IMG/VR virus record: IMGVR_UViG_3300020048_003367
Span: 37,863-101,862 of that record
Reading direction: 5' to 3' (one strand)
Source of the DNA: a virus
Length of the DNA stretch: 64,000 bases
Part shown: positions 1-64,000 of the stretch, piece after piece
How the letters are laid out: the number at the start of each line of letters is the position of its first letter
Position numbering within the stretch: position 1 is the stretch's first letter
Translations under genes and position numbers: made by a program
The notes under the pieces: generated by a model
What the model saw: the letters and a program-made list of their open reading frames with translations, nothing else
Databases searched by the model: none
Told to the model about the DNA's origin: nothing

Positions 1-304
1 CGTCAACCAGCATTTCTTGATAAAATAAACGACTGCTTTCTCTTAGCATTTTTGGTTCGAGTTCAAGTATACGCTTTTTCAAACTGTTTCTCAGCTGCTC
101 AACTGTATCGCTGAACTTGTCTACCCCAATTTTCAAATCATTGAATTGTATATCCAGTACAGCATCATATGGATTTAGGTCTGGACGCTGATGCTTGACT
201 GTGTGAAACACAGCCGCTAATTGACGTAGAGACTCGTTGCATTTGTCGGGCACATGTAACGAGTCTAGGACGTTTAGATAGTCAACAATTTCACTCAGTT
301 TCAT
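1..304 (-). CDS. hypothetical protein, partial (runs off window start)
   Basis: ATG overlaps the polymerase stop (ATGA); open frame MKLSEIVDYLNVLDSLHVPDKC... continues to the window edge. Confidence 0.65.
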   Translation of the reverse strand, partial: MKLSEIVDYLNVLDSLHVPDKCNESLRQLAAVFHTVKHQRPDLNPYDAVLDIQFNDLKIGVDKFSDTVEQLRNSLKKRILELEPKMLRESSRLFYQEMLVD

Positions 305-2970
305 TCGAATGTAAACAATGATGTAAATGTATTTTCTGTGTTAGTAGCTGCTGCAAGATCCCACTCCAACACACCCAGCAAGTTATCAACTTTTTGATCA
401 ACCACTGTTGCCTCCATCAAACTATCATCAAACGGCAAATCCTTGAACCACTGCGGCAAATGTCGCTCGTCAGTGGGATAGCCAATTGACGTCCAACCTA
501 GTGCATTTGATTTCAACTTGCATACAATGGTCTTCATGCCATCTACGATCTGCATTGAGTAGTTGTCGCTGTGCATTCTGCGCATGGAGTTCCAGTTGAG
601 TGCAGCCCGGACATGACCTGGCATGTTGGCTTTGCCTTGTGCTTTTTCTGCTGCACCATACTTGGTCAAGTTGTTCACACGCTTGGGCGAGCCTTTTTCC
701 CAACCTGGACGCTCTTTAAAGATATATTTAAACTCGCGAATCTTTTCAATGATATCTTCACGGCTAACACTGGTTAGTACCAATTGCAGAATCTCGCTCA
801 AGAAGTCTTGAATTACCTTGGGTGTATCACTACGCTTGAGGTCAAGACCTGTTACTTTGATCTGCCCAGGGCCATCTTTGTCCTTGCGCTTGCCTTCTTT
901 GTCAATGATCATTACAGCATAACGCTTCTTGGTAATGAACAAGCCGCGACTGGCAACCACTTCTCGACCACCCTTGATCACACTGCCCATCTCACGTGGC
1001 ACATGGAATGCCTGCTCCAAAAAGCCTGGGAAGGACTCGTTGACTTGTTCAGCAATTGAATCATACAGTTGGATGCAAATATCCTTGCTCCACTCCATGT
1101 GGCCAGCTTCTACTTCTTTTTGCAACACAGACCAAGCTGAGAAATAGCACGAGTCAGTGTCACCATAAATGATAGTTTCCCCTACATGATCATATTCGCC
1201 AGTGATACATTCGTTTACATATGCATCCATGTGTTTAGCAATTGAACGACCAGTTAGCGTTGTACTTTGTCCGATACGCTTGTCAAAGAATCTGCAATGT
1301 GGATTAAGAATAGCACCATACAAGCTGTTCAAGTTAATCTTCTTGACCAACTGCCGCTTGTCCCAGTATTCTTCTGCTGCCTTGTCACCGGAGTTGCTAC
1401 ATTCTTTTAGTTTGGCCTGCATGATCTTGCGTTCTGCGTACCAGCGTTTGAGCAAGCCGGGAATCACAGCTTCACGCTCGTAAGTAAAAATAGTACCGTT
1501 TGCACTCATAATCCAGGGCTGATCACTATCAAAGATCATGTGCCAGATTTCTGCACCCGAGTGCTTGCTTTCTGTGCCGTCTTGCCAGTCAATCACAATT
1601 TCACTTCCGCGACTTTGTTCCATCACAGCAGTGTATTCTATACTGGCAAACAAGCCTTCCCAAGCATCGGCAAACTTGCCTCCGTTGGCTAGCATTTTGT
1701 CCTTGATCAATCGATCAGTTGCTGTGGGCCTGAGTTGGCCAACAATGGTTTCTGGTCCCATGTTGAGCGCACGAATAGTCGAGGGATAGAGCGAGTTGAT
1801 GTCGATACTACCAATGTATTCGTGGACGCCTTTTTTGGGATAAGCAACATAGGCACCTGCGGCTTGCGTGTCTTCATCATTGATTCTTTCTTTACGGTTA
1901 GGAACAACAACGCCTCTTTCGTGCGCTTCGATAATAATTGCTTGCTCGGTCACTGCCACAGCACCCATGGTGGTCTGAAGCAGCACAGTGTTTTCGTGGG
2001 CCAGGGTATTAGCCAGGTCCAGAAACTTCAACTTCTTGTCCAACTTGGCCAACAGTGCAGTATCCTGCCTGTTGTATTCAATGAACTTTTGGAAGTGTTG
2101 GTTATACAGCTGATCTAGTGTGCCTTCGAACTGTGTCTTGCGTTCATCCAGTTCGTATTCACCAATAGCATCCAAGCTGTAACTGTGACGTTCTTCATAT
2201 GTGTACTTGCGATACAGTTGCATATAGTCCATATGCACTCGCCCCACAAGATCATAAGTTTCTTGTTCCGCACCAAAACGTTCAAACATACGCTTCTTGG
2301 GAAACTGCCCCCACAAGCAGAACTTGCGAGTATCATCCTTGCTGAGAATACGTGTGGTACGGTTTACTGTGTAGGGAATGTCGTAGCCTTCTGAGTTCCA
2401 GCCACTCAACACATCAGCATCATCAATAACGTCCAAGAACATTTTGATCATGTCCTCTTCACGCTCAAACATGATGGTGTTTTCAAACTCAGCAGCAATT
2501 TCTTGTGCGGTATCCCAGCTCAAGTGCTTGGGCGGCACAGCAAAGGTGACCAACTGATCCAGCCAGTCGAGATATACTGAAATAGCTGTGATAGGATTGA
2601 ACGGATCAGTAGTGGGCGAGAATCCTCGTTCGTTGTCGAATGCTACCTCAATGTCAAAAAATGCTGTGTGCAGTTTAGGACCTTCTTGGCCTTTGTAGTT
2701 GTCCTCTAAACAACGAAAGATTGGATTGATGTCCGATTCATACAGCTTTTTGTTGCTGTGTTGTTGAACCTCCTTGCGGAACTCTTTGCTGTTCTTGGTG
2801 CTGAATCTACTGACTGGGTTGCCATAGATGCTGCGATGTTTTCCTCGCGGGTCATCAAAGTAGAACACATAGTTTGCAGGGTACTCTTGATAGATACGAG
2901 CGCCATCGCGTCGTTCTACTACATGGATGCGATCGCTTTTGCGATCAAAAAGTGCGTCAATATAACTCAT
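301..2970 (-). CDS. B-family DNA polymerase (T4 gp43-like)
   Basis: Exo motifs FFDIE, GWNSEGYD, YNRQD; pol motifs DINSLYPS, KINLNSLYG, YGDTDS, KKRY. Confidence 0.97.
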   Translation of the reverse strand: MSYIDALFDRKSDRIHVVERRDGARIYQEYPANYVFYFDDPRGKHRSIYGNPVSRFSTKNSKEFRKEVQQHSNKKLYESDINPIFRCLEDNYKGQEGPKLHTAFFDIEVAFDNERGFSPTTDPFNPITAISVYLDWLDQLVTFAVPPKHLSWDTAQEIAAEFENTIMFEREEDMIKMFLDVIDDADVLSGWNSEGYDIPYTVNRTTRILSKDDTRKFCLWGQFPKKRMFERFGAEQETYDLVGRVHMDYMQLYRKYTYEERHSYSLDAIGEYELDERKTQFEGTLDQLYNQHFQKFIEYNRQDTALLAKLDKKLKFLDLANTLAHENTVLLQTTMGAVAVTEQAIIIEAHERGVVVPNRKERINDEDTQAAGAYVAYPKKGVHEYIGSIDINSLYPSTIRALNMGPETIVGQLRPTATDRLIKDKMLANGGKFADAWEGLFASIEYTAVMEQSRGSEIVIDWQDGTESKHSGAEIWHMIFDSDQPWIMSANGTIFTYEREAVIPGLLKRWYAERKIMQAKLKECSNSGDKAAEEYWDKRQLVKKINLNSLYGAILNPHCRFFDKRIGQSTTLTGRSIAKHMDAYVNECITGEYDHVGETIIYGDTDSCYFSAWSVLQKEVEAGHMEWSKDICIQLYDSIAEQVNESFPGFLEQAFHVPREMGSVIKGGREVVASRGLFITKKRYAVMIIDKEGKRKDKDGPGQIKVTGLDLKRSDTPKVIQDFLSEILQLVLTSVSREDIIEKIREFKYIFKERPGWEKGSPKRVNNLTKYGAAEKAQGKANMPGHVRAALNWNSMRRMHSDNYSMQIVDGMKTIVCKLKSNALGWTSIGYPTDERHLPQWFKDLPFDDSLMEATVVDQKVDNLLGVLEWDLAAATNTENTFTSLFTFE

Positions 2971-3042
2971 TAGTCTCCGTTTATGGCCGGTAAGCCGTGT
3001 TGCTTGCTCGTAACGTGAGCGATCCGGTACTCGACGCAGTAC

Positions 3043-3306
3043 TTATAATGTTTTGCCCACAGTTTCAAGAATTGTTTCCAGCAATTCGTGATCCTGCTTG
3101 GCTTTACCAAACTCAGCCTTGTGTGCCAATTTGATAGCTTTCTTGAGCACACCGGGCTTGATCTCTAGTTCTTCAGCAATGGCCTTGATAGTATCATTAA
3201 GTCCGCCTGTGAGTGTTTCAATTTCTTGAGTCACTTGCATGCCCTCGTTGATGATTTGAATCAGTTTGATCTTTTGATCGCCGTTGAATGTTTTTGGTTG
3301 GTCCAT
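3043..3306 (-). CDS. dsDNA-binding protein (T4 DsbA/GapR-like)
   Basis: 87 aa helical protein with IKAIAEELEIKPGVLKKAIKLAHK pattern; SD GGAG; directly upstream of the polymerase. Confidence 0.65.
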   Translation of the reverse strand: MDQPKTFNGDQKIKLIQIINEGMQVTQEIETLTGGLNDTIKAIAEELEIKPGVLKKAIKLAHKAEFGKAKQDHELLETILETVGKTL

Positions 3307-3330
3307 AGAAATCTCCTAAAGTAGTCAGCT

Positions 3331-3359
3331 AGTATAACTGATACAGTAGGAGAAGTCAA
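3331..3359 (-). promoter_or_regulatory. sigma70-type promoter
   Basis: TTGACT-N17-TATACT upstream of the dsbA-like gene. Confidence 0.8.
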
Positions 3360-3368
3360 GGTGTATTT

Positions 3369-3476
3369 GCTCACTTTAGCCAATGCCTGGCGTAGCATTG
3401 TGTCAGGCAGCAGCCGCCTGTTGACGCCTGGAGCATAGCTCCTAACCGATAGCGACACCGGTCCCAAGGTGGATTC
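3369..3476 (-). ncRNA. candidate structured ncRNA (multi-hairpin)
   Basis: GC-rich intergenic stretch with four hairpins inside a closing stem CACCTTGG/CTAAAGTG; family unknown. Confidence 0.45.
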
Positions 3477-3477
3477 T

Positions 3478-4272
3478 TTACTTGCGCATCTTTCTCAACA
3501 GCGTCATACCTGGATCAAAGTTCTTGCTCCAAGCCAAACTTTCAACAGTGGCCTTGCCCATGATTTTATCATATGCAGGATCAGTTGGTAGAATCTTTTG
3601 TCCACCAATTGTGATTGGTTGTTTTGGAGCAGCCGGTGTAACTGGAACTTTTGTAGCAGCCGGTGTAACTGGTTTGAATGAAGTAGTAACTTTGCCATAT
3701 CCGCCAGGGCCGGCAAAATTAGGAGTCTTTGCCGGTGCTGCTGGCTTGGCATATTTTTCCATACCGGGCATTTTCATTACATTGGCTGCATTGAAGCCAG
3801 CAGGTTGGGCAGCAGTAGCTGCTGGCATTGCCGGTTCTCCTTGACTTTTACGGTAACTGTTTACCTGCTGTAGTTCTGCTGCAGACAATGCCGGGCCACC
3901 TTGTAAGCTTGCAGTAGCTCGCTTTAATAAATCAAGTGATGGTTCAGCAGTTGCTGCTGGTTGTGCAGCAGGCTTAGTGGCGCTTGGGTACACCTGTTGA
4001 TTAGGATTCAATGGACTTGCAGCATGGCGCACTCCCCTGCCAGTTGCAATTGTTGCTCCGCCTGTGCTGGTTTGTGATTGTCCTCTTGCAGCTAGTTGTC
4101 TTGTCATGTTACCTATAGACGAAGCTGGGGCTATATTTGGTTCTGTATCTGTAACAGTTGGTTCATCAGCAGGAACTGGTGCTGGTGCCGGTTGCGACAT
4201 TACAGCATACGGATTATTAGTGTAACTGTTGTTACTACGTTTTGGAAAACCAAATAACTCATTTACTATCAT
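3478..4272 (-). CDS. Pro/Ala-rich putative internal virion protein
   Basis: 264 aa low-complexity ORF with MIVNELF N-terminus. Confidence 0.6.
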   Translation of the reverse strand: MIVNELFGFPKRSNNSYTNNPYAVMSQPAPAPVPADEPTVTDTEPNIAPASSIGNMTRQLAARGQSQTSTGGATIATGRGVRHAASPLNPNQQVYPSATKPAAQPAATAEPSLDLLKRATASLQGGPALSAAELQQVNSYRKSQGEPAMPAATAAQPAGFNAANVMKMPGMEKYAKPAAPAKTPNFAGPGGYGKVTTSFKPVTPAATKVPVTPAAPKQPITIGGQKILPTDPAYDKIMGKATVESLAWSKNFDPGMTLLRKMRK

Positions 4273-4273
4273 A

Positions 4274-5023
4274 TTATCGCTCTTCTATGTAATCTTGATT
4301 TTGTGCAGCAGCTTGAGCTTGCTCTCTACGCTTTTGAAACAACTTCACTGCCATGTCAGTATGATCTAGGTTCTTGAATCTAGTAGGCATGCGTCTCTCG
4401 CCGCGACGCAGTTCAAACCCGTCACGTTCATTGCCATAACATTCAAACGCATCACCGTCTTCGAGAGCATAAGTTTTTACTGGTGACTCTGCAATTGGTG
4501 CAATAGGTGCTTGCGGCGCATCTAGAGTTTGCTGCCCTTTGAGTTCAGCAGCATGGCCGGCTTCAGAGTCCATGTCAACATCAGGACCAAGTTGCTCGTC
4601 GTCTGTTGGATCAACATCTTGTTCTTCAATCTCGTCTTCTTCCTGGGCCCCGGCCTTGGCAGGATTTTTGTCTTCAATATCTCGGACTGCTTTGTCTTTG
4701 AGATCAGGATCAATCTTGAGCTTTTGTTCCAGTTGGTCCAAATATGTTGTTAGATCTTTCTTGACCTTGCTCAACATGTCTTCTTCAACTTCTTGCATGG
4801 CTTCTGCCAAGCTGTTTTCACCAACCATGTAGCCATCCATGGGATGTGCCTGGTAAGGTTTCTTGCTCAAAGTAGGACTGATGTTTCTGGGTTTGAACAA
4901 TGCAGGCAACTGTGGTACACCCTTTTGTTGCTGGTTCAAACCTTGTTTAACTGACACTGGAGTAGTTTTACCTTCTACTAGGGCTAGTTTTTCTAGAATG
5001 GATCTAATGTCTGATGAACTCAT
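4274..5023 (-). CDS. acidic putative internal head protein
   Basis: DIRSILEKLALVE N-terminus, many (L/I/V)xE sites, C-terminal DYIEER. Confidence 0.6.
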   Translation of the reverse strand: MSSSDIRSILEKLALVEGKTTPVSVKQGLNQQQKGVPQLPALFKPRNISPTLSKKPYQAHPMDGYMVGENSLAEAMQEVEEDMLSKVKKDLTTYLDQLEQKLKIDPDLKDKAVRDIEDKNPAKAGAQEEDEIEEQDVDPTDDEQLGPDVDMDSEAGHAAELKGQQTLDAPQAPIAPIAESPVKTYALEDGDAFECYGNERDGFELRRGERRMPTRFKNLDHTDMAVKLFQKRREQAQAAAQNQDYIEER

Positions 5024-5460
5024 GCTCTTTGGTCTTTCAAATAACTTCTCAACATCCAGCCATGCTTTTGATGTGCATCAATACGCGAGGCCAAAAAGTC
5101 CATGATGCCTTGTTGGTTTTCTTGTTCGGCTTCGCTAAAGCATTCATTTAGTAGTTCTATCATTTGACCATTGTTGGCCAGTAATTCTTCAAGCATGAGT
5201 CGGGCACGTGGGATTTTTGTTTGTCCAGAAATACGAGATAACTCTGCAAAACGCTCAAAACTGCCAGGAGCATATTCGTTCAGCGCACGAATGTATTCAG
5301 CTGTGGGATCAATTGCACCATATACATCATCGTAGATCATGTTAAAGAACTTGTGCAGTTGTCCAAAGTCTGGTCCTTCCACATTCCAGTGGAACTGTTG
5401 TGCTTTTGTGACAAAAGCGTACTCAGTTGCCAGGAGTGTTTTTAAAGCGTCCGCTAACAT
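5020..5460 (-). CDS. dps: Dps/ferritin-like DNA protection protein
   Basis: FHWNVEGPDFGQLH...D..AE.IRAL and HQKHGWMLRS motifs; start set at MLADAL. Confidence 0.9.
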   Translation of the reverse strand: MLADALKTLLATEYAFVTKAQQFHWNVEGPDFGQLHKFFNMIYDDVYGAIDPTAEYIRALNEYAPGSFERFAELSRISGQTKIPRARLMLEELLANNGQMIELLNECFSEAEQENQQGIMDFLASRIDAHQKHGWMLRSYLKDQRA

Positions 5461-5644
5461 GTTTATTCCTTTTGTATTCTTTAGGTGTATTTGGGGTAGG
5501 ATCCGCATCCGTTACATATTTACCTGTCAGCAAACTTCCGCCGCCCCTTGACAACACCCCGCCACCTAATCCATTGCCACTAGGGGCTATGGCGCCAGAC
5601 GATGTCGCCCCAGCCGATGTTTCCATTATTTCTCTTGCTCTCAT
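5423..5644 (-). CDS. small putative internal head protein
   Basis: MRAREIMET N-terminus followed by a Gly/Ser-rich region. Confidence 0.6.
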   Translation of the reverse strand: MRAREIMETSAGATSSGAIAPSGNGLGGGVLSRGGGSLLTGKYVTDADPTPNTPKEYKRNKHVSGRFKNTPGN

Positions 5645-5943
5645 GTGGTTCTCTCCGGCATGTATATTTGAACTTGTCCTTTAGGCGTAATTACTGCTGG
5701 TCCAGACTTGACTCTGAGGTTCTTTATTTTCAATGTTGCGTGCTCTGGATCAACTAGTTCAAACCGTACTTGGTACTTACCGATTGGTGCTTGTATCTGT
5801 ATCATTTCTTCAAGGTACGTATCATGCCAGATCCAGGTTCGCTCAGTAAACAACTCATCATTTACGTAACAACGATAGCGAGGATGTGGGCCAGTCCACT
5901 TGCAGTGTACATCACATTCAACAATAACAAATTCTGTTTGCAT
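5641..5943 (-). CDS. hypothetical protein
   Basis: 100 aa ORF, TAAATA 6 nt upstream, stop coupled to the next gene. Confidence 0.65.
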   Translation of the reverse strand: MQTEFVIVECDVHCKWTGPHPRYRCYVNDELFTERTWIWHDTYLEEMIQIQAPIGKYQVRFELVDPEHATLKIKNLRVKSGPAVITPKGQVQIYMPERTT

Positions 5944-5949
5944 AAAGTA

Positions 5950-5977
5950 TATTTAGTAAAATAGCAGCCTATAAATA
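5950..5977. promoter_or_regulatory. back-to-back TAAATA late-type promoters
   Basis: TATTTA at 5950-5955 and TATAAATA at 5970-5977 between divergent genes. Confidence 0.65.
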
Positions 5978-5982
5978 TCACA

Positions 5983-6987
5983 ATGTTAACACTTGATCAA
6001 ATACGCCGAGTTCATGTAGAACTATCCACTAGATGCAATTCTAGGTGCCCTATGTGCCCTAGAAACTATCGGGGATTAGATTATAATTCAGGATATCCTA
6101 TTTGTGACATGAGTCTTGAAGATTTTCAACATATTATTACTCCAATTCTGCACCAACTAAAACTTAACAAATCTTATGGGGTAAATTTCAACGGCAATCT
6201 TGGAGATTTTGCCCTGGCTCGAGATGGGTCTGAAATAGTAAACTGGCTTGCTGATAATCAAGTGCGTATCAGCATCAATACCAACGGCAGTCTACGTTCA
6301 CCAGCTTGGTGGGCAAGCTTGGCTCGGACCGGGATACAGATTGGGTTTGCGCTAGATGGCTTAGCTGATACTCATGCCCTATATCGACAAGATACTGATT
6401 GGAATCGTGTGATCGAAAACGCCAAAGCTTTTATTGCAGCAGGAGGCCACGCAATATGGAGATTTGTACCGTTTGATCACAATCGAGCCCAGGAAGCTGC
6501 ATGTAGAAAATTAGCAATTGATCTTGGATTTGCAGGGTTTGAAAACATATACGATGGTCGCGATGCAGGACCTGTATACACTCGTGATGGTGAGTTTTCA
6601 CACTGGCTAGGGCCCGAGTCTAATCCACCACCTATAGATGCATTGTTAGAGAGCCATAAAACATGGTTCAATCATAAAACTATACGCATTGAGAAAGATA
6701 CTACTGATTTGAATTTGCGATGCCAACACTTGGTGAATCAAGAGATTTATATTGCGGCCGACGGATCTGTCTATCCTTGTTGTTATCTGGGATTTTATCC
6801 CAAAAAGATGCAGCATCCAGGCAACGAACAATTAGTGGACATGGTTCAAGAAAACAATGCACTGGAATATGACCTGGCACACTGCATGAACTGGTTCGCT
6901 CAAGTTGAGCAATCGTGGCATCAAGATAGCATTGCCAATGGCAGATTGTATGCGTGCGTGAACAGTTGCAATCAAGGACAAACATAA
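5983..6987 (+). CDS. radical SAM protein with SPASM/twitch domain
   Basis: CNSRCPMC motif, NTNG, C-terminal DGSVYPCC. Confidence 0.9.
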   Translation: MLTLDQIRRVHVELSTRCNSRCPMCPRNYRGLDYNSGYPICDMSLEDFQHIITPILHQLKLNKSYGVNFNGNLGDFALARDGSEIVNWLADNQVRISINTNGSLRSPAWWASLARTGIQIGFALDGLADTHALYRQDTDWNRVIENAKAFIAAGGHAIWRFVPFDHNRAQEAACRKLAIDLGFAGFENIYDGRDAGPVYTRDGEFSHWLGPESNPPPIDALLESHKTWFNHKTIRIEKDTTDLNLRCQHLVNQEIYIAADGSVYPCCYLGFYPKKMQHPGNEQLVDMVQENNALEYDLAHCMNWFAQVEQSWHQDSIANGRLYACVNSCNQGQT

Positions 6988-7562
6988 TGTATTCACAAAT
7001 AACCGTTTTACCAGTAGAAGAACGTGGATTTAGTTCCATTACTGGGACCGAACATCTACGTAGCCAATTACCTGCATTGTTTGCACAACACAATATTTCC
7101 AGTATGTTTGATGCAGGGGCAAACGATGCTGCGTGGCAAGCAGTTACTCTGCCCAACATTGTCAAGTATTCTGCAGGCGAATTAAATGCGCCAATAGTTG
7201 CTATTGCCAAATCAACGTATCCTGACTTGAATATTGTTGTTCATGACGTCACAGCTAGTACATTGCCACAAGTAGATCTGTTGTTTGTGAGAGACGTTGC
7301 AATTCATCTCAACACCAAAAGCAAATACGAAATGATTCAACGCTGGAAGGAAAGTTCAATTCCGTGGATCTTGATGACACAATTGTCCTACGCGACAGAA
7401 AATACAGACTTCGAATACCTTCCTGGTAGACCAGTACAGTTTGCAGAAATTAATTGGTTGTTACCTCCTTGGTCGTGGCCTGAACCAGTTGCATCAATAA
7501 CTGAGATGCCCGACGGGAATAGGTACATGAGCTTGTGGCATCGGGATCAAATATGGCCGTAA
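6987..7562 (+). CDS. SAM-dependent methyltransferase-like protein
   Basis: MFDAGAND motif I-like sequence, DLLFVRDVAIHL. Confidence 0.6.
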   Translation: MYSQITVLPVEERGFSSITGTEHLRSQLPALFAQHNISSMFDAGANDAAWQAVTLPNIVKYSAGELNAPIVAIAKSTYPDLNIVVHDVTASTLPQVDLLFVRDVAIHLNTKSKYEMIQRWKESSIPWILMTQLSYATENTDFEYLPGRPVQFAEINWLLPPWSWPEPVASITEMPDGNRYMSLWHRDQIWP

Positions 7563-8419
7563 CGAGAGTTTTATTTCTGGCCAAGTACAGAGTGCCACAT
7601 GCTGCATTTGCTATGCAGTTTGATCACTTTCTTGAAGGTGTTGACCGCACAGTTATTGCTACGCCTATGAGTCGAGAAGAACTAGAGCCAGTTTGGCGCA
7701 AGTACGATATAGACAGTAGCCAATTTGAATACGTCAATGACAGTGTGATCTATGAGTTGTACCCCGAAGTCAACAACTGGATATTCAAGGACGATTACCG
7801 AGGTTGGTGGTTACGCCAGCAAGCAATCAAGTTGGCTTACCTGGACTACCTGGACGCAGAAGTTATACTCATGCATGACGCAGACACATTTGCAATCAAG
7901 CCGTACTGTTGTTACAAAAACAACAAGTTGAATCTATTGAGTATTGTCAACACCACACAAGATAGTTATACAGGGGTGTTTGAATCCATAACTGGAATCC
8001 CGCATCCTAGTCCTCACTGTTTTATTACCGAGCTGTGTGCTGTTCGCAAAGTAGATTTTGTAGCACTCAAGCAGCACATCAGTCAGAGATGGCCTGACAA
8101 AAAATGGCTCAATGCTATCATTGATGCTGTCCCAGGCATGCCTACTGTCCCACCATGGGGCACAGGTAATATAATCAAATGGTTTAGCGAATATGAGTTA
8201 TTGGGTAATTGGGCAGTGACTCGGGGCAATACCACCTACCAAGAACAACAACGATATGAATATTCTCAATTAACCAATATTGCCAACTTTGGCGCTGAGC
8301 ATACCGCAGTATGTGACGCCATTCCTGATCTAAGTCTTAGTATGCAAATAGACTGGGATACTTTAGAAATTCCAGGATTTGATCAATATCTTGAGTCTGT
8401 AAAAAAATGTTTAAACTAA
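7553..8419 (+). CDS. glycosyltransferase-like protein (DUF6492-like)
   Basis: GWWLRQQAIKL, DAD motif, FSEYELLG. Confidence 0.6.
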   Translation: MAVTRVLFLAKYRVPHAAFAMQFDHFLEGVDRTVIATPMSREELEPVWRKYDIDSSQFEYVNDSVIYELYPEVNNWIFKDDYRGWWLRQQAIKLAYLDYLDAEVILMHDADTFAIKPYCCYKNNKLNLLSIVNTTQDSYTGVFESITGIPHPSPHCFITELCAVRKVDFVALKQHISQRWPDKKWLNAIIDAVPGMPTVPPWGTGNIIKWFSEYELLGNWAVTRGNTTYQEQQRYEYSQLTNIANFGAEHTAVCDAIPDLSLSMQIDWDTLEIPGFDQYLESVKKCLN

Positions 8420-9510
8420 AATTTCGTTATCCTATTTACAATCCCTGTATTGACTCAGTAGATGTAGCCGCCGACTGGGGCGAGTTTGATACTACTCAGT
8501 GTCGTCAGACAGCACTTGGCAAACCGTTTAGTATAGCAGCAATGCGTGTATTTTATGATGAGCCTTGGATTTTTAATTTTGACCCTGAGATTGCTGCCAT
8601 TGATGTAAGTGAGTTTGATTTGGTACTGTTAAGTGATATAGAGTATTATTCACAGCGCCAAATTCAGGAATGGGCGCAGCGCAAAGGGATCAAAAAATAT
8701 GTACTGGCATTAGGCGGCCTTACTGATGAGACGCTGGCCGATAATGTTATATATCGTCCGTACTGGGCTGACGTGTATCTCAGGGCTGATCAACCCAGTG
8801 AGTTAAATTGCACTGTACGGCCCTATATGTTTGACTGCCTACTAGGTGCCCGCAGGCCGCATCGCGATTATGCAATGTTGGCATTAACACGCACTGGATT
8901 ACTTGATCAAAATATAGTAACTTATCGTGACTGTTTTCCTGGTTCAGTCGTAGATGAAACTTCTGAAGCTTTTGCAAAGTTATTCCCTGACGTTAAATTA
9001 AACTGGCCTTATGTGAGTCCAAATCTTGTGCCAGAATGGGAAATTAGCAATCAAGTGACCAATCAGGCAAATCTTGTGAGTCCGATTGAGATATTTCGAC
9101 AAACAAATTATAGTATTCTAGCAGAAACACTTGGTACCGGTAACGGTTTTTTCTTGAGCGAAAAAACCACAAAGTACATGCATGCATACAGGCCCTTTAT
9201 AGTATTTGGGCCCAGGCATCATTTACGCAGATTAAATGAAATGGGCTTTCAAACATTTGACGCTGCTATAGACGAAAGCTACGATGACGAACCAATTGAT
9301 TCGTTACGATTTCAAAAGGCTATGTTACAGGTGATTCGCTTGGCTTATTTTGAGCCTGTTGAATCTGTCTATAACAAAATACAATATGCCTTGGAAAATA
9401 ATGCAAGGCATCTTGTTTATATAGGAACACAAACAAAAGCAGCTATGGCACGGTTACTAACAAATCACATTAGTTCGACACATTATTATCTATTAGAAAT
9501 TCCTGAGTAA
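8407..9510 (+). CDS. glycosyltransferase-like protein
   Basis: AET...FLSEKT...PFIVFG...GFQTF...DESYD pattern typical of phage GT-B-like proteins. Confidence 0.55.
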   Translation: MFKLKFRYPIYNPCIDSVDVAADWGEFDTTQCRQTALGKPFSIAAMRVFYDEPWIFNFDPEIAAIDVSEFDLVLLSDIEYYSQRQIQEWAQRKGIKKYVLALGGLTDETLADNVIYRPYWADVYLRADQPSELNCTVRPYMFDCLLGARRPHRDYAMLALTRTGLLDQNIVTYRDCFPGSVVDETSEAFAKLFPDVKLNWPYVSPNLVPEWEISNQVTNQANLVSPIEIFRQTNYSILAETLGTGNGFFLSEKTTKYMHAYRPFIVFGPRHHLRRLNEMGFQTFDAAIDESYDDEPIDSLRFQKAMLQVIRLAYFEPVESVYNKIQYALENNARHLVYIGTQTKAAMARLLTNHISSTHYYLLEIPE

Positions 9511-10297
9511 TACGACGATAGTAGTTTTCCGCAATAATTTCTTGTCCACGGCGGCCGGAATGATATCCTGGATCCTCGCCTTCAAAGCTGTTGTTTCCAC
9601 ATATGGGCAATACTGACTCGGGCTCATTAAACATTACATATTTGTCAGGTATGGCCTGAGTAATTGTTTCTCTCCATTGCTGTGGTCCTAGGGCAGGATC
9701 ATAAGGCCATAATAACACAGGCACAAACAAAAAGTTGATACCTGCGTGATACAGTTCGTAAATGCCAGACTTGATGATCCACTCGTCTTGCTGTTTTTTC
9801 CAGTTACTATCGTAAATTCCGTCAATATAATGTCTTACAGCAGTCTGTGCTGTTTTGCTAATCAGGCCTGATCTGTAAGGATGTTTAAAGTTTTCTGCTA
9901 AGGTATAAATGGTTTCGCATATCATGTTGTAGTTGTTGTTGCCATAGTTGACATTGTTGATGCCATCAGTTCGATCATATCCATTCTTGATTGTGCGGTC
10001 TTGCAGGTGATGTTGTATTGCTGGATTCCACCCATCTGTGCTCTTGCTCCAGTCGAACGGTGCTGCCACTGCCGGGATTTCCATCCTGTCCCAGAATGTT
10101 GGAGTTATAATAGCAAAATCGGGGCGCTGTCTCAAGATTTCATCAATTTGTACTCTTACTCCGCCATTGCTGCAACCCTGCCGTGCTAGATTTTCTAAAT
10201 CCCAGCCCAGTTGCTGAGCCAAAACTTCACTCCAGGCAGTACCCGGATGTGTGCTGCTGACAGCACTAAAGCTGCATCCTGCTATCATCAATTTCAT
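9470..10297 (-). CDS. SGNH/GDSL hydrolase-like protein
   Basis: AGCSFS, NLARQGCSN, C-terminal GYH. Confidence 0.65.
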   Translation of the reverse strand: MKLMIAGCSFSAVSSTHPGTAWSEVLAQQLGWDLENLARQGCSNGGVRVQIDEILRQRPDFAIITPTFWDRMEIPAVAAPFDWSKSTDGWNPAIQHHLQDRTIKNGYDRTDGINNVNYGNNNYNMICETIYTLAENFKHPYRSGLISKTAQTAVRHYIDGIYDSNWKKQQDEWIIKSGIYELYHAGINFLFVPVLLWPYDPALGPQQWRETITQAIPDKYVMFNEPESVLPICGNNSFEGEDPGYHSGRRGQEIIAENYYRRITQEFLIDNNVSN

Positions 10298-10806
10298 TTT
10301 GATTCCTTGTAACTATTTTGGTGCTGCTTGTTGTGGAAGCTAGAGATGATTTCACCATGCATGGGCAACTCGTCTAGACTGTATGTGCCTTGGGGTATTG
10401 TGTATGTTGTACCATGCCCTGGTTTGTCAAAAGTAATCAAGTTGGGGTGGTGTTTAACTGCGTCATGAACTACTCGGTGATGTATGTGTCCATAATCGCC
10501 ATGCTCGTCGTGTGTTAGCACTAGGTCGTATTGTCGAGCAAGACCTGCGCATTCAGCCATGGCATCAATACCGTACCATTGCAATAATTGTTGCTGTTCT
10601 TGATCATGATAGTCATCCACAAAGCCAAGAAACACACAAGGTATGTTTCTACTTTGCCAAAACGCTGCTAGTTCGGCTCCACGAGGATCATTGGCAGTAT
10701 AGGTTAGATAGCCAATAGTCCAATCATGCTCGGGATGATTGTGAATGTAACTGTACGCAAATATCACACAGTCGTCAGGATGAGCAACAAGGCACAATGC
10801 TTTCAT
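10294..10806 (-). CDS. PIG-L/LmbE family deacetylase
   Basis: AHPDD and THDEHGDYGHIHH motifs. Confidence 0.85.
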   Translation of the reverse strand: MKALCLVAHPDDCVIFAYSYIHNHPEHDWTIGYLTYTANDPRGAELAAFWQSRNIPCVFLGFVDDYHDQEQQQLLQWYGIDAMAECAGLARQYDLVLTHDEHGDYGHIHHRVVHDAVKHHPNLITFDKPGHGTTYTIPQGTYSLDELPMHGEIISSFHNKQHQNSYKESK

Positions 10807-11642
10807 AATCGCTCAGCCTCTTGAATTCCACGATCAATCAAGAAGTTCTTGTACTGCTGCTGCTGCACATCAAATAGCTTTTGCCATGCGTTTCTGTGTA
10901 CACTTACAGTAAGAGTTTGTTCTTGATGCATTTCTTCAAGTTTGCGGTCCCAGGCAGCAACTTCACTGTGACACACATTGACGGGCCGGAACTGCAATTG
11001 ATCAGAATAAAACATGTCAAAGCTGCCAAACTTGTGTTGCACGTATCCCGAATACAACATGAATTCAGTCAGTTTGCCATTGCCCTGAAACCAACGAGGG
11101 AAGCCGCGTCCAGTTAGAAATGATATTTCTCCAATCATGAGTCTCACTGTGTCGTTTTGCAGCATGAAAGGTACGCCGCCGGGGCCTAGTTGCTGCGTCA
11201 TGTTGATTTTGAACAAGTCATTTACAATTAATCTAGCTGATTCAAAGACAGGAAATGTTGCCATTCTGCCAACACAGGCACGGCCTTGCGAATCAATCAG
11301 TTCTGTTAATTTGACGTCACGGACAAATATGGTCTTGGCATCTAGTACCATGCTCCAGATATTATAGCTCATTGATGCAGCTAGCAATTTCAGCACCTGT
11401 TGACTGACCCAACCATGCTGAACAAACTCTGTACTAAACGCACTACGCGGAATTACCAGTACATGATTGGCCAAGTCTCCCCACCAACCGGCATCAATTT
11501 TATGAATAGTGTCATCATCATCGTTGACCACAACATAAATGTTACGAATGCCAATGTTTTGACAATACCGTGCTACACTAGCAGCTTGTATTTTTAGAAT
11601 AGGGAGTTCGTCTTGGAAGACTACTGTAACAAGATCAATCAT
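10803..11642 (-). CDS. glycosyltransferase-like protein (DUF6492-like)
   Basis: GWVSQQVLKL, LDAK, TEFMLY; resembles 7553..8419. Confidence 0.55.
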   Translation of the reverse strand: MIDLVTVVFQDELPILKIQAASVARYCQNIGIRNIYVVVNDDDDTIHKIDAGWWGDLANHVLVIPRSAFSTEFVQHGWVSQQVLKLLAASMSYNIWSMVLDAKTIFVRDVKLTELIDSQGRACVGRMATFPVFESARLIVNDLFKINMTQQLGPGGVPFMLQNDTVRLMIGEISFLTGRGFPRWFQGNGKLTEFMLYSGYVQHKFGSFDMFYSDQLQFRPVNVCHSEVAAWDRKLEEMHQEQTLTVSVHRNAWQKLFDVQQQQYKNFLIDRGIQEAERL

Positions 11643-11669
11643 GCAATTATGTAGCACAATTGACAGTGG

Positions 11670-11870
11670 CTATGCTACTTTATTGACGTTGGTAATTGAC
11701 GCATCTTTACCGTACTGAGCTAGTAGTAGGGCACGAGCCATGCTGGGATTCTTGGCAAACACTGCCACTTCCATGGAGTTGTTGTACAAAGGGTTCTTGA
11801 CTTTGACCCAGGCAGAATACACATTGAACCCTGCTGGTATGGCTTCTTGTAAAAACTCTGTTGCTCGCAT
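11670..11870 (-). CDS. small putative internal head protein
   Basis: MRATEFLQE N-terminus with TAAATA 5 nt upstream. Confidence 0.65.
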   Translation of the reverse strand: MRATEFLQEAIPAGFNVYSAWVKVKNPLYNNSMEVAVFAKNPSMARALLLAQYGKDASITNVNKVA

Positions 11871-11878
11871 ACAGTTAT

Positions 11879-12463
11879 TTATCGCTTTTTCTCTGACAGA
11901 CCATTCATGTGTCCCTTTACCCATCCGTTTGATATCCAATTCTGAACTTCTGTCTCGGGGACCCTTTTTCTTTGTGTACCGTTATTGATCCAAACAGTTT
12001 TTTTGAATAGGCCGTTGTTATAAGAATCACGTTTTTGTCCTATGCGAGATTGATTATTTGCTCTCCAACTTTCTCTACACTTCTCTTTTTGCTCGTCAGA
12101 TGCTTTGGCCCACCAGGGATTTTTCTTTATTGATTCTCGTATTTTTTGTTTAACGTGTTCTGGGGTAGATTTTCTTTTGCCAACTTGCGATCCTTTGCCG
12201 CCCGACGATACATTGTATCCATTTGGATATCGAGTTTTGTGCTCGACAATAAACTCGGGTTCAAGCTGATACGCTTCATCCATTGTTTCGCATTCGTATA
12301 TGGACTCTATAGAAAAGTTTTCTTTACCATATTTTCTAATAGCTTTACTAATAACGTTACGATCGTATAGATGGCTTTTCCATCTTTCTTGAAGTGAGTT
12401 GTTAGTTACTCCTACATACTGTTTATTGTTTACTTTGTTTGTGATGATATAGACGTGTGCCAT
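11879..12463 (-). mobile_element. free-standing GIY-YIG homing endonuclease (NUMOD3-like C-terminus)
   Basis: VYIITNKVNNKQYVG, RW..H, E and GYN motifs; AT-rich relative to flanks. Confidence 0.88.
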
Positions 12464-12470
12464 AGTACTA

Positions 12471-13019
12471 TTATTTAGCACGGCCTCGCCTCATATTCGC
12501 CTGCCATCTGGCTAGCTGCGCTTTACGTCCTGAGCCATTGCCTATTTTATCTAACTGTGCCATTGAGGCGTGCTTTGGGATACCGTGACGCTTGCTGTCG
12601 CCCTTGTCTTGTGGATTCTTACCATCTGCAAAGTTTTCATTCAGGTGTGTGAGCGCTTGTTCAAGTCCAGGATGCAGTGGGCTAGGCCATTCACCAGGCT
12701 CTACCCAGCACCAATCTTTGCTTTCGTAATTGATCTTGGGCTCAAACTCTTCGGGGACTCTGGCAACAAATGTTGCATACCTAGAGTTCTTGTGCAGCGG
12801 TTCCAGCGTCATGTTACCGGTGTATCCACCTTCTTCCTCAAGCTCTCTACGCACAGCTTGTTCCAGCGTTTCGCCAGGTTCAACACCACCACCCCATGCT
12901 GCCCAAACACCTGGATCATCCACTGCATCACTGCGTTGTTGAAAGCACCAGCGGCCAGTGTCTTCTGCTACGATTACGCAGCCAGCTGATTCGGGTTGTG
13001 TAAATTCTTGTGCTCTCAT
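12471..13019 (-). CDS. Nudix hydrolase with basic C-terminal module, putative internal protein
   Basis: Nudix box GGGVEPGETLEQAVRRELEEEGG; MRAQEF N-terminus. Confidence 0.85.
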   Translation of the reverse strand: MRAQEFTQPESAGCVIVAEDTGRWCFQQRSDAVDDPGVWAAWGGGVEPGETLEQAVRRELEEEGGYTGNMTLEPLHKNSRYATFVARVPEEFEPKINYESKDWCWVEPGEWPSPLHPGLEQALTHLNENFADGKNPQDKGDSKRHGIPKHASMAQLDKIGNGSGRKAQLARWQANMRRGRAK

Positions 13020-13495
13020 GCTATAGCTTTTTTTATACGTTGCCAAACACTGGGAGGAGTAGATGGTTTAACAGGGGTAGCTGGCTCAGGTGGTTGTTTA
13101 ACACTACCAGACAATCCCTTCCACATGCTTTTTCCCATGTCAGTCTGCAATTCACTAGGACGAATATCATTACCAAGACTATTGGCATATTGATACATTA
13201 CTTTAGACAAGCCTTGTCCTCTGTTGGCAGGATTTACATAAGTGTAAACAGATTCAAGATATTGTTCGCCATCTTCCTTGCGAGACTTGACAAGAAAATC
13301 TACCCAGGCCAATTCTTTTTTTGTTTGTTGATCAAACAACTTGACATGCAAGACATCGGCGGTGTGAGATCCGTACTGTCGTGTTTCCCCTGAGCTGGTA
13401 AGTAACCACTGGGCCCCTACCAATTGCTGATCTTTAAAACCAGTTTTTGTAGTATCAGGATTTATTTTTTCTCCGACAAATTCTTCAGCTCGCAT
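13016..13495 (-). CDS. GNAT acetyltransferase, putative internal protein
   Basis: YVNPANRGQGLSKVMY acetyl-CoA motif A; MRAEEFVGE N-terminus. Confidence 0.75.
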   Translation of the reverse strand: MRAEEFVGEKINPDTTKTGFKDQQLVGAQWLLTSSGETRQYGSHTADVLHVKLFDQQTKKELAWVDFLVKSRKEDGEQYLESVYTYVNPANRGQGLSKVMYQYANSLGNDIRPSELQTDMGKSMWKGLSGSVKQPPEPATPVKPSTPPSVWQRIKKAIA

Positions 13496-16400
13496 TATGG
13501 CTCCATCACAGGCGCAACTGTAACACCGCCCTGCATGGCACCTGGGTGTTGTCTCAACCAGTCCATGGCCACACGGTTAGCATCACTTTGTACATTACCT
13601 ATACCCGAGAATCGGTGTATTTCGTTGCCCTGTGGATCAAGAATTTGCCATGTGCCACGGAATGTCTGCTGCGGCTGTCCAGGACGAGTCAGGGTTTGCG
13701 GCGCTGGTGCTGTGCCAGGTGCCACGTCAACAATGCCACCTTGTGCCGCGTCAGCAGATGATTGACGCTGACGTTGTAGATCGATTGTGCTGCCTGGAAT
13801 AGGTTCGCTGGCAGTTTGACGAGTTCTCACACCATATAGTTCTGGAGCTTCTCCACGCAGACCCAGGACAGTAATAGCTTCTGCTTCTGCTCCGGCCCTG
13901 TTAGTATGCTCTAGTTCTCTTACAGCAGTGTTGTCGCTGCGTCTATAAATTTGCCATGGTCCGGGTCCGGTTGGCACTAGGTTACGTTGCTGTACTGGGC
14001 GGCCTACTGGTGCGCCCAGTGCTTGATAGTCTGCAGGAATTTCACGAACTTCAATGTCGCTTCGCATGTCTGATCTCTCTGCACGAGTGTTTGACAAGAA
14101 CTGTTCAGCAGCTTCACGACTTGGAAATCTGCGCAACACACTGTGGTCCAATTGCCCGGGAGATCTAACAAAGCGGTCTGCATTAGTTATCCAGATACCC
14201 CAGTTGCCAGTGCCCGGTGCAGCAGCAGGCTTTGGCTCAGGTTCTTCGTATGGTCGCAACATTGTGACTTTGGCTATGGCCAATTGTGATTCTGGAACAT
14301 TCCATTCTTCGGCAGCAACTTGACGTGCTACCTCTTTGGAACCAGCAACAACTTCCATTCTTCGGTTGGCGTCCCATTGAACATTCCACCAATATTTTTG
14401 TCCTGCTGGCGTTTTACCTTTGGCAAAATTTCGTGCCAATTGCTTTTCACGCACCTGACGGATTAGTGCAGCTTTGTCTAGCTCACCGGCCGAGTAGTTG
14501 GCAAACAGTTGTAGAATATCCGGGCCACCTTTTTCTTGCGAGCCTTCCAGCAGCTTGTATAATTTTTTCAAGTATTCTTGACGATATGCTGCAGGGTCAA
14601 TAGCAGCACTCAAGGCCACTGTAAATCTCATAAGTGTGTCTTCAATCTTGCTGAAGTTTGAGTCTAACCAATCACCACCCGGACTACGAAACTCGATGTA
14701 CCCAGTCTTGGTATTAATACTGGTGTACTTGTCAGTGATACCTGTGTGGATGGCCTTGGTAGCAAGGTCTTCCATGTGCTCACGCATCTTGCTCATCACC
14801 TGAGGAGCAACATCGGGATTCTTTTGCAGCATGCCTTTGATCTTGCTGATTGCTGATTTAGCATAGGTGTTGCCTGAACGATCAAACAATTCCAACACAT
14901 ACTCGTCGCCCATGAGCAAGGCCAGTTTAACATAGTCCAGCTTTTCAAGACTATAGTTAGGCACTGAAATGTTAATGTGCAAGCCAGTGCTTTCGTTGGT
15001 ATAGCAACCAGTCTTGTCTGCCCAAGCCTTGACCTTGTTCAGATCTGAGATCATTTCATCTATGGGCATGGGAGGACTCACAAACTCTAGACCTTCATCA
15101 CCGGGATTGTCGCCTTGCAAACTGCCGTCGGGTTCCACCACATAAGTTCCTGCTTCTCGACGTCCACCATGATACTGCCTGCTGGCGTTGACTGGCTTGC
15201 CCATATAACTGGAGAATTCGTCAGCCACTTGATCTATGTCTGCACCTTCGCGGTCAGCGTTCATGTCAGTGTAATAAGGCCATGAAATATCAAAGCCGTT
15301 TTCAATGTCAGTCATGCGGGGATACTTGTCATCCAAGAAACTGCGTTCGTCGTATTCGTCTCTTTGCTCGTCGGAGAACGCTTCAAATGCGTCATCGTAG
15401 ATACGGCCTTGACTTTCGAGCTCGCTAGCAGCAAACTCACGTTCCATCTCGTCTAGTCTGGCACTGATAAGTTGTTGGAAGTCTTCACTTTCTTGTGGTA
15501 GGTCGGGGTTGGCGTCCATGATCTCATCTCGAGCCTGAGCCATGGCTTCATCACGATCAAACAAGTCATTGAGTGAAATATAGTCCGTTATGAACTCTAG
15601 GCCATCGCGGGCCCACGATTCAGCAGTTTGCTCATATTGCCACTCTTGAAATTCGTTTTGTATTTCTTCCAACAAATTATCTGCATCGCGACGAGTGTTG
15701 TAGTCACCATCATGGAAGAAGCTTCTGATGTCTTCAAAGCTTCTGGTGCGTGTATCTTGGTCGTAGTCAGCTTCGTAATCAGGCTCTTGTTCATCAACCC
15801 CAACATCAGGCACAATCATTTCAAATTCCATGCCTGCTTGTGCGCCAGTTCTAGCAGCTTCGGCTCGCAGGTTTTTGCCAGTCATTTTGATTTCGCTCAA
15901 GTACTCAGTTTCCAACAGTGCGAATTCTTGACGAAGGCTTTCGGCCAGTTCTTCTTGAAAACTTTCTGTCACAGCTACATTTCCCATTCTAGCCAATTCG
16001 TATGTAACTAGATTACCACTATCTGCTCTGTATGCTCGATAGCCCCATGCTTTGCTATAACGCTGAACTAATCTATCATATAACTTAGCACGACTTTCAG
16101 GATTTGGCTGAGGCTCACCTGGTTCATAATGAATAGTTGGATCAGTTTCTTTGCTTGCCGAGAACGTCAATCTTGCGGGTTTGTACTCTTTGACATATTG
16201 TTGAATAGCAGATAATACTGTAGCAAAAATACGCGTTGCGTCACCTTCACTAGTAACTTCTTGACTATTGTTTCTATAAAACTCGACTTGAACAGCTTCA
16301 TCACCTTCATCATTTGTCTGTTTATTGAACATGATGTTTAGTGGGCCCCCGTCCGGTAATCTAGCCAATGCGTCAACATCGCCATACGCAGTCTTTTCCC

Positions 16401-18141
16401 ATGTGAAAGGGTATGGTTGGTCAAATGCTTCATTAACATTGTAGGTGGGATCTGTTTTCTGACGAGGCATACCCGGCGGTTGATTGGGATCCTTGGGATC
16501 AATGTCGGTGGTTGTTAGTCCGGTGGCTTCGAGATCCTTGATGTATTTGTGCTCAGTGTCTTCGTCACCAAAGCTCAGTATGGCACTAGGAGGACCTGCA
16601 CCAAAGTCATGCTTGCCGAGGCCTTTCATGTTTGAGATATGCTGGCCTAGCTTGTACCAGTCATACACATCACTAACATCAACTTTTACTGTGCCTGCTG
16701 GCATTGTAGGCGGAGTCTCTGGACCTAGAGGTTCATTTAGATCACGATACTGACCTGGCCCTTGACTCAGTTGCGGCATCTTTGCGCCGTCTTTGAACTC
16801 ACGTAAAGCATTTTTTAGGCTCTTGATCAACAGTGCAGGCTTGCCTTGTGCATCTGTTTGCAAACCCATTTTGTTGGCTTCTTTACCTGTTTGACCAGGA
16901 TGCACATCCACACTCAGTGCTGTCTTGAAACGTGGATCATTCTTTTCAGCAGAGGTAGGAATATAGCCAGAACTTTCTTCAATCTGGCTCATGTCAAAGT
17001 GATCAGGGTGAGCATCAGCCCAGTCACGCATAATCACTCCTGCCATTGCATTAGCTTGGTTCTCCCACTTGCTACCAGTCTCGCCTGCATTGTCGGGTAA
17101 TGGACTTAGCTCATTTTGACGGCAGTGTGCTAGTTCATGCGCAGTGGTACGTAGTATGTCCAGCAAGTGTCTGTTGATTAAGCACACATGCAGTTCATTG
17201 GTATCAGGTTCGTAACGACCAAAGCTGCTGTTCTCTTGGCTCCAGCCATCATCACGATGCAGGTTCACCCGGGGCACTTTTCGGATATCCAGTTTCTTGG
17301 CAGTTTGTGCAATAAAATCACGCACCACGTTTTCAGAGTCTACTTCACTCAGGAACATCTTGGTTTCGGGACTGACACCATTAGGGCTACTGGACTCGCC
17401 AAATCCATAACGCACAGACTTGCGAGGTGTTTCTAATTCTTTAAGGCTGAGTTCACGATCCTTGGCATTGGCTCTAGCTGTGTACAGTTGCTCAATCAAG
17501 CCTTGAGTACGCAACATCTTGAACGCAAGATTCTCAGGACCAAATTCACCATGTGCATCAAGTCCAGCTTGACGCATGGTTTTAATCTTGGCAATCAAGC
17601 TGCCGATACGGTCAGCATCATCTGCTGCCAGGGCAGATTTAATGCGTTCACGCAAATCTTCATACTTGTGACGCACTAGATTCTGATCAATTGCAGCACG
17701 TTTTCTGCGTGGTACTTGAATCCACTCGTTGTTCTTGATGCTGTACTCGCCTAGACTTACCGGAGTCTCTGCAGCATCTTGTACATATAACTCAACGTCT
17801 GCGCCACGAATACGAATGTCATGAGAATCGTTAAATTCGTATTTCTTGGCATTGAATAACTCTCGGTACACTGGATCGGGAGGTATATCTACTACCAAAT
17901 GCAAATCGATATCAGAGTGTTTTGTGTATGAATAAGCTGCGTTCGAGCCAGATATGGTAATATCTTTAACTTTTAGATTGTCTAGTCCTAAAAACTCTTG
18001 AAAATATTCGGCTATTTCTAACAGCTTGGCCTGGACTTCCGGACGCAGATGCTCGTTGGCATCCCACAAACCGGGGTTGAGCCGGTTGTGGAATTTTACT
18101 GCGTCAGCAAGGTTGTAAGTTGACAGTTCATTAAAGTTCAT
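13495..18141 (-). CDS. polyvalent protein: nucleotidyltransferase + HExxH metallopeptidase + amidoligase-like domain
   Basis: GSNA...SDIDLH; TAHELAH; GMEFEM, EPDGSL, LEFVSPP, GLHINIS, YIEFRSPGG. Confidence 0.8.
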   Translation of the reverse strand: MNFNELSTYNLADAVKFHNRLNPGLWDANEHLRPEVQAKLLEIAEYFQEFLGLDNLKVKDITISGSNAAYSYTKHSDIDLHLVVDIPPDPVYRELFNAKKYEFNDSHDIRIRGADVELYVQDAAETPVSLGEYSIKNNEWIQVPRRKRAAIDQNLVRHKYEDLRERIKSALAADDADRIGSLIAKIKTMRQAGLDAHGEFGPENLAFKMLRTQGLIEQLYTARANAKDRELSLKELETPRKSVRYGFGESSSPNGVSPETKMFLSEVDSENVVRDFIAQTAKKLDIRKVPRVNLHRDDGWSQENSSFGRYEPDTNELHVCLINRHLLDILRTTAHELAHCRQNELSPLPDNAGETGSKWENQANAMAGVIMRDWADAHPDHFDMSQIEESSGYIPTSAEKNDPRFKTALSVDVHPGQTGKEANKMGLQTDAQGKPALLIKSLKNALREFKDGAKMPQLSQGPGQYRDLNEPLGPETPPTMPAGTVKVDVSDVYDWYKLGQHISNMKGLGKHDFGAGPPSAILSFGDEDTEHKYIKDLEATGLTTTDIDPKDPNQPPGMPRQKTDPTYNVNEAFDQPYPFTWEKTAYGDVDALARLPDGGPLNIMFNKQTNDEGDEAVQVEFYRNNSQEVTSEGDATRIFATVLSAIQQYVKEYKPARLTFSASKETDPTIHYEPGEPQPNPESRAKLYDRLVQRYSKAWGYRAYRADSGNLVTYELARMGNVAVTESFQEELAESLRQEFALLETEYLSEIKMTGKNLRAEAARTGAQAGMEFEMIVPDVGVDEQEPDYEADYDQDTRTRSFEDIRSFFHDGDYNTRRDADNLLEEIQNEFQEWQYEQTAESWARDGLEFITDYISLNDLFDRDEAMAQARDEIMDANPDLPQESEDFQQLISARLDEMEREFAASELESQGRIYDDAFEAFSDEQRDEYDERSFLDDKYPRMTDIENGFDISWPYYTDMNADREGADIDQVADEFSSYMGKPVNASRQYHGGRREAGTYVVEPDGSLQGDNPGDEGLEFVSPPMPIDEMISDLNKVKAWADKTGCYTNESTGLHINISVPNYSLEKLDYVKLALLMGDEYVLELFDRSGNTYAKSAISKIKGMLQKNPDVAPQVMSKMREHMEDLATKAIHTGITDKYTSINTKTGYIEFRSPGGDWLDSNFSKIEDTLMRFTVALSAAIDPAAYRQEYLKKLYKLLEGSQEKGGPDILQLFANYSAGELDKAALIRQVREKQLARNFAKGKTPAGQKYWWNVQWDANRRMEVVAGSKEVARQVAAEEWNVPESQLAIAKVTMLRPYEEPEPKPAAAPGTGNWGIWITNADRFVRSPGQLDHSVLRRFPSREAAEQFLSNTRAERSDMRSDIEVREIPADYQALGAPVGRPVQQRNLVPTGPGPWQIYRRSDNTAVRELEHTNRAGAEAEAITVLGLRGEAPELYGVRTRQTASEPIPGSTIDLQRQRQSSADAAQGGIVDVAPGTAPAPQTLTRPGQPQQTFRGTWQILDPQGNEIHRFSGIGNVQSDANRVAMDWLRQHPGAMQGGVTVAPVMEP

Positions 18142-18158
18142 TGAACTGTATTTACCGC

Positions 18159-19061
18159 TTAGGTTGCAGTGTTGGTATTGTCGCTGGCGGCCATAATTTC
18201 AGCATTGGGTTCTGCTGCCAACACTTCTGCAGGAACATCATGCACTGCTGGAGGTGTGATTTGTGCAGCAGCGGCAGCATTTTGCTGGGCAATTGTATGC
18301 AAATCAAGATACAATTTGTCTTGTGTGGCAGCGTCAAACACATAGGTACCAGTATGCTTGAGCAACACTCGCTTGTCCACGTACACTTGTCCGCCAATGT
18401 CTCGCCAGTTTTCACAGAATGTCCAGTCTTCTGAGTAGTAGCGACCTTCACGCACTGCGGTGTCGAAGTAGGTTTTCATGTACTTGTTGAGTGCAGGATC
18501 AAGACCAATATCATTAGCAAACGGCTTCACAGCAGGATGTGCATCTAGCTTTTCAAATACATCACGCTTGATCAACAAAAAGCCTGTGCCAGTCTTGGTA
18601 ACTTCTACCAAGTTGTCTACACCTTGTTCTTGGCCTGGGATACCGTTTACACACCACTTGATAGGCATGCTTTTCATAGGGTATAAACCACCAATAACGT
18701 CAACCTTGCGGTTCAACAGTACCAGCAGGTGCCACGGCTCCCAGCCAATGTCAGCGTCAATAAACATCAGGTGTGTAGAACCTTCAGTGTGCAGGAACTT
18801 GGCAGTTAGTGTGTTTCTAGCACGGCTAATCAAGCTTTCGTTGGTCATGGTTTCCACAGTCCATTCAATACCAAGTTGACGAGCCATGTTAGCCCACTTG
18901 ATATAGCTCATGAATGTTGATTCAGTTAGTTGCCCGCCATAGCAGGGCATGCACATATGAACTCGTGTGGTTTTCAAATAGTCCAAGTCAACTTGGATAT
19001 TCATTTGATTCTGAACGTTAGGATCAGTTGGGGGTGTAGTTGTAGGTAGGGCGTCTGCCAT
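18159..19061 (-). CDS. GT-A fold glycosyltransferase-like protein
   Basis: LMFIDADIGW, GTGFLLIKR, SEDWTFC. Confidence 0.75.
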   Translation of the reverse strand: MADALPTTTPPTDPNVQNQMNIQVDLDYLKTTRVHMCMPCYGGQLTESTFMSYIKWANMARQLGIEWTVETMTNESLISRARNTLTAKFLHTEGSTHLMFIDADIGWEPWHLLVLLNRKVDVIGGLYPMKSMPIKWCVNGIPGQEQGVDNLVEVTKTGTGFLLIKRDVFEKLDAHPAVKPFANDIGLDPALNKYMKTYFDTAVREGRYYSEDWTFCENWRDIGGQVYVDKRVLLKHTGTYVFDAATQDKLYLDLHTIAQQNAAAAAQITPPAVHDVPAEVLAAEPNAEIMAASDNTNTAT

Positions 19062-19113
19062 GTGTTCTCCATAAAGATAGTATAAAACTATTTACAAAGT
19101 ATAACACGGTGGC

Positions 19114-22047
19114 TTAAATTTTGCGACTGCTTTCTTCCATATAATCAGGATTTTTTGCCTGTTGTTGAATTTTGAGTTGCATATTATCAACTTTAGCAGT
19201 TAATTGTTTTAGCTTGCGATCATGGTCTTTGTCATTTTTCTCGCTGTGGCCCAAGCCACGCTGCACCCATTTTGCAAAGGCCATGTCCTCGTCGCCGCCA
19301 AATTCTGGATAATGTTGCTGTGCAAAGCGTCTAGCTTGAGTGAGTTCTGGATCAGTAGCCAGATCCACGCGGCTACTTTCATAGGTAGCGGCCCAGCCTT
19401 GATTTTCGTCAACTGGTTTGTCTGCTAGTGGGCCACCTGTTACCCAAGCATCGCAGGTTCTACGACTGGCACATTTGAACTTCAGGAACTTGCAGTAGCC
19501 CAAGTCGCCAGCATCAATTACGCCTTCGGCATCTTCGGGACTGCTACTGTCAATACCTTGTGCAATGCAGTCCAAGGTGTCTTGACGAATGTCAAATGCT
19601 GCACAGTTGCCGCACAAGCTGCTTTGTGCTTCTTCCATGCTGTCCAGATTCCACTCATCAACTTTTTTCATCCAGAACTTGGTGTTGGGCAAGTCTGGGT
19701 TGAGTGGGCCGTATCCGTATTCGTTGATGGCTTTTTGTCTGTTGTTGAGATTCAGTGTGATATCTTGTGTGGCAGGTGGACACTTCTTGGCAGCTTCTGT
19801 CATGCCTTCATCATACTTGGGCATTGGTCGTTGCCCAGGGCGGCCTTTAACTCCACGCTTCTCTGTGCTTGGTGGTTTTGTTGGAGGAACAATATCACCC
19901 TGATTTCTAAATGGCTGCGGAGCCTTCTTAGGATTGCGGATATGGATAGGAGCCAGTGGTACTACAAAAGGAGCGCCTTCCGCCACACCTTGTTGACCTT
20001 CATATATCAAACTATCTATACGTTTATATTTAATATTAAACGCATTCATTAATAATTCAACTTCTCGTAAACATTGATCTCTAGCACCGCCCACTAGGTA
20101 AGCACCGTTAAATCTTTTTAATTGTGCTACACTGGTCCAGTTTACTGACAGTGGTTCATCATTTAATTCTTCCATGGCTCCTTGAATCAAAGACTGCTGT
20201 GTCGTGCGTTTGTTGAATGGAGGAAACTGCAATTCTCTGCTGTCGTTTTTGTGTTGTTGATATAACTCACGTATGGTAGCAATAATAGTAGACGGTTCTA
20301 TGCCAGCATCCATCCAGCCACGGAAGTATCCATAGCCCTTGTCCACTATTTGAAAACGGCTCCAGTTAATAGGATTGGTGTCGGGGTCATTGTCATACCA
20401 GTCTGGATCAATGGTATCTTCCCAGTATGTTTGAATCGCAGCCACAGTATCACCGCTGAGTCCTTGGTCTTCTGCGTTGACAAACATCAGCACTGGGCCT
20501 GTTTGTTTATTAACAAAATTAATAATTTGCGGAAACACTGCTGACTCGTCGCCGTCATTCATTCCCGAATATTCGGGCTGAACATCCACTACTATGACTG
20601 GATGTGCTAGACCTTCATTCAACGAGCCTTCCGCCACACCTTTCTCTACGCTTTCTTTAAATTCGTCCTTTGGTGCAGACTTATTCAAATTGTCAATAAT
20701 AGATTTGTGTGCTTTTATAAATGAATCCTCTCTTCGAGTCTGAACTTCAGGATCTCTTTTTCTAGCTGACTCGATTGTACTAACAATAGCACGATAAGCA
20801 TCATTTACAAATTCTTTATTGTTGTTATTTTGAATATATTGATTTAATGTATCTTTGACTTGTGTATGTATTTCAGGATTAGAGTCTTTTGAAATTATGT
20901 ATAAAGTTAATGCTAAGTTTAGATTGGCATATTCGGGAGTAAAAATATCTTTCGCTCCAGAACGTTGCTGTTGAGCCTGTTGTTGTGGTTGCGATTGTTG
21001 TCGAGAACGTCCAGCTTTTGTATACTCATTGAGTTTTTGTAAAATTGCAGCCGTGTAAGCATCCATAAAAGTGTTTGCTGTGCTTATAGCAGTCTTTGCG
21101 CCTCCACGATCTGTAATAGACGGAGGCACTGCATCAGCGGCACGATAAGCCGAATCGGTAGCATAATCAATTACCTCTAATACATTATAGCCATTGGTGT
21201 CCATACAATACGCCAATACAGCTTTGTTTACATTCTGTGCAATGTAGTCCATTATTCTGCTTTGCTCTCCACCAAATTTAACTGTGAAAAACTTTCCGAT
21301 TGCAGTTTGTGCTTTTTGAACAGCAATACGGGCCGCAACGTCGAACTTAACCTCTTGAGCCTTAGCACCACCAGCTGCACCTGCTACTGCCGCTGCACCC
21401 ATGCCCTTTAAGAATCCTCTACGGTCTATTTCTGATAAGGAGCCTTCCGCCACACCTTGCTCACCACCAATAGCAGCGTCTAACAGTTTGACCACTGTAG
21501 CAGCTAACTTGGCGTTGCCTTGCGCTTTAGGGTACAAGCTCATCACAAGAGCTGTTTTGCGGCGGTCGTCTAGACTGGGCCATGCACTACGGATCTGTGT
21601 AGCTGACGTCATGCCTGGACCAAACTCCACTGTGGGCAAGTAGGCCATGTAAGCATGTTTTGCAAATGGTTCTAACTTTTTGGCACCCAGCAAAGGCTGC
21701 AAGTAGCTAGGTGAGCCGTCTTTTTTAACACCACCGGGTAGTGGTTGCGACTTGGCGTCTTTTTCTGAACGAACAAAGATCAAGGTGTCTTGTTCGGGAT
21801 TGTACTTGCTGGTAATTTCAGCAGCACGAAATGGTGAGCTTACTTGTACAAAGTGTCCAGCTTCTACACCGGCCAATTTGGCCAGCTTTTCTTTTACAGC
21901 AAACGGAAAAGGTCTTGAACTGGTATCATTGGTTGCAGCAACATACACCTCAGCGTTGGGGAAAGTTCTTTTTGCGCTTTGATAAAGGGCATGGTGCCCT
22001 GCGTGGTAGGGATGGAAACCGCCCGGCATGATTACAATTGTGGTCAT
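19114..22047 (-). CDS. modular polyprotein: HxGH nucleotidyltransferase, Tat-signal cassette, isochorismatase-like cassette, Cys-rich domain
   Basis: PGGFHPYHAGH; DRRGFLKG; VIVVDVQ...VGGARDQC; CGNC...C...C...C; three GVAEG repeats. Confidence 0.8.
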   Translation of the reverse strand: MTTIVIMPGGFHPYHAGHHALYQSAKRTFPNAEVYVAATNDTSSRPFPFAVKEKLAKLAGVEAGHFVQVSSPFRAAEITSKYNPEQDTLIFVRSEKDAKSQPLPGGVKKDGSPSYLQPLLGAKKLEPFAKHAYMAYLPTVEFGPGMTSATQIRSAWPSLDDRRKTALVMSLYPKAQGNAKLAATVVKLLDAAIGGEQGVAEGSLSEIDRRGFLKGMGAAAVAGAAGGAKAQEVKFDVAARIAVQKAQTAIGKFFTVKFGGEQSRIMDYIAQNVNKAVLAYCMDTNGYNVLEVIDYATDSAYRAADAVPPSITDRGGAKTAISTANTFMDAYTAAILQKLNEYTKAGRSRQQSQPQQQAQQQRSGAKDIFTPEYANLNLALTLYIISKDSNPEIHTQVKDTLNQYIQNNNNKEFVNDAYRAIVSTIESARKRDPEVQTRREDSFIKAHKSIIDNLNKSAPKDEFKESVEKGVAEGSLNEGLAHPVIVVDVQPEYSGMNDGDESAVFPQIINFVNKQTGPVLMFVNAEDQGLSGDTVAAIQTYWEDTIDPDWYDNDPDTNPINWSRFQIVDKGYGYFRGWMDAGIEPSTIIATIRELYQQHKNDSRELQFPPFNKRTTQQSLIQGAMEELNDEPLSVNWTSVAQLKRFNGAYLVGGARDQCLREVELLMNAFNIKYKRIDSLIYEGQQGVAEGAPFVVPLAPIHIRNPKKAPQPFRNQGDIVPPTKPPSTEKRGVKGRPGQRPMPKYDEGMTEAAKKCPPATQDITLNLNNRQKAINEYGYGPLNPDLPNTKFWMKKVDEWNLDSMEEAQSSLCGNCAAFDIRQDTLDCIAQGIDSSSPEDAEGVIDAGDLGYCKFLKFKCASRRTCDAWVTGGPLADKPVDENQGWAATYESSRVDLATDPELTQARRFAQQHYPEFGGDEDMAFAKWVQRGLGHSEKNDKDHDRKLKQLTAKVDNMQLKIQQQAKNPDYMEESSRKI
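19977..21457 (-). repeat. three copies of the 14-bp direct repeat CTTCCGCCACACCT
   Basis: exact copies at 19977, 20628 and 21444. Confidence 0.95.
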
Positions 22048-22063
22048 GCCAGTATTTAGCGAG

Positions 22064-22501
22064 TTATAATCGTTCTAGCAACCAGAGGTACATTGGTGTA
22101 CCAAAGCTAAAGATTAGGTCACCGTTGCAGCCCGCATGATCATGGAACTGATCTATCATGGGCTCTGCATATCCGTTGCTGTCATGATGATATTCAACAA
22201 TGCTGTTCATTAATGGATCTATACAGATACCATCAAGCGCAAAGTTATTCAATACCAGCAATACATCACTAACAATAGTTCCTTGTTGGTCGATCACAGT
22301 GTGTTCAGATTTTTTACCTGATATTGTTATTTTGATTTTATGTGTTTGTTCAATTTCGTCATCAAATGGGTGACTAAATGTCAATGGCTTAGTCACGTGA
22401 TCAACACGGAGTAAACACACATCTTGATACCATACACTAACTCCAAGGGAGCAAGAGTAATCAGTAGAAGCAATATCAAATGTTAGTAATGCCTGTGACA
22501 T
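22064..22501 (-). CDS. hypothetical protein
   Basis: 145 aa ORF in operon context. Confidence 0.6.
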   Translation of the reverse strand: MSQALLTFDIASTDYSCSLGVSVWYQDVCLLRVDHVTKPLTFSHPFDDEIEQTHKIKITISGKKSEHTVIDQQGTIVSDVLLVLNNFALDGICIDPLMNSIVEYHHDSNGYAEPMIDQFHDHAGCNGDLIFSFGTPMYLWLLERL

Positions 22502-22503
22502 GG

Positions 22504-22869
22504 TTAATATGTGACCGAAACAGTGTTGATTGTGCCAGTTGTAAATCCCTGGACTCTGGCACGCAGCCAGGTGAAATTGCCGGTAATCGTGGATGTGTAA
22601 TAAGTGGTAACGGTTGAGTTTAAATCTCCAAACACATCAACTTCAACCCAGTTGGCCGAATCAGGATCATCATCCAGTGTGGCTTCAATGTGTATTAAGC
22701 CTTCAACAGTGTTGAGATTAAACAACACAGTTTGAATACCAACTCGCCCGCGATAGTAAGCGGCGGCCTTGACAGGATAGCTGCTCCAGTCCAAACTGGA
22801 ACCATCATAGGTGCCTGATGGATCACCGTGAACCACATTGCTCAACAAGATTTCTGTATTAACAGTCAT
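22504..22869 (-). CDS. hypothetical, possible virion structural protein
   Basis: beta-rich 121 aa, ends GNFTWLRARV. Confidence 0.55.
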   Translation of the reverse strand: MTVNTEILLSNVVHGDPSGTYDGSSLDWSSYPVKAAAYYRGRVGIQTVLFNLNTVEGLIHIEATLDDDPDSANWVEVDVFGDLNSTVTTYYTSTITGNFTWLRARVQGFTTGTINTVSVTY

Positions 22870-23036
22870 TACGCTCTCACAACTTCTACCACAATGCCTT
22901 GACCCAGGAGCTCTTCGGCTACTGATTGCAGTGCTTCGCAGATTTCATTTGTAGCAAGATACTGTTCTCCAGTATCTTTTACCTTGACCAACTTGCTCAG
23001 TGTGATCACTACTGTTTCTTCGTGTATTTTTGCCAT
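22869..23036 (-). CDS. small hypothetical protein (55 aa; absent from ORF track)
   Basis: MAKIHEETVVITLSKLVK...VVEVVRA; TATAAATA upstream; stop overlaps the next ATG. Confidence 0.7.
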   Translation of the reverse strand: MAKIHEETVVITLSKLVKVKDTGEQYLATNEICEALQSVAEELLGQGIVVEVVRA

Positions 23037-23038
23037 AG

Positions 23039-23692
23039 TCAAGTATTTATACGCTGAACAATAGGCACAGTCTTTCTAAAAGGCCTGGGCATGATCAGAG
23101 CCAGCATGGTAGCATACACAGGATCGTCATAGTCTACATAGTAGTGATCCGGGAACCAGTGCTTGCCGGGCCAGGAGCCTTTCAAAAACTGCTTCATTCC
23201 CGGGCTAGGTTTTATAGCAGTGCCTTGTGCGTCAAAGAACTCTCGAAGAGCCGGAATCTTGTCTCCAGGAAATTGTTGTGCTTTGAAGTAGCTGCGTAGT
23301 TTATGCGTGGGCTCTAGTAACAGCACAGTGTCGCGTGGCCGATCAATCACAGCTTGCTTGATTCTTGCGTTACATACAAATGCACAGTCCGCAATCAAGT
23401 TGTCAGCCAGAGCGGGTGTGTTTGTGTAGATTGTGCCCCAGCTACCCGACACCATCAGTTTGAACGGTTCTGTGATACTGTTGATGTGGGCCAATGCAGT
23501 CTGTAGATTCGGCACAACATCGCCGGAATACCGAGCCTGGCTCGTCCAGCTCATTCTAATACTAATATAGTCGTTAAACTTTACGCTATCACGAATCCTG
23601 AGAGTATGTGCTTCTTTCAAAAAGAAACTAAACGCATACTCCCACTTGTCAAAGTACAGCCGATCGCGGCTTTCAGTTTTGAGTGTCAACAA
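23039..23692 (-). CDS. hypothetical protein
   Basis: long ORF downstream of clpA; start uncertain. Confidence 0.6.
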   Translation of the reverse strand: MLTLKTESRDRLYFDKWEYAFSFFLKEAHTLRIRDSVKFNDYISIRMSWTSQARYSGDVVPNLQTALAHINSITEPFKLMVSGSWGTIYTNTPALADNLIADCAFVCNARIKQAVIDRPRDTVLLLEPTHKLRSYFKAQQFPGDKIPALREFFDAQGTAIKPSPGMKQFLKGSWPGKHWFPDHYYVDYDDPVYATMLALIMPRPFRKTVPIVQRINT

Positions 23693-25937
23693 CGATGATC
23701 CCTTCTTGATTGACTCCGGGCTGCGCGGTGTGTTCCACAGCAAACACAGCAGCATCATTCTCGATATCCACTGTGACTACACAATTGTCAAGACGTTCAA
23801 ACAAGATCTTCTTTGACAGAGGTACACGGATAATCTCGTCAATTTTGCGACTCAAGGGGCGAGCACCCATTTTGCTGTCGTAACCTTTATCGGCCAAGTA
23901 GTCCACAACTGCTTCAGTAATGTTGAGTCGGATACCTTTGGGTGTCAAGCTGGTCTTGAGTTGATCTACGAATTTTACCACAATCTTCTTGATGGCCAGA
24001 GTATCTAGCTTACCAAACTTTACAATAGCATCAATACGATTTCGCAGCTCAGGACGGAAGAACTCTTTCAAAGCACGGTCATCTTCACCTGTTTTCTCTT
24101 GTGCTCCAAAGCCAATAGCATTGACTTCGCTATCACGTGCGCCCAGGTTAGATGTCATGATGATAATGGTGTTCTTGCATGACACTCTCTTGCCGTTGGC
24201 GCCGGTAATGTGTCCTTCATCCAGCATTTGCAGCAAGATGTTGGTGACATCGGGGTGTGCTTTTTCGATCTCGTCAAACAAGATCACAGCAAACGGATTC
24301 TTGCTGATGTCTGAAATCAGTTTGCCGCCGCCCAAGTTGCCATCTTCAAAGCCCACATAGCCCGGAGGTGCACCAATTAGACTTGATACAGTGTGTTTTT
24401 CTTGGAACTCACTCATATCATAGCGCAACATCTTCATTTCAAGATTGTCTGCTAGTGCCTTGGCCAGTTCAGTTTTGCCTGTACCAGTTGGGCCCAAGAA
24501 CAAGAAGCTGCTCATGGGCTTGGCTTCGTTGCCAATGCCTGCAAAACTGATGTACACACGTTCTAACACTGTGTCCACTGCTGAGTCTTGTCCATACAAG
24601 CGTTGCTTGACGTTGCTTTCCAGTTCCATGATCTTGACACTGCGTTCGTTTTGCAGTTTGTCCACAGGCACGCCTGCTACACGACTCAGTTGTTCTTCGA
24701 TCATGCTCTTGGTTATGGTTGTAAGACCTGCATCCTTGACACGTTCTCTAGCACATGCTGCATCAATAAGGTCAATACTCTTGTCCGGATTCTTGCGATC
24801 ATGGATGTATCGGTTTGCAAGTTCAACTGCGGCCAAGATAGCTTCGGTGTCAATTAGTACGTTATGAAACTGTTCAAGTCTAGGACTAAGACCAATGAGA
24901 ATTTGTTCAGTAGTGTTGGCATCTGGCTCGTCAATACTCAAGCGATAGAAGCGGCGCATAAGAGCCCGATCCTTTTCAAAGCTTTCGTAATACTCTTCCC
25001 AGGTAGTGCTTGCTACAACTTTCAAGTGGCCCTTGGTAATAGCCGGTTTTAGCATGTTGGCAAAGTCCAAGCTAGATTGTGACCCTGCTCCTGCACCTTT
25101 CATGGTATGCGCTTCATCCACAAACAAGATGCAGTTCTTTTTGCTTTCAAGAGCACCAATCACTTGTTTGAACTTTTCTTCAAACTCACCGCGGTACTTT
25201 GATCCAGCCAACAGCGAACCAATCTCCAGGCTCCAGACTTCGTGTCCCTTGATAAACTCAGGCACACGCCCGGCAATGATTTCCTGGGCCAGACCATCAA
25301 TAATAGCAGTCTTGCCCACACCAGGATCGCCTACCATGAGCACGTTGGCCTTGAAGCGGCGTGCTAGCACAGTGATCATTTCTTGCAGTTCTGTGGCACG
25401 ACCAATCATGGGCTCCAACTGACCTTTTTGTGCTTGAGCAGTGATGTTGGTGCAGTACTCGGTAAGAATCTCATCAGCTTGATTTGAAGTCATTCGAACT
25501 TCAGCAGCAGGCTGATAATTTTTGTGCCAGAACTCCACAAACTCTGACTTCTTCAAGCCATGCTTGAGCATGAAGTATTGTGCATGGCTATTGCTTTCAC
25601 TCATGATACTAAGAAATACATCAATCACGCTGAGTGTGCGACGACCTGTAAACATCACTTGCACGTTAGCGCGATTGAATACTCGTTCCAGTGCAGATGT
25701 TTTCTTTGGGCTGTCATTGCTGGCACGGGCCAGGCTCACCAGGCTCACTATATAAGCCATCAAGTCAATGTCTAATTGTTCTACATCCATACCATATTTG
25801 GCCAAGCATTTTCTAAAAGGCACATGCCGTACCATGGCCAAGGTCAAGTGCTCGGTTGTTACGTATTCGTGTCCAAGTTCACGTGCCAGTTGCACAGATT
25901 GATCAACGATGTTTTCGATTTCAGCTGAGGGATTCAT
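23673..25937 (-). CDS. clpA: ATP-dependent Clp protease ATPase subunit ClpA-like
   Basis: Clp-N domain, Walker A GDPGVGKT and GPTGTGKT, GYVG pore loop, IGF ClpP-docking loop, no ClpB middle domain. Confidence 0.92.
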   Translation of the reverse strand: MNPSAEIENIVDQSVQLARELGHEYVTTEHLTLAMVRHVPFRKCLAKYGMDVEQLDIDLMAYIVSLVSLARASNDSPKKTSALERVFNRANVQVMFTGRRTLSVIDVFLSIMSESNSHAQYFMLKHGLKKSEFVEFWHKNYQPAAEVRMTSNQADEILTEYCTNITAQAQKGQLEPMIGRATELQEMITVLARRFKANVLMVGDPGVGKTAIIDGLAQEIIAGRVPEFIKGHEVWSLEIGSLLAGSKYRGEFEEKFKQVIGALESKKNCILFVDEAHTMKGAGAGSQSSLDFANMLKPAITKGHLKVVASTTWEEYYESFEKDRALMRRFYRLSIDEPDANTTEQILIGLSPRLEQFHNVLIDTEAILAAVELANRYIHDRKNPDKSIDLIDAACARERVKDAGLTTITKSMIEEQLSRVAGVPVDKLQNERSVKIMELESNVKQRLYGQDSAVDTVLERVYISFAGIGNEAKPMSSFLFLGPTGTGKTELAKALADNLEMKMLRYDMSEFQEKHTVSSLIGAPPGYVGFEDGNLGGGKLISDISKNPFAVILFDEIEKAHPDVTNILLQMLDEGHITGANGKRVSCKNTIIIMTSNLGARDSEVNAIGFGAQEKTGEDDRALKEFFRPELRNRIDAIVKFGKLDTLAIKKIVVKFVDQLKTSLTPKGIRLNITEAVVDYLADKGYDSKMGARPLSRKIDEIIRVPLSKKILFERLDNCVVTVDIENDAAVFAVEHTAQPGVNQEGIIVVDTQN

Positions 25938-26000
25938 AGAGCTCCTTGATTAGATTGTTTATTATACAACATGTAGAATTGTTTCACAAGTGGTTTTGGT

Positions 26001-26780
26001 TTATCGATGTTGTTCGATTGCTGCTAGTATTTCGGGTGCAATAGTGGCAGGGACTTGTGCCTGCAAACGAATCATTACATCTCCACGCTGTCCTTGTGAA
26101 TTGCCCAAACCATGACCTCGTAGACGCATGACTGAGCCTGGTTGGGTGTGTGAGGGAATTCGGAAAACTACCCCAGTGCCAGTAATGGTTTTTATTTCAG
26201 TGTCAGCACCCAGAATCATGTCCCAGATTGATACAGCGTGATCAGTATGCAAGGTCAAACCTTCGCGGCGCCATTGTGCGTGTGGATGTATCTTGAACTG
26301 TACCATGAGGTCCATGCCATTGGGACCAACCCCACTATATTGCACATTGTCACCATCTTCGATTCCTGGGGGAATTTGAATCTGTACAGTGCTAGTGCCT
26401 GAGTCAGACTTAACTTGCATGGTTCTGCTGCCTGCTTGTGCAACTTCTTCTAGCGTGGTCCAAATTGTGGTTCTCACATGATTAGACCTGCGCTGCGACC
26501 CAAACGGACTTTGTCCCCCAAACATCTGTCCAAATACATCATGCATGTTGAAGTGTGCGCCTTGGCCACCAAATCCTGAAAACTGCGGAGCAGGATTGTC
26601 GTAAGCAGCACGTTTGGCAGCGTCTCCTAGTGTGTCGTAGGCAGCTTGGATAGCTTGAAACTTGGCAGTATCGCCTCCCTTGTCGGGGTGATGTTGACTG
26701 GCCAGTTTTCGGAAAGCCTTTTTGACTTCGTCCTGTGTGGCGCTTTTGGAAACACCTAGTGTTTGGTAGTGGTCTGTCAT
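26001..26780 (-). CDS. DnaJ/CbpA-type co-chaperone
   Basis: J-domain with HPDKGG, G/F region, C-terminal DnaJ domain without Zn finger. Confidence 0.92.
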
Positions 26781-27016
26781 GTGCATCCAAATTTCAATGT
26801 AAACATAATCGCAGGCTCTTCCCATTCAAATTGATATGTTACATAGCCTTGATCATACTCTTTAGTATCCAAATACCAACGCTGAAAATAGCTGTTGCCG
26901 GTTACAGGATATGATTCACACCATTCGTATGCACCTTCACATGCATCACGCCGCAGACGCACCTTGTGTATGAAGTCTGGGTTTGAACGGCCACCGCCGC
27001 TATAAAATCGTTCCAT
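26777..27016 (-). CDS. hypothetical protein
   Basis: 79 aa, ends MFTLKF, coupled to dnaJ. Confidence 0.6.
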
Positions 27017-27051
27017 AAAAAAAGTCCTGTACAGTTAATTATACAGGACTT
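27017..27051 (-). terminator. intrinsic terminator after the lysis operon
   Basis: 10-bp stem AAGTCCTGTA/TACAGGACTT followed by a T-run on the minus strand. Confidence 0.75.
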
Positions 27052-27066
27052 GGTGAGTCAAGTCAA
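27038..27066 (-). promoter_or_regulatory. sigma70 promoter overlapping the terminator
   Basis: TTGACT-N17-TATAAT. Confidence 0.75.
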
Positions 27067-27069
27067 ATG

Positions 27070-27291
27070 TTACTTCTTCTTGCCGTCGGGCACTTTCTCA
27101 GCGCCTTCCAATTTCTTGTGCTTTTTAACAGTTTTACAGTTTTGTTTTGGTTGCTTGGTTTTTGGGTCTGTTACAGTTTGGCCTGCTTTGTCTTTTACGT
27201 CAACACAGACCTTGGTGGTTTCTTTGGGCTCTTCAGCATACGTCAGCGAAGTACCTAGAGCTAGTGCAATTGCTAAGATTAATGATTTCAT
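27070..27291 (-). CDS. small secreted protein
   Basis: Sec signal MKSLILAIALALGTSLTYA, two Cys, Lys-rich. Confidence 0.7.
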   Translation of the reverse strand: MKSLILAIALALGTSLTYAEEPKETTKVCVDVKDKAGQTVTDPKTKQPKQNCKTVKKHKKLEGAEKVPDGKKK

Positions 27292-27300
27292 AGTGGTTCC

Positions 27301-27807
27301 TTATAATACAGGGAATTCGGCTTCAGGCGGAGCCTTTTTGCCACCCCAACCTGTTTGTACAGGTGCGCTGCCCCAGCTGTTGCTGGCTACAGGAGTTGAT
27401 CCCCAGCCAGGTGCCGGAGTGTATGCAGTACTAGACATTGACGGAGCAGGCATAGCAACTGTTGCAGATGGGGTAGCAACTGGCCCTGGCAACGCTGCTG
27501 CAGGTGTGCCGGTCACACCAGCCATTTTCTCTTGTCCGCGACTCCATGCACTAACGCCTAACACAGCACCCATGGCCACGTGGAACAAGCCACCGCCTTG
27601 TAAGGTAATTGGTGCCCATTGACGGAATGCATCATTGGCTGCACTTGTTTCCCAGAATTGTACAATAGTAAACATAATTGGGAATACTACAAAGTCAAAC
27701 AAACATGCAGTCATGTACATGATGGCCATCATGGGACGCCATTTCTTGGTCATCCAGTCTTCTTCTGATTTGGTAATTTTGCCTGGGGGTAATTGTTTTT
27801 TGCTCAC
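27301..27807 (-). CDS. putative holin (3TM-type)
   Basis: KWRPMMA motif, transmembrane segments, adjacent to the endolysin. Confidence 0.7.
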   Translation of the reverse strand: MSKKQLPPGKITKSEEDWMTKKWRPMMAIMYMTACLFDFVVFPIMFTIVQFWETSAANDAFRQWAPITLQGGGLFHVAMGAVLGVSAWSRGQEKMAGVTGTPAAALPGPVATPSATVAMPAPSMSSTAYTPAPGWGSTPVASNSWGSAPVQTGWGGKKAPPEAEFPVL

Positions 27808-27825
27808 GGTTGGCTCCTGTTATTT

Positions 27826-28446
27826 TTAGTGTCCGGTCAAAACATGCAAAGCATGTTCAGTGTGCTTTTGTCTATCTGCCAAGCCAATTTGTCCACCATT
27901 GATGGCACGAGTTAGACCCTTGACGTCATTGGCATCGGCAAAGCGATTCAAGTTGTTTTGTTCCCAGAAGAAGCAGGCTGACTGGGCAGCACCTTCAAAC
28001 GTGGCCAAATAGTCGGCAGCTTCTTCCACGGGAATGCCTAAACTGCCCGCGAAGAATGTGTAGTTGTCTTTGCCTGTGAGCTGGATCAAGCCACGTCCGC
28101 AATAGCGCCAGCCGTCACCTGACGCTTCGTCGCCGTTGCCCATTCTATTGGCATACACCTTGTTGGCAATCTTTTCAGGCTTGCGCTCATAAGGCTTGGC
28201 AGATTCCAATGTGGGAAAATACTTACGGAATGTGTTGTTGAGTCCAGCTGCACTGTAATTCAAGTTTTCTTTGATGAATTTGAATCCACCAGACTCATGA
28301 GCGCATTGTGCAATGAAGTGTGCCACACGTTGTGGTGTGTCAATACCATAATCATCCAGCAACTGGTCCAAGGCCTCGTGCCAGTCGTCTATGTAAGGGT
28401 TGCCTGGTACCAGTTGTTTTAGTTGTTCCAGTGTTAATATGCTCAT
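27826..28446 (-). CDS. glycoside hydrolase family 19 endolysin
   Basis: FIAQCAHESGGF, ENLNYS, GRGLIQLTGKDNY, INGG. Confidence 0.92.
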   Translation of the reverse strand: MSILTLEQLKQLVPGNPYIDDWHEALDQLLDDYGIDTPQRVAHFIAQCAHESGGFKFIKENLNYSAAGLNNTFRKYFPTLESAKPYERKPEKIANKVYANRMGNGDEASGDGWRYCGRGLIQLTGKDNYTFFAGSLGIPVEEAADYLATFEGAAQSACFFWEQNNLNRFADANDVKGLTRAINGGQIGLADRQKHTEHALHVLTGH

Positions 28447-28467
28447 GTGTTGGCTCCTTTATTTGTT

Positions 28468-29604
28468 TTAGCAGTTCCACTTGCGCAGGGCCAGGGCCTT
28501 GCGAGTTGGTTTGCCGTTGGGTTTTTTCATTGGTCCCTTGACGCCCGACATTCTTGCACAGAATGATTTGCGGCGCTTGGCTGCTTTTGATCCTGGCTTG
28601 AGTTTGCTTGGCTTGGTGGTCACGGCCATTTGTAATTTGCTGCCAGGATTCTCTCTGCGATAGCTAGCAACGCCTTTGGCATTTAGTCCACCCTTGGCGC
28701 TCTTGCCTGCTTTGCGGCGCCATGCGGCGGTTTCGAATAGTATTTGATCGTCTAGTCGTTCAAGTGTTTCCCATACTTGATCAACGCTGACTTGATCTTC
28801 TTGTGCCAGTTCTTCTGCTAGTGATTCCATGGCTTCAAACATCTCGTCAATTTCAGGATCTACTTCTTCTGAGTCTTCTTCACTCTCCATGTAATCCCAA
28901 ACAGCCACCAGCATTGACTTGGCCACTGCAATCTTTTCTTGACACCATTCGGGCAAGTTGTCACCGGTTTGAATTAGATCATCAATGCCTGCTACAGCAC
29001 GTTCCAATGTTTCAAGATTGTTGTCGGCCATGCCTGCTTCGTCATTGTATTCGGCGTTGTAGCCTTCCGACACGGATTCATCCCATTGTTTCTTTTCTGC
29101 GTAACGTTCCATGTCGTCTACTGCTTTTTGTCCGTAACGGTCTTTTACGTATTTTCTAATGTTTATCAAAATGTCGCCGCTTTTGTTTATCTGTCTGACA
29201 TCAGGATGGTTACCGCGTCCTGCCTGCAAATGTTTGCTGTATCTGTCCCAAACTTTCCTAAGACTGTGATCGTCGCCTTCCGCCACACCTTCTTTTTGAT
29301 AGTGATTTTTGAATAATGAATTACATTTTGGACAACGATCTTGTTCCGGAGTTGCAGCAAATGTTCTCAAACCAACACCAGTATCTCTACCAGGATGATC
29401 TGCTAAACCATGTTTAGGTGTTTTTAGATGAACTTTATCGCCGGAGCCTTCCGCCACACCTTGCTCTACTGATTCAGCAGGCACACAGTTGTTGACTCTG
29501 ACCCCGCCCTTGACCTTGGTCTTGGGGTTGCCAATCTTTTTGCCTGTCCAGCATTTGGGGTCCAAGCGAACTTTTTCTTCGGTTTTAATTTCGTTAAATT
29601 TCAT
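28468..29604 (-). CDS. modular putative internal head protein (CW..G..VNNCV module, GVAEG cassette, basic C-terminal domain)
   Basis: MKFNEIKTEE N-terminus; two GVAEG repeats; AAWRRKAGKSAKGGLNAKG...RRKSFCARM...ALRKWNC tail. Confidence 0.7.
   Translation of the reverse strand: MKFNEIKTEEKVRLDPKCWTGKKIGNPKTKVKGGVRVNNCVPAESVEQGVAEGSGDKVHLKTPKHGLADHPGRDTGVGLRTFAATPEQDRCPKCNSLFKNHYQKEGVAEGDDHSLRKVWDRYSKHLQAGRGNHPDVRQINKSGDILINIRKYVKDRYGQKAVDDMERYAEKKQWDESVSEGYNAEYNDEAGMADNNLETLERAVAGIDDLIQTGDNLPEWCQEKIAVAKSMLVAVWDYMESEEDSEEVDPEIDEMFEAMESLAEELAQEDQVSVDQVWETLERLDDQILFETAAWRRKAGKSAKGGLNAKGVASYRRENPGSKLQMAVTTKPSKLKPGSKAAKRRKSFCARMSGVKGPMKKPNGKPTRKALALRKWNC
29277..29461 (-). repeat. two copies of the 14-bp direct repeat CTTCCGCCACACCT
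   Basis: exact copies at 29277 and 29448, 171 bp apart. Confidence 0.95.
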
Positions 29605-29870
29605 TTGTTAACACTCTCGTGAATTTTCTTTTGCTGACCATACCAGTCTTGCCAGCCGTGAGTCTTTTCTGCACACTGATAGTACAGTGCATAGTTTTGT
29701 ATAACAACTTTTAGCATGTCTCGCATGCTGTTTTTACCATCATCAATTGTGAGTAAATCAGGGCAGCGCTCTAGCAGTGCAGCAGGAGCAACAGGGAATT
29801 CTTGGCGAACAGGCACAGGGGTTGAACATGCACTCAGCCACAACACCAGGCTCAACAAAACATATTTCAT
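29601..29870 (-). CDS. o-spanin (Rz1-like lipoprotein)
   Basis: lipobox LSAC, Pro-rich region, two further Cys. Confidence 0.8.
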   Translation of the reverse strand: MKYVLLSLVLWLSACSTPVPVRQEFPVAPAALLERCPDLLTIDDGKNSMRDMLKVVIQNYALYYQCAEKTHGWQDWYGQQKKIHESVNK

Positions 29871-30334
29871 TTGCGAGCCTTTCTTGCAGCCTCAATAGCT
29901 TGGTTCATTCGTGCAGCTTCGTTATGAACGTCTATAGCTTCTTGTGGCACAGGGCAAGCGGATTCTACTGGTACCATGACCTCAACACGCTGAATGATGG
30001 CGTCGCCTTTTTCACGGATCACTTGAGTCCGAGTCACAACTTTTTGTTGAATCACTGTGTTGACTTTTTCACTTTGTTCTTGTGCTGTTTTTAACTGAGC
30101 TTCAAGCTGCACCACACGTTCACGCCATTCGGCTTCCACAGCATAGCCGCCGCGAAAGTACACTCCCAGGGTCAACAGTGCAATGCCAATGACTTTGAAC
30201 GGCAACTGATATTGATACAGGAAAGGCAATCTGTGTATGAAAAATCCTGCCAAGGTCAGCACAAAGCCAACCAAGAGCAGGATATTGCAAAACCAAAGAA
30301 TCAAGCTGTTAGGAAGAAGTTGTAATAGCCACAT
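29867..30334 (-). CDS. i-spanin (Rz-like)
   Basis: N-terminal TM helices, coiled coil, C-terminal Cys; adjacent to o-spanin. Confidence 0.75.
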   Translation of the reverse strand: MWLLQLLPNSLILWFCNILLLVGFVLTLAGFFIHRLPFLYQYQLPFKVIGIALLTLGVYFRGGYAVEAEWRERVVQLEAQLKTAQEQSEKVNTVIQQKVVTRTQVIREKGDAIIQRVEVMVPVESACPVPQEAIDVHNEAARMNQAIEAARKARK

Positions 30335-30342
30335 GCAGATAT

Positions 30343-30546
30343 TTAGCTTCGGCCCCACCTAACTTGATTCCAAATTCGTTCATGCACAAAGTACAGCACT
30401 GTGTTAGCAACCAACTGAATCATTGCTATTGTGCTAGCCATGGCAAAATTACCAGCAATAAACCAAGCAATCAAGAATGTGGCCCCCGAGCCAGTGATTC
30501 TCCAGCTCAGGGTTTTGACAACACTGCGCCAGGTGGTGTCTTTCAT
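30343..30546 (-). CDS. DUF2061-type small membrane protein
   Basis: RSVVKTLSWR...YFVHERIW. Confidence 0.75.
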   Translation of the reverse strand: MKDTTWRSVVKTLSWRITGSGATFLIAWFIAGNFAMASTIAMIQLVANTVLYFVHERIWNQVRWGRS

Positions 30547-31340
30547 AGGCCCATTTTCTTGCGAATTTTAGTAGCACTTATTGCATGAGTGGCGTCATCA
30601 AACACTTCTTGGTCAATTTTGTAACCTACATCTCGCCCATAGGTTATGTTCACAATGTTAGGCACCACTTGTATTTCGTACTGCCCTTGGTACACAGGGT
30701 CCAGATCTCTGCGTATATAATTCTTTACCTGTTCAATTGCAAACGGATTCGACCCTTGCCAACCTTGACAATCACGGAGTTGAATTATTACTTGCCCTGT
30801 TTTAACAATAGCACGTTCAAAAAGCGCACGATGTCCCTCATGCCATGGTTGCCAGCGTCCTAGCATTTGTACTGTTTCTGCTTGCCAATCAAACACTGGT
30901 CTGCGACGATTGTCTAGTATGTGTGCTGCAACAAATTCTCCCCATTTTTCGCCGTGCTGTTCTGTGATTCTAAAGTCATACACTTCTGGTGGAACGAAGG
31001 CTTTGTTGGTATCTTCGAAGCGGCCTGCATCAATTGTGTCAACCCATACGGTCCAGTCTGCTTTGAAGTTGTTGCGCATTTCTACCAGTGGTGCAACAAA
31101 GTCACATATAACAAAGTCACATTCTGTCATGGCATCTGCTAGTTCACGCATGCGATGGCTTTGACGGATACGACCTTCTGTGCTAAAGTCCCAATCGTTG
31201 TATTTTTTACGTACATCGTCAGCATTCAGCCATCCTACACGTTTCTTTTCAGCTTGTAAATGGTCAACAATGTGTTGTGCCAAATAAGTTTTACCTGCGC
31301 CAGGCAAGCCCATTACCAATATTCTTTGTGGAGTTTTCAT
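30543..31340 (-). CDS. adenylylsulfate kinase-like P-loop domain fused to a cytidyltransferase-like domain
   Basis: GLPGAGKT, NADDVR, GRWQPWHEGH. Confidence 0.8.
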   Translation of the reverse strand: MKTPQRILVMGLPGAGKTYLAQHIVDHLQAEKKRVGWLNADDVRKKYNDWDFSTEGRIRQSHRMRELADAMTECDFVICDFVAPLVEMRNNFKADWTVWVDTIDAGRFEDTNKAFVPPEVYDFRITEQHGEKWGEFVAAHILDNRRRPVFDWQAETVQMLGRWQPWHEGHRALFERAIVKTGQVIIQLRDCQGWQGSNPFAIEQVKNYIRRDLDPVYQGQYEIQVVPNIVNITYGRDVGYKIDQEVFDDATHAISATKIRKKMGL

Positions 31341-31987
31341 AGTAAACTATTTAAGAACTCAGTCGTGGCTGATGTTTTAATTCCAGTAATTTGCAGTGTT
31401 ACTCTAGGAACATGCCCAGCATTAGCAGTAGCATGCGGTACATTGATCCAGTCAAAAGTACTAACGTCTCCAGCCCGCCAGCCTGCCCAGTTGTAGTTGC
31501 CATAACTCCAGAAATGCCCAGGTTGCCAGTCTGTAAGCTGCACAAAGTATCGCGCCACCCGACAGGGGTCTGCAGGCATCCATTTTTCCAGCTTGTCCAA
31601 GTGTAGGTTCCAAGTCTGCCCGGGACGCTGTACGTGAATTCGAGCCATGCTTTTGTCTAAAGCAAACTGATCAGCAATCTGCTGAAACACCGGTGCTAGG
31701 TTGTAGTTCAAGTCTGTGACTATGTGATCCTGTCCATAACCTTGCTGTTCTAGATCATAATCTTCTTGATCGTATTCTTCTGACGCACGTTTTAGTGGAT
31801 CGTTGTCTCGACCACGAGTGCGCCAAGTCACTGGTATTGCTGCTGCGATAGCAGTAGATAGTTCTGCATGCCAGCAGGGTTCAATGTGTCCCAGATGTTG
31901 CACAGTATCCCAACGTGTGTCCATTTTTGAATTATCAAAATGATATTGGCTGCGTTGTTTGGTTAGTTCCCAGTTGCTTTGTGTCAT
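31337..31987 (-). CDS. 2OG-Fe(II) dioxygenase-like protein
   Basis: HLD...PHATAN...R.TLQITG facial-triad pattern. Confidence 0.7.
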   Translation of the reverse strand: MTQSNWELTKQRSQYHFDNSKMDTRWDTVQHLGHIEPCWHAELSTAIAAAIPVTWRTRGRDNDPLKRASEEYDQEDYDLEQQGYGQDHIVTDLNYNLAPVFQQIADQFALDKSMARIHVQRPGQTWNLHLDKLEKWMPADPCRVARYFVQLTDWQPGHFWSYGNYNWAGWRAGDVSTFDWINVPHATANAGHVPRVTLQITGIKTSATTEFLNSLL

Positions 31988-32604
31988 ATTACAGTGATCT
32001 TTATGTCTGTGGCCATGTAGTCTTGGCGATATTCTGGCGGAGGATCTTGCAGCCCTAGCAATCTACTCAATTGCAAGTTTGTTTCTACCACAGTGCCGGG
32101 CCATTCGCGAGCACCGCGGCGATTGCCTTCATTTTCTCTACCGATGCACTGTGCCATCTGACGCAGATCTCGATAGTAGTCTCGGTACAAGGGGTACGAA
32201 ATATCAAACTCCCCGCACTTGACCCACCAACCCAGGCAAGCATCATCTGAACGATCTACTAGCACAATGGGGCAGTCCGGCCATGTTTGTTTTATATAGT
32301 CTAAATGATATCCAAACACATGACTTTTAATGATACGAACACCCGTGCCCGAAAATGGACGATCAAACTCAGCTTCATTTTCTTGTTTGCTGCGCTGATC
32401 TAGAGTTTCAAACCAATCCCCAAACTCCATGGCTGGTCCCCAGTAAACACCCATGTGCATCAGTTGCATTTCGCCTGCTGCGTCATGATAGTATTCTCTA
32501 GCAGGGCTAGCGTCTGAACTGTCGATACTGGCACTGTAATAAATGTTTTTAACAACACTGCTCCATTTAGATCCCGGAGCACCAGATACAAAGATATATT
32601 TCAT
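31984..32604 (-). CDS. P-loop/sulfotransferase-like hypothetical protein
   Basis: SGAPGSKWS and IIKSH motifs. Confidence 0.5.
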   Translation of the reverse strand: MKYIFVSGAPGSKWSSVVKNIYYSASIDSSDASPAREYYHDAAGEMQLMHMGVYWGPAMEFGDWFETLDQRSKQENEAEFDRPFSGTGVRIIKSHVFGYHLDYIKQTWPDCPIVLVDRSDDACLGWWVKCGEFDISYPLYRDYYRDLRQMAQCIGRENEGNRRGAREWPGTVVETNLQLSRLLGLQDPPPEYRQDYMATDIKITVI

Positions 32605-32609
32605 AATGA

Positions 32610-33569
32610 TTATTTGTTGGGTGAAATTCTACGAGCAATAGGTTGCCAGGTTTGTTGCAGTCGTGCCATGCTGGCTCTAACACCAGCTGGGGTGTGTTCT
32701 GCAGGAGTGATGTACATCATGTTTTCACGAAACTTGGCAGCAGCTTCAGCTGAACGAATTGCTGGCACAAATTGATCATGGTACCAAGTTTGAATTTCTT
32801 GTGGAGTTCCTGGTGGCAACGTCATGTTCCAGCAACCGTGAATGCTGAGCCCAGGTGCTGCCTTGCTCATTAGTGGCACATGTTCCAGTCCTGGCAAGGG
32901 TCTAGTATCAGCAATGCCAATAAACTTCAGTTTGCCTGCTTGCACATGCGGATAACCCACTGCCACAGGAGTTACACCAAATTCCACATGCCCGCCCATG
33001 ACATCTAGCAGTGCTTGTGCAGGTCCTTTGTACATGACCGTTTGCAACTGATCACCGTTGGGAACGTTGAGTTTGTCCACTAGATATTCTACAGCCAGCT
33101 TGTGTCCACCACCGCCAATCGCCACAGTGATCTTTTCACGTTTGCGAATTGCTGCCACAAACTCTTCAGGTGTGTTGATTTTGCTTTTGGGATGTGCCCA
33201 AAACGCTAGTGGACTGCGGGCAATGTTGGCAATGGGCTCCAGATCCATGGGATTGTACTTGATCATGTTGGAGTACCATATTTCAGGAGTTACCCAATTT
33301 GATTGGCAAGCAGGTACACTAATGGTGTGTCCATCTCGGGGCACAGTCACAAAGTGGTTGATAGCAATGTTGCCGTCAGCACCTGGACGATATTCAGGCA
33401 CAAATTTGGCACCAGTCTTTCGTTCCACAATGTCTGCTACGATCCGAAATGAGATTTCGTTGCCGGCGCCGGGACCATTGGGGAATATAACTGTGACTGG
33501 TTTTGTGGGTTGCCAAGCAAATGCTAATGCAGGCACCATGAGCAAAGTTAGTAGAAATTTTTTGATCAT
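32610..33569 (-). CDS. tripartite tricarboxylate transporter substrate-binding protein (Bug/TctC)
   Basis: signal peptide, WQPTKPV, PGADGNIA, YKGPAQALLDVMGGHV, PPGTP. Confidence 0.88.
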   Translation of the reverse strand: MIKKFLLTLLMVPALAFAWQPTKPVTVIFPNGPGAGNEISFRIVADIVERKTGAKFVPEYRPGADGNIAINHFVTVPRDGHTISVPACQSNWVTPEIWYSNMIKYNPMDLEPIANIARSPLAFWAHPKSKINTPEEFVAAIRKREKITVAIGGGGHKLAVEYLVDKLNVPNGDQLQTVMYKGPAQALLDVMGGHVEFGVTPVAVGYPHVQAGKLKFIGIADTRPLPGLEHVPLMSKAAPGLSIHGCWNMTLPPGTPQEIQTWYHDQFVPAIRSAEAAAKFRENMMYITPAEHTPAGVRASMARLQQTWQPIARRISPNK

Positions 33570-33624
33570 CTTGTAGACTCCTTAAATAGTATTTGAAAAT
33601 CTAACTTATATATCAAAATTTCTT

Positions 33625-34359
33625 ATGAACACCAAAATTTTTAACCTAATTACAAAAAATTTGCAAGAGGCATTTAATTTGCCCAAGTATGCAAATATTT
33701 TGATTGACGCAGATACCGTGGTCAATTCATTACCGTGGACCCCGGCACGTTACTCAAAGTTCAAGGATGCAGTAGAAGCAGAGCTTGCTTTGCCTTGCGA
33801 GTATCGCGGAACACTGAAAGAAATTGTTGCGGATCTAAGCGAGCGTTATACGCATCGTTTCTTTTCAGAGATTTGGCGTCCAAGAACAGGTGAGTATGAT
33901 CACTCAGGTTGGGCCTTGGTAGAAGAAGTCAACAAGCTGAACCCTGAACGGGTCTTGGATGTAGGCTGTGGATACCACCCATTCAAAGGACGTATCAACA
34001 ACATCACTGGCATTGATCCCTACAATGACGCTGCTGACTATGAAGTTGATATCTTGGACTACAAGGTAAAACCTCAAAGTCATGATGTTGTGATTGCCCT
34101 GGGCAGTATCAACTTCAACAGCAGAGATGAAATTGAACAGCGTTTTGCTCACTGTGTGGAATTGTTGAAACCTGGCGGCAAGTTCTTTTTGCGAGCCAAC
34201 CCAGGTATCTCACACAAGACAGGTCCGTATGTGGATATCTTTCCTTGGAGTTTTGAAGTTGTGAATGACTTTGCTGAAAAGTACAATCTGCGTTTGGACA
34301 CATTCAAAAAAGAACCTACCGAACTGGGTAGGTTGTATTTTGTGTATACTAGACTTTAA
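33625..34359 (+). CDS. class I SAM-dependent methyltransferase with small helical N-terminal domain
   Basis: VLDVGCG, GIDP, LKPGGK. Confidence 0.85.
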   Translation: MNTKIFNLITKNLQEAFNLPKYANILIDADTVVNSLPWTPARYSKFKDAVEAELALPCEYRGTLKEIVADLSERYTHRFFSEIWRPRTGEYDHSGWALVEEVNKLNPERVLDVGCGYHPFKGRINNITGIDPYNDAADYEVDILDYKVKPQSHDVVIALGSINFNSRDEIEQRFAHCVELLKPGGKFFLRANPGISHKTGPYVDIFPWSFEVVNDFAEKYNLRLDTFKKEPTELGRLYFVYTRL

Positions 34360-34715
34360 CGCCCAGCCACTGCTAGTGCAGCACCTTTGTTGAAACTGGG
34401 GCTGTACGGGCTAGTGCCTGAACTAAGGCTATTACGCTTGCTCCAGTCATATCCTGCTCTATGACCTGAGCAGTCCTTGGTACATTGTGATCCTAGAAAG
34501 CTGAGTTCTTTCAGTTGTTCACGTGTCCATTTGTCGGGGATCACACCGTGTTTGGCCACAAACTTGTCGTGTAGTTGTTTGCCAGTGATACCGTGATCGC
34601 GGGCAATGGTTTGCATCATGTGATCAATTGCGCTGTAACTTTTGGGATCATCAAGATCTTTTTCAAGCTTTTCCACAGCGCCTTCTTTCAAATATGCAAA
34701 CTCGCTGGCTCTCAC
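34356..34715 (-). CDS. putative internal head protein
   Basis: MRASEFAYLKE N-terminus; CTKDCSGHRAGY module after LKE. Confidence 0.65.
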   Translation of the reverse strand: MRASEFAYLKEGAVEKLEKDLDDPKSYSAIDHMMQTIARDHGITGKQLHDKFVAKHGVIPDKWTREQLKELSFLGSQCTKDCSGHRAGYDWSKRNSLSSGTSPYSPSFNKGAALAVAGR

Positions 34716-34819
34716 ACCGTTTCCTTTAGCTGACGACGATACTCTGCTAGTGCCGCTGTTAATGACTCTGCTTCAATGATATAGGTCTTGTCACCTGACT
34801 TGAATGTGTATGTTCTCAT
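34712..34819 (-). CDS. 35 aa hypothetical protein (absent from ORF track)
   Basis: MRTYTFKSGDKTYIIEAES...; overlaps both neighbours by 4 nt. Confidence 0.5.
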   Translation of the reverse strand: MRTYTFKSGDKTYIIEAESLTAALAEYRRQLKETV

Positions 34820-36777
34820 TTTTTAGGTTGTTGTGCTGTGGGTACGTTACGATACACACGCTTGTTGGGATCATATACTGTTTTCATGGGGCCAGCACCA
34901 GCCAATTGCTTGAGGCGGGCCATTGCTGCATCAAAACGATCAGCGTCCATGTTTCCAACTTTTTCGCCTTCGTCCAAGCCATCAGTTTGTGTAGCACCTT
35001 CGCCGTCGGCATCAAAAGCTACCATTTCTACTTTGGGCCACATACGTGCAGGCACATACAGAATACCCGAAGTTTCGTCATGATCGATCTGGTCGCCAAA
35101 GCGAGCCATTACTGCATTGTATGCCCGTTCACTGTTGACGCTAAAGCCCACGGTGTCAGTATCGTCGATACCGCTGTATCCGCCTTCCGCCACACCTTGA
35201 TCGTCTTTGTTCGCCACCTGGCCATAGCCGCGCTGTCTCATTTCACGGTCAATTACTTTATCAACAAATGCTCCCGCTGAATTTTTTCTTGGCTTTGATT
35301 GGTCTTTTCTTGATGCGACAAAATTTGCAAGGCGTTGTCCGTCCATGTTCTTAAATGCCGACACTGCGCCTGACGGCGTAACCATGTCAGGTGCAGCACC
35401 TACGCCCCAACCTTGTGAGGCACGCTTGATGCCTTTTACAACATCACCGAAGCCTTCCGCCACACCTTGCTTTGGTTTGTATTTCTCTGCTTGCTGTAGA
35501 TGATGTTCCTTGGCTCTGCCTTTAGAGATTTTAGCGGCAGATAAATGATGGTGATATAACTCATCTCTACTAGTCGGTACGCCTGGATGTTGATCCAAGC
35601 CTTCCGCCACACCTTTGATAGTATAGTCTGGACGACTGCGACCTGTTTCTTGATGTAGGTCTTTGAGTGCTTCTATGGCTTCTTCCCTACTGTCGATAAA
35701 ATCATATCCACGGTCTGCACGATAATGAAAGGCGCCCCAACTATTACCATCTTGGTAAATCTCACCAACTGGCTTGCCATTTTTTGACTTGATTACTTCT
35801 GCGTTGGGGTAGATAGTATCGTTCGAGCCTTCCGCCACACCTGTTAATTTTGGTCTTTTATTGCCCAATGGTGAATCGCCGCGGCGTTGGACAATTCTGT
35901 ATGTTCCCATGCCTGTGTCTTCAACATCGGCACCATACATAGTAGCAATTTGTCTAGCAATCTTTTTATCATTAATAGTCACTAACTGCGGACCAGAGCT
36001 GTCTCCGCTAGTGTTCATCAAGTCGTGTAGATAGTTATACTCGTCTTCGCCATACTTGCTAGGTCTGAAATCACCTCTCCGAACTCTGGTATGATATCCT
36101 TCTTTGTCTGTGTCTTCCGCCACACCTTGCTCATTCATGGCCTCCCAATCTTCGTGACTGATGTAGAAGTCACTGTCAGGATCGTAGTATTTGCCTTCTT
36201 GCTTGTCGTAGTACACAACTTTACCACTCTTGGTATGGAATGGACCTTCTAGTCCCGGGCGCTCTGTATAACGTTCTCGATCAATATCAGGAACAACTTG
36301 ATATCCTTCTGCTACAGACTTTTCCCGCATGGCAGCACGAACTTCTGCACGAGTCTTGCCGTACTTGCGCTTAAACTCTTCTTCACTCATGGTTTTGTCT
36401 CGAAGATCTTGACTCAACTCTTTGACTTTACCTTCGGTGACCTGTTGTTCGCCGGGGCCATACGCAGTGATCACGATGTTGCCCCGAAGTTCGGGCTGTT
36501 GTTTCAACAATTCCAACGCTGCTGCATTGGCTGCTGCTTTGCCAGCGAATGCATCACTGATATGTTCTTGTGAGTCTTTTTGCTTGAGCCAGAAACGTCC
36601 AGTCTCGGCATACTGCTGGCGAGAATTGTTGTCAGCACGAATTCGTGCATCAATTTCTTCACTGCCAGCAGGCTCACGTTCACGTTCCAGTCGCCCACGT
36701 TGAGTGGCGTCCATACTTTGTTGTTCTGGATCTGTGTGCCAGTTAGTGCCTTCGTTGAATAATTGATTGAGTCTCAT
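34816..36777 (-). CDS. modular putative internal head polyprotein with five GVAE repeats
   Basis: MRLNQLFNE N-terminus; short unrelated modules separated by GVAE(G/D). Confidence 0.75.
   Translation of the reverse strand: MRLNQLFNEGTNWHTDPEQQSMDATQRGRLEREREPAGSEEIDARIRADNNSRQQYAETGRFWLKQKDSQEHISDAFAGKAAANAAALELLKQQPELRGNIVITAYGPGEQQVTEGKVKELSQDLRDKTMSEEEFKRKYGKTRAEVRAAMREKSVAEGYQVVPDIDRERYTERPGLEGPFHTKSGKVVYYDKQEGKYYDPDSDFYISHEDWEAMNEQGVAEDTDKEGYHTRVRRGDFRPSKYGEDEYNYLHDLMNTSGDSSGPQLVTINDKKIARQIATMYGADVEDTGMGTYRIVQRRGDSPLGNKRPKLTGVAEGSNDTIYPNAEVIKSKNGKPVGEIYQDGNSWGAFHYRADRGYDFIDSREEAIEALKDLHQETGRSRPDYTIKGVAEGLDQHPGVPTSRDELYHHHLSAAKISKGRAKEHHLQQAEKYKPKQGVAEGFGDVVKGIKRASQGWGVGAAPDMVTPSGAVSAFKNMDGQRLANFVASRKDQSKPRKNSAGAFVDKVIDREMRQRGYGQVANKDDQGVAEGGYSGIDDTDTVGFSVNSERAYNAVMARFGDQIDHDETSGILYVPARMWPKVEMVAFDADGEGATQTDGLDEGEKVGNMDADRFDAAMARLKQLAGAGPMKTVYDPNKRVYRNVPTAQQPKK
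35184..36127 (-). repeat. five copies of the 14-bp direct repeat CTTCCGCCACACCT
   Basis: exact copies at 35184, 35454, 35601, 35829 and 36114. Confidence 0.95.
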
Positions 36778-37349
36778 TTGATACCTGCTGCTGATTGTAG
36801 TTGTTTTACTAGGTCACTGGGTTCGTGTATTTTTCTAGTTGGCAAACCTGCTGCGGTGCGCCATTCGTTGAGACCTTCTTGATTTTCTTCACGATAGGCA
36901 TTCGGAGTCAATGGGATAGTGTCAGCCATGGTTTCTTCGCTCCAAGGATAGTCTTTTTTGCGATAGGTCATGGTCCAGTCATCTAGCTCGTGTTCAGTCA
37001 AGCTGCTTAAATCATCCAACAAGCGTTGTACGTTACCCGGTACTGTGCTGCGACGCCGCAGTTCCACATATACCAAGTAGCGCCCGGGCTTGATCTCTCC
37101 GGGGCTTCGATCTGCATCCAGCACAAAATCGTAACCTTTTTCAAACCAAGCCATTAGATCTTTGGCAGCTTGCGGGTCACGTACATAGAAACTCAAGACC
37201 ACCACGTCGGCATCATCTCCCATTTTGGCAGCAAATTCATCCACGTGAATGGACGGCTTGATCATGCCCTCCATGTCACGATACTGAAGCCCTTCAAGCA
37301 CTAGTGGCTTGCCGGGATTAAACGGGTTGTTGTAAACTTTGTTGTGCAT
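36774..37349 (-). CDS. hypothetical phage protein
   Basis: 191 aa; FEKGYDFVLDAD; ends QLQSAAGIK. Confidence 0.65.
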   Translation of the reverse strand: MHNKVYNNPFNPGKPLVLEGLQYRDMEGMIKPSIHVDEFAAKMGDDADVVVLSFYVRDPQAAKDLMAWFEKGYDFVLDADRSPGEIKPGRYLVYVELRRRSTVPGNVQRLLDDLSSLTEHELDDWTMTYRKKDYPWSEETMADTIPLTPNAYREENQEGLNEWRTAAGLPTRKIHEPSDLVKQLQSAAGIK

Positions 37350-37884
37350 CTTGAGCCTGTTCGTCGCTTTGTACTGCGTCTTTGTCTAGATCTTGCTCGT
37401 AGGCTTGATCCAGGTCATCAAGCTCAATGTCTTGATCTTCCATTTCGATACTGCCAGTGCGAATATCGTTCATCAAGGCCTTGGGCATGGTGATTGATAC
37501 CAGCCACACTTCCTTGGTGGTCAACTTGGCTTTTTTAGTGCCTGCACGGTAGTCACTAGGATCTGTAATTTTAACAGGGATTTGAATCTCTTTTTTCTGG
37601 TACTCAACTTCGCAGTCAAATGGTAACAGTCGTCGGCCGCCACGTGGGTCGGGCATCATTTTCAAAGGCCACATAAACACACAAGTCACACGGTATTTGC
37701 CAATTTCTGGGCCAGCTACCAGTTCACCCAGTTCCCAGTTGTTGAATGCGTAAAGATCAACTTCGTCCAGCACACGTTCAAAGTCCAAGAGTGTGGTAAT
37801 ACTACCATCACTCATGTAAATGTCACGGATGTTGTCGGCAACTTGCCAGTAATCTTCTTTATTTTTAAAGAGTTCTTTGTCCAT
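37318..37884 (-). CDS. hypothetical phage protein
   Basis: LLDFERVLDE...MPDPRGG; TAAATA 4 nt upstream. Confidence 0.65.
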   Translation of the reverse strand: MDKELFKNKEDYWQVADNIRDIYMSDGSITTLLDFERVLDEVDLYAFNNWELGELVAGPEIGKYRVTCVFMWPLKMMPDPRGGRRLLPFDCEVEYQKKEIQIPVKITDPSDYRAGTKKAKLTTKEVWLVSITMPKALMNDIRTGSIEMEDQDIELDDLDQAYEQDLDKDAVQSDEQAQDAQQSLQQPV

Positions 37885-38069
37885 GCTATATTTAGTCTTT
37901 GCGTGAGTAATAGTGTGCAACTCTATGCAATGCAGATTTCTAGCTGGATTGTGGTGTTTGCCGCCAGGTCAGTATTTAGCGACCTGGAACACCAATTTCA
38001 ATACTCACATATAGTTGTGTGCAGCACCGTAAATACCTGGTCCGAAAGGATCAACCAGGAGTACACACT

Positions 38070-38801
38070 TTGAGTAGAAACCGAGCAGCCAAGGCACAAG
38101 CAAAACGTATGAACACCGAGAACACTATCAGCTTTGACCAAGCCGCTAGACCACAGTCTAGACGCATTGATCTGATCCCTCGAACACGAAATCAAGAGCA
38201 GTTGGTAATGGCACTACAGGATTCAAGTCAGCACATTGTAGTCACAGCAGGACCAGCTGGTACAGGTAAAACATATCTGGCCATGCTAGCTGCCATCAAA
38301 GCACTAAAAGAAGGAGCATGCGAACGCATCATTATGACCCGCCCTGCAGTGGGCGTTGAAGGAGAACAACACGGATTCTTGCCCGGCAATTTAGTTGCCA
38401 AGATGGAACCATGGACTAGACCGTTGCTAGACGTACTACGTGAACACTATAGACCACAAGACATTGTGGCCATGATTGAAGACCAAGTCATTGAAATTGC
38501 GCCCCTGGCTTACATGCGCGGCAGGACATTCAAACACTCGTGGATCATCGCAGACGAAATGCAAAACGCAACTCCGGCACAGGTCAAGATGCTAATGACT
38601 CGTATTGGAGTCAACAGTAGAATTGTTATCACTGGAGACGTAGAACAAGCTGATCGCAGCAATGGCGACAACGGCTTGATGGATCTCTGTGATCGATTGC
38701 AAGCACACCCAGTTCGAGGAATTGCTATATGCCCTCTAGAAACCAGGGACGTACAGCGACACAAGATCATTGGTGATGTTCTCAAATTGTATTCAAAATA
38801 A
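38070..38801 (+). CDS. phoH: PhoH-like ATPase
   Basis: GPAGTGKT, GFLPG, YMRGRT, DEMQN, TGD..Q.D; TTG start with SD AGGAG. Confidence 0.95.
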   Translation: MSRNRAAKAQAKRMNTENTISFDQAARPQSRRIDLIPRTRNQEQLVMALQDSSQHIVVTAGPAGTGKTYLAMLAAIKALKEGACERIIMTRPAVGVEGEQHGFLPGNLVAKMEPWTRPLLDVLREHYRPQDIVAMIEDQVIEIAPLAYMRGRTFKHSWIIADEMQNATPAQVKMLMTRIGVNSRIVITGDVEQADRSNGDNGLMDLCDRLQAHPVRGIAICPLETRDVQRHKIIGDVLKLYSK

Positions 38802-38821
38802 GGAGGTGGAATAAATACGTT

Positions 38822-39541
38822 ATGATAAACGTTAAATGCATATTAATTGCCGGTTGTCCGGGGGCTAGATCTGATTTTGTCGCGGGCTGGCTTGGCACAT
38901 TAGACAATTTTGTCGACAACCAATGGGAAATTCATCCACTCACAGGCATGAGTTCAGGTCATCAACGTATCACCAAGATACTAGATAAACCAGAACATGT
39001 TACATTAGAAGATCGTTTGGCCCAAAATGATATGCAATTGGACGCTACCAGTGAACTCACATTTGCTGGTAGCGTACATGGATATAAATTTTATGTAGTT
39101 GGCAACGAGACTCGTTTACCGTGGAGAAATTACGGTAAAACATTCAACATCTTGTATATCCATGTGCCGGATGACAATCAAGAAATTATGGATAAAATTC
39201 GTTGGGAGTTTTTTTGCAAAAGCTATCTCAGCAAACAATATGATTGGGCAGATTTAATAAATGATCCCAATCTTGACATCTTGAAATTTTCTGAACAGGA
39301 ATTTTCTACATTCCATGAATTTAGTAATTTTGGAATCCCACGTAGCAAATCTGCCGATTACACCAAGTTGTTTACACCTGGCGGATCTGTCCATCTGTGC
39401 GATATCTTGGGCATTACTGCATCTGCCGAGAATCATGCGGCCTGGGACGAAGCCTTACCAAAAGCAGACAGTCCCGAAGAAGTTGCACAATTTGGAAAAT
39501 CATGGCGCAAAGCCGATCACATCACAGCAATTCGTTCATAA
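38822..39541 (+). CDS. hypothetical protein (sulfotransferase-like N-terminus)
   Basis: GCPGARSDF; TAAATA upstream. Confidence 0.5.
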   Translation: MINVKCILIAGCPGARSDFVAGWLGTLDNFVDNQWEIHPLTGMSSGHQRITKILDKPEHVTLEDRLAQNDMQLDATSELTFAGSVHGYKFYVVGNETRLPWRNYGKTFNILYIHVPDDNQEIMDKIRWEFFCKSYLSKQYDWADLINDPNLDILKFSEQEFSTFHEFSNFGIPRSKSADYTKLFTPGGSVHLCDILGITASAENHAAWDEALPKADSPEEVAQFGKSWRKADHITAIRS

Positions 39542-40152
39542 ATTTCTCGCCAATTTTTGACCACAGGATACGGACACTCATGATTCATGTTGTGTCCGTG
39601 TTCCATTAATATGCTACGCAAACCCATGTTGTGGCCAACTTCAGCATTTTCGGGCTTGTCTTCAACCCAGTGGCAAGCAGAATCACGATACTCTTCCAAT
39701 GCTGCATTTTTGTCAGCACCGGTATCCAAGCATACCACACGTTCGAATGCAGTTTCGCCAAACAGCTTTTTCAAGTTCATTTCGCGCAGTTTACCAGCAT
39801 TGGGATCTAGACTCAAGCTGGTGATGCAATGGAACACGTAACCGTGTTCTTCGTGCAGTCGTTTCACATAGTACACTGCGTCACGCAGAGCAGGCAAGAA
39901 TCCAATTGCAGCTGATTCGTTAAACAGCTTGATCAGTTTTTTGACTTGAGCAGCGTCGATACCGTATCGTGTGCCCATACTGTAATCAAACTGACTACCG
40001 GGCACAGTTTCAAAACCGTGTGTGTCCATCCAGATGTTAAAAGCATACTCCCAGTTCAGAAGTACACCATCTGCGTCAACTAGGATCAGCTTGTGTGGGT
40101 TGTACTTGTGATTCGACTGCAGGTTCTTCGGGTTTGACAATTTCGTATCCAT
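39517..40152 (-). CDS. HAD-superfamily 5'-nucleotidase-like protein
   Basis: DADGVL, ITS, K and VEDK motifs; start uncertain. Confidence 0.8.
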   Translation of the reverse strand: MDTKLSNPKNLQSNHKYNPHKLILVDADGVLLNWEYAFNIWMDTHGFETVPGSQFDYSMGTRYGIDAAQVKKLIKLFNESAAIGFLPALRDAVYYVKRLHEEHGYVFHCITSLSLDPNAGKLREMNLKKLFGETAFERVVCLDTGADKNAALEEYRDSACHWVEDKPENAEVGHNMGLRSILMEHGHNMNHECPYPVVKNWREIYERIAVM

Positions 40153-40393
40153 TTTCTTTAAACAGCCGTTCTATAGTGCTGGCATAATGTTGATGATAGT
40201 AACTAACAATACGATCCCAGTCACGTGGCACAACTGTACCGCTCATGCTACATTTTACTACAGACAAGGTTTTAAAGTCAAGTATTACATTGGCCGTTTG
40301 GATGTCACGTCGACGTAGATTGCGACTCACCTCCATTTGTTCGTCAATTTGCCCAGAGGGCTTGGTCACGTAGGTAAGTAGTAGGTATCTCAT
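40076..40393 (-). CDS. hypothetical protein
   Basis: MRYLLLTY...; overlaps the HAD gene. Confidence 0.6.
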   Translation of the reverse strand: MRYLLLTYVTKPSGQIDEQMEVSRNLRRRDIQTANVILDFKTLSVVKCSMSGTVVPRDWDRIVSYYHQHYASTIERLFKENGYEIVKPEEPAVESQVQPTQADPS

Positions 40394-40403
40394 ATTTCTC
40401 TTT

Positions 40404-41138
40404 ATGTTATTAACAATTGGCCCTGGCGGGTGTGGTTTCACTTTTTTAAATTGGTCAATTTCGTTTCTTCGCGGTGATTCTTTTTATCAGACACTGGATG
40501 GGGTCAAGCACGAAATCACATCAAATCCGTTATCGGGCACAATAGCACACAACTACATCAAAGATCACATACGCATCGAAGATTCAAAAAATCATTTTGT
40601 CTATGCAACAGAACAAAGTATTATCTATTCTACTCCCGGAAGCCAAAATGACTTTGAATACTTATTAACTCTTCCTGGCAAAAAAATTATTTTTGACACA
40701 ACTGATTATAGCAAAATCTTAATGGCAAGAGCAATGATACACATACCAAAAGCCAACAGTCCATATATTGCGTTGATTGATCAGCTTGGAAAAACACACG
40801 ACACTGAGTTGATTCAAGAAGTGATGCTAGAATGTCATAAATTCTTTATGCAATACTATAAATTACCATCAAACATCAACAACTTGTATGCAATCAACTA
40901 CAACATCTTGTTCAACAACCTTGATACAGAGATAACAAAAATATTTGCATACCTAGAACTCAAGATTGATCCTGCTAGATTGATAGTGTGGCAAGCTGTC
41001 TATTCTCAATATAAAAGTCTAAATCAACGAGATTACTGTGCAGAAGTAGTGCCACACCCGGGTGCTACTAATGTGCAAAAGTTTCAAGTACTCAAGGAAA
41101 TTTTAAAATGGAAAAATGGTTTGTGCCAGAACACATGA
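40404..41138 (+). CDS. hypothetical protein (sulfotransferase-like)
   Basis: GPGGCGFTFLNW N-terminal motif; AT-rich. Confidence 0.5.
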   Translation: MLLTIGPGGCGFTFLNWSISFLRGDSFYQTLDGVKHEITSNPLSGTIAHNYIKDHIRIEDSKNHFVYATEQSIIYSTPGSQNDFEYLLTLPGKKIIFDTTDYSKILMARAMIHIPKANSPYIALIDQLGKTHDTELIQEVMLECHKFFMQYYKLPSNINNLYAINYNILFNNLDTEITKIFAYLELKIDPARLIVWQAVYSQYKSLNQRDYCAEVVPHPGATNVQKFQVLKEILKWKNGLCQNT

Positions 41139-41758
41139 AGATCTTGGCCAACACAACTGTGCGTTGTTTTGGGTATGATCAGTCTAACACAGTAAATTAT
41201 CAATTTAACGAGTTGGGATTTAGAAACAATTACAATTCTGGTACTAGTATCAATATCATTGGTAATAGCGTTGCATTTGGAATTGGACTAGAGGAACAAC
41301 ACACCTTCGGACACTTGTTGTCTCAAAAAATAAATCTACCTTGCAACAATTTTAGCCTTGGTTGCTATTTTCACGAAAATCACGACCATCTTAACAATCT
41401 TAAGATTCTAAGCCAACGAGATACCGATGACATTTTTGTTGTTCAAATAAACAATCTTGATCGATATCGTGTTGACGATAACACAGTTATTACTGCGCCA
41501 CGCCCCGAGTTTGGGCGTAAACGTTTCTTGGAATACTTTGATCAGTTGTTGGAGTTGACTGCCGGTCGTCGCACAATGTTGCTGTACTGGGATGACCAAG
41601 AGCATAATTTACCAAAATCAATACTTGATCAGATATTGATTTTTAACAAATTTCACTTGGATCATTCTATCAACAGCAATACAGATACATTTGGACCGCG
41701 GTCACACAACGCAATCGCCAAGACACTAGCATCACTCTATCTGTCCAAGTTGAATTAA
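41108..41758 (+). CDS. SGNH-like hypothetical protein
   Basis: FNELGFR, GNSVAFGIG. Confidence 0.55.
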   Translation: MEKWFVPEHMKILANTTVRCFGYDQSNTVNYQFNELGFRNNYNSGTSINIIGNSVAFGIGLEEQHTFGHLLSQKINLPCNNFSLGCYFHENHDHLNNLKILSQRDTDDIFVVQINNLDRYRVDDNTVITAPRPEFGRKRFLEYFDQLLELTAGRRTMLLYWDDQEHNLPKSILDQILIFNKFHLDHSINSNTDTFGPRSHNAIAKTLASLYLSKLN

Positions 41759-42655
41759 GGTAGCACTCAAGTTAATTTCTACATCAGCCACGGCATTGTT
41801 ATTCACAAGACCGTTACGAATGATAATAATAGCTTGATCCTGCCGTTCCACAGTATCGCCCCATAGCTCTAGATTGTCATACATCCAACGAAACACATCT
41901 TCGGCTTCTTCCGGGCTAGAACTTTGACATAGTAGTGTTCTTGCTTCGCGGATCTTGCCACGTTTGAACAAGTCCACACATTCTAGTTTCCAGTCGCGAG
42001 CCGACTTGTCGCTTTCACTAGGCGGATTTAGTCGACCCGATTGTGAGTTAAGTTGCGTTAGGTTCAGGCATTTGCGTAGATCAGGATAAGTGGCCTTGAC
42101 GTAAGTGTCCAGCACATCAAGATCGAACTCTACATTTTCTGTTACCAATACAGTAGCTACCCTAGCAGTGAACTCTGTGTGATCAGTCTTGGTAATATGA
42201 AAACCTTGACAACGACTGTGCAATGGAGCAATAATCTTGTTGGGAAAGTTGCAGGTTAGAATAAAGCGCACACTTCCTGAATAATCTTCCATTAAGTTAC
42301 GCAATGCCGGCTGTACTGAATTGGGGTTCATGTAGTCTGCTTCGTCAATCAATACAACCTTGAACTTGCCAAACGGCATGGTTTGGCAAAAGCTAATTAG
42401 TTTGTCTACCCACTCTACCTTGCGAGCTTCTTTGGATCCGTTAGCATACATTACATCGTATTCGTCTACACCTAACTCATTGATCAACAGTTTAGCCAGA
42501 GTAGTTTTGCCTGTGCCTGCTGATCCACTCAGCATCAGGTGCGGAATTGATCCTTCCCGAATCCAGGTTTGTACCTGTTCTCGTTGTGCATCATCTACAA
42601 ATACATAACCGTCAACTGTTTTAGGACGATACTGTTCTACCCATAATTGTTTCAT
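41732..42655 (-). CDS. sliding clamp loader subunit (RFC/gp44-like)
   Basis: LWVEQYRP, GSAGTGKT, DEAD, SRC motifs. Confidence 0.93.
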   Translation of the reverse strand: MKQLWVEQYRPKTVDGYVFVDDAQREQVQTWIREGSIPHLMLSGSAGTGKTTLAKLLINELGVDEYDVMYANGSKEARKVEWVDKLISFCQTMPFGKFKVVLIDEADYMNPNSVQPALRNLMEDYSGSVRFILTCNFPNKIIAPLHSRCQGFHITKTDHTEFTARVATVLVTENVEFDLDVLDTYVKATYPDLRKCLNLTQLNSQSGRLNPPSESDKSARDWKLECVDLFKRGKIREARTLLCQSSSPEEAEDVFRWMYDNLELWGDTVERQDQAIIIIRNGLVNNNAVADVEINLSATLIQLGQIE

Positions 42656-42840
42656 ACGTTTCTCAATCCGATTCGGCTGTAGCCAAGTTTGTTTTTAATT
42701 TCTCGATGAGACTCATCAAGTTCTTTATTATACGCTGCAATCACCAACATAGCAAATTTTTCGGCATTATCTATACTCATCCATTTGCCGCTAGTGTCAG
42801 TGCCTGCTTGTTTCATTAGTTCTTGGATTTGTTCATTCAT
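42652..42840 (-). CDS. hypothetical protein
   Basis: MNEQIQELMKQAG...EKFA pattern. Confidence 0.55.
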   Translation of the reverse strand: MNEQIQELMKQAGTDTSGKWMSIDNAEKFAMLVIAAYNKELDESHREIKNKLGYSRIGLRNV

Positions 42841-42844
42841 GATT

Positions 42845-43039
42845 TCAGGTGCGGCCAGCTGGCAACTTGGTAGTGCCAAATTGTTTTTCAAATGATGACT
42901 GAATGTTTTGCATGTCTTCGGGCAAAGGAGGTGGTACCCAGCGAGGTTTTGATTCTTTTTTGCCAAAAATTCCTTCGTGTCTGGCTGCGATTTCTTCTTG
43001 CGAAATCACACTTGGACGAGGTCTTGTGCCTTTGCTCAT
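42845..43039 (-). CDS. hypothetical protein
   Basis: MSKGTRPRP; SD GGAG upstream. Confidence 0.55.
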   Translation of the reverse strand: MSKGTRPRPSVISQEEIAARHEGIFGKKESKPRWVPPPLPEDMQNIQSSFEKQFGTTKLPAGRT

Positions 43040-43144
43040 TTTTTATTTCTCCACAATTGCTTGATTTGATCCCATAAACTGGGATGCATGGGACACCTGC
43101 CCTGACGATAATCACAGGCAGATGTATACTCTTGATTACAAGTT

Positions 43145-43384
43145 TTACACTTTTTTGTCATTCAGCGCTTTCCAAACAAGTTGTTTGTTGTGCTCTTCCA
43201 AAAACTCTGCTTCGGGTGCATAAGTTGGACACTTGGTTAGCATCTCGTCTAATGCAAATTTTACACGATATAAGTCTTGTTTACAACCCCAAGTGACAAA
43301 ACCGTCCATTCTTGGGTCAGTAGTTGCAAAATAGATTTTTTGCAGATCATTTATGATATGGTCTGCGTTCCAATTGCGTATCAA
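43145..43384 (-). CDS. hypothetical protein
   Basis: 79 aa, coupled to the groES stop. Confidence 0.6.
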   Translation of the reverse strand: MIRNWNADHIINDLQKIYFATTDPRMDGFVTWGCKQDLYRVKFALDEMLTKCPTYAPEAEFLEEHNKQLVWKALNDKKV

Positions 43385-43782
43385 TTGTGCTGCATCCAGT
43401 CAGGTTTAGCTTCAATATGAATTGCGTCAGAGAAGGTCACATCCTGTGGCATCTCATCAGACTCCAGCATTATGTCTTTGGGATCAACTCGTCGCAGAGT
43501 TTGCTGCCCAAACTCATCTTCAATTTCAAGGCCTCGGGTCCACCGACCGTGTTCTACACAAATCCATGTGCCTATTTTGATAGCATGTTGATCTGGACCA
43601 ACTGCATATACCTTGCCCCATCTTGGGCGGATACCTGAACTTTTGCCATTGTCTTTGACTAACACAATGCCACCCGAGCTCAATCGCTCTTCAAAATTCA
43701 TGTCGCTAACAATTACAGCGTCATGGAGGGGTTTTAGTTGGTTGCGATCGATCCGATGCGCCGAGAATGCTGCTTTGATCAT
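43381..43782 (-). CDS. groES: co-chaperonin GroES-like protein
   Basis: LKPLHDAVIV, SGGIVL, GKVYAVGP. Confidence 0.8.
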   Translation of the reverse strand: MIKAAFSAHRIDRNQLKPLHDAVIVSDMNFEERLSSGGIVLVKDNGKSSGIRPRWGKVYAVGPDQHAIKIGTWICVEHGRWTRGLEIEDEFGQQTLRRVDPKDIMLESDEMPQDVTFSDAIHIEAKPDWMQHN

Positions 43783-43976
43783 TTTTTTACTTGGTTGTTA
43801 TAAACTTGCTTGGCTTGCTGAGTTTTGCTACTGATTACACTGCCTTTGTCATCAATTACATCGCCCCGAGCATTCACTTTCATGTTACCAACTGCACGTA
43901 CTCGCTCGTTCTTGAGACGCAGTGCGCCCATGTCAACTTGTTTGCCATTAGCAGTGTTGTAAACTTGTTTGGTCAT
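43779..43976 (-). CDS. hypothetical protein
   Basis: TANGKQVDM...AVGNMKVNARGD; SD AGGAG. Confidence 0.6.
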   Translation of the reverse strand: MTKQVYNTANGKQVDMGALRLKNERVRAVGNMKVNARGDVIDDKGSVISSKTQQAKQVYNNQVKK

Positions 43977-43997
43977 AATATTCTCCTAAAACTTTAT

Positions 43998-44516
43998 TTA
44001 ACGCAGGAATTCTGCTGGATCTAATTCGTAGAACAGGCTGTCAATTCTATGTACACCTAGTTTGAACAGCACATAACTGGCCACGCTTGATCCACGCCCC
44101 ACCCCCCAGATCAAACGATTTTTTTGCATAACATCTACTAGATATTTGAGATATCGCAGCAGGTCAAATAAGTTACGCTCTTGAAACAATAGTAGTTCTT
44201 GTCCGCACCGTTGTAATTCAGCGTCATTTTGGCAAAGATCTAGCACCAGCCAGGCAATATCTAGCTCCTTGTATTCCTGTGGCATGTACCAATTGGCCTG
44301 ACAACGGTGATCCCATTCTTCGATTGTTTGTTGTTGAGTCAGTTCATCGTATCTGATAAAGGCGGGCACATTGTCAAGTATATGTGCTGCTGTTTCTAGA
44401 TCAACTGTACTATCGACCAAGAGCCGGTGCAACATACCAAGATCATGCCCTTGGAGATACAGGTTGATTAGATCATCTTCATTAAAGATTATCTGCCCAT
44501 AGGTGTCAGTTTTCAT
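43998..44516 (-). CDS. DNA polymerase III alpha (DnaE) fragment-like protein
   Basis: R...EL...YLVD...WGVGRGSSVASYVLFKLG.HRID motif. Confidence 0.8.
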   Translation of the reverse strand: MKTDTYGQIIFNEDDLINLYLQGHDLGMLHRLLVDSTVDLETAAHILDNVPAFIRYDELTQQQTIEEWDHRCQANWYMPQEYKELDIAWLVLDLCQNDAELQRCGQELLLFQERNLFDLLRYLKYLVDVMQKNRLIWGVGRGSSVASYVLFKLGVHRIDSLFYELDPAEFLR

Positions 44517-45106
44517 TTCTTTGGAAAGTTAGCGTAAACTACAGAATGTTCTTTGGTGGTACTGGATTCATCTGGCCACATCAAGTCGTAATCAATCCAG
44601 GCGTTAGGGCGTACTTCGACTACTTTAGCGTCTGTACCGAACATGCTCAATGAGTCGTGTTGCACTGTTGGCAAGTTCCACCAACCATCAACTGCATATG
44701 GGCCCATACTGTCTTCATCGTCGTGTTGGTACCAAACATCATCTCCCAGCGAGCTGCTGATGTCAAGACTTACTACAGTCATAACACCTTCCATGATAGC
44801 ATTTAGTTTTGAGTATAGCATCATACCTACAATCTGGTCTACTGGTTCTTCGGGCAAGGTTACAATATTTGTTCCTAGCATTTGCAGTACCTCGGCTACG
44901 TCCATTCGGTCTTGGTGGATGTACACTGCGTTGGCCAATTCACTATATACAAAGGCCTTGAGTCGCTCCATGGCTACGTTGATCTTGACAGTATTTTTTG
45001 TATTGGTTACTAGGCCTAGATTTACCTGATACGAGTTGAGCTGCAATTCATCAGCAAAGTACACTGCACCAAGAAATTCTAAATTGGATTGAAGTCTAAC
45101 GTTCAT
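44513..45106 (-). CDS. hypothetical protein
   Basis: 197 aa, translationally coupled. Confidence 0.6.
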   Translation of the reverse strand: MNVRLQSNLEFLGAVYFADELQLNSYQVNLGLVTNTKNTVKINVAMERLKAFVYSELANAVYIHQDRMDVAEVLQMLGTNIVTLPEEPVDQIVGMMLYSKLNAIMEGVMTVVSLDISSSLGDDVWYQHDDEDSMGPYAVDGWWNLPTVQHDSLSMFGTDAKVVEVRPNAWIDYDLMWPDESSTTKEHSVVYANFPKK

Positions 45107-45342
45107 TGAATATCAATCTTGGAGGTGTCAACTTTGGCGTCAGCTAAATCTTTCTTGTAGCTGGCCTGAAGTTTTTCGTTGTATTTGTTTTGATAGCTCT
45201 CAATAGCCATGCGAATCTGGTTACAAAGATGGGCGTTGCCGGTTCGTTGAGCGATGCCCAATTTTTTCTGCAACTCGCCCATTTTGGTACCAAGTTCTTC
45301 AACTGTTAAAGCGTCGAGACTGTCAATTAAAGGATGTTCCAT
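45103..45342 (-). CDS. hypothetical coiled-coil protein
   Basis: 79 aa directly downstream of a promoter. Confidence 0.6.
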   Translation of the reverse strand: MEHPLIDSLDALTVEELGTKMGELQKKLGIAQRTGNAHLCNQIRMAIESYQNKYNEKLQASYKKDLADAKVDTSKIDIQ

Positions 45343-45347
45343 AGCTT

Positions 45348-45376
45348 ATTATACAAGCAAATCATCCCGGAGTCAA
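45348..45376 (-). promoter_or_regulatory. sigma70 promoter
   Basis: TTGACT-N17-TATAAT; ATG 5 nt downstream. Confidence 0.8.
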
Positions 45377-45385
45377 CAAATCTGG

Positions 45386-46882
45386 TTAACTCCAATTACC
45401 CACTGTGGTTACTGATCCAGTGCCCATAGGGATCAATCGGAAGTAACTGTTGGCCAACACTATTGGTGCCGATCCCGGTGTGCCAGAGAATTGAATCTGT
45501 GGAGTCAATGTACCACTAGTATTAGTACGTAAAATTCCGCGTAAGCTCAATACAAAGTTTGTTGCTGCCCCGCCCGGTGCTGCGTCAGTAACAGTTGTGG
45601 CTGTAACGGCACCACTTTGAGCTACTTTAGCAGTTAGCACCGCAGCTGACAACCCTGCTGTGCTTTCAACGTGATAGCGTATACCAGTTAGAGTGCCGCT
45701 CAATGCAAACAAGGTCGCTAGTGATACAGCATTAAAATTGATAGAAGGCGCGATATAATACACTGCTTCAAATGCATAAGTGGTATTAGATGTTACAGTA
45801 ATGGCACCGGCGCTAGGTATATTAAATACCTTTTGAGCTGATGCTGAATCATTAGCAGTATAGTTTGAGCTTAAAATTACAAAATGTTCAACTGGCAATA
45901 AACCACGTTGGCTTGCAGCTGGTGAACCATAAAAAACAGTGCCATCGTACTCCATTGCTCCCGAAGCCGCAACTGATGTATTAGTCCCTGCTGTGAATAC
46001 CACAGGTGCTAGACTAGCTGATCCTGAACTAGGTCGCACAAACCCAACAATGTTGCCACCAACTACGTTGCCGCCCGCCGACACTATGCCCAATGTAGTA
46101 ATATTGCCACCAACTACGTTGCCACCTGCTGATATTGTAGTAGCAGTTGTTACACTTCCGCTAGACACAGTACCTGTAGCACTAACACTACCTGCTGTGC
46201 GCAAATTGCCACCAACTACATTGCCAGCAGCAGAAATATTTCCAGTTGCAGTAACGTCATCTAAAATCAGATCAGCAGCATTAAAGTTGGTTAATCCACG
46301 ATTCAAATCAAACAAGGTAATTGTAGCACCTTGATCGTACGTGCCAAATGCAAATTCATAATAGCCAGTTGCGCCAAATGTGATAGTTCCAACCGCTGCA
46401 CCACTAGCTACATAACCTTGTATACCAGCAGTTCCTAGAATACTAGTTCCTGCGTTGATTGTAACTGTGTGTGCAATATTGGTGATATTGAGTTGTAGTT
46501 TTATATAACCATAAATGCCAGTTCCGGGAAAATTGGTAAAAGATAAATTAATATTACCACTTGTGGTTATTGTTTGGTAGTGACCAGTTGAATAATTAAC
46601 TGCAATAGATCCGCTAGTATTACTGATTGCCACTTTGGCTGCTGCAAAGTCTTGAATTTGGGCTGCAATCAACAATGCATCGTTAAAATTGTTGTCTAGA
46701 GTTGTGCCATCTAGTGCTGCCTTTAAAATTACTTTGTTTTGCAAATCAGTAATTTCGGCTGCGGCGTCTTGGAAGCTTACCTTGATGTTGGTAAAATTGT
46801 CACGAAAGCCTTGTGAATTGTTGTCCTGCCCAGCTACTGGGTAAGAGCCATCAATATTGTTGGGATTAATTAAGCTGGTCAT
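45386..46882 (-). CDS. tail/baseplate-associated fibre protein
   Basis: N-terminus YPVAGQDNNSQGFRDNF; GNVVGGN repeats. Confidence 0.7.
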   Translation of the reverse strand: MTSLINPNNIDGSYPVAGQDNNSQGFRDNFTNIKVSFQDAAAEITDLQNKVILKAALDGTTLDNNFNDALLIAAQIQDFAAAKVAISNTSGSIAVNYSTGHYQTITTSGNINLSFTNFPGTGIYGYIKLQLNITNIAHTVTINAGTSILGTAGIQGYVASGAAVGTITFGATGYYEFAFGTYDQGATITLFDLNRGLTNFNAADLILDDVTATGNISAAGNVVGGNLRTAGSVSATGTVSSGSVTTATTISAGGNVVGGNITTLGIVSAGGNVVGGNIVGFVRPSSGSASLAPVVFTAGTNTSVAASGAMEYDGTVFYGSPAASQRGLLPVEHFVILSSNYTANDSASAQKVFNIPSAGAITVTSNTTYAFEAVYYIAPSINFNAVSLATLFALSGTLTGIRYHVESTAGLSAAVLTAKVAQSGAVTATTVTDAAPGGAATNFVLSLRGILRTNTSGTLTPQIQFSGTPGSAPIVLANSYFRLIPMGTGSVTTVGNWS

Positions 46883-46895
46883 TGTTTATCCTTGG

Positions 46896-47783
46896 TTACG
46901 CAAAAGTGCATCCATTGTTGCCAATGCAGAACCATTTTGAGTTGATGTATTTGAGCGTGCAAGCGTCACCAATAGTGTCAAATGTAATTGTACCGGTACC
47001 TGATGATTTCCAGCCTGCATTTGTAACAGTGATTACCATGTTACCAGCTGTGGCATACATTGCCAGCACCTTGATTTGGCCATTAACACCAGCTGGCAGT
47101 GTTGACACTTCGGCAGCGCCGGTGCTGAAGTAACTATCACTTTTAGCCAGATTAACCACAGCCGCATTAGCTACATCTTCACTTAGTGCATTGAACGGCT
47201 GTGCAGTAGTTTGTAATGGAGTAATAGTAAAACTAGCGCCTTGATCGCTTGTGGTTAACTGATACACATGATTGCCAGCATTGGTACTGTTGTTCCTTGG
47301 AAAACTCAATACATTGCCACTTAGCCCAATAATACCTAAAGTATTAGAACTTGCTCCAGGAATAGTTACTGTATACGGTGTTGCTGTGGTATTGGCTGCT
47401 TGAGAAGCAATGCTTAGAGTTAGCACGGCAGTGTTTCCAGCTGGGGGCAAATTTGTAATATTCAACGCAAGGTTTGCATTCGCAGTGAGTGCTTGAAATG
47501 AGCCACTTGCAAAGTTAACATTTGCAACAGGTGCAGCTACTCCTAGATTTATAGTAGCATACTTGGTATTTTGTAAGGTAACATCATACAATGTACCTCC
47601 GCCAAGATCATTCACATTACCAGTATAAACTACATTGTTTTGCAATGCTGAAATTTCACTTGCTGCATAAGTAAAATTTAATTTAATGTTAGTAAAATTG
47701 TCACGAAACCCCTGAGTGCTGTTGTCCTGCCCGGCAACAGGATACGCAGTGTTTACATTATTAGGGTTGATTTGACTTGTCAT
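46896..47783 (-). CDS. tail/baseplate-associated protein, paralog of 45386..46882
   Basis: same YPVAGQDN..QGFRDNFTNIK N-terminus. Confidence 0.7.
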   Translation of the reverse strand: MTSQINPNNVNTAYPVAGQDNSTQGFRDNFTNIKLNFTYAASEISALQNNVVYTGNVNDLGGGTLYDVTLQNTKYATINLGVAAPVANVNFASGSFQALTANANLALNITNLPPAGNTAVLTLSIASQAANTTATPYTVTIPGASSNTLGIIGLSGNVLSFPRNNSTNAGNHVYQLTTSDQGASFTITPLQTTAQPFNALSEDVANAAVVNLAKSDSYFSTGAAEVSTLPAGVNGQIKVLAMYATAGNMVITVTNAGWKSSGTGTITFDTIGDACTLKYINSKWFCIGNNGCTFA

Positions 47784-47795
47784 TGTTGGTCCTAG

Positions 47796-50700
47796 TTACT
47801 CCAAGATATTGGTTTTGGGAAATACCAGATATTTATCATATGCATCCGTTGGATCATACATATCAACCGGATCTTCAAACGCCACACTGCCCACATCAAA
47901 AATAGTTTCAGTAGTTGTAACAGTAATCAATGGCAACCAACTTATCTGCGTGAGGTCAAGGCCTGGCACAGTTGGTCGATACAGTTGAGCAGACAAGTAG
48001 AAATTTCCACGTTCAATTTGTACAAAGTCATTTGCCGCAGTATTCTGTTCTATACTCAGTGTGACTATCGTAGTAATTGGATCAACTGAGATTCTCCACA
48101 CTGCCATGCGCTCGTTAACTGGAGTATTTGGTACCTCCACTGATTGATCAAATTCAGTTCCTAATTGATCGTACGGAGTCGAATCAAATGGGAACAAATA
48201 ATCAACCCAGGCTGCGTCCGGTGTTGCATAATTAGATCCCGGGGGGCCGTTGTAAGCTTCTTGCTTGACAAAAATTAAAGTGTTACCGTCAATATTGCCA
48301 ATCTGCCCGTCAAGTCCACCTAGAGCGTTGATGTACTCTAATGGACGCTGATTGACATCGGTATATGCTAGGTCTGTGGCAATACTGACTGTGCCAATAA
48401 AATTATATCCAGCAGTATCAAATCTGTCAAATGTAGTAAGATTTGGTTCAGGAGTCCATTGTTGAGTAGCTGTATCCCAGTTACGGCTTAGTTCACGATC
48501 TAGAATGTAACGATCTACCTCGAAGTCTACTTGGTTTAGTTGTTCGCCGAATTGTGTTTGAATATAGTACGCGATCTGCTGACTGCGGCCAGGATTGGTA
48601 TAGCATAATACCCAAGCTGGAGTGAACCCCAACACACGACCATTGGCTTGCTTGGAGGTCATCCAGGCAGGCAACTTGGTAGAGATCTGCCCTACGACAT
48701 CAATTACTTGATCACGCATGTTGACCAAACTGTTAGGATACACTTGGGTAACTGTCCCGTTAGTCACAGCGGTATTGATCGCGTACGGCAAATTAACAAT
48801 CTTGCTCACGCTTTCTCCGTCGGCATTTACTAGGTTATCAATAATTCGGCTATACACAACTTCGTATATCACATTACCAACGCTGTCTAATGCTTGAGCT
48901 GTTTCGATCTGACCCAACACTAAATTTTTCCAATAGTGATTCAAGTACAAACTTTCAACATAACGGTCAGTTGTATCAGGAGACAAACCATACGCATGCT
49001 CATAATTGACTCGTGTGGCTTTACCAAAGTTTGGATCATCAGGTCTAAAAATAAACTCTGGCACAAAAATATTTTGATTATTCAACAAACTATCAACTAG
49101 CACACGATCGTTAAACGGTGGCATTGCCTGCACAATAAGATTTTGATATGGCTTGTTGTATTCTCTGAATACTCGCACAGTAAATGTTTTAAACACTGAT
49201 ACTACATCTCTAATGCCAGTTGGCACCATGACAGCAATCAATTCAGCGCCAGAACCGCCATAGCCTTCAGTAACAGTAATTGTAGCCGGTGATGTATACC
49301 CGCCTCCTGCATTAGCAACTTCAACCGCTGTAACTATTCCACCACTAACAGTAACGTTACCAGCCAGTGCTTGTGTTGCACTAGCACCAACTGGAGTAGA
49401 GAATTCAATTATAGGGAGTGTGACATCGCTGTATCCTGTTCCACCATCAACAATTTCAACGGTAGAAACTTGATATAAGATTTGCCCGGTATCCCGAGCA
49501 TAAGCGTTGACTGTGAACGTAAAAGAACTGTCCCAGGTAGTAGTCCCCCCATCAATTACGGTACTACCAAGATCAATTGCAAATGTATTAAAGCTTACTC
49601 GGCCCACGATTTCACCTGATGGCAACAATTGTAAGCCTTGTGGCAATTCATTAAATGCGCCCTCTTTGAGTTGATAAGTCAATGCTCGGCCACCTCGATT
49701 TTCAGCTTCAATCTTGAGCAGGCTAGTATCACCATTTTCTAACACGCCAAGATCGGCATCAGTAAGCCAAACTACTTCGGCATCAATTTCGCCAGCCACT
49801 GTGATAGTGTAAGGATAAGGTCTGCTGGCCACAATAAAATTAGCCACCATGCTGCCGCTGGCATTAGTAAGCACAACACTTGAGGTTGCAGTTGGACTTG
49901 TTGCAACAGTAAACTGCGTGGGATTGACCACTTGTTGTACATAATAAATTTGTGTGGCAGAAGAACTAATTCCGCCAAAAGTTGTTCCTGTAAATTGTAT
50001 TGGTTGACCTGCTCCAATACCCACAGTGCTCAAACAAGTGATACGATTTGTTCCTGCTAGTGTAGCAACACATTCAACAACCAATGAAGCTAGTACTTGT
50101 CCAATGTCATCAGTTAAAGTAGTAGCTACCAAAGTAAACACAATTTCATCAGCAATTTCATCTTCGCTGACAATAGTATCAACATAATAAATCGTACCAG
50201 CAACGAGTCCCCCGAAGGTTCCTCCAAATATCAAGGCTTGGCCGGCAGTGACGCTGCCTGAACCTTGTGCTGTGAGTTGATCAGTTGCTGCATCTGCTGA
50301 CAACACTGTTATTGCAGGATTTGAATAATCAGCCTGGAACGCCCATATATTAAAACTGTAATCAATTTGTGTTATGCCTTGATCGGGGATATATCCATAG
50401 TACCAACCAGTCGAAGGATCTAACACCGGCCCCGGCGGGAGTCCGCTGCCTTCATTGACAGCAATTGCGTATCTTAAATTCAGTGTGTCGTAGTCTCGAC
50501 CAATAAACTGATGTGCATAATAGTTGTCTCCGCGCACGGTGCCAAGATCAGTCACAGCTGAATTCACAATAAACGGTGCTCGTTCAGTTGTTTCATCCGC
50601 AGTAATTTCAGTAGAGTCAGCAGTATCTACTGAGTTATCGGCAGTCATGGTTGACCGATCAAACACAAAGAAATAGAATGTACGCAAATTACTGCTGCGG

Positions 50701-51329
50701 CCATCAGTTACTTCTAGTGTGAATTGATAATTTTTGCTGATAGCACTTACGATAAAGTCATAGGGCAAAGTATAGATTGGCGTTACGTCATAACCAGGAG
50801 GTTCGTCTACATTGGCTGCAGGACGAATATATCCTGAAATTAAACCATCGGGGGAGACCGAAATTCCTCCAGGTAATTCTCCAGCTATTAACCGAACTAC
50901 AACAACGTCAGCAGGATCAGTATCGGTATAGTTAATTTGAATGTTGAGTTCATCACCATCATAAAACACGCCTAAGCTTCCAGCAGGGGTTGTAAATTCT
51001 GGAGCGTCATCACCGGTGACAGTTAATGTAAATGTGCGATCACGAATCTTTGGAGGTACATCGGTGCTATAAGCACGAATTGTAAACTTGTTGGTCACGT
51101 CCCGACTGACTTCCGCAGGTACACCAGATACCCGAACTACTGCTGCTGGTACACCAGTAACAGTACCTGTATTGGTGAGTTGAATGCCTGTTGGCAAACT
51201 GCCAGCAATCAGAGCATAGGTAACAGTGCTGAGGTCAGGATCCTCAGCCAGCAAATTTTGCTGATAAAAGATGCCTTCCGGGACAACTCCCAAACTGCCT
51301 GCAGGTGTGATCCAAACTGGTTGTGCCAT
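47796..51329 (-). CDS. baseplate wedge-like structural protein with Ig-like repeats
   Basis: repeated W.T.AGSLG / G.LP.G..L...G.I.G motifs. Confidence 0.7.
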   Translation of the reverse strand: MAQPVWITPAGSLGVVPEGIFYQQNLLAEDPDLSTVTYALIAGSLPTGIQLTNTGTVTGVPAAVVRVSGVPAEVSRDVTNKFTIRAYSTDVPPKIRDRTFTLTVTGDDAPEFTTPAGSLGVFYDGDELNIQINYTDTDPADVVVVRLIAGELPGGISVSPDGLISGYIRPAANVDEPPGYDVTPIYTLPYDFIVSAISKNYQFTLEVTDGRSSNLRTFYFFVFDRSTMTADNSVDTADSTEITADETTERAPFIVNSAVTDLGTVRGDNYYAHQFIGRDYDTLNLRYAIAVNEGSGLPPGPVLDPSTGWYYGYIPDQGITQIDYSFNIWAFQADYSNPAITVLSADAATDQLTAQGSGSVTAGQALIFGGTFGGLVAGTIYYVDTIVSEDEIADEIVFTLVATTLTDDIGQVLASLVVECVATLAGTNRITCLSTVGIGAGQPIQFTGTTFGGISSSATQIYYVQQVVNPTQFTVATSPTATSSVVLTNASGSMVANFIVASRPYPYTITVAGEIDAEVVWLTDADLGVLENGDTSLLKIEAENRGGRALTYQLKEGAFNELPQGLQLLPSGEIVGRVSFNTFAIDLGSTVIDGGTTTWDSSFTFTVNAYARDTGQILYQVSTVEIVDGGTGYSDVTLPIIEFSTPVGASATQALAGNVTVSGGIVTAVEVANAGGGYTSPATITVTEGYGGSGAELIAVMVPTGIRDVVSVFKTFTVRVFREYNKPYQNLIVQAMPPFNDRVLVDSLLNNQNIFVPEFIFRPDDPNFGKATRVNYEHAYGLSPDTTDRYVESLYLNHYWKNLVLGQIETAQALDSVGNVIYEVVYSRIIDNLVNADGESVSKIVNLPYAINTAVTNGTVTQVYPNSLVNMRDQVIDVVGQISTKLPAWMTSKQANGRVLGFTPAWVLCYTNPGRSQQIAYYIQTQFGEQLNQVDFEVDRYILDRELSRNWDTATQQWTPEPNLTTFDRFDTAGYNFIGTVSIATDLAYTDVNQRPLEYINALGGLDGQIGNIDGNTLIFVKQEAYNGPPGSNYATPDAAWVDYLFPFDSTPYDQLGTEFDQSVEVPNTPVNERMAVWRISVDPITTIVTLSIEQNTAANDFVQIERGNFYLSAQLYRPTVPGLDLTQISWLPLITVTTTETIFDVGSVAFEDPVDMYDPTDAYDKYLVFPKTNILE

Positions 51330-51339
51330 ATTTTACTTC

Positions 51340-53694
51340 TTAAACGTTTTCCCAACTGAACCCATTGAACAGCCTGAGCCCGCTGGTACTAGAGCTGTAA
51401 TACAATGCGCCTGTAACTGGATTTGCTGGATCATTAAATGAGACTGGTAGTTGTACATACGATCCTGAAACTAACAAGTTGGCACCGGCTACCAAGTTAC
51501 CAGTTGCACTAACTCGTCCAGCGGTGTTAATGTTGCCACCTGTAACGTTGGCAGTGACTGTAACTGAGCTCAATGTGCCAACTGACGTAATGTTGGGTTG
51601 TGCTGCTGTGGTCACTGTGCCAGCAGTTGTAGCTGACCCAGCTGTGGTTGCGCTGCCTGCGCTGGTTGCATATGTAGCGTTGGCCACAATACCAGTAACG
51701 TTGGCGCCTGTAAGTGAAGTTAATCCAGATCCATTACCAATAAACACGCTACCAACAATGTTGCCAATTGCAGTGACTCTGCCACCAGTAACAATATTTC
51801 CGCCAGTAACGTTGCCTGAAGCACTAAATGCTCCAGACAAACTCAAGTTTCCACCAGCGATGTTGGATGTAACGCTCAAGTTTCCGCCAGCGATGTTGGA
51901 TGTAACGCTCAAGTTTCCACCAGCGATGTTGGATGTAACGCTCAAGTTTCCACCAGCCACGTTGCCTGTAACACTTACACTAGAGCCTTCAACAGCACCA
52001 ACTACTAGAGTTCCGTATTGACTTACTGTAATAACTTCGTTGGTAATGTTAACTCGTTGCGCAATCACCATTTTGTTGGTGCTGGCCTGGTAGCCATAAA
52101 ATCCAATTTGAGCAGCAGTATCATAATAATACAACGCCGTTCCGCGATCCTTGGCATCGCTGCTGGACAACGGAGCATTGTTTGCGTCACGGCCAATTCC
52201 AATAATAGGATCTTGTATAGCCAAAGTAGACACGTTGATATATTCAGTTGTGCCAGTCACTGTCAGGTTGCCAGCAATTACTGCGTTGGTCACACTGAGG
52301 TTTGCACCTGTAATATTGCCACTTGCTGATACTAGGCCGGTTGTGCGCAAGTTACCGCCAGTTACGTTGCCGCTAGCAGTTACAATTCCACCAGTAGTAA
52401 TGTTCCCACCTGCAACGTTGCCGCTAGCTGTCACTACGTTTGTAGATACTTCGCCTAAGGTGCTAATATTCCCACCTATGATATTGCCAGTTGCAGTGAT
52501 CTCTCCAGCCGTGCGCAAGTTGCCACCGGTTACATTGCCGCTAGCAGACAACAAGCTCAGAGTACCTATTGCGGTAATACCAGGCTGGCTTGCAGTAGCA
52601 ATTGTACCAATCACGTTGGCAGCAACAATATTTCCGCTGGTGCTAATAATGCCAAGTGTAGCAATATTACCACCAGTAATGTTCCCCGATGCACTAATTA
52701 TCGCGCCAGTTACCAAATTCACAGCATTCAAATTACCAGCTGCCATATTTCCACCAACTAGATTGGCAGTGATGTTATAGCCCGAAATATCGTCAATCGT
52801 GGTCAACGATACACCGTTGATTGCCCCGGTTGCAATAATGTTACTACCTGATACGTTTCCTGTTGCAGACATAGTGTTGTTCAACACAATATTGTTGGCT
52901 TGTATATTGCCAGTTCCACCTAGTGCATTGCTTACTATTAAACTATTCAGGTTACCCACTGTTTGTAAAAAACTCGTAGTAACGTTTCCGCTCAAGATTG
53001 ACCCAGTTAACAGTTGCGCATTGGAGCTCACGGTAAATCCAGTCAACAAGCTGCCATTACCAATAAAATAGTTACCAATGATGTTGCCAGCGGTGTTGAG
53101 CCCTGTAGCGGCACTTAGCGTACCACTGGTTGTTAAATTTCCACCAATTATATTGCCAGTAGCATTAAGAATGCCAGTGGTATTCAAGTTCTGTGCTGTT
53201 ACATTTCCTGATGCAGAAAATGCACCGGGGGTAATAATATTTCCACCTGTAATGTTCCCAGAAACGCTAAGAGTTCCAAGTGTGCCCACAGTTGTTAAAC
53301 TAGATGTAACCACGTTGGCACTGAGTGTAGTACCTGTGATAAGTGCTGCTGGAGAACTAGCAGTGACCCCAGTTAACAAACTGCCATTTCCAACAAAAAG
53401 TCCACCTGCTACAATGTTTCCCGTAGCCGAAACAACCCCGTTTCCAGTAAATTGTCCTTGTAATGTAGCTCCTGTTCCCGACACCACAAACACGTTGGGA
53501 ACGCCAGTACTGCTCATGTTGATTGTGGAATCTTGTACGATAGAAATATTACTGGTACCGTTAGTGATACCAGTAATACCGCCAATATTATACAGTTCTG
53601 TAAAGTTTGAGTTTACTTTTTGAAATGCTGTACGAATTGGGTCGCCTTGTCCGTCATTGGCTACGTTGCCTACAATGATTGGTTGTTGTGCCAT
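51340..53694 (-). CDS. tail fibre protein with GN(I/V)xGGN repeats
   Basis: N-terminal NDGQGDPIRTAFQKVNSNF anchor; beta-repeat body. Confidence 0.75.
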   Translation of the reverse strand: MAQQPIIVGNVANDGQGDPIRTAFQKVNSNFTELYNIGGITGITNGTSNISIVQDSTINMSSTGVPNVFVVSGTGATLQGQFTGNGVVSATGNIVAGGLFVGNGSLLTGVTASSPAALITGTTLSANVVTSSLTTVGTLGTLSVSGNITGGNIITPGAFSASGNVTAQNLNTTGILNATGNIIGGNLTTSGTLSAATGLNTAGNIIGNYFIGNGSLLTGFTVSSNAQLLTGSILSGNVTTSFLQTVGNLNSLIVSNALGGTGNIQANNIVLNNTMSATGNVSGSNIIATGAINGVSLTTIDDISGYNITANLVGGNMAAGNLNAVNLVTGAIISASGNITGGNIATLGIISTSGNIVAANVIGTIATASQPGITAIGTLSLLSASGNVTGGNLRTAGEITATGNIIGGNISTLGEVSTNVVTASGNVAGGNITTGGIVTASGNVTGGNLRTTGLVSASGNITGANLSVTNAVIAGNLTVTGTTEYINVSTLAIQDPIIGIGRDANNAPLSSSDAKDRGTALYYYDTAAQIGFYGYQASTNKMVIAQRVNITNEVITVSQYGTLVVGAVEGSSVSVTGNVAGGNLSVTSNIAGGNLSVTSNIAGGNLSVTSNIAGGNLSLSGAFSASGNVTGGNIVTGGRVTAIGNIVGSVFIGNGSGLTSLTGANVTGIVANATYATSAGSATTAGSATTAGTVTTAAQPNITSVGTLSSVTVTANVTGGNINTAGRVSATGNLVAGANLLVSGSYVQLPVSFNDPANPVTGALYYSSSTSGLRLFNGFSWENV
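51842..51957 (-). repeat. 33-bp tandem repeat, about 3.5 copies (SNIAGGNLSVT)
   Basis: near-identical CTCAAGTTTCCACCAGCGATGTTGGATGTAACG units. Confidence 0.9.
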
Positions 53695-53781
53695 GTTATT
53701 AGTCCTTGCTGTATTTACCAAATAGAGTTTGGCTTGTCCCGTAATTGCAACAACACTAAATACAAGGATTCGGAGCGTTCA

Positions 53782-55449
53782 ATGTCATACATTATCAACA
53801 ACAGCCGTGGACAAGTAGTTGCAGTGGTCGCAGACGGCACTGTAAACACCACTGCCACAGACCTCACTTTGGTGGGCCGCGGCCTCACCGATTACGGTAC
53901 TTACGAAAACGAAAACTACATATATTTGCTGGAGAATTTTGCTAATTCTTCAGCACCGTTACAACCAGTATTGGGCCAGCTTTGGTATGATTCTGCCAGT
54001 GACGTAATGAGTGTGTATGACAGTGTTGGTGACTGGGCTGCATTGGCAGATCAGGATTACGTGCAAGCTCAGAAGATATCCCCAATTTTTACAGGGATTC
54101 CACAAGCACCTACCCCAGCTGCCGGCACTGCTACTACTCAACTTGCTACCACTGCGTTTGTTACCAATAGTGTGCAGCTTCAGGGTGTACCTACAGCGCC
54201 AACTGCAACTGCTGGCACCAGCAGTACTCAACTTGCTACCACTGCGTTTGTAAGTCAAAGTCCGCAATTTCAAGGTGTACCTGTTGCACCTACTGCTGCA
54301 CAAGGTACCGAAACAACTCAACTTGCTACTACAGAATTTGTCACACGTGGGCCACAATTTTCCGGAATCCCAACTGCACCTAGTGCAGGAAATTCAGATT
54401 CAAGTACCAATTTGGCTACCACGCAGTTTGTGCAAAATCAAAAAGCAAGTCCTGCGTTTTCAGGAACCCCCACAACAACCACTGCTGCATACAATGATAA
54501 TTCTAGTCAGATTGCTAGCACCGCATTTGTTCAAGGGGAAAAAACCAGTCCGGCATTTTTGGGTGTTCCAACTGCTCCAACTGCATCTATAACTGTATCT
54601 AATACACAGATTGCTACTACTAGATTTGTAACAGACTGGACCGATGCATTGCCTACCATGAGTCAGCAAAACGCCAATGCAGTTGCAATCATTGGTGGAA
54701 GTATAAGTGGCATTACTCCGTTGGCAATTGCAGATGGCGGAACTGGGGGCAACACTCCTACTGCTTCAAGAGACAACTTGGGACTGGGATCAATTGCTAC
54801 ACAAAATGCCAACAATATTTCTGTTTCTGGCGGTGGCATAACAAATACAGCGTTTTCTGGCGGTACTGTCATTAATCTTGATGCACCTATTGCAATAATT
54901 TCTGGCGGTACTGGGGCAACTAACGCCGCTGATGCAAGAACTAATCTAGGACTAGGATCAATTGCTACGCAAAATGCCAACAACGTTTCTATTCAAGGTG
55001 GAACTATTACTAACGTAAATCCCATCGAAATAACTTCTGGCGGAACTGGAGCCGGTGATGCAATAAGCGCAAGAAATAATCTGGGACTAGGCAGCATAGC
55101 AGTTCAAAGCAGCAACGCAATAGGCATCACAGGGGGAACGATCACTGGATTGAGTGTGTTTGGCGCTGCAAATGTTTCTATTACCAGCGGAACTATCAGT
55201 GGTATTGTTGATCTAGCACTAGCGGATGGCGGAACTGGTGCAAGCGATGCTGCTAGTGCTAGAGTCAATCTTGGGGCTGCATCAGTTGCAAGATTGATTA
55301 TTGCTGGCACCGGCTTATCAGGTGGTGGATCGTTGGCTAGTGATATCACCGTATCAATTGCCACAAACAGCAATGGCTATGGCACAAGATATGTAAGTAC
55401 CTCGGCACCATCTGGTGGTAGCAATGGTGATATTTGGTATCAAATTTAA
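53782..55449 (+). CDS. tail fibre protein
   Basis: seven PTAPT...TQLATTAFV-type repeats and GGTGA...ARxNLGLGSIA repeats; ends GDIWYQI. Confidence 0.8.
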   Translation: MSYIINNSRGQVVAVVADGTVNTTATDLTLVGRGLTDYGTYENENYIYLLENFANSSAPLQPVLGQLWYDSASDVMSVYDSVGDWAALADQDYVQAQKISPIFTGIPQAPTPAAGTATTQLATTAFVTNSVQLQGVPTAPTATAGTSSTQLATTAFVSQSPQFQGVPVAPTAAQGTETTQLATTEFVTRGPQFSGIPTAPSAGNSDSSTNLATTQFVQNQKASPAFSGTPTTTTAAYNDNSSQIASTAFVQGEKTSPAFLGVPTAPTASITVSNTQIATTRFVTDWTDALPTMSQQNANAVAIIGGSISGITPLAIADGGTGGNTPTASRDNLGLGSIATQNANNISVSGGGITNTAFSGGTVINLDAPIAIISGGTGATNAADARTNLGLGSIATQNANNVSIQGGTITNVNPIEITSGGTGAGDAISARNNLGLGSIAVQSSNAIGITGGTITGLSVFGAANVSITSGTISGIVDLALADGGTGASDAASARVNLGAASVARLIIAGTGLSGGGSLASDITVSIATNSNGYGTRYVSTSAPSGGSNGDIWYQI

Positions 55450-55452
55450 TAT

Positions 55453-57315
55453 ATGGCACAACTAATTCGTCCACTAGGATACACTGGAAATATACAACGT
55501 TTAATCTGGTCCCAAGGGAACAACGTATCAGTAACTGCTTATCTTTGGGGTGGTGGTGGCGGTGCTGGCGGAAATGATAATCCTGGCCGGGGCGGGTCTG
55601 GCAGCGGCAGCAACTTCAGTCAAATTTCATTTGCAGTTGACGAAGGTGATGTCATTGAAGTAGCAGTAGGTGGCCCCGGGCTTGGTGGTGGCAATGCCAC
55701 ACGAGATGCTGGGGGTGGGCAAGCTGGTTTCAGTCTGACTGAAAATGAAATATTCAATATTCGTAATTTTCCCATAATTTATCCACCTTGGTATGAAGGA
55801 GTCTTTTATCCATTTTCGTCAAATTTTGGAACATTTCTAAACAACAACGGAACATGGGGTTGGCCCTATACGCTCGGAACATTCAGTCAAACATATACTG
55901 TGGTTTTTCCAGAAGATGGTAATTATCAATTTACTGGGGCAGCATCATATAATGCTACTTTTTATCTTGATGATGTTCAATTATTCACAGCAGATAATCG
56001 AAACTTGCCATTTACAGTGGGGTATCCTGTGCCAGCCGGCACTCGCACATTGAGAATAATTGGAACCAATCGATGGTTTAATTTTAACAACACTGGTTCA
56101 TTGGCCTTGACCATTGGCAAAGGTGATAGCTTCAGCGGTGGGCGTGGCGGTAACAGCGGACCAGTTGGTACTTCAGGTGCAGGTGGCGGCGGTGGTGGCG
56201 CAACGGTTGTATTAAAAAATGGAGCAGTTGTTGGAGTAGCTGGTGGTGGTGGTGGTGGCGGCGGCGGCGGGAATCGATCACCTATTAATGGCGAATCAGC
56301 TCCGGGGTCACGAGGCCAAGCTCCAATAGGAGCTAATCCTGGACAAAACGGTACCTCACCATTCACTGACGGTGGTGGTGGTGGTGGCGGTGGTGGTGGC
56401 TATGGTGGTGGTAACGGGGGTTATGTTCTCGCCGGATCTTACGATGCTGGCGGCTTTGCAGGCAGCTACGGTGGAACCTTTGGCGCTAGCACTGCTACCC
56501 CAACAGGAATTACTCCCGGTGGCACAGGTTCTCTTTATTACAAAACCGGAACTGGCCTTGGCGGTGTTGCAGGTGGTAATGGATCAGGCGGGTATGCAGC
56601 ATTTTTGTTTGACGTTAATGGAATATATGTCAATACTGGTAGTGGGTTTCAGGCTGCAACTAATGTTTGGACCAAGAGCCAGGATGCGTGGAAGCCAGTT
56701 AATGCAGTATACATTAAACAAGATGGCGTGTGGGAACCAGTAATGGGCAGCGTATCTCCGTTATTCAATGCAGTAGTAGGAAGATTCGGAAGCAATCCGC
56801 GAGCCGCCTCTCCCGACTTTACTGAAATTTCTCCTGATCCACCTGCTCCGCCTTCTACACCAGCCGATGCTGGCGGATTTGACGGTGGTGGTGGTGGTGG
56901 TGGTGGCAGTAAAGTTATTTGCACAGCATTGTACCAAATGGGCATGATGCCAGAAGAACTGTATGATCATGATCAGCGATTCGGAAAGTGGCTGTACGAA
57001 AACGATCCAGTTGCATACAAAGGCTATAGGAAATGGGCCGATGTGTTAGTAGAATACATGCATGGCCGTGGCCGACCGTTATTACCAAAACTAATGTTCT
57101 GGAAAACTCCTGAAGAGAAACAGGAATTGAGTCATCGCATTGCTGTTCGAGTTGGTAACTTTGTTGGTTACTCGTTTGCTAGCGAGATTGCCCGGCGCGC
57201 CGGGCACAAGGTGCCATTCAGTCTCAGAGGCTGGCTAATCGTATCACTTGGACTCAAGATATGTAAAGCAATCGGTTATGCTTACGGTTTACATAAATCA
57301 AGGAAGAAAAAATGA
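55453..57315 (+). CDS. glycine-rich tail-associated protein
   Basis: poly-Gly tracts, WKPV..VYIK.DGVW motif, C-terminal KVICT domain. Confidence 0.7.
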   Translation: MAQLIRPLGYTGNIQRLIWSQGNNVSVTAYLWGGGGGAGGNDNPGRGGSGSGSNFSQISFAVDEGDVIEVAVGGPGLGGGNATRDAGGGQAGFSLTENEIFNIRNFPIIYPPWYEGVFYPFSSNFGTFLNNNGTWGWPYTLGTFSQTYTVVFPEDGNYQFTGAASYNATFYLDDVQLFTADNRNLPFTVGYPVPAGTRTLRIIGTNRWFNFNNTGSLALTIGKGDSFSGGRGGNSGPVGTSGAGGGGGGATVVLKNGAVVGVAGGGGGGGGGGNRSPINGESAPGSRGQAPIGANPGQNGTSPFTDGGGGGGGGGGYGGGNGGYVLAGSYDAGGFAGSYGGTFGASTATPTGITPGGTGSLYYKTGTGLGGVAGGNGSGGYAAFLFDVNGIYVNTGSGFQAATNVWTKSQDAWKPVNAVYIKQDGVWEPVMGSVSPLFNAVVGRFGSNPRAASPDFTEISPDPPAPPSTPADAGGFDGGGGGGGGSKVICTALYQMGMMPEELYDHDQRFGKWLYENDPVAYKGYRKWADVLVEYMHGRGRPLLPKLMFWKTPEEKQELSHRIAVRVGNFVGYSFASEIARRAGHKVPFSLRGWLIVSLGLKICKAIGYAYGLHKSRKKK

Positions 57316-57518
57316 ATTTAGATGTATTGGCCTTTTTGATAGGCACCAGACTCAGCACACAAGATCAAGAACAGTTGTTTGAAATACTACACAACAACGG
57401 CGCCTTGTTTGAAAAACTACTGCCCGGATCACCCTTGATGGCTCATATCAGAAAAGAAATAATCTGGAATCATACACTGGCCCAGGCCTATGACATTTGG
57501 TTAGCTAAACAGGGTTAA
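57312..57518 (+). CDS. hypothetical protein
   Basis: 68 aa, coupled to the preceding gene. Confidence 0.5.
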
Positions 57519-57835
57519 ACAGAGAAACTAGATCCGCAGCCACAAGTGGTGGTGGCTTGTGGATTGTTGATCACAAAGCTGGCTCCCATGAGATCTTCTT
57601 TGTAATCAATTTCAGCGCCTTGAAGATATTGCATGCTCATGCTGTCTACCACAACAGGTACCTCAGACTCTAGGCGAAAATCATCTTCGCCAACTGCTTC
57701 GTCAAAGGTGAATCCATAACTGAATCCTGAACAACCCCCGCCTTGTACAAACACACGAAGTACCAAATTGGGTTTGTTTTCTTCGGCAAAAAGTTCTTGC
57801 AGTTTTGCCACTGCGTTGGGTTGTAGTGTAATCAT
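57515..57835 (-). CDS. Fe-S cluster carrier, IscA/ErpA (HesB) family
   Basis: GGCSG and CGCGSSF motifs. Confidence 0.93.
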
Positions 57836-58560
57836 GGGCTTTCTCTCTTGGTAATTTTATTGTACATTTTTAATGCAAAGTCTCGATTTTTGTCAACCCC
57901 GGCATGTGAAAGATCCCGAGCCAGTTGATCATTTGGAAGATACTCTTCGGCCAACAAATAGTAAAAAGGTACGTTGTAATTGCGGCACAATTGTTCCATG
58001 GCCAATAGATTCTTGCTTCTATTTGTTAAAGAATTTTGTTCAGTCGAAAACCACTCTTTGAAAAATGATCCGTATATATCATGAGACTCAGGTCTAGAAG
58101 CTACAATTCTCTTGGGTGTGTTTTTTGAAAAAAACTCAAATCGATTTATCGGTGGAACACACAGAACAACAAATTTTATATTCAACTCAGCAATGTAATG
58201 GTCTAAAAAATTATATGCACTATCTAGTGCGCTTCCGTGTACACCAAGATTCCATATATGTTGACCTATTAATTTTGAAAGCTGGGCTGGCCAAGAAGCA
58301 TCTAAAGGAAGTCCAGTCCCTTCTGTAAAACTACACCCTAGTGCTAGTCCAGCAGGCCGATTGTCAAATTCGTCAGTTCGAAAACCACAACTGTTATATT
58401 TATAGGTAATGCAATTGGGTTCAGCAAACCCTAGATTTTTTAATTGTTGTGCAGTATCCGGATTCTCAAGATGTTGTTTAAATCGTTCCTCTGAGTCTGT
58501 TCCTGACCAGCTAATAGTTTTTGATCTCCAACGTTGGGAGCCAAACAGTGCATGCTTCAT
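57832..58560 (-). CDS. SGNH-like protein
   Basis: [25 protein letters not shown]. Confidence 0.65.
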
Positions 58561-59294
58561 GCATTTTCTCTATTGATGATTTTCTTGTGCATTTTTAATG
58601 CGAAGTCGTGGTTGGCATCAGACCCTGGATGAGCAAGATCTCTCGCTCTTCCGTCTATCTTTAAATCAGTTGCCGAATCCAAGACATAAAAAGGAATGCC
58701 TTGCTGGGAACACAATTGTTCTATGGCCAACAGATTCTTGCGTTGATTGATCTGTGAGTTCAAATCATTTGCAAACCATTCTTTAAAGAATGAATGTGAC
58801 AGGACTGGCATAAACCAGCTTTCAAACATTACCCTATACGCTTTGTTTTCAGAATAATATTCAAATCTGGTTATTGGTGGCACACACATGGCCACAAAGC
58901 CGGGAGACAACTGTTCAATATAGTAGTCCAGCAATGTAAATGCAGTATCAGCGGCGCCGCCGCCTACTCCAAGATTCCAAACGTGTGTACCTAGCATTTG
59001 CGACAATTTTGATGGCCACGAATCGTGTTCCGGCAATCCTACCCCTTCTGTATAACTGCATCCTAATGCAATTCCGCAAGGGCGTTGATCAAACTCTAGA
59101 GCACGGAATCCTTGTTTGTTATAGGTGTAAGTGACAGACTCAGATGTATCAAGCCTGAGCTTTTTTAAAAACTCGAGTTTTTGAGGATTAGATATGTTTT
59201 GTTTGAATTGATCTTGGGAATCTGACCCTGACCAATAAACTGTTTGTGATCTCAAATTCCAGTTACCGTGTAACCAAATTGGTACGTCAATCAT
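58557..59294 (-). CDS. SGNH-like protein, tandem paralog
   Basis: YNKQGFR, LGCSYTEG, WNLG, ARDLAHP. Confidence 0.65.
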   Translation of the reverse strand: MIDVPIWLHGNWNLRSQTVYWSGSDSQDQFKQNISNPQKLEFLKKLRLDTSESVTYTYNKQGFRALEFDQRPCGIALGCSYTEGVGLPEHDSWPSKLSQMLGTHVWNLGVGGGAADTAFTLLDYYIEQLSPGFVAMCVPPITRFEYYSENKAYRVMFESWFMPVLSHSFFKEWFANDLNSQINQRKNLLAIEQLCSQQGIPFYVLDSATDLKIDGRARDLAHPGSDANHDFALKMHKKIINRENA

Positions 59295-59855
59295 TTACAA
59301 CCTTTCGTTGCAAACATCCCAGTCAATGATCCGCCAAATATTATCTAGGTAGCGCTCTTTGTCTGATTGATAGTCCAGGGCCCAAGCATGTTCCCACCAG
59401 TCTACTAGCATACAGATGTCAGTACGCACTGAGTGATTGGGGATAGTTTTGATTGCGCCTGTGGTACTTAGATACACCCAGCCACTTCCTTGGATCTTCA
59501 TTGCTGCTAGTTTAAAAGCTTCTTTAAAGTCTTCCCAGGTCTTGAAGTGTTCTTCAATCAGTGCGAGTACTGCACCTTTTGGTCTATTGGCGGCACGAGG
59601 GCTGCGTAACTGAGGGAAAAACTTATTGTGTAAAAAGCTGCCAGCACGATTAAAATCGGCATTTCCTTCTCCCGAGTTATAGCGTTTGGCATAGCCTTTG
59701 GCCAGGTGTTCAAAGTGATAATCAAGTGTTTCTTTGCTCATTACAGGATCAAGATCTTTGACGCCGTAGGGCAAGGGTGTGGTTTCCAGCTTGGCCGGGC
59801 GGGTGCTGGCTTCCACAATATGTACAAAGTCAGAGAGTGATTGTGAGGTATCCAT
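59295..59855 (-). CDS. sod: Fe/Mn superoxide dismutase
   Basis: LPY..L.P.MS..TL..H, H.KFF, GSGW, DWWEHAW. Confidence 0.9.
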   Translation of the reverse strand: MDTSQSLSDFVHIVEASTRPAKLETTPLPYGVKDLDPVMSKETLDYHFEHLAKGYAKRYNSGEGNADFNRAGSFLHNKFFPQLRSPRAANRPKGAVLALIEEHFKTWEDFKEAFKLAAMKIQGSGWVYLSTTGAIKTIPNHSVRTDICMLVDWWEHAWALDYQSDKERYLDNIWRIIDWDVCNERL

Positions 59856-59862
59856 ACTATAT

Positions 59863-60081
59863 TTATTTGCGACGAGTGATACGTCCACGAGTTAGATCGT
59901 ATGGACTAAACTCCATTTCTACTCGATCTCCCAACAACACCTTGATGTTATTGGTTCTCATTCGTCCCGATAGATGCGCTAACACTATGGTATTTAAATT
60001 GTCTAATTTGATACGAAACATAGCAGCCGGGAGAATTTCTTCTACTCGGCCCTCCATGTTGATAGTTTCTTCTTTGGCCAT
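59863..60081 (-). CDS. infA: translation initiation factor IF-1
   Basis: [11 protein letters not shown]...AHLSGRMR...[16 protein letters not shown]. Confidence 0.95.
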
Positions 60082-60091
60082 AAGCAATTAC

Positions 60092-60484
60092 TTAGTTGAA
60101 CACAATCTCAGCGCTGACTTTGCGCAACCGCTCAAATCGGAAACTTCGCCATTCTTGCTTGCCAAGATCAAATACTCTCAAGCTATGCTCATCAGGCTTT
60201 TTTCGCTCTTTGCTTTCTTTCACAATGCCATCAACAGGCGCAACTGGCAATGCAGTTGTCGGAATGAAATCACCGCTAAGTGTACACTGCATTTCACGTT
60301 CAGTCCCATCTGCCTTGACAAAAGTTACTGTAACAGGGCCTTTTTGTAGCAAACTTCGGACCCAGTCACGCATGATGTGTTTGTTGTCATCGTCTGCTTC
60401 TTGGTACTGAGTACCAGGTGCGTTTTTCAGCAAGCGAACAACTTCAGATTGATTCCAAGTTGCTACTGTATCTTCAAGTGTCAT
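60092..60484 (-). CDS. SH3/WYL-like domain protein
   Basis: VTFVKADGTEREMQCTL...VFDL.KQEWRSFR. Confidence 0.7.
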   Translation of the reverse strand: MTLEDTVATWNQSEVVRLLKNAPGTQYQEADDDNKHIMRDWVRSLLQKGPVTVTFVKADGTEREMQCTLSGDFIPTTALPVAPVDGIVKESKERKKPDEHSLRVFDLGKQEWRSFRFERLRKVSAEIVFN

Positions 60485-60508
60485 TGTAGTTCCAAGTTGA
60501 GTTAAAAA

Positions 60509-60904
60509 TTATCCGCGGCGCATTTTTGAGATATCTACAGCGTCCTGATTACAAAACACAGGCACCGCATTGCTCTTGTGCAGCTGGCCAATGCCTAGCA
60601 TTTTGGTACCAGTATATTCTCTGAAAGCTACAGGAGCAGTAGAGCCACCAGCAGTGGCGCGGCTGGGAATATGATGACTGGTACTGCGCCCAACAGGTGC
60701 TGACAACTTGTATTGCAAAGGTTCAGCCTTCATAGCACGTTGTTGGCGTTTTTCTTCTGCTTCGATACCTTGAGACTTCAGCAGCTCTTTCCAGCTGGCG
60801 TCAAGCTCTCGGGCACGAGCAGCTTCAGCGGCATTACGAAACTTGACTTTGCCTTTTTTCTTACCAATAAGACTCAGGGCAGGACCACACAGATGCATTG
60901 TCAT
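60509..60904 (-). CDS. hypothetical phage protein
   Basis: YTG...GIGQLHKSNAVPVF. Confidence 0.65.
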   Translation of the reverse strand: MTMHLCGPALSLIGKKKGKVKFRNAAEAARARELDASWKELLKSQGIEAEEKRQQRAMKAEPLQYKLSAPVGRSTSHHIPSRATAGGSTAPVAFREYTGTKMLGIGQLHKSNAVPVFCNQDAVDISKMRRG

Positions 60905-61125
60905 TTTTTCAATAACTCCATGGTGTATTCAGTTTCGCGCATGTGGGCAACAGGCTTGATCCAACCGTTGCCCCAGCATTCGTACAAAAATTTTTGATAT
61001 TGTGCAGGGCAAGTTTCGCTGATTTCAAAGCTAGCTCTGGGCACAACGGTAATGCCATCAGGGCTAAAGGAGAAGTCCTCTTGCCCCTGACGCAAAGATA
61101 CATGTGACTTGGTTGCTTTAAACAT
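60901..61125 (-). CDS. hypothetical protein
   Basis: 74 aa downstream of a sigma70 promoter. Confidence 0.6.
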   Translation of the reverse strand: MFKATKSHVSLRQGQEDFSFSPDGITVVPRASFEISETCPAQYQKFLYECWGNGWIKPVAHMRETEYTMELLKK

Positions 61126-61131
61126 GCTTAT

Positions 61132-61160
61132 ATTATAGCATATCCAGGATTATTGGTCAA
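61132..61160 (-). promoter_or_regulatory. sigma70 promoter
   Basis: TTGACC-N17-TATAAT; ATG 6 nt downstream. Confidence 0.8.
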
Positions 61161-61174
61161 GTAGTACTTGAGTA

Positions 61175-61483
61175 TTACCTAAACAGTAGCAAGGCCATCA
61201 GAACCGCTTGGATAATAAAGCCCAGGCCAATAGTGATGATGTTTAGCATGTCTTTCAGCACAACGGCACGTAAGAACATCAGCACAAGGCCTGCCCACAT
61301 AAACAGCACCATGTCCAGTTGTGGGGCACGGTCGCTGAGTCCAGACATTAGAGCCAACAAGGTGGGAATGGTTGCGGCATGAATCACAATCACAGCCAAC
61401 CAGCCCAGAGTCTCTGCTGAGATTTTACCAAGGTGTTCAGCAAAGAAGTTTCGAACTGTGGGAACGATGTTGTTGATATTCAT
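61175..61483 (-). CDS. membrane protein
   Basis: three hydrophobic segments. Confidence 0.65.
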   Translation of the reverse strand: MNINNIVPTVRNFFAEHLGKISAETLGWLAVIVIHAATIPTLLALMSGLSDRAPQLDMVLFMWAGLVLMFLRAVVLKDMLNIITIGLGFIIQAVLMALLLFR

Positions 61484-62058
61484 GAGCGGTCTCCGTAAAA
61501 AATATGACGTCCAATTTTTTCAATCTTGGGCAGTTTCCAACCCGGGCTAACATAGTCAGCATGATAATAGAGTGCATCGGTTAGACCGGGCAATCTAAAT
61601 CCTTCCAACAACACTTTCTTGGCCACAATCTCGGATTCATTCCACAAGGGTTTGTGAATTGCACGAGTGGTGTGATTGCCTTCGCAGTACCAGCTAAACT
61701 GGCAAACCACTTTTTCGTAAAATACATTTTTCTGATACACTACCCCGCAAACAGAATTTGGAAATTTGCCAGACTCCATTCGATTCAGGGTGACCTGTGC
61801 CACACCAACTTTGCCTTCAAACGGCTCGTTGGCCGCTTCCCAGTAAATGTTGCGTGTCAAACATTCTAGCTCTTTGGTTCGTTGAGCTGCCGACACATAA
61901 CTGTCAGGTAGATTGTTGTTTGCTTGGCGTAGGTAATCTAGTTTTGCAGTACTGGTCACAAACACAGCAGCCAATACCAACCATAGTCCAAAGACTTTTA
62001 GTAGGCGTGAGCTCCAGGTTGCGACTTGCAAAGCGGTTGAGGTTACATTTGCTTTCAT
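61480..62058 (-). CDS. cell wall hydrolase (SleB/Hydrolase_2)
   Basis: CL..NIYWEA..E...G...VAQVT.NR, CQFSW, YYHADYV.P.W, IGRHIFY. Confidence 0.9.
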   Translation of the reverse strand: MKANVTSTALQVATWSSRLLKVFGLWLVLAAVFVTSTAKLDYLRQANNNLPDSYVSAAQRTKELECLTRNIYWEAANEPFEGKVGVAQVTLNRMESGKFPNSVCGVVYQKNVFYEKVVCQFSWYCEGNHTTRAIHKPLWNESEIVAKKVLLEGFRLPGLTDALYYHADYVSPGWKLPKIEKIGRHIFYGDRS

Positions 62059-62156
62059 AGGCTGTTACTTAGTAAGTGGTACCACATTGTCGAGCATAAC
62101 CCCACAAAATGGTACGTTTTTGTCAATGAGTGCGCGGTTAACGCACCACAAAATAA

Positions 62157-62591
62157 TTACTTCTTGATCTCCTTGAGGTTGAACCACATTCTACCTTTTT
62201 CCTTGCACTGCTTTTCTAGTTCACGATAACGATCGCCCAGCTCTCGCAACTCGTCCCACTCTGCTTCCAGCTCAGGATTAGGAACCATGATGTTGAGACG
62301 TTGTTCAAGCGCATCTATGGCTTCCATCAAACTGCGACCATTGATTTTGATATCAGCGTTGTCGCCTTGCAACTCCATTAGCCCGCTTTGTGAGCTCGAA
62401 GTAGCAGGCCAGACGCCGGTGCCAGTGCTATACAAGTTGTTGCTCAAGCTGATGTTGGACATGGTATATGTGCCACCGACAGCACCAATGGTCCAAGTAG
62501 GGTCAATGGGACCAATGGTGTAGTCTACACCAGATGTCATTGTAACAGTACTGCAATCATCAACAAGATTCTGTTTGATTGTTTTGCTCAT
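62157..62591 (-). CDS. hypothetical protein
   Basis: low-complexity N-terminus, coiled-coil C-terminus. Confidence 0.6.
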   Translation of the reverse strand: MSKTIKQNLVDDCSTVTMTSGVDYTIGPIDPTWTIGAVGGTYTMSNISLSNNLYSTGTGVWPATSSSQSGLMELQGDNADIKINGRSLMEAIDALEQRLNIMVPNPELEAEWDELRELGDRYRELEKQCKEKGRMWFNLKEIKK

Positions 62592-62763
62592 GTGAAAATT
62601 TCTCCTCAAGCTCGGCTAACAGTTGTTGGCGGTTACACCTTGCACGTTGTTCTAGCACAAGCTGGGCCCGAGTTATTTTGTCCAACAAAAGTTGCCGCCT
62701 GAGCTCAGGGCTGAGCACATCTGGCCAGGTGCCTTGTTTTAGGTGCATGCTCTCAACATTCAT
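62560..62763 (-). CDS. hypothetical protein
   Basis: 67 aa, coupled. Confidence 0.45.
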   Translation of the reverse strand: MNVESMHLKQGTWPDVLSPELRRQLLLDKITRAQLVLEQRARCNRQQLLAELEEKFSHEQNNQTESC

Positions 62764-62945
62764 TTTGCTGCCAGTGCTTCTTTCTCGGCAGTGATTTCTT
62801 TGCGGCGCTCTTTGATGCCCTTGGTCATTTCTTGCAAGGCTTTGCGAGCTCGAGCAGCAGATGCTTTTACACCTTTGGTAGTAAACTTCTCGTTTTCAGA
62901 GATGTATTGCTCGTAAGCAGCGACGATAGTTTCGTGTTGTGTCAT
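62760..62945 (-). CDS. small basic protein (histone H1-like Hc1-type)
   Basis: KASAARARKAL...KERRKEI; SD AGGAG. Confidence 0.6.
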   Translation of the reverse strand: MTQHETIVAAYEQYISENEKFTTKGVKASAARARKALQEMTKGIKERRKEITAEKEALAAK

Positions 62946-63013
62946 ATTAACTCCTTTAGTTGACAATTGATTATAACGCTTGCAACTGCAAACGTCAATG
63001 ATTTTGGCACTCG

Positions 63014-63262
63014 TCAATCGCAGTAGATATGTCTACGATTCCAAGTATCCCAAATAGTGATTTGCGACCAACTCAGTCGCCAGGTGATCATGAATTGATC
63101 CAGTGCCTGTTGATGGTGCAACATTAACTTATGCCCGTTAACCATGGCATGGTCAATTTTGTTGTCACGAATCCAGCTACGAAACTGAGTTTCAGCTTGC
63201 GTGTTATTACGCATGATTATAACGTAAAGTGGTTCTACTGAACGATAACTGGGTATGGACAT
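63014..63262 (-). CDS. hypothetical protein
   Basis: 82 aa ORF; start uncertain. Confidence 0.5.
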   Translation of the reverse strand: MSIPSYRSVEPLYVIIMRNNTQAETQFRSWIRDNKIDHAMVNGHKLMLHHQQALDQFMITWRLSWSQITIWDTWNRRHIYCD

Positions 63263-63362
63263 CTACAGGCGCCAAGGGCTGGCATTTGAATATCAAATAC
63301 TTAACCAATGCCACTGCCCTTGTGATTATTATTTTATGGCACTCTAGTAGTTATGCCAAAAC

Positions 63363-63389
63363 AAAAAAGGCACCGCTTGGGTGCCTTTT
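63363..63389. terminator. intrinsic terminator (possibly bidirectional)
   Basis: AAAAGGCACC-GCTTG-GGTGCCTTTT. Confidence 0.8.
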
Positions 63390-63405
63390 AATTGAGTCAA
63401 GTTGC

Positions 63406-63789
63406 TTAGGCAGGATCTGCGTTGTGCAGATCAACTGCGGCTAACACTTGCTCGGCAGTTACGTCTTTTTTACGTGCTCGGATCTTGTCCAAGCTGGGCT
63501 TGCCAGCTTGCACTTTGACTTCACCCTTTTTGGCTACCTTGCTTTTCTCAGCAAGTTTATTGGCCACAACAAAGCCAGCGTCACCATCAGTAACACCTTG
63601 TGTCTGCAAATATTGCAGTGCTTCTAGCTTGGTCATTGCCTGGGGCAATTCCATTAAGTTGATGTCAGTACACTTGGCCTTGTTTAGAATCTTGATGCGA
63701 GCCACCAAGTCGTTAGCAAAACGGGCCTTGACAGTACCGTCGGGGTTTTTAGCAGTACCTGCCACGGAAAAAGTCTTTTCGATTGTCAT
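63406..63789 (-). CDS. hypothetical protein
   Basis: FSVAGT...KARFAND...LP..MTK.EA. Confidence 0.65.
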   Translation of the reverse strand: MTIEKTFSVAGTAKNPDGTVKARFANDLVARIKILNKAKCTDINLMELPQAMTKLEALQYLQTQGVTDGDAGFVVANKLAEKSKVAKKGEVKVQAGKPSLDKIRARKKDVTAEQVLAAVDLHNADPA

Positions 63790-63857
63790 AAAGTTGCCTT
63801 TCAAAGTTGCCTATCAATTTACAAAATTATGCTGTTGTTTTGTTACAGCATGTCTAT

Positions 63858-63886
63858 ATTATAGCAAAAGAGTGTTTATTGGTCAA
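63858..63886 (-). promoter_or_regulatory. sigma70 promoter
   Basis: TTGACC-N17-TATAAT. Confidence 0.8.
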
Positions 63887-63922
63887 CTACTTTTGCCACA
63901 ACATGGACTCGGTTTGCCCAAA

Positions 63923-64000
63923 TTACTGGGCCAATTCTTTGCTTTGGTGTTTGATGGTTTCGATACCACGGTCCAGGATACGTGCGATTCCGCCAAAGCC
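63923..64000 (-). CDS. hypothetical protein, partial 3' end
   Basis: GFGGIARILDRGIETIKHQSKELAQ*. Confidence 0.45.
   Translation of the reverse strand, partial: GFGGIARILDRGIETIKHQSKELAQ

Follow-up and report, generated by a model that had tools for sequence, protein, structure and literature searches.

The 17-nt word AAGGTGTGGCGGAAGGC is probably a standard in-frame joint between cargo modules, serving both as a point of DNA exchange and as a predicted cut site for a gp21-type prohead protease, and the phages that carry it are a clade of uncultured T4-related jumbo phages of ~300-350 kb. Sequence comparison shows whole modules inserted, deleted and swapped, with homology stopping within the word or at its border, and the model proposes that a T4-like N-terminal capsid-targeting peptide (CTS) may load the resulting polyprotein into the prohead. 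The encoded peptide, (Q/K/E)-G-V-A-E|G, conforms to the hydrophobic-x-Glu pattern recognized by prohead proteases of the T4 gp21 type; cleavage after each Glu would release separate modules, which would then pass into the next host together with the DNA. If this is true, one short sequence would supply both the DNA homology for module movement and the peptide for release by the head protease, amounting to a natural “plug-and-play” standard for multi-effector cargo. Literature searches on the GVAEG peptide, on conserved linkers and on the shuffling of polyproteins yielded no account of such a system.

The window analyzed here is a stretch of 64,000 nucleotides of a 101,862-bp contig. A preliminary description had reported from it a 14-mer in ten copies of one orientation and one frame, within three genes, and the coordinates were recovered exactly as claimed. 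AGGTGTGGCGGAAG has ten exact in-frame copies, all within three minus-strand genes (Table 1); on the + strand of the window these are ten exact matches to CTTCCGCCACACCT, compared with zero expected from 100 dinucleotide-preserving shuffles, and a word count over the whole contig, as had been proposed, returned the same ten copies and no others. Conservation extends a little beyond the unit first reported, to a 17-mer encoding (Q/K/E)GVAE|G; the 16-mer is exact in nine of the ten copies, as stated before, with one mismatch in the copy at 36112. Every copy is read in its ORF as GGT GTG GCG GAA, and the copies are direct repeats on a single strand, the coding strand throughout, in the window contig and in relatives. 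Linkers within a gene are spaced by 651, 816, 171, 270, 147, 228, and 285 bp, the same multiples of three as given earlier, and neither the flanks nor the spacers of the window copies resemble one another. Similar peptides nearby do use other codons, as had been observed: KSVAEG at 36304-36321 (TCT GTA GCA GAA GGA), QQVTEG at 36430-36447 (CAG GTC ACC GAA GGT), and ESVSEG at 29062-29079 (TCC GTG TCG GAA GGC). The contig and its relatives hold only 4-10 copies per genome, in few genes; the exact 17-mer was found in >120 IMG/VR stretches, and the linker is near letter-for-letter constant across hundreds of phage contigs. For three of the related genomes (G002, G003, and G004), the DNA polymerase is 63-79% identical to that of the window. 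Cultured phages contained no similar DNA and gave one weak protein match only, and the word is absent from Phosso and Atu_ph07, the cultured phages with the closest DNA polymerases.

Table 1. Polyprotein genes, linkers and selected modules, in window coordinates.
Feature	Coordinates	Strand	Description
P0001 polyprotein gene	19114..22047	-	977 aa; nucleotidyltransferase, Tat-signal module, 217-aa module, and 60-aa module, in this order and joined by three linkers, then a degenerate linker (GMTE) before the Cys-rich C-terminal domain
P0001 linker 1	21442..21458	-	exact 17-mer, QGVAE|G
P0001 module 2	20629..21444	-	272 aa; starts GSLSEIDRRGFLKGMGAAAVAGAAGGAKA, twin-arginine signal
P0001 linker 2	20626..20642	-	exact 17-mer, KGVAE|G
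P0001 module 3	19978..20628	-	217 aa; mostly a free-standing gene in relatives
P0001 linker 3	19975..19991	-	exact 17-mer, QGVAE|G
P0001 degenerate linker	19792..19809	-	EGMTE|A, differs from the 17-mer at 6 positions; point at which P0001 again becomes homologous to the short orthologs
P0002 polyprotein gene	28468..29604	-	378 aa; 52-aa leader module (CTS-like, MKFNEIKTEE), 57-aa module, and 269-aa module with DUF6321 at its end, joined in this order by two linkers
P0002 linker 1	29446..29462	-	exact 17-mer
P0002 linker 2	29275..29291	-	exact 17-mer, EGVAE|G
P0003 polyprotein gene	34816..36777	-	653 aa; CTS-like N-terminus MRLNQLFNE|G; six modules of 221, 95, 76, 49, 90, and 122 aa
P0003 linker 1	36112..36128	-	QGVAE|D, 1 mismatch
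P0003 linker 2	35827..35843	-	TGVAE|G, 1 mismatch
P0003 module F0	35602..35829	-	76 aa (aa 317-392); mobile module
P0003 linker 3	35599..35615	-	exact 17-mer
P0003 linker 4	35452..35468	-	exact 17-mer
P0003 linker 5	35182..35198	-	exact 17-mer

Most modules of the three polyproteins are unannotated: the only Pfam matches were CTP_transf_like, TAT_signal, and DUF6321, with neither a peptidase nor a conflict-related domain among them. The window genes combine three to six unrelated modules per polyprotein, and relatives up to 13. They thereby resemble the polyvalent proteins, single phage polypeptides of 2-15 unrelated domains for which co-delivery with DNA and proteolytic processing have been proposed (Iyer, Burroughs, Anand, de Souza, Aravind, 2017; PMC5512222). 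However, that paper, in whose text neither “linker” nor “shuffl” occurs, describes no standard linker and no shuffling at a DNA repeat, and it ascribes processing to embedded peptidase domains (PMC5512222), which P0001-P0003 lack. A 1548-aa polyvalent-type protein adjoins in the window.

As judged from sequence comparison, the word marks the exact site at which genes, and phages, gain, lose, and exchange modules. The F0 module of P0003 is found in 18 polyproteins with unrelated neighbors, and nucleotide identity of 82-98% within it drops to ~25% directly beyond the linkers, leaving sharp breakpoints. At least 178 protein clusters contain F0, with 55 neighbor families upstream and 45 downstream, and 91 different neighbor combinations occur among 112 occurrences. 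Internal blastn homology ended no more than 6 nt from a linker edge in 33-36% of cases, against 2.5% for random positions, and for homologous modules at 85-95% amino acid identity the neighbor across the linker was non-homologous in 187 of 191 comparisons. Orthologs of P0001 carry zero, one, or several modules inserted between the same two end domains, a homologue of its module 2 occupies a different gene in L033, and the reading frame is kept at every junction. The proposal that cassette gain, loss, and swapping take place at the repeat is therefore borne out, in that breakpoints fall at linker edges and the same cassette recurs across many host genes; the suggested ortholog alignment revealed neither of the patterns named as contrary evidence, namely identical cassette content and order or breakpoints off the repeat. 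The data are all metagenomic assemblies, and it could be argued that the mosaics are chimeric contigs joined at the repeat. This we regard as highly improbable and have rejected, as the k-mers commonly used in assembly are longer than a 17-nt repeat, independent samples contain the same junctions (e.g., L009/L010/L011, L045/L048, and L055/L056/L097), and the frame is always kept.

Comparable exchange is known from other T4-type systems. PeSLs are intergenic promoter plus stem-loop units by which entire genes are moved (Arbiol et al., 2010; PMC2839356). There, as here, non-essential cassettes lie between copies of a conserved motif and are acquired, lost, or replaced when these copies recombine; the word, however, is a 17-nt coding sequence inside ORFs, forms no stem-loop, and moves protein modules in frame. 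Short in-frame motifs also lie between the exchanged variable segments of T-even tail-fiber adhesins, but the glycine-rich motifs of gp38 all belong to one domain, whose structural core they make up (PMC3157838), whereas the linkers studied here are predicted disordered joints of unrelated domains and double as putative protease sites. An AF2 model of F0 (pLDDT 78) predicts a four-stranded sheet and a helix with disordered linker ends; no significant fold match to the model was found in the PDB.

Codon statistics support conservation of the linker as DNA, to a degree that exceeds an explanation by codon usage. At 115 distinct GVAE sites in relatives, collected by protein similarity, the canonical codons far outweighed their background shares (GGT 97% against 44%, GTG 83% against 23%, GCG 87% against 11%, and GAA 86% against 80%), and the canonical 12-mer was present at 67% of the sites, compared with ~0.9% expected from codon usage. 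The preceding codon was CAA, AAA, or GAA at 109 of the 115 sites, an NAA codon whatever the residue; these are all the sense NAA codons, and their residues are chemically different. The AAGGTG half of the word is its best-conserved part, and variants are mostly one G/A transition from canonical, GTA and GCA being the commonest. The earlier claim of DNA-level conservation is thus substantiated, and freely varying synonymous positions, which would have spoken against it, were not found among relatives, where canonical codons dominate. However, in the few syntenic pairs (n = 17-20) silent sites of the linker change at or above the flank rate, without extra constraint, third positions differing at 22.5% in linkers and 12.3% in flanks over only 20 such pairs. 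The exact canonical word occurred at 47% of older junctions common to diverged ORFs and at 40% of moved junctions, and sharing of the same variant within one ORF was not significantly clustered (p = 0.10). Across 596 Gb of bacterial genomes, the 17-mer appeared as at least 120 single copies, near the chance estimate of ~70. Since 88 of 120 bacterial copies are in phase with the longest ORF, and all five codons begin with G, the in-phase count of 350:3 at phage loci is less remarkable.

It is conceivable, though improbable, that silent-site conservation reflects an RNA or DNA function and that swapping is a by-product of the word's repetition. Candidates would include ribosome pausing where modules meet (AGGUG resembles a Shine-Dalgarno sequence, and the codons GTG and GCG are rare), an RNA processing site, or a weak two-tetrad G-quadruplex (GG-N3-GG-N1-GG-N2-GG). 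The strong rare-codon preference, the superior conservation of the AAGGTG half, and the confinement of the word to the coding strand would all fit, as would the lack of the excess of canonical words at young junctions that a simple recombination model predicts. However, the syntenic pairs reveal no more constraint on linker silent sites than on flanks, the commonest variants disrupt the G-runs, and LDE, IEE, and VTE junctions work in the same positions. Internal initiation at the in-frame GTG was rejected, as the Shine-Dalgarno-like AGGTG lacks spacing and no other start codon follows downstream.

Exchange at the word is likelier to proceed by short-homology recombination or template switching without a dedicated site-specific recombinase, the general recombination and replication machinery of the phage acting at the word. 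No recombinase had been recognized in the window, and no tyrosine or serine recombinase was found in the contig or in three relatives that are 97-100% complete (Phage_integrase and Resolvase profiles, G000-G004); as a control, PF00589 was matched in 14 of 14 control genomes and in none of G000-G004. The scanned neighbor genes contained no recombinase or nuclease family. Since no tyrosine or serine recombinase was found, the integron-style shuffling proposed earlier is unsupported: integrons and shufflons likewise consist of cassette arrays bounded by a repeated site, but here neither integrase nor invertase was found, the 17-mer has no inverted symmetry, attC-like palindrome, or stem-loop, the copies are all direct and in frame, and the cassettes are protein domains rather than genes. 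A RecA/UvsX-like gene was found in G001-G004. The exchange interval of 12-17 nt is short for RecA/UvsX-type recombination, which counts against the proposed route and would favor an unrecognized nuclease, annealing protein, or recombinase that acts specifically on the 17-mer to excise and insert modules, possibly through circular intermediates, or else module circles that mobilize themselves. Such a system would also suit a nucleotide word whose conservation exceeds what codon usage explains and whose 5' end does not coincide with a codon boundary, shuffling that is extremely fast relative to sequence divergence, and the precedent of T4-type phages, in which recombination of repeated PeSL motifs forms mini-circles (PMC2839356). 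If it existed, it would be an “intragenic integron” that shuffles domains in frame, its word dual-coded as a domain-separating protease site. We nevertheless consider it unlikely, given the recombinase and neighbor scans, the lack of internal symmetry, and the low number of copies and genes per genome.

Indirect evidence supports well the linker as a candidate protease cut site after its Glu. T4 gp21 cuts after L/I-X-E, and the T4 CTS is MKTYQEFIAE (PMC9026906, PMC8442874); the linker carries Val at P3 (V-A-E), in contrast to the L/I of the T4 rule, and alternative junctions end in LDE, IEE, VTE, or MTE, of which the non-canonical LDE, IEE, and VTE occupy equivalent positions. A Peptidase_S77 (gp21-like) gene lies beside portal, scaffold, and capsid genes in G002, G003, and G004; it was not found in G001 or in the window contig, which is ~25% complete and in which neither head genes nor a prohead protease were seen. 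CTS-like N-termini (e.g., MRAQEFITE, MKINEIISE, and MRLNQLFNE) begin 47 of 128 polyprotein ORFs (37%) but 155 of 1233 other ORFs (13%), and the N-termini of P0003 and P0002 resemble MKTYQEFIAE. The part of the preliminary description that made the repeat an encoded protease site is consequently favored by indirect evidence, with cleavage itself predicted, while its label “virion polyprotein” goes further than the window warrants: the genes around the polyproteins are auxiliary (Lon-like protease, DnaJ, kinases, and TctC-like), not structural, and P0001 begins directly with an enzyme domain, without a targeting-like N-terminus. The same two observations would agree with polyproteins that stay uncleaved and act intact in the infected cell rather than as capsid cargo, the linker being a mere flexible spacer between domains; some polyvalent proteins are, in addition, delivered unprocessed (PMC5512222). 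However, the gp21-type protease of the relatives argues against a mere spacer, as do an internal Tat signal that needs N-terminal exposure and always follows an x-x-E site, and a free-standing counterpart in which the x-x-E|G end of the targeting peptide immediately precedes a mature start common to both forms; we therefore judge the spacer reading improbable. Cleavage might alternatively take place in the cytoplasm through a different enzyme, for which the Lon-like protease encoded next door would be a candidate.

The free-standing counterpart is that of module 3 of P0001, which in relatives is mostly a separate gene of ~204-225 aa with the N-terminus M(R/K)AxEF(I/L)xE|G; among the short matches to the module, 85 of 106 start CTS-like. 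With L309 the module shares 88.7% nucleotide identity over 612 nt, homology running from AAT GAA GGT to the last Tyr codon, and the mature start G-x-x-HPVIVVDV lies in the same place in fused and free-standing forms. At the point at which a free-standing gene reads “ACA TGA” and the next CTS gene follows, the window instead has “...GGT GTG GCG GAA GGC”; the linker thus stands in for stop, start, and targeting peptide, and the fused form would be an alternative to a row of separate genes, each with its own targeting peptide. The free-standing relatives have exactly the layout of the T4 internal proteins (IPI, IPII, IPIII, and Alt), which the system resembles in a short, MKTYQEFIAE-like N-terminal peptide ending hydrophobic-x-Glu (PMC9026906, PMC8442874), in the gp21-family protease carried by related genomes, and in diverse, fast-evolving, non-essential-looking cargo. 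In contrast to the T4 proteins, many modules here share one frame with cut-site-like linkers between them, the linker is fixed as DNA and doubles as an exchange point, and packaging and cleavage are predicted. Cargo of this kind would account for the large, fast-turning pool of orphan proteins in giant phages, likely host-takeover or anti-defense factors; the simple rule would yield module boundaries and mature ends in thousands of unannotated metagenomic proteins, and it suggests a design principle by which several proteins could enter T4-type capsids with a single targeting peptide.

Beyond the Tat signals, a scan for hydrophobic signals or transmembrane segments at post-linker N-termini gave nothing systematic. 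The family has six distinct Tat motifs, each of them internal and starting 3-7 aa after VAE, MAE, LDE, or IEE, and module 2 of P0001, scanned alone, matched Pfam TAT_signal at residues 5-25 (24.0 bits, cut-off 22.7). Cleavage after GVAE would expose this twin-arginine signal and might direct at least one module type to host Tat export, so that certain modules, whether delivered by the phage or made during infection, may be sent out again into the host periplasm. A Tat-exported module packed in a capsid would be taking an odd route.

The ten copies of the 14-mer CTTCCGCCACACCT that the preliminary description had located were recovered exactly where placed, all on the plus strand, against an expectation of zero in 100 dinucleotide-preserving shuffles of the window, and the 16-mer was likewise borne out in nine of the ten, with one mismatch in the copy at 36112. 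These ten are the only copies in the whole 101,862-bp IMG/VR record (completeness 25%), of which the window is the 3' 64 kb. All lie within three ORFs (P0001, P0002 and P0003), invariably in the frame GGT GTG GCG GAA as had been described, and their flanks are mutually unrelated on either side. The common unit is the 17-mer AAGGTGTGGCGGAAGGC, hereafter the linker or word, which encodes (Q/K/E)-G-V-A-E-G; the look-alike peptides KSVAEG, QQVTEG and ESVSEG do use other codons. A fourth ORF, upstream of the window (~6950-7988 of its contig, minus strand), carries one in-frame near-copy of the 12-nt core with at most two mismatches.

Features of the window, with window coordinates
Feature	Position	Strand	Length (aa)
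DNA polymerase	301-2970		
Single-module gene	3478-4272	-	
Single-module gene	12471-13495	-	
Polyvalent protein	13495-18141	-	1548
TAAATA box	18142-18160	-	
P0001	19114-22047	-	977
Module with free-standing relatives	19978-20628		
Tat module	20629-21444	-	
TAAATA box	22048-22070	-	
Lon-like ATP-dependent protease	23673-25937	-	
DnaJ	26001-26825	-	
P0002	28468-29604	-	378
TctC/Bug-family protein	32610-33569	-	
Single-module gene	34356-34715	-	
P0003	34816-36777	-	653
F0, mobile module of P0003	35602-35829		76

The claim that conservation acts at the DNA level was upheld in contigs retrieved because they encode proteins similar to P0001 and P0003. At their 115 distinct GVAE sites, with the same ORFs as codon background, GGT was used in 97% (background 44%), GTG in 83% (23%), GCG in 87% (11%) and GAA in 86% (80%), and the canonical 12-mer stood at 67% of sites versus ~0.9% predicted by codon usage. 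The preceding codon was CAA, AAA or GAA in 109 of the 115. These three are all the sense NAA codons, and as the residues they specify differ chemically, it is the bases 'AA' that are constrained, out of codon register. Variant words are mostly one G/A transition off canonical and look like decay of one copied sequence rather than peptide convergence. The exact 17-mer occurs in at least 120 IMG/VR stretches. In a control of 596 Gb of bacterial genomes it had at least 120 occurrences, always single and about the chance number (estimate roughly 70), and 88 of 120 among the matches listed were in phase with the longest ORF, so that the in-phase to out-of-phase count of 350:3 at phage loci is only moderately informative; what is peculiar to the phages is the arrays of the word and their context. 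Three loci binned as bacterial MAGs (L262, L288 and L304), with 3-5 in-frame linkers and ~40-52% GC, are probably mis-binned phage fragments.

Split at the word, 213 distinct linker-bearing ORFs yielded 779 segments (median 108 aa), forming 114 families and 439 singletons. F0 was found in 18 polyproteins (ORFs of several linker-joined modules), invariably of the same length and with unrelated neighbours on both sides; nucleotide identity to the window copy was 82-98% inside the module versus ~25%, or random, in the first 15-nt bin past each linker, and at locus L042 a copy 98% identical to the window's lies in unrelated surroundings. Since the codon 5' of the downstream linker moves with F0 and the codon 3' of it with the neighbour, exchange is confined to a 12-13-nt core. 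In a collection of 5.8 billion proteins, at least 178 clusters (136-1760 aa) contain F0 at 82-100% identity, always linker-flanked; its neighbours fall into 55 families upstream and 45 downstream, in 91 combinations among 112 occurrences, and one protein holds two different, non-adjacent F0 alleles. The smallest F0-bearing genes (P0243-P0250) are mini-polyproteins of a 20-aa leader, linker, F0, linker and 20-aa acidic tail, the leader MKTLR(E/D)(M/Y)(M/I)(D/N)L(V/I)E... being a second type distinct from MRAxEF. Across the set, internal blastn homology ended within 6 nt of a linker edge in 33-36% of cases versus 2.5% of random positions, and the neighbour across the linker was non-homologous in 187 of 191 comparisons of homologous modules at 85-95% amino acid identity and in 74 of 137 at ≥95%. 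The orthologs of P0001 record module gain and loss directly: in L009 and L013 a nucleotidyltransferase is joined directly to a Cys-rich C-terminal domain, L012 has one Tat-signal module inserted, L015 several inserts, and the window gene three, from exactly the first GVAE to a degenerate GMTE↓A (↓, putative cut after Glu), and in L033 the Tat module follows another N-terminus. Ortholog gain and loss, breakpoints at the repeat and the same cassette in different genes, all anticipated earlier, were thus found; of the three outcomes that had been named as refuting, none was seen.

Integron-style exchange had also been proposed, and this analogy fails on its defining features, as no tyrosine or serine recombinase was detectable in the window's contig or in three 97-100% complete relatives (controls fired), the word is without symmetry and all copies are direct. 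A RecA/UvsX-like gene is present in each relative. The best-supported mechanism is one in which linkers of co-infecting or paralogous genes would recombine via short homology or template switching. A dedicated activity acting on the word is an improbable alternative, kept in view because 12-17 nt is little homology for exchange of the RecA type.

The strongest point for reading the linker as a putative protease site, and the polyproteins as candidate capsid cargo, is the comparison of free-standing and fused forms of module 19978-20628. Among relatives this module usually stands alone as a gene of 204-225 aa, and 85 of 106 short matches begin like the T4 capsid-targeting sequence (CTS), as in MKAKEFITE↓G and MRANEFLNE↓G, directly 5' of a mature start, G-x-x-HPVIVVDV, that is the same as the window module's. 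The window and the free-standing L309 gene are 88.7% identical over 612 nt, from AAT GAA GGT at the end of the targeting peptide to the last Tyr codon; the L309 'ACA TGA' overlaps the ATG of the next CTS gene (MRAQEF...), and its window counterpart is GAA GGT CAA CAA GGT GTG GCG GAA GGC. By this comparison the linker takes the place of 'stop + start + targeting peptide', and the polyprotein is the fused counterpart of a row of genes like those for T4 internal proteins. The T4 prohead protease gp21 cleaves after Glu in L/I-X-E, and the T4 CTS is the first 10 residues, MKTYQEFIAE (PMC9026906; PMC8442874). A gp21-family protease (Peptidase_S77) is encoded by the related genomes G002, G003 and G004, in G002 between portal and scaffold plus capsid genes; no head genes were found in the window's own contig, a 25%-complete record. 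Many polyprotein N-termini read M-(R/K/N)-x-x-(E/D/Q)-(F/I/L)-(F/I/L)-x-E (MRAQEFITE, MKINEIISE and, in P0003, MRLNQLFNE↓G), and a crude CTS-like pattern matched 47 of 128 polyprotein ORFs versus 155 of 1233 other ORFs; P0001 lacks a targeting-like N-terminus. The AlphaFold model of F0 (pLDDT 78) has a core of a four-stranded sheet and a helix, with both linker ends disordered. The single-module genes have CTS-like starts (MRAQEF..., MRAEEFVGE, (V/M)RASEFAYLKE, MIVNELFGF) and resemble this system's cargo genes in unfused form.

The polyproteins contain six distinct twin-arginine motifs, every one of them internal (206-609 residues from the start) and beginning 3-7 residues past VAE, MAE, LDE or IEE. 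Scanned alone, the window's Tat module passes the Pfam TAT_signal cut-off (residues 5-25); in P0001 the signal lies directly past a linker, ~200 aa into the protein, and homologous modules lie behind other junctions (L012, L015, L033, L113 and L164). As a Tat signal is functional only at an N-terminus, a cut after the Glu ahead of the module is implied, and a protease rule accounts for the non-canonical sites before these motifs better than a nucleic-acid signal does. The signal suggests that the module is destined for the host periplasm; another protease may cleave polyproteins in the cytoplasm, which would suit this module better. The auxiliary genes around P0001-P0003 encode a Lon-like protease, DnaJ, kinases, a TctC-like protein and a methyltransferase. 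The Lon-like protease (phrog_4871, E 5e-241) lies among the polyprotein genes, as does a complete DnaJ with both J and C-terminal domains; they may be alternative aids to processing or folding.

The expectation that synonymous positions of the repeat be held among relatives stood with a reservation: canonical codons dominate, but in 20 syntenic linker-spanning pairs third positions differ by 22.5% in the linker versus 12.3% in the flanks, and there is thus no sign of extra purifying selection on the linker in vertical descent. An RNA- or DNA-level function that keeps silent sites canonical is possible. Among F0 copies, diversity at linker silent sites is only somewhat below that of the module interior, older junctions are as canonical as moved ones, and variant clustering within genes was not significant. 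We infer that linkers erode just as silent sites do elsewhere, and that the pool would be dominated by recently moved modules, since moving needed intact words, a frequency-dependent 'compatible ends' effect.

Because the window's DNA polymerase is 63-82% identical to those of G001-G004 (IMG/VR genomes of 300-352 kb, 81-100% complete) and at most 51% identical to those of cultured phages, the source belongs to a clade of T4-related jumbo phages without cultured members; Sinorhizobium phage Phosso and Agrobacterium phage Atu_ph07 are the closest cultured ones, and Rak2-like jumbo phages come next. In each near-complete relative the exact 12-nt core occurs 4-5 times, on a single strand within ~7.7-32 kb, and the word is not above chance in the Phosso and Atu_ph07 genomes. 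One bacterial-bin contig with the word has a lake time-series sample name and an IMG number adjacent to those of several viral contigs, which suggests a freshwater origin. The periplasmic solute-binding protein of the TctC/Bug family bears a signal peptide of its own, MIKKFLLTLLMVPALAFA; Betaproteobacteria have many proteins of this family, and the gene may therefore hint at the host.

Each part of the system is of a known kind: T4 internal proteins with CTS and gp21 processing; polyvalent proteins (PMC5512222), the counterpart of the multi-module ORFs; and motif-mediated modular shuffling, paralleled by the PeSL motifs of T4-type phages, which however shuffle whole genes (PMC2839356), and by the conserved in-frame motifs of gp38 adhesins (PMC3157838). 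A literature search found no description of the combination, in which one codon-locked 17-nt word would be both in-frame exchange point and putative protease site in hundreds of contigs. The window's polyvalent protein has a CTS-like start (MNFNELSTYNL) and matches phrog_36119, phrog_6387 and an amidoligase PHROG; its gene is without the canonical 17-mer and has a TAAATAC box 13 nt 5' of the ATG. TAAATA boxes, which resemble the T4 late-promoter core, lie 11-13 nt 5' of the ATGs of P0001 and this gene, and TAAATA counts are 21 on the minus, mostly coding, strand versus 6 on the plus. P0002 and P0003, without such a box, look co-transcribed with upstream genes.

What the first reader, a model, noticed from the sequence alone, without database searches (positions are those of the whole stretch)
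20628..21457. Hidden internal twin-arginine (Tat) signal peptide at the start of a cassette
Seen: directly after GVAEG-SLSE, about 200 aa into the protein, lies IDRRGFLKGMGAAAVAGAAGGAKAQE. This has an RRxFLK motif, a hydrophobic h-region and an AKA peptidase site. The 272-codon cassette looks AT-richer than its flanks. Established: Tat signals work at N-termini and export folded proteins. Inference: cleavage at VAE or LSE in the capsid would expose the signal, so a pre-folded injected protein could be routed to the host periplasm or membrane (e.g. for superinfection exclusion).
Basis: partly seen in the sequence, partly recalled or inferred. Interest (0 to 1): 0.78.

Follow-up and report, generated by a model that had tools for sequence, protein, structure and literature searches.

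The report
Buried Tat signal in phage polyprotein
A 977-residue modular protein of an uncultured giant T4-like phage carries a complete bacterial Tat export signal about 200 residues inside it, directly behind a head-protease-type cut site; dozens of related phage proteins keep this layout, which suggests (untested) that cutting unmasks an address sending this piece to the host periplasm.

Summary
ORF 19114-22047 (-) has four unrelated modules joined by an exact 15-nt GVAEG linker. Module 2 opens with SLSE-IDRRGFLK, a Gly/Ala-rich h-region and AKA|Q. It passes NCBIfam TIGR01409 and falls 0.8 bits short of Pfam's cut-off.

Among 62 proteins examined, 57 carry this signal and RR never varies. 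About half carry it at the N-terminus and about half carry it 50-1076 residues inside. A hydrophobic-x-Glu site always lies 3-4 residues before RR. Two relatives place a periplasmic TonB C-terminal domain behind the internal signal. One relative of the cargo domain has a lipoprotein signal instead.

The clade has T4-like head genes, including a gp21-type protease, in a close relative. It also has many T4-CTS-like N-termini. Stand-alone copies of module 3 replace the linker with a 9-residue CTS-like peptide ending at the same x-E|G boundary.

Best reading: proteolysis at the linker unmasks a functional Tat signal. Cleavage inside the capsid followed by injection is plausible but unproven. This protein itself lacks a CTS-like N-terminus.

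Rivals are an internal signal that works without upstream cleavage (FecR-like), and a relic left by cassette fusion.

This scan has already noted the same layout on seven other phage genomes. I found no published description.

The parts
19114..22047 (-). 977-aa modular ORF (P0001): four modules joined by three GVAEG linkers
21457..22047 (-). Module 1 (aa 1-197): cytidylyltransferase-like nucleotidyltransferase with an HxGH motif and no CTS-like N-terminus
   Evidence: TIGR00125 26.5 bits, just below its 27.7 cut-off; PF01467 E=6.7e-4. Orthologs are 92% identical in G001 and 80% in G003.
21442..21456 (-). Linker 1: exact 15-mer GGTGTGGCGGAAGGC coding GVAEG (aa 198-202); VAE is a putative Glu-specific cleavage site
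   Evidence: 9 exact in-frame copies of the 14-mer core in the window against 0 expected. 14 of 15 GVAEG sites use the exact 15-mer in loci found by protein search.
21430..21441 (-). SLSE (aa 203-206): second hydrophobic-x-Glu site; cutting after E206 would leave IDRR... as the new N-terminus
   Evidence: Every internal and N-terminal homolog has [LIVM]-x-E 3-4 residues before RR. The same boundary logic holds for module 3.
21358..21429 (-). Tat signal core: IDRRGFLK (aa 207-214), h-region (aa 215-227), AKA (aa 228-230); predicted signal-peptidase cut between A230 and Q231
   Evidence: TIGR01409 22.4 bits against a 16.7 cut-off. RR, FLK-G, AAA, A and Q are invariant in alignment A1. pLDDT is below 50 for this stretch, so it is not part of the fold.
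21004..21345 (-). Cargo helical bundle 1 (aa 235-348)
   Evidence: AF2 model, helices 33-146 of the module. Homolog P0047 carries this domain behind a lipoprotein signal peptide. P0048 joins it to a TonB_2 domain.
20938..21003 (-). Gln-rich disordered spacer (aa 349-370)
   Evidence: pLDDT below 50 for module residues 146-164
20677..20937 (-). Cargo helical bundle 2 (aa 371-457); the AT-rich part, 32.8% GC
   Evidence: no PDB fold match
20614..20640 (-). Linker 2: GVAEG (aa 470-474) plus SLNE (aa 475-478)
   Evidence: Stand-alone homologs of module 3 have a 9-residue CTS-like peptide ending ...LNE|G at this position.
19990..20613 (-). Module 3 (aa 479-686): highly conserved alpha/beta domain of unknown function, usually a stand-alone gene
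   Evidence: 852 homologs. AF2 pLDDT 82.9, no clear PDB match.
19975..19989 (-). Linker 3: GVAEG 15-mer (aa 687-691)
   Evidence: In the G001 ortholog the NTase is joined through one linker directly to the sequence that follows this linker.
19117..19974 (-). Module 4 (aa 692-977): Cys-rich domain
   Evidence: tblastn to phage genes annotated as high potential iron-sulfur protein, 48% identity, E=5e-34. No Pfam support. The stand-alone homologs have no signal peptide.

Best explanation
P0001 is a polyprotein built from exchangeable cassettes. Cassette 2 begins with a genuine twin-arginine (Tat) signal peptide. That signal is masked in the primary product by the 202-residue nucleotidyltransferase module.

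Proposed steps (all inferred):
1. A Glu-specific protease cuts at the linker, after VAE202 and/or LSE206. This produces a fragment whose N-terminus is (GSLSE)IDRRGFLK....
2. The host Tat translocase exports the folded two-bundle cargo to the periplasm.
3. Signal peptidase I trims it after AKA230.
4. Cutting at the next linker keeps modules 3 and 4 out of the export.

The most likely protease is the clade's T4 gp21-type prohead protease. In that case cutting happens in the capsid and the piece arrives in the next host along with the DNA.

Shown: the sequence features, their conservation, the cassette structure, periplasm-type cargo in relatives, and T4-like head genes and CTS-like N-termini in the clade.

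My odds: genuine Tat signal about 0.85; unmasking by proteolysis about 0.6; cleavage in the capsid plus injection about 0.35.
For: 1. The signal passes TIGR01409 (22.4 bits against 16.7). It has the n-region, h-region and c-region, and the h-region is weakly hydrophobic (KD 1.15, too low for a membrane anchor). AF2 leaves it disordered.
2. A phmmer search of 1.84 billion representatives gave 49 hits. With the earlier hits, 57 of 62 proteins examined carry the signal. RR is invariant, and an A-x-A-Q-type site follows the h-region in most; the A and the Q are invariant in A1. About 27 have RR at residues 8-20 and about 26 have it at residues 51-1076.
3. Mature domains have diverged to 25-37% identity while the internal signal is kept. 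In L106 the signal DNA is only 57/120 identical to the window's, yet the Tat features are retained.
4. Every copy has [LIVM]-x-E 3-4 residues before RR.
5. Cargo location: TonB_2 (PF13103) follows internal signals in L135 (E=2.6e-18, signal at about residue 672 of 1067) and in P0048 (E=2e-21). P0047 carries the same bundle behind a lipoprotein signal. Six Sec-like signals also sit directly after linkers in relatives.
6. Protease logic: T4 and giant-phage prohead proteases cut after Glu in short motifs (PMC5694885, PMC9026906). The T4 CTS is MKTYQEFIAE (PMC8442874). Clade N-termini of the type M-[KR]-x-x-[EQ]-[FIL]-[ILV]-x-E occur in 33/71 linker ORFs against 79/696 other ORFs (p=7e-12), and in 15/28 internal-Tat proteins.
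7. Module 3 stand-alone homologs carry such a 9-mer directly before the domain, and fused forms keep hydrophobic-x-E|G at the same boundary.
8. G001 (DNA polymerase 79% identical) has portal, core, S77 protease, scaffold and gp23 in T4 order. Its protease starts MKTLREQL, like the stand-alone Tat proteins.
9. Modules of opposite destination sit in one chain in arbitrary order: NTase and the basic DUF6321 alongside TonB_C. That only makes sense if the chain is cut.
Against: 1. There is no experimental evidence for any step.
2. P0001 and its orthologs start MTT[IV]V[IV][MI]PGG, with no CTS-like peptide. In T4, gp21 acts only inside proheads.
3. The 102-kb record (about 25% complete) holds no head protease. 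G003, the closest relative by polymerase (82%), gave no S77 or gp23 hit; it may simply lack that region.
4. Stand-alone precursors already have a working-length n-region (RR at residue 16). They could therefore be exported in the producing cell with no capsid step.
5. P0050 is an NTase-cargo fusion without the signal.
6. Cassettes 2+3 are absent from the G001 ortholog. The signal in this particular gene could therefore be too young to have decayed.
7. Pfam's own threshold is missed by 0.8 bits.
8. The host, and its Tat system, are unknown.
Confidence: 0.5

Rival explanations
1. The internal signal works without upstream cleavage, like a class V (FecR-type) Tat substrate but cleavable. Tat recognises the internal RR motif and inserts it as a loop. 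The NTase stays in the cytoplasm. Everything C-terminal is translocated and then released by signal peptidase at AKA|Q.
For: Internal Tat signals are documented. Class IV is the Streptomyces Rieske protein. Class V is FecR, which has a folded N-terminal domain on the cis side (PMC13673990; PMC5449189). NTase-Tat fusions recur in three phages (G000, G003/L132, L106), two of them without a GVAEG linker. This reading needs no capsid targeting, which fits the missing CTS.
Against: Known internal signals are uncleaved membrane anchors. Here the h-region is 13 Gly/Ala-rich residues (KD 1.15) followed by a conserved AxA site. Modules 3 and 4 would be co-exported, yet their stand-alone homologs carry no signal. 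In relatives the signal lies up to 1076 residues deep and is followed by basic DUF6321 modules. The invariant hydrophobic-x-E before RR is left unexplained.
Confidence: 0.13
2. The signal is a non-functional relic. A once stand-alone Tat-exported gene was captured into the polyprotein by recombination at the 15-mer, and in this position the signal is silent.
For: Cassettes 2+3 are a 1,467-nt in-frame presence/absence difference relative to the G001 ortholog, bounded exactly by linkers. The signal DNA is 90-96/120 nt identical in L131, L133 and L135, which suggests recent exchange. P0050 has lost the signal in an NTase fusion. Module 2 is AT-richer than its flanks.
Against: About 26 cluster representatives at 50% identity keep RR, the h-region and AxA in internal positions, while their mature domains have diverged to 25-37% identity. 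L106 keeps the Tat features with diverged DNA. Periplasm-type TonB_2 cargo sits behind internal signals.
Confidence: 0.15
3. The signal is unmasked by a protease acting in the infected cytoplasm, not the capsid. Candidates are the zincin-motif (HELAH) domain of the neighbouring 1548-aa polyvalent-type protein, or a host protease. The cargo is then exported in the producing cell during infection.
For: The neighbour at 13495-18141 has an HExxH motif plus Amidoligase_2 and NTP_transf_2-like regions. Polyvalent proteins are proposed to be processed by their own metallopeptidase domains (PMC5512222). P0001 has no CTS. The phage also carries Sec-signal proteins (porin-like, Bug-type) for export during infection.
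Against: The linker and the pre-RR sites match the Glu-specific T4-type motif and the end of the CTS (VAE, LxE). Linker ORFs are six-fold enriched for CTS-like N-termini. No specificity is known for the zincin domain.
Confidence: 0.15
4. The cassette is made as a separate protein by internal translation initiation at or near the linker (the GTG inside GGTGTGGCG).
For: The linker is conserved at the nucleotide level and contains GTG and purine-rich runs.
Against: No Shine-Dalgarno sequence at a usable distance is conserved upstream, and the sequence 5' of the 15-mer varies. There is no start codon at a fixed distance downstream. Linkers also occur 2-3 codons before stop codons in relatives.
Confidence: 0.03

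Closest known systems
Phage T4 internal proteins IPI, IPII, IPIII and Alt (capsid-targeting sequence removed by the gp21 prohead protease, protein ejected with the DNA)
   Same: Both have a short N-terminal peptide of the MKTYQEFIAE type ending in hydrophobic-x-Glu. The boundary regions are conserved while the cargo is hypervariable. The clade has a T4-syntenic head module with an S77 protease.
   Different: Here many cargos are chained in one ORF through a repeated VAE linker that is fixed at the nucleotide level. Some cargos carry a second address (a Tat or Sec signal) that is unknown for T4 internal proteins. P0001 itself lacks the N-terminal peptide.
Bipartite transit peptides of thylakoid-lumen Tat substrates
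   Same: A Tat signal lies behind another targeting segment and is exposed by a processing peptidase before the second transport step.
   Different: The upstream part in the thylakoid case is a transit peptide, not a folded enzyme or a chain of cassettes. The organism, the protease and the purpose all differ.
Class IV/V Tat substrates with internal signals (Streptomyces Rieske; FecR) (PMC13673990, PMC5449189)
   Same: The twin-arginine motif is not at the N-terminus. In FecR it is preceded by a folded cytoplasmic domain.
   Different: Those signals are hydrophobic, uncleaved membrane anchors. This one has a short Gly/Ala-rich h-region and a conserved AxA site, and it recurs up to 1076 residues deep.
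Polyvalent proteins of phages and conjugative elements (Iyer et al. 2017, PMC5512222)
   Same: Many unrelated domains sit in one phage polypeptide, and processing into separate units has been proposed.
   Different: P0001 has no peptidase domain. That paper has no occurrence of 'signal peptide', 'twin-arginine' or 'linker'. Here the joints are one fixed 15-nt sequence.

Membership tests
Tat (twin-arginine) signal peptide (TIGR01409 / PF10518) | Consensus [ST]-R-R-x-F-L-K at the n/h boundary | tested here: met
   D-R-R-G-F-L-K at aa 208-214. RR is invariant in all 57 homologs that carry the signal.
Tat (twin-arginine) signal peptide (TIGR01409 / PF10518) | Profile score above the curated threshold | tested here: met
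   TIGR01409 scores 22.4 bits against 16.7. Pfam PF10518 scores 21.9 against 22.7, just below its threshold.
Tat (twin-arginine) signal peptide (TIGR01409 / PF10518) | Weakly hydrophobic h-region followed by an AxA signal-peptidase site | tested here: met
   13-residue Gly/Ala-rich h-region with mean KD 1.15, then AKA|Q. The A and Q are invariant in A1.
Tat (twin-arginine) signal peptide (TIGR01409 / PF10518) | Located at the N-terminus of the translated protein | tested here: not met
   It starts at aa 203 of 977. About 27 homologs do have it at the N-terminus.
Tat (twin-arginine) signal peptide (TIGR01409 / PF10518) | Export depends on TatABC and on the RR pair | not testable with these tools
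   Needs a reporter assay in tat+ versus tatC strains.
T4-type capsid-targeted, gp21-processed head protein | N-terminal capsid-targeting peptide (MKTYQEFIAE type) | tested here: not met
   P0001 starts MTTIVIMPGG. The feature is met in 15/28 other internal-Tat proteins and in 33/71 linker ORFs.
T4-type capsid-targeted, gp21-processed head protein | Hydrophobic-x-Glu cleavage motifs at the boundaries of the mature part | tested here: met
   VAE202, LSE206, VAE473, LNE478 and VAE690. Stand-alone and fused homologs share the same boundary.
T4-type capsid-targeted, gp21-processed head protein | The phage encodes an S77 (gp21-type) prohead protease | tested here: inconclusive
   None in the 102-kb record, which is about 25% complete. 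Present in G001 (polymerase 79% identical; E=8e-25) and in G002. Not found in G003.
T4-type capsid-targeted, gp21-processed head protein | Protein present in virions in cleaved form | not testable with these tools
   Needs virion mass spectrometry.
Class IV/V internal Tat signal (Rieske, FecR) | Uncleaved, hydrophobic signal that stays as a membrane anchor | tested here: not met
   The h-region is too short and too polar (KD 1.15), and the highest 19-residue window in the whole protein is 1.02. An AxA site is conserved.
Polyvalent proteins (Iyer et al. 2017) | Several unrelated effector-type domains in one phage polypeptide | tested here: met
   Four unrelated modules.
Polyvalent proteins (Iyer et al. 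2017) | Peptidase (MPTase or other) domain in the same chain | tested here: not met
   No peptidase family hit in P0001. An HExxH motif occurs only in the neighbouring 1548-aa ORF.

The most novel reading that the evidence does not exclude
A two-step address code. Giant T4-like phages load chains of effector cassettes into the capsid. The prohead protease cuts them at fixed VAE / LxE joints, and this unmasks Tat (and Sec) signal peptides. On the next infection, ready-made phage proteins injected with the DNA are sent on to the host periplasm by the host's own export machinery. Examples of such cargo would be TonB-C-like domains or this two-bundle protein.
Probability: 0.3. Interest if true: 0.85.

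Novelty: new variant of a known kind. Interest (0 to 1): 0.7.

Why it matters
Tat signals are textbook N-terminal devices. A conserved class of them buried tens to more than a thousand residues inside phage proteins, always behind a protease-type site, would work as a natural reporter that these giant-phage polyproteins are cut at their fixed linkers.

It would also show that phages can pre-address pieces to the periplasm. If the cutting happens in the capsid, it would be the first case of injected phage proteins re-routed by the host Tat system. That would be a new layer of early host takeover, or of exclusion of competitors.

The idea is directly testable with simple reporter fusions, a recombinant protease assay and virion proteomics.

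Tried and rejected
- Megablast of the gene against 50,697 phage records found no match.
I could therefore not read the neighbourhoods of P0004, P0012 and P0015 on their 200-424 kb contigs.
- Foldseek against the PDB gave nothing meaningful for the module 2 model (best E=0.44) or for module 3 (best E=2.9e-3 with TM 0.29). My guess that module 3 is isochorismatase-like is therefore not supported.
- The ESM Atlas gave no usable hit.
- The 'HiPIP' annotation of module 4 homologs has no Pfam support. Those homologs have no Tat signal, so I dropped the idea that an Fe-S cargo explains the Tat signal.
- The T4 late-promoter motif TATAAATA occurs 3 times against 1.7 expected, so it is not informative.
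- There is no phage-encoded TatA in G000-G004.
- Internal translation start at the linker is rejected: no conserved SD sequence or start codon.
- Literature searches for GVAEG, for twin-arginine plus bacteriophage plus polyprotein, and for twin-arginine plus jumbo phage found nothing relevant.
Full report
**What is there**

The window is bases 37863-101862 of a 101,862-bp IMG/VR virus record that CheckV puts at about 25% complete, so it is a fragment of a roughly 400-kb phage. It encodes a T4-type DNA polymerase and clamp loader.

ORF 19114-22047 (-) gives a 977-aa protein, P0001. Three copies of an exact 15-mer coding GVAEG divide it into four modules:

| Module | Residues | Content |
|---|---|---|
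| 1 | 1-197 | cytidylyltransferase-like nucleotidyltransferase |
| 2 | 203-469 | the finding |
| 3 | 479-686 | conserved alpha/beta domain |
| 4 | 692-977 | Cys-rich domain |

The 14-mer core of the linker occurs 9 times in the window. All copies are on the minus strand, all are in frame, and they lie in three ORFs. None is expected by chance.

**The signal**

Module 2 opens with these elements:
- SLSE, then IDRRGFLK with RR at aa 209-210.
- A 13-residue Gly/Ala-rich h-region with mean hydropathy 1.15.
- AKA followed by Q.

It passes NCBIfam TIGR01409 (22.4 bits against a 16.7 cut-off) and misses Pfam PF10518 by 0.8 bits. It is the only such motif in all six frames of the whole record. P0001 has no membrane-span-like stretch anywhere. 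AlphaFold leaves the signal unstructured. The rest of the module folds into two helical bundles joined by a Gln-rich spacer, with no PDB match.

The cassette is AT-richer than its flanks (38.8% GC against 48.7% and 47.6%). This comes from its C-terminal half.

**Homologs**

A word-indexed search and an exhaustive phmmer search of 1.84 billion representatives gave 49 representatives.

- Of 62 proteins examined, 57 carry the signal, and RR is invariant in all 57.
- An A-x-A-Q-type site follows the h-region in most, and the A and the Q are invariant in alignment A1.
- About 27 have the signal at the N-terminus, with RR at residues 8-20. Most of these sit behind a conserved peptide of the type MKTLREYLDQLDE.
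- About 26 have it inside, with RR at residues 51-1076. These usually sit behind GVAEG-SLEE.
- Every copy has a hydrophobic-x-Glu motif 3-4 residues before RR.

The same signal precedes several unrelated mature domains. Its DNA is partly conserved as well, with 90-96 of 120 nt identical in three loci. In L106 the DNA has diverged to 57/120, yet the Tat features persist.

**Evidence that the cargo is extracytoplasmic**

- In L135, a 1067-aa polyprotein, the signal at about residue 672 is followed by a Pro-rich spacer and a TonB_2 C-terminal domain (E=2.6e-18).
- P0048 joins the signal, a module-2-type bundle and TonB_2 (E=2e-21).
- P0047 carries the bundle behind a lipoprotein signal peptide.
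- Six Sec-like signals also sit directly after linkers in relatives.

**Why cleavage is the likely key**

Prohead proteases of T4 and of giant phages cut after Glu in short motifs: L/I-x-E, A-x-E or S/A/G-x-E (PMC5694885, PMC9026906). The T4 capsid-targeting sequence is MKTYQEFIAE (PMC8442874).

In this clade, N-termini of the form M-[KR]-x-x-[EQ]-[FIL]-[ILV]-x-E are frequent:
- They occur in 33 of 71 linker-bearing ORFs against 79 of 696 others (p=7e-12).
- They occur in 15 of 28 proteins with an internal Tat signal.
- At least seven ORFs of this window have them.

Module 3 gives the clearest argument. It has 852 homologs, and most are stand-alone genes of 204-225 aa. These begin with such a 9-mer directly before the domain (P0063, 95% identical, is one example). 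Fused forms keep hydrophobic-x-E|G at the same boundary. The SLNE and SLSE that follow the linkers in P0001 therefore correspond to the end of a capsid-targeting peptide. Stand-alone and fused forms would yield the same mature N-terminus. For module 2 that N-terminus is IDRRGFLK....

G001 has 79% DNA-polymerase identity and 92% NTase identity to the window. It has portal, core proteins, S77 protease, scaffold and gp23-type capsid protein in T4 order. Its protease begins MKTLREQL.

**Cassette behaviour**

The G001 ortholog of P0001 is only 265 aa. Its NTase (86% nt identity) is joined through one linker directly to the sequence that follows linker 3 in the window (78% nt identity). Cassettes 2+3 are therefore a 1,467-nt in-frame presence/absence difference bounded exactly by linkers.

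G003 and L106 have NTase-Tat fusions with other cargos and without a GVAEG linker, but with LDE or IDE before RR. P0050 is an NTase-cargo fusion that has lost the signal.

The linker is fixed at the nucleotide level. More than 120 IMG/VR contigs carry the exact 15-mer. In loci found by protein search, 14 of 15 GVAEG sites use it.

**Verdict**

The signal is very probably genuine and under selection in internal positions.

The best explanation is that proteolysis at the linker unmasks it, after which the host Tat system and signal peptidase deliver the two-bundle cargo to the periplasm.

Cutting by the prohead protease inside the capsid, and hence delivery by injection, fits the motifs and the clade's T4-like head biology. 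It remains inferred, and three points count against it:
- P0001 has no CTS-like N-terminus.
- No head genes lie on this fragment.
- Stand-alone precursors could be exported in the producing cell.

The rivals are an internal signal that works without upstream cutting, as in class V substrates such as FecR (PMC13673990); a relic of cassette capture; and cytoplasmic processing, for example by the zincin-motif neighbour at 13495-18141.

**Status in this scan and in the literature**

This scan has noted the same layout on seven other phage genomes. I reached my reading before seeing those notes, and they are not independent evidence. Literature searches found no description of it.

Noticed in passing
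window 19975-19989, 20626-20640, 21442-21456, 29275-29289, 29446-29460, 35182-35196, 35452-35466, 35599-35613, 35827-35841 (-): The GVAEG linker is fixed at the nucleotide level (GGTGTGGCGGAAGGC). More than 120 IMG/VR contigs carry it, and 14 of 15 GVAEG sites use it in loci found by protein search. This points to a DNA- or RNA-level role such as recombination or gene conversion, in addition to the peptide.
   Followed up: partly
L148:1501-2298 (G001) versus window 19114-22047: The G001 ortholog is NTase-linker-module 4 start only (265 aa). Cassettes 2+3 (1,467 nt) are an in-frame indel bounded exactly by linkers.
   Followed up: yes
window 13016-13495, 12471-13046, 13495-18141, 28468-29604, 34356-34715, 34816-36777, 3478-4272 (all -): These ORFs begin with T4-CTS-like peptides such as MRAEEF.., MRAQEF.., MKFNEI.., MRASEF.. 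and MRLNQLF... In clade loci this motif is six-fold enriched in linker-bearing ORFs.
   Followed up: partly
window 13495-18141 (-): A 1548-aa polyvalent-type protein with an NTP_transf_2-like N-terminus, an HELAH zincin motif and Amidoligase_2 (E=3.5e-6). It is a candidate alternative processing protease.
   Followed up: no
window 19990-20613 (-): Module 3 belongs to a very conserved family: 852 homologs, with the 120 best listed at 62-95% identity. The fold is alpha/beta, AF2 pLDDT is 82.9, and there is no convincing PDB match. It is usually a stand-alone gene with a 9-residue CTS-like leader.
   Followed up: partly
L142:1216-1950 (Actinomycetia phage DSL-LC01): The module 4 homolog annotated 'high potential iron-sulfur protein' lies between a 3,290-aa ORF and the capsid maturation protease. 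The annotation has no Pfam support here.
   Followed up: no
L131:625-2526, P0044 and other loci: Sec-like (non-RR) signal peptides sit directly after linkers or x-T-E-G sites in relatives, six distinct cases. An example is a W-K-x-x-L-G-x-A-A-L-A-G-A-M-A type ending in AQA.
   Followed up: partly
L130:1447-2079 (G001): The gp21-type prohead protease begins MKTLREQL. This is nearly the same as the N-terminus of the stand-alone Tat proteins (MKTLREYL...).
   Followed up: no
window 23044-23051 (-): A T4 late-promoter-like TATAAATA lies 175 nt upstream of the gene run 22869 -> 13016 that contains P0001. Window-wide the motif is not enriched (3 against 1.7 expected).
   Followed up: no

Follow-up and report, generated by a model that had tools for sequence, protein, structure and literature searches.

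A single long ORF in the genome of an uncultured giant T4-type phage contains near-identical copies of a short DNA repeat, which raises the question of what such a gene encodes and why its repeats are alike. The ORF lies in a 64,000-nt stretch of DNA (the window) and encodes a polyprotein, P0001, of about nine small unrelated modules (S1 to S9) joined by a short Gly-Val-Ala-Glu-Gly joint (Table 1). The original prediction, made from the letters of the window, described an array of four cassettes between five repeats, with further joints of diverged DNA ending in VTE, VAE or LDE, and this array is real. The repeat, about 15-18 nt long, encodes GVAE(G/D); the copies starting at 35182, 35452, 35599 and 35827 are exact (GGTGTGGCGGAAGGC), and the copy at 36112 has one mismatch (GVAED). 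From 35182 upward, the spacings are 270, 147, 228 and 285 nt, which correspond to the predicted cassettes of 90, 49, 76 and 95 codons. The diverged joints use different codons and lie at residues 113-116 (VTE↓G), 154-158 (SVAE↓G) and 600-604 (GLDE↓G). The layout had also been likened to a repeat-spacer array. This resemblance is one of form only: the repeats belong to one long ORF and are read in frame, and noncoding repeats of the CRISPR type were not found.

Table 1. Features of the polyprotein gene and of related genes in the window (arrows mark the proposed cut after Glu; res, residues of P0001).
Feature	Position	Strand	Remarks
Polyprotein ORF (P0001)	34816..36777	minus	653 aa, 72 kDa
N-terminal leader MRLNQLFNE↓G, res 1-9	36751..36777	minus	resembles T4 capsid-targeting sequence; res 1-11 pLDDT <50
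S1, res 10-115	36433..36750	minus	frame module, N-terminal in most relatives; ends VTE↓G
S2, res 116-157	36307..36432	minus	helical frame module; ends SVAE↓G, noncanonical codons
S3, res 158-221	36115..36306	minus	match to phrog_13298; also to a stand-alone gene (81 aa) in Vibrio phage 1.081.O
Joint 1, GVAE↓D	36112..36126	minus	1 mismatch to 15-mer
S4 cassette, 95 aa	35830..36114	minus	
Joint 2, GVAE↓G	35827..35841	minus	exact 15-mer
S5 cassette, 76 aa	35602..35829	minus	4 strands and a helix; most frequent cassette
Joint 3	35599..35613	minus	exact 15-mer
S6 cassette, 49 aa	35455..35601	minus	long helix (predicted)
Joint 4	35452..35466	minus	exact 15-mer
S7 cassette, 90 aa	35185..35454	minus	
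Joint 5	35182..35196	minus	exact 15-mer
S8, res 532-603	34969..35184	minus	frame module; ends GLDE↓G
S9, res 604-653	34819..34968	minus	C-terminal frame module
Pair of upstream genes in the same orientation (191 and 200 aa)	36774..37920	minus	first overlaps polyprotein start
Sister polyprotein, 378 aa	28468..29604	minus	2 exact joints; DUF6321 C terminus
Sister polyprotein, 977 aa	19114..22047	minus	3 exact joints; Tat-type signal directly after one

Comparison with relatives, all of them metagenomic and on contigs from freshwater and marine samples, established that the segments are independent, exchangeable cassettes, as had been proposed. Each of the 639 homologs of the polyprotein covers only 9-59% of it, at identities of up to 100%, and S1-S9 reappear, differently ordered and combined, across hundreds of phage proteins from metagenomes (S7..S4..S5, S7..S3, S4..S1). 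At the DNA level, where our comparisons of cassettes drew on IMG/VR loci, homology ends exactly at the joints: the blastn blocks of S5 run from joint to joint (nt 936 to ~1180 of the gene) at ~25 loci, and the sole similarity between a 16-kb locus (L126) and the whole 101-kb contig from which the window was taken is the 244-nt S5 unit, at 98.4% identity. Cassettes found elsewhere are 90-95% identical, whereas backbone genes are 64-79% identical in the same comparisons. The syntenic locus of the two closest relatives, G003 and G004, whose DNA polymerases are 79% and 82% identical to that of the window's phage, has flanking genes of 62-90% identity around a polyprotein whose interior is wholly replaced, only the last ~42 aa (S9) being common. 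With its interior replaced and its cassettes more alike than the backbone, the gene is thus hypervariable in content between related phages. The variable part consists of the interior cassettes S4-S7, bounded by exact repeats, and the frame that recurs in many relatives consists of the modules with diverged joints (S1/S2, S8/S9). Insertion variants have the leader, S5 and tail in common and differ in their inserts. Stand-alone genes of ~60-80 aa exist for S5 (~60 aa) and S3. Among isolated phages, the only match to the polyprotein was one cassette (S3) in Vibrio phage 1.081.O, and a megablast search with the 12-kb neighborhood gave no match. Sinorhizobium phage Phosso and Agrobacterium phage Atu_ph07, to which the DNA polymerase is closest among cultured phages, gave no match to the polyprotein. 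Since segment orders vary and the interior is replaced at the syntenic locus, we rejected a single conserved multidomain protein of fixed order; a continuous fold with invariant module order in relatives, which would have spoken against the array, is not what the polyprotein displays. Polarity of acquisition, for which a comparison of array order had been suggested, was not seen, as the cassettes sit at any position in relatives.

The S5 model has a confident fold (pLDDT 81.5) and a disordered tail that bears the joint. In the whole-protein model (pTM 0.32), which we used for its pattern of order and disorder only because it was built on a poor alignment (MAFFT whole-protein alignments of mosaic relatives misplace modules), 6 of the 8 joints lie in segments with pLDDT of <50. 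Family searches with P0001 returned nothing from Pfam, one PHROGs family of unknown function and nothing among PDB sequences; no peptidase family matched that could act as a processing peptidase in cis, and no homolog of the S6 cassette was found. For the S5 fold, Foldseek gave no PDB match, the best VIA Z score (6.3) was under the tool's stated noise level, and the matches in BFVD were uncharacterized small phage proteins only. Recognized conflict or effector domains were absent from P0001 and gave only sparse matches among 68 relatives. The antidefense role that the original prediction had raised as a possibility gained no support from these searches of families and folds. Together, our results show a mosaic gene, in which about nine small modules that fold independently are linked by flexible joints. 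Within a clade of T4-type giant phages, uncultured and aquatic, these modules move about as units, with breakpoints exactly at the joints.

The 101,862-nt contig contains nine exact copies of the 15-mer and one copy with a single mismatch, all in frame, on a single strand and in three genes. We rejected chance as the origin of the repeat, since only ~2e-4 occurrences of a random 15-mer are expected in 101,862 nt, compared to 10 in-frame copies. Codon bias was rejected as well, since the probability of this codon string given GVAEG is 0.0018 and GCG represents only 7% of Ala codons. The exact 15-mer was present in at least 120 IMG/VR stretches, and in 110 of 120 it encoded an in-frame GVAEG within an ORF that spans 100 aa or more. 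Across 186 distinct joint flanks, conservation stopped sharply beyond (C)AA plus the 15-mer. Loci retrieved through cassette peptides rather than through the joint had the same 12 nt at 67 of 106 GVAE sites. Among S5 orthologs, synonymous codons were kept at 84% in the joints versus 78% in the cassette interior (P = 0.10), and a hand count from the same table for the five most diverged S5 copies gave 41/47 versus 209/315. As the joints are only slightly better kept than the interior, their DNA identity appears to mirror copying more than strong site-by-site constraint. Orthologous joints vary (VTE/VSE/ITE/VAE and LDE/LGE/MKE/MDE/VDE) and are then followed by G in nearly all cases. The kept part of the joint is hydrophobic-x-E↓G only, which points to selection at the peptide level.

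The joint looks like the cutting site of a phage head protease, since V/L-x-E↓G fits the motif. T4 gp21 cleaves after Glu in I/LxE (PMC12991175; PMC5694885). The T4 protease prefers Leu/Ile at P3, however, and Val in the joint is a conservative guess. A search of literature text found GVAEG in four papers, none of them on phages. At the level of pattern, the polyprotein also carries an N-terminal leader of the kind that spans ~10-20 aa and ends in hydrophobic-x-Glu: its MRLNQLFNE↓G follows the same pattern as the leaders of T4 IPII/IPIII, Alt and gp24 (MKTYQEFIAE↓A, MELITELFDE↓D and MAKINELLRE↓S). A regular expression for this leader matched 22 of 104 complete joint-bearing ORFs, only about a fifth, versus 30 of 1,349 others (odds ratio, 11.8; P = 3e-13), and the polyprotein was its only match among the 130 ORFs of the window's own contig. 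The relatives G001-G003 have a T4-type head module in which an S77 protease is accompanied by a gp22-like scaffold with many such sites (VAE↓G and VTE↓S among them) and by a Gp23 capsid protein that starts ..LLE↓G. The window's own 101-kb contig, ~25% of a genome, lacks the head module with its S77 protease, so we infer the protease of the polyprotein from these relatives. In PA5oct and Atu_ph07, homologs of the two genes upstream of the polyprotein carry the annotation of virion structural protein, and one of them, PA5oct gp189, is marked ESI-MS/MS. The T4 late promoter TATAAATA had 3 matches, compared to 1.7 expected, none of them upstream of the operon. Packaging of the cassettes in the head and their injection are plausible in view of the leader, the hydrophobic-x-Glu joints, the head module of the relatives and the upstream virion genes.

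We consider it probable that the polyprotein is a fused, cassette-style set of T4-like internal proteins that is targeted to the prohead, cut by the S77 protease, packaged and injected and whose joint serves as a crossover point. The short leader would bring the polyprotein into the prohead core, where a T4-type (Peptidase S77) prohead protease would act on each joint of the hydrophobic-x-Glu type, VAE↓G, VTE↓G and LDE↓G alike, and cut after its Glu. The ~9 products, of about 5-12 kDa, would remain in the head and go into the next host with the DNA. Crossovers at the canonical joint would account for module exchange and for the near-identity of its DNA: copied with every exchange, the joint would come to flank unrelated cassettes with one sequence, rare GCG codon included. 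A homology of 15-18 nt is short for ordinary homologous recombination, which we counted against the crossover view.

The sister polyproteins and the Tat-type signals of the family bear on where the products would act. The sister gene at 19114-22047 encodes enzyme modules, with an enzyme domain from the very start and no leader, and all nine Tat-type signals in the family are located 3-7 residues past a joint, so cleavage there would give them a free N terminus. Such cargo fits cytoplasmic action better than a role in the capsid. The joints might then be cut in the producing cell, by the prohead protease, with the soluble chain as its substrate, or by another Glu-specific protease, and the products would work there, some of them Tat exported and none packaged, the polyprotein being an expression strategy. 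Indeed, T4 gp21 on its own cuts a cytosolic host protein in vivo (PMC12991175). We nevertheless regard such processing as unlikely, given the leader resembling a T4 capsid-targeting sequence on the polyprotein gene and on many relatives and the operon that the gene shares with homologs of virion proteins. Moreover, no other system-specific protease was found: a ClpA/Lon-like gene (23673-25937) was rejected because it is conserved in PA5oct, which has no polyprotein at the syntenic position.

The sharp bounds of the joint DNA would also suit a dedicated enzyme. The 17-18-nt core would then be the target of a site-specific recombinase or homing-type endonuclease that moves cassettes in frame, in an integron-like manner, and the resemblance to a protease site would be secondary. 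The element is codon locked, includes a rare codon and keeps a single frame and orientation throughout 186 unrelated contexts; single cassettes are transferred precisely between diverged phages, and the insertion variants combine the same leader, S5 and tail with different inserts. However, no recombinase or endonuclease gene adjoins any of the three joint-bearing genes, the core has no inverted repeat or hairpin, joints drift near the neutral rate among orthologs, and diverged joints retain the peptide motif, not the DNA, all of which makes this reading improbable. We are similarly doubtful that the ~18-nt joint is dual coded, as a protease site in the protein and as a DNA recognition site of dedicated exchange machinery; if it were, the gene would be an in-frame, protein-coding integron analogue with which giant phages reshuffle their injected effector repertoire.

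That the chain stays uncleaved, with the joints as plain flexible linkers and a DNA repeat that just reflects gene assembly, is very unlikely: the joints are indeed disordered, small-residue linkers, but internal Tat signals would be useless in such a chain, hydrophobic-x-Glu-Gly is exactly kept in orthologous joints while other positions vary, the cassettes also exist as stand-alone versions, and the motif agrees with that of the lineage's own protease substrates. We give hardly any credence to a role at the RNA level, such as pausing at a Shine-Dalgarno-like AGGUG or RNA processing at the repeat, with the peptide as a by-product, since, despite the conserved synonymous positions and the AGGTG within the core, no start codon lies at a usable spacing, diverged joints keep the peptide and lose the RNA sequence, and the unrelated flanks make an extended structure impossible.

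If fused internal proteins are indeed what the gene encodes, an entire clade of giant phages, abundant in aquatic habitats, would carry its first-strike cargo as polyproteins and trade plug-in modules at one standard joint, which would be a natural motif that doubles as protease site and recombination junction. The leader and the GVAE↓G joints would then form a signature with which to harvest from metagenomes hundreds of candidate injected phage proteins, mostly small and of uncharacterized function, some with export signals. The polyprotein would also be a ready template for the loading of T4-type capsids with multiple foreign proteins. Already unusual for a protein-coding gene is that single cassettes of ~230 nt move between phages whose backbones are 64-79% identical and that the breakpoints fall at a coding repeat of 18 nt.

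Like T4 IPI/IPII/IPIII and Alt, the polyprotein has a leader ending in hydrophobic-x-Glu, and cleavage past the Glu is proposed for a prohead protease of the T4 type. The T4 internal proteins are small, travel in the head and are injected; the same is proposed for the cassettes. The content of the T4 internal proteins is highly diverse between related phages, and their targeting sequence alone is conserved (PMC3012670). In T4, each internal protein has a separate gene and its own leader, whereas here up to nine cargoes share one ORF with internal cut-site joints, and, unlike in the T4 internal proteins, the joint is conserved in DNA and marks exchange points. Polyvalent proteins of phages and conjugative elements (Iyer et al. 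2017), multidomain and highly mosaic, have been predicted to undergo packaging, injection and proteolytic release (PMC5512222). Their definition rests on known conflict domains, and they often come with a zincin-like peptidase of their own; P0001, in contrast, has no recognized domain or cis peptidase but a uniform repeated joint, for which the text of PMC5512222 gave no match, the word "linker" being absent from it. In the giant phages phiKZ and SPN3US, the prohead protease processes many head proteins behind a Glu (A/S/G-x-E), and propeptides are broken up at multiple sites (PMC5694885). Their ejection or inner-body proteins, however, are encoded by separate paralogous genes with long propeptides and not by arrays of unrelated cassettes, and DNA-level conservation of the cleavage sites is not reported for them. 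With integron cassettes and shufflons, the polyprotein shares short conserved DNA sites that bound exchangeable units. In integrons, the integrase acts on noncoding, structured attC sites, and in shufflons, Rci acts on inverted repeats. The polyprotein joints, in contrast, are direct repeats translated in frame, with a core of ~18 nt between unrelated flanks; neither structured attC-type sites nor an adjacent integrase or other neighboring recombinase is in sight. In multicore RiPP precursors such as the cyanobactin precursor PatE, a single ORF contains hypervariable cassettes between conserved sequences for recognition and cleavage. The RiPP cores span 6-20 residues and are modified by tailoring enzymes, whereas the polyprotein, in its phage structural setting, has cassettes of 42-115 residues that are folded domains.

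The polyprotein ORF was recovered with the coordinates of the original prediction and carries four exact copies of GGTGTGGCGGAAGGC, a 15-mer encoding GVAEG, plus a fifth copy with one mismatch (GVAED). Both the predicted spacing of the five repeats and the additional modules ending in diverged joints, written in non-repeat codons, were confirmed. We call these short peptides joints (canonical when encoded by the 15-mer), the successive pieces from N to C terminus S1 to S9, and residues 1-9, a stretch likened to the T4 capsid-targeting sequence (CTS), the leader. The window belongs to a contig of 101,862 nt (IMG/VR virus record), 25% complete by estimate. Its genes, among them DNA polymerase, clamp loader, PhoH, endolysin, and tail fibres, mark it as a giant phage whose replication genes are of the T4 type. 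The nearest polymerases, at 47-51%, are those of Sinorhizobium phage Phosso and Agrobacterium phage Atu_ph07.

Features of the polyprotein and of neighboring genes (a slash marks the presumed cut after Glu)
Feature	Position	Strand	Description
Polyprotein ORF	34816-36777	-	653 aa
Repeat copies	starts 35182, 35452, 35599, 35827, 36112	-	spacings 90, 49, 76, 95 codons
Joint with other codons	residues 113-116		VTE/G
Joint with other codons	residues 154-158		SVAE/G
Joint with other codons	residues 600-604		GLDE/G
Sister polyprotein	19114-22047	-	977 aa; three exact joints; no CTS-like leader
Sister polyprotein	28468-29604	-	378 aa; two exact joints; very basic C-terminal DUF6321 domain
Downstream gene	34356-34715	-	119 aa; GTG start; RASEFAYLKE/G
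TctC/Bug-family gene	32610-33569	-	phage-encoded periplasmic solute-binding protein; Pfam E 2.5e-24
ClpA/Lon-like gene	23673-25937	-	754 aa; 'ATP-dependent protease', phrog_4871, E 5e-241; flanked by a polyprotein gene on each side
Large protein gene	13495-18141	-	1548 aa; amidoligase-like region, weak nucleotidyltransferase match
ORFs overlapping the polyprotein gene	34804-35280, 36298-36762	+	ORFs of 60-158 aa

The plus-strand ORFs over the polyprotein gene are probably composition by-products of the coding strand. The TctC/Bug-family gene is 86% conserved in the two closest relatives, G003 and G004. The ClpA/Lon-like gene was rejected as a component specific to the joint system, since a ClpA-annotated gene is present in the corresponding region of PA5oct. 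In the 977-aa sister polyprotein, the first module gave a weak cytidylyltransferase-like match (HxGH motif) and the second begins with a Tat-type signal 7 residues past a joint. The DUF6321 domain of the 378-aa sister was found by tblastn in 537 phage records, mainly T4-type cyanophages and pelagiphage podoviruses; in comparison with G004, the C-terminal 204 aa of this sister alone are conserved (83%).

The 639 relatives found in a large protein collection each covered just 9-59% of the polyprotein, at up to 100% identity. When S1-S9 were mapped on them, full-length segments were reordered and differently combined (for example, S7..S4..S5, S7..S3, S3..S5, and S4..S1), and a common frame was S1-S2 ... 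S8-S9 with a variable interior. In ∼25 loci, homology blocks in S5 DNA began at the first base of a joint and stopped at the last base of the joint that follows. The sole similarity between the 16-kb locus L126 and the whole 101-kb contig was a 244-nt S5 unit (98.4%); in other loci, cassettes were 90-95% identical and backbones 64-79%. The syntenic locus comprises, in order, a TctC-like gene, a methyltransferase, a small gene, the polyprotein, two virion genes, and PhoH. It is perfectly syntenic in the two closest relatives (flanking genes 62-90% identical, polymerases 82% and 79%), and their polyproteins, of 633 and 378 aa, have the last ∼42 residues alone in common with the one studied here. 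Furthermore, in a family of small proteins, the leader, S5, and the tail were constant and the insert between two joints differed, a single-cassette insertion polymorphism. Because of this segment reordering, syntenic replacement, and insertion polymorphism, one continuous fold with an invariant module order, the alternative set out with the original prediction, does not hold, and the modules are exchangeable. The polyprotein is almost certainly a mosaic of mobile cassettes.

Proteins of ∼90-220 aa (metagenomic P0141, P0187, P0189, P0192, P0193, P0217, P0221, and others) form a widespread mini-frame family. They have a leader (MTNKSIRDYINLIE or MKTLREMMDLVE), then a single variable cassette or two, and close with a conserved acidic tail that ends in ..IDxLFRK. 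Many members have only leader and tail in common with each other.

A search for stand-alone cassette homologs was successful for S5, which occurs as ORFs of 58-61 aa with Met at the expected joint position, and for S3, found as an 81-aa protein of the cultured T4-type Vibrio phage 1.081.O. The S5 profile matched 197 cluster representatives, with the domain lying anywhere within proteins of 58-1782 aa. AlphaFold modeled S5 as four strands and a helix (pLDDT 81.5), the joint-bearing C-terminal 11 residues being disordered. The whole-chain model, built on a poor input alignment and read for order versus disorder alone, had confident islands (pTM 0.32), with six of the eight joints and the leader in segments of pLDDT <50. 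Together, the cassettes behave like separate proteins. Family and fold searches returned no function-suggesting match, and an anti-defence function is pure conjecture.

Across the contig, the 15-mer occurs in nine exact copies and one with a single mismatch, all in frame on one strand and confined to the polyprotein and its two sisters. Chance or codon bias is rejected as the source of the repeat by this distribution and by the probability of the codon string given the GVAEG peptide, 0.0018 from phage codon usage (GCG represents 7% of Ala codons). The exact 15-mer is present in at least 120 IMG/VR stretches, and 110 of the 120 listed encode GVAEG in frame within an ORF of ≥100 aa. In 186 distinct contexts, the 15-mer was fully conserved; conservation reached into the preceding (C)AA and was at background level beyond. 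In loci found via cassette peptides and not via the joint, the same 12 nt occupied 67 of 106 GVAE sites; most remaining sites differed at one synonymous position. In S5 orthologs, 84% of synonymous codons were kept in the two flanking joints versus 78% within the cassette (p = 0.10), so strong site-by-site constraint on the joint DNA is absent; in the five most diverged copies, counts summed by hand were 41/47 and 209/315, respectively. Joints beside wholly unrelated cassettes had one common sequence. We infer that the simplest account of the locked DNA is joint copying via crossover: crossovers would fall in joints, themselves copies of each other, and each cassette exchange would regenerate a canonical joint. 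Exchange may proceed by ordinary phage recombination at short homology or by a dedicated enzyme; no recombinase was found near the polyprotein gene.

Orthologous joints read VTE, VSE, ITE, or VAE at the end of S1 and LDE, LGE, MKE, MDE, or VDE before S9. Since hydrophobic-x-Glu-Gly persists, with an essentially invariant P1 Glu, while the DNA and most other residues drift, the joint is under peptide-level selection, independent of its codon-locked form. T4 gp21 cleaves after Glu at I/LxE (PMC12991175), and giant-phage proteases likewise cleave after Glu (PMC5694885); the P3 Val of the GVAE joint, however, is not T4's preference. A T4-type head module occurs in three relatives with long contigs. 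It consists of a Peptidase_S77 protease, a gp22-like scaffold with many closely spaced hydrophobic-x-Glu sites (VAE/G and VTE/S among them), and a Gp23 capsid protein with ..LLE/G close to its start. The module is absent from the 25% complete contig studied here, for which these relatives suggest a prohead protease. Tat-type signals in the family (RRGFLKG plus a hydrophobic stretch) lie 3-7 residues past a joint in nine of nine cases, which argues that the joint would be cut to free the N-terminus. Together with the leader described next, these observations make cleavage at the joints by a prohead protease a likely prediction for this family, known from metagenomic sequences alone.

The polyprotein begins MRLNQLFNE/G, and family members have leaders of the same type. 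In the T4 record, IPII/IPIII, Alt, and gp24 start MKTYQEFIAE, MELITELFDE, and MAKINELLRE. A simple leader pattern, detectable in just a fraction of family members, matched 22 of 104 complete joint-bearing ORFs versus 30 of the 1349 other ORFs from related loci (odds ratio 11.8, p = 3e-13); the polyprotein gene was the only match among 130 ORFs of the contig. Its start overlaps the end of a two-gene pair with homologs annotated as virion structural proteins in PA5oct and Atu_ph07, one of the PA5oct homologs being marked ESI-MS/MS. No polyprotein lies downstream of the PhoH-linked virion pair in these two phages. The 119-aa gene directly downstream of the polyprotein may encode another head-targeted small protein, because its N-terminus and that of its G004 ortholog (MRAQEFVTE) are strikingly similar to the T4 leader MKTYQEFIAE; the last 54 aa alone are conserved between the two.

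The products may instead be processed and act in the producing cell, a rival reading suggested by the Tat-signal cargo and by the recent finding that gp21 is able to cut cytosolic proteins. We lean toward packaging and injection, both predictions for a family whose members are all metagenomic. The array described in the original prediction is confirmed, and its interpretation as a library of small injected effectors is partly supported. The comparisons point to T4-style head-internal cargo, arranged in cassette polyproteins whose joint would serve a double purpose, the cargo role being putative. A literature text search for GVAEG returned no phage paper describing such a joint system, and the polyvalent-protein papers describe no such joint. 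The closest precedent is the internal proteins of T4, described in reviews as a highly diverse defence-related set in which the targeting sequence is the sole conserved part (PMC3012670).
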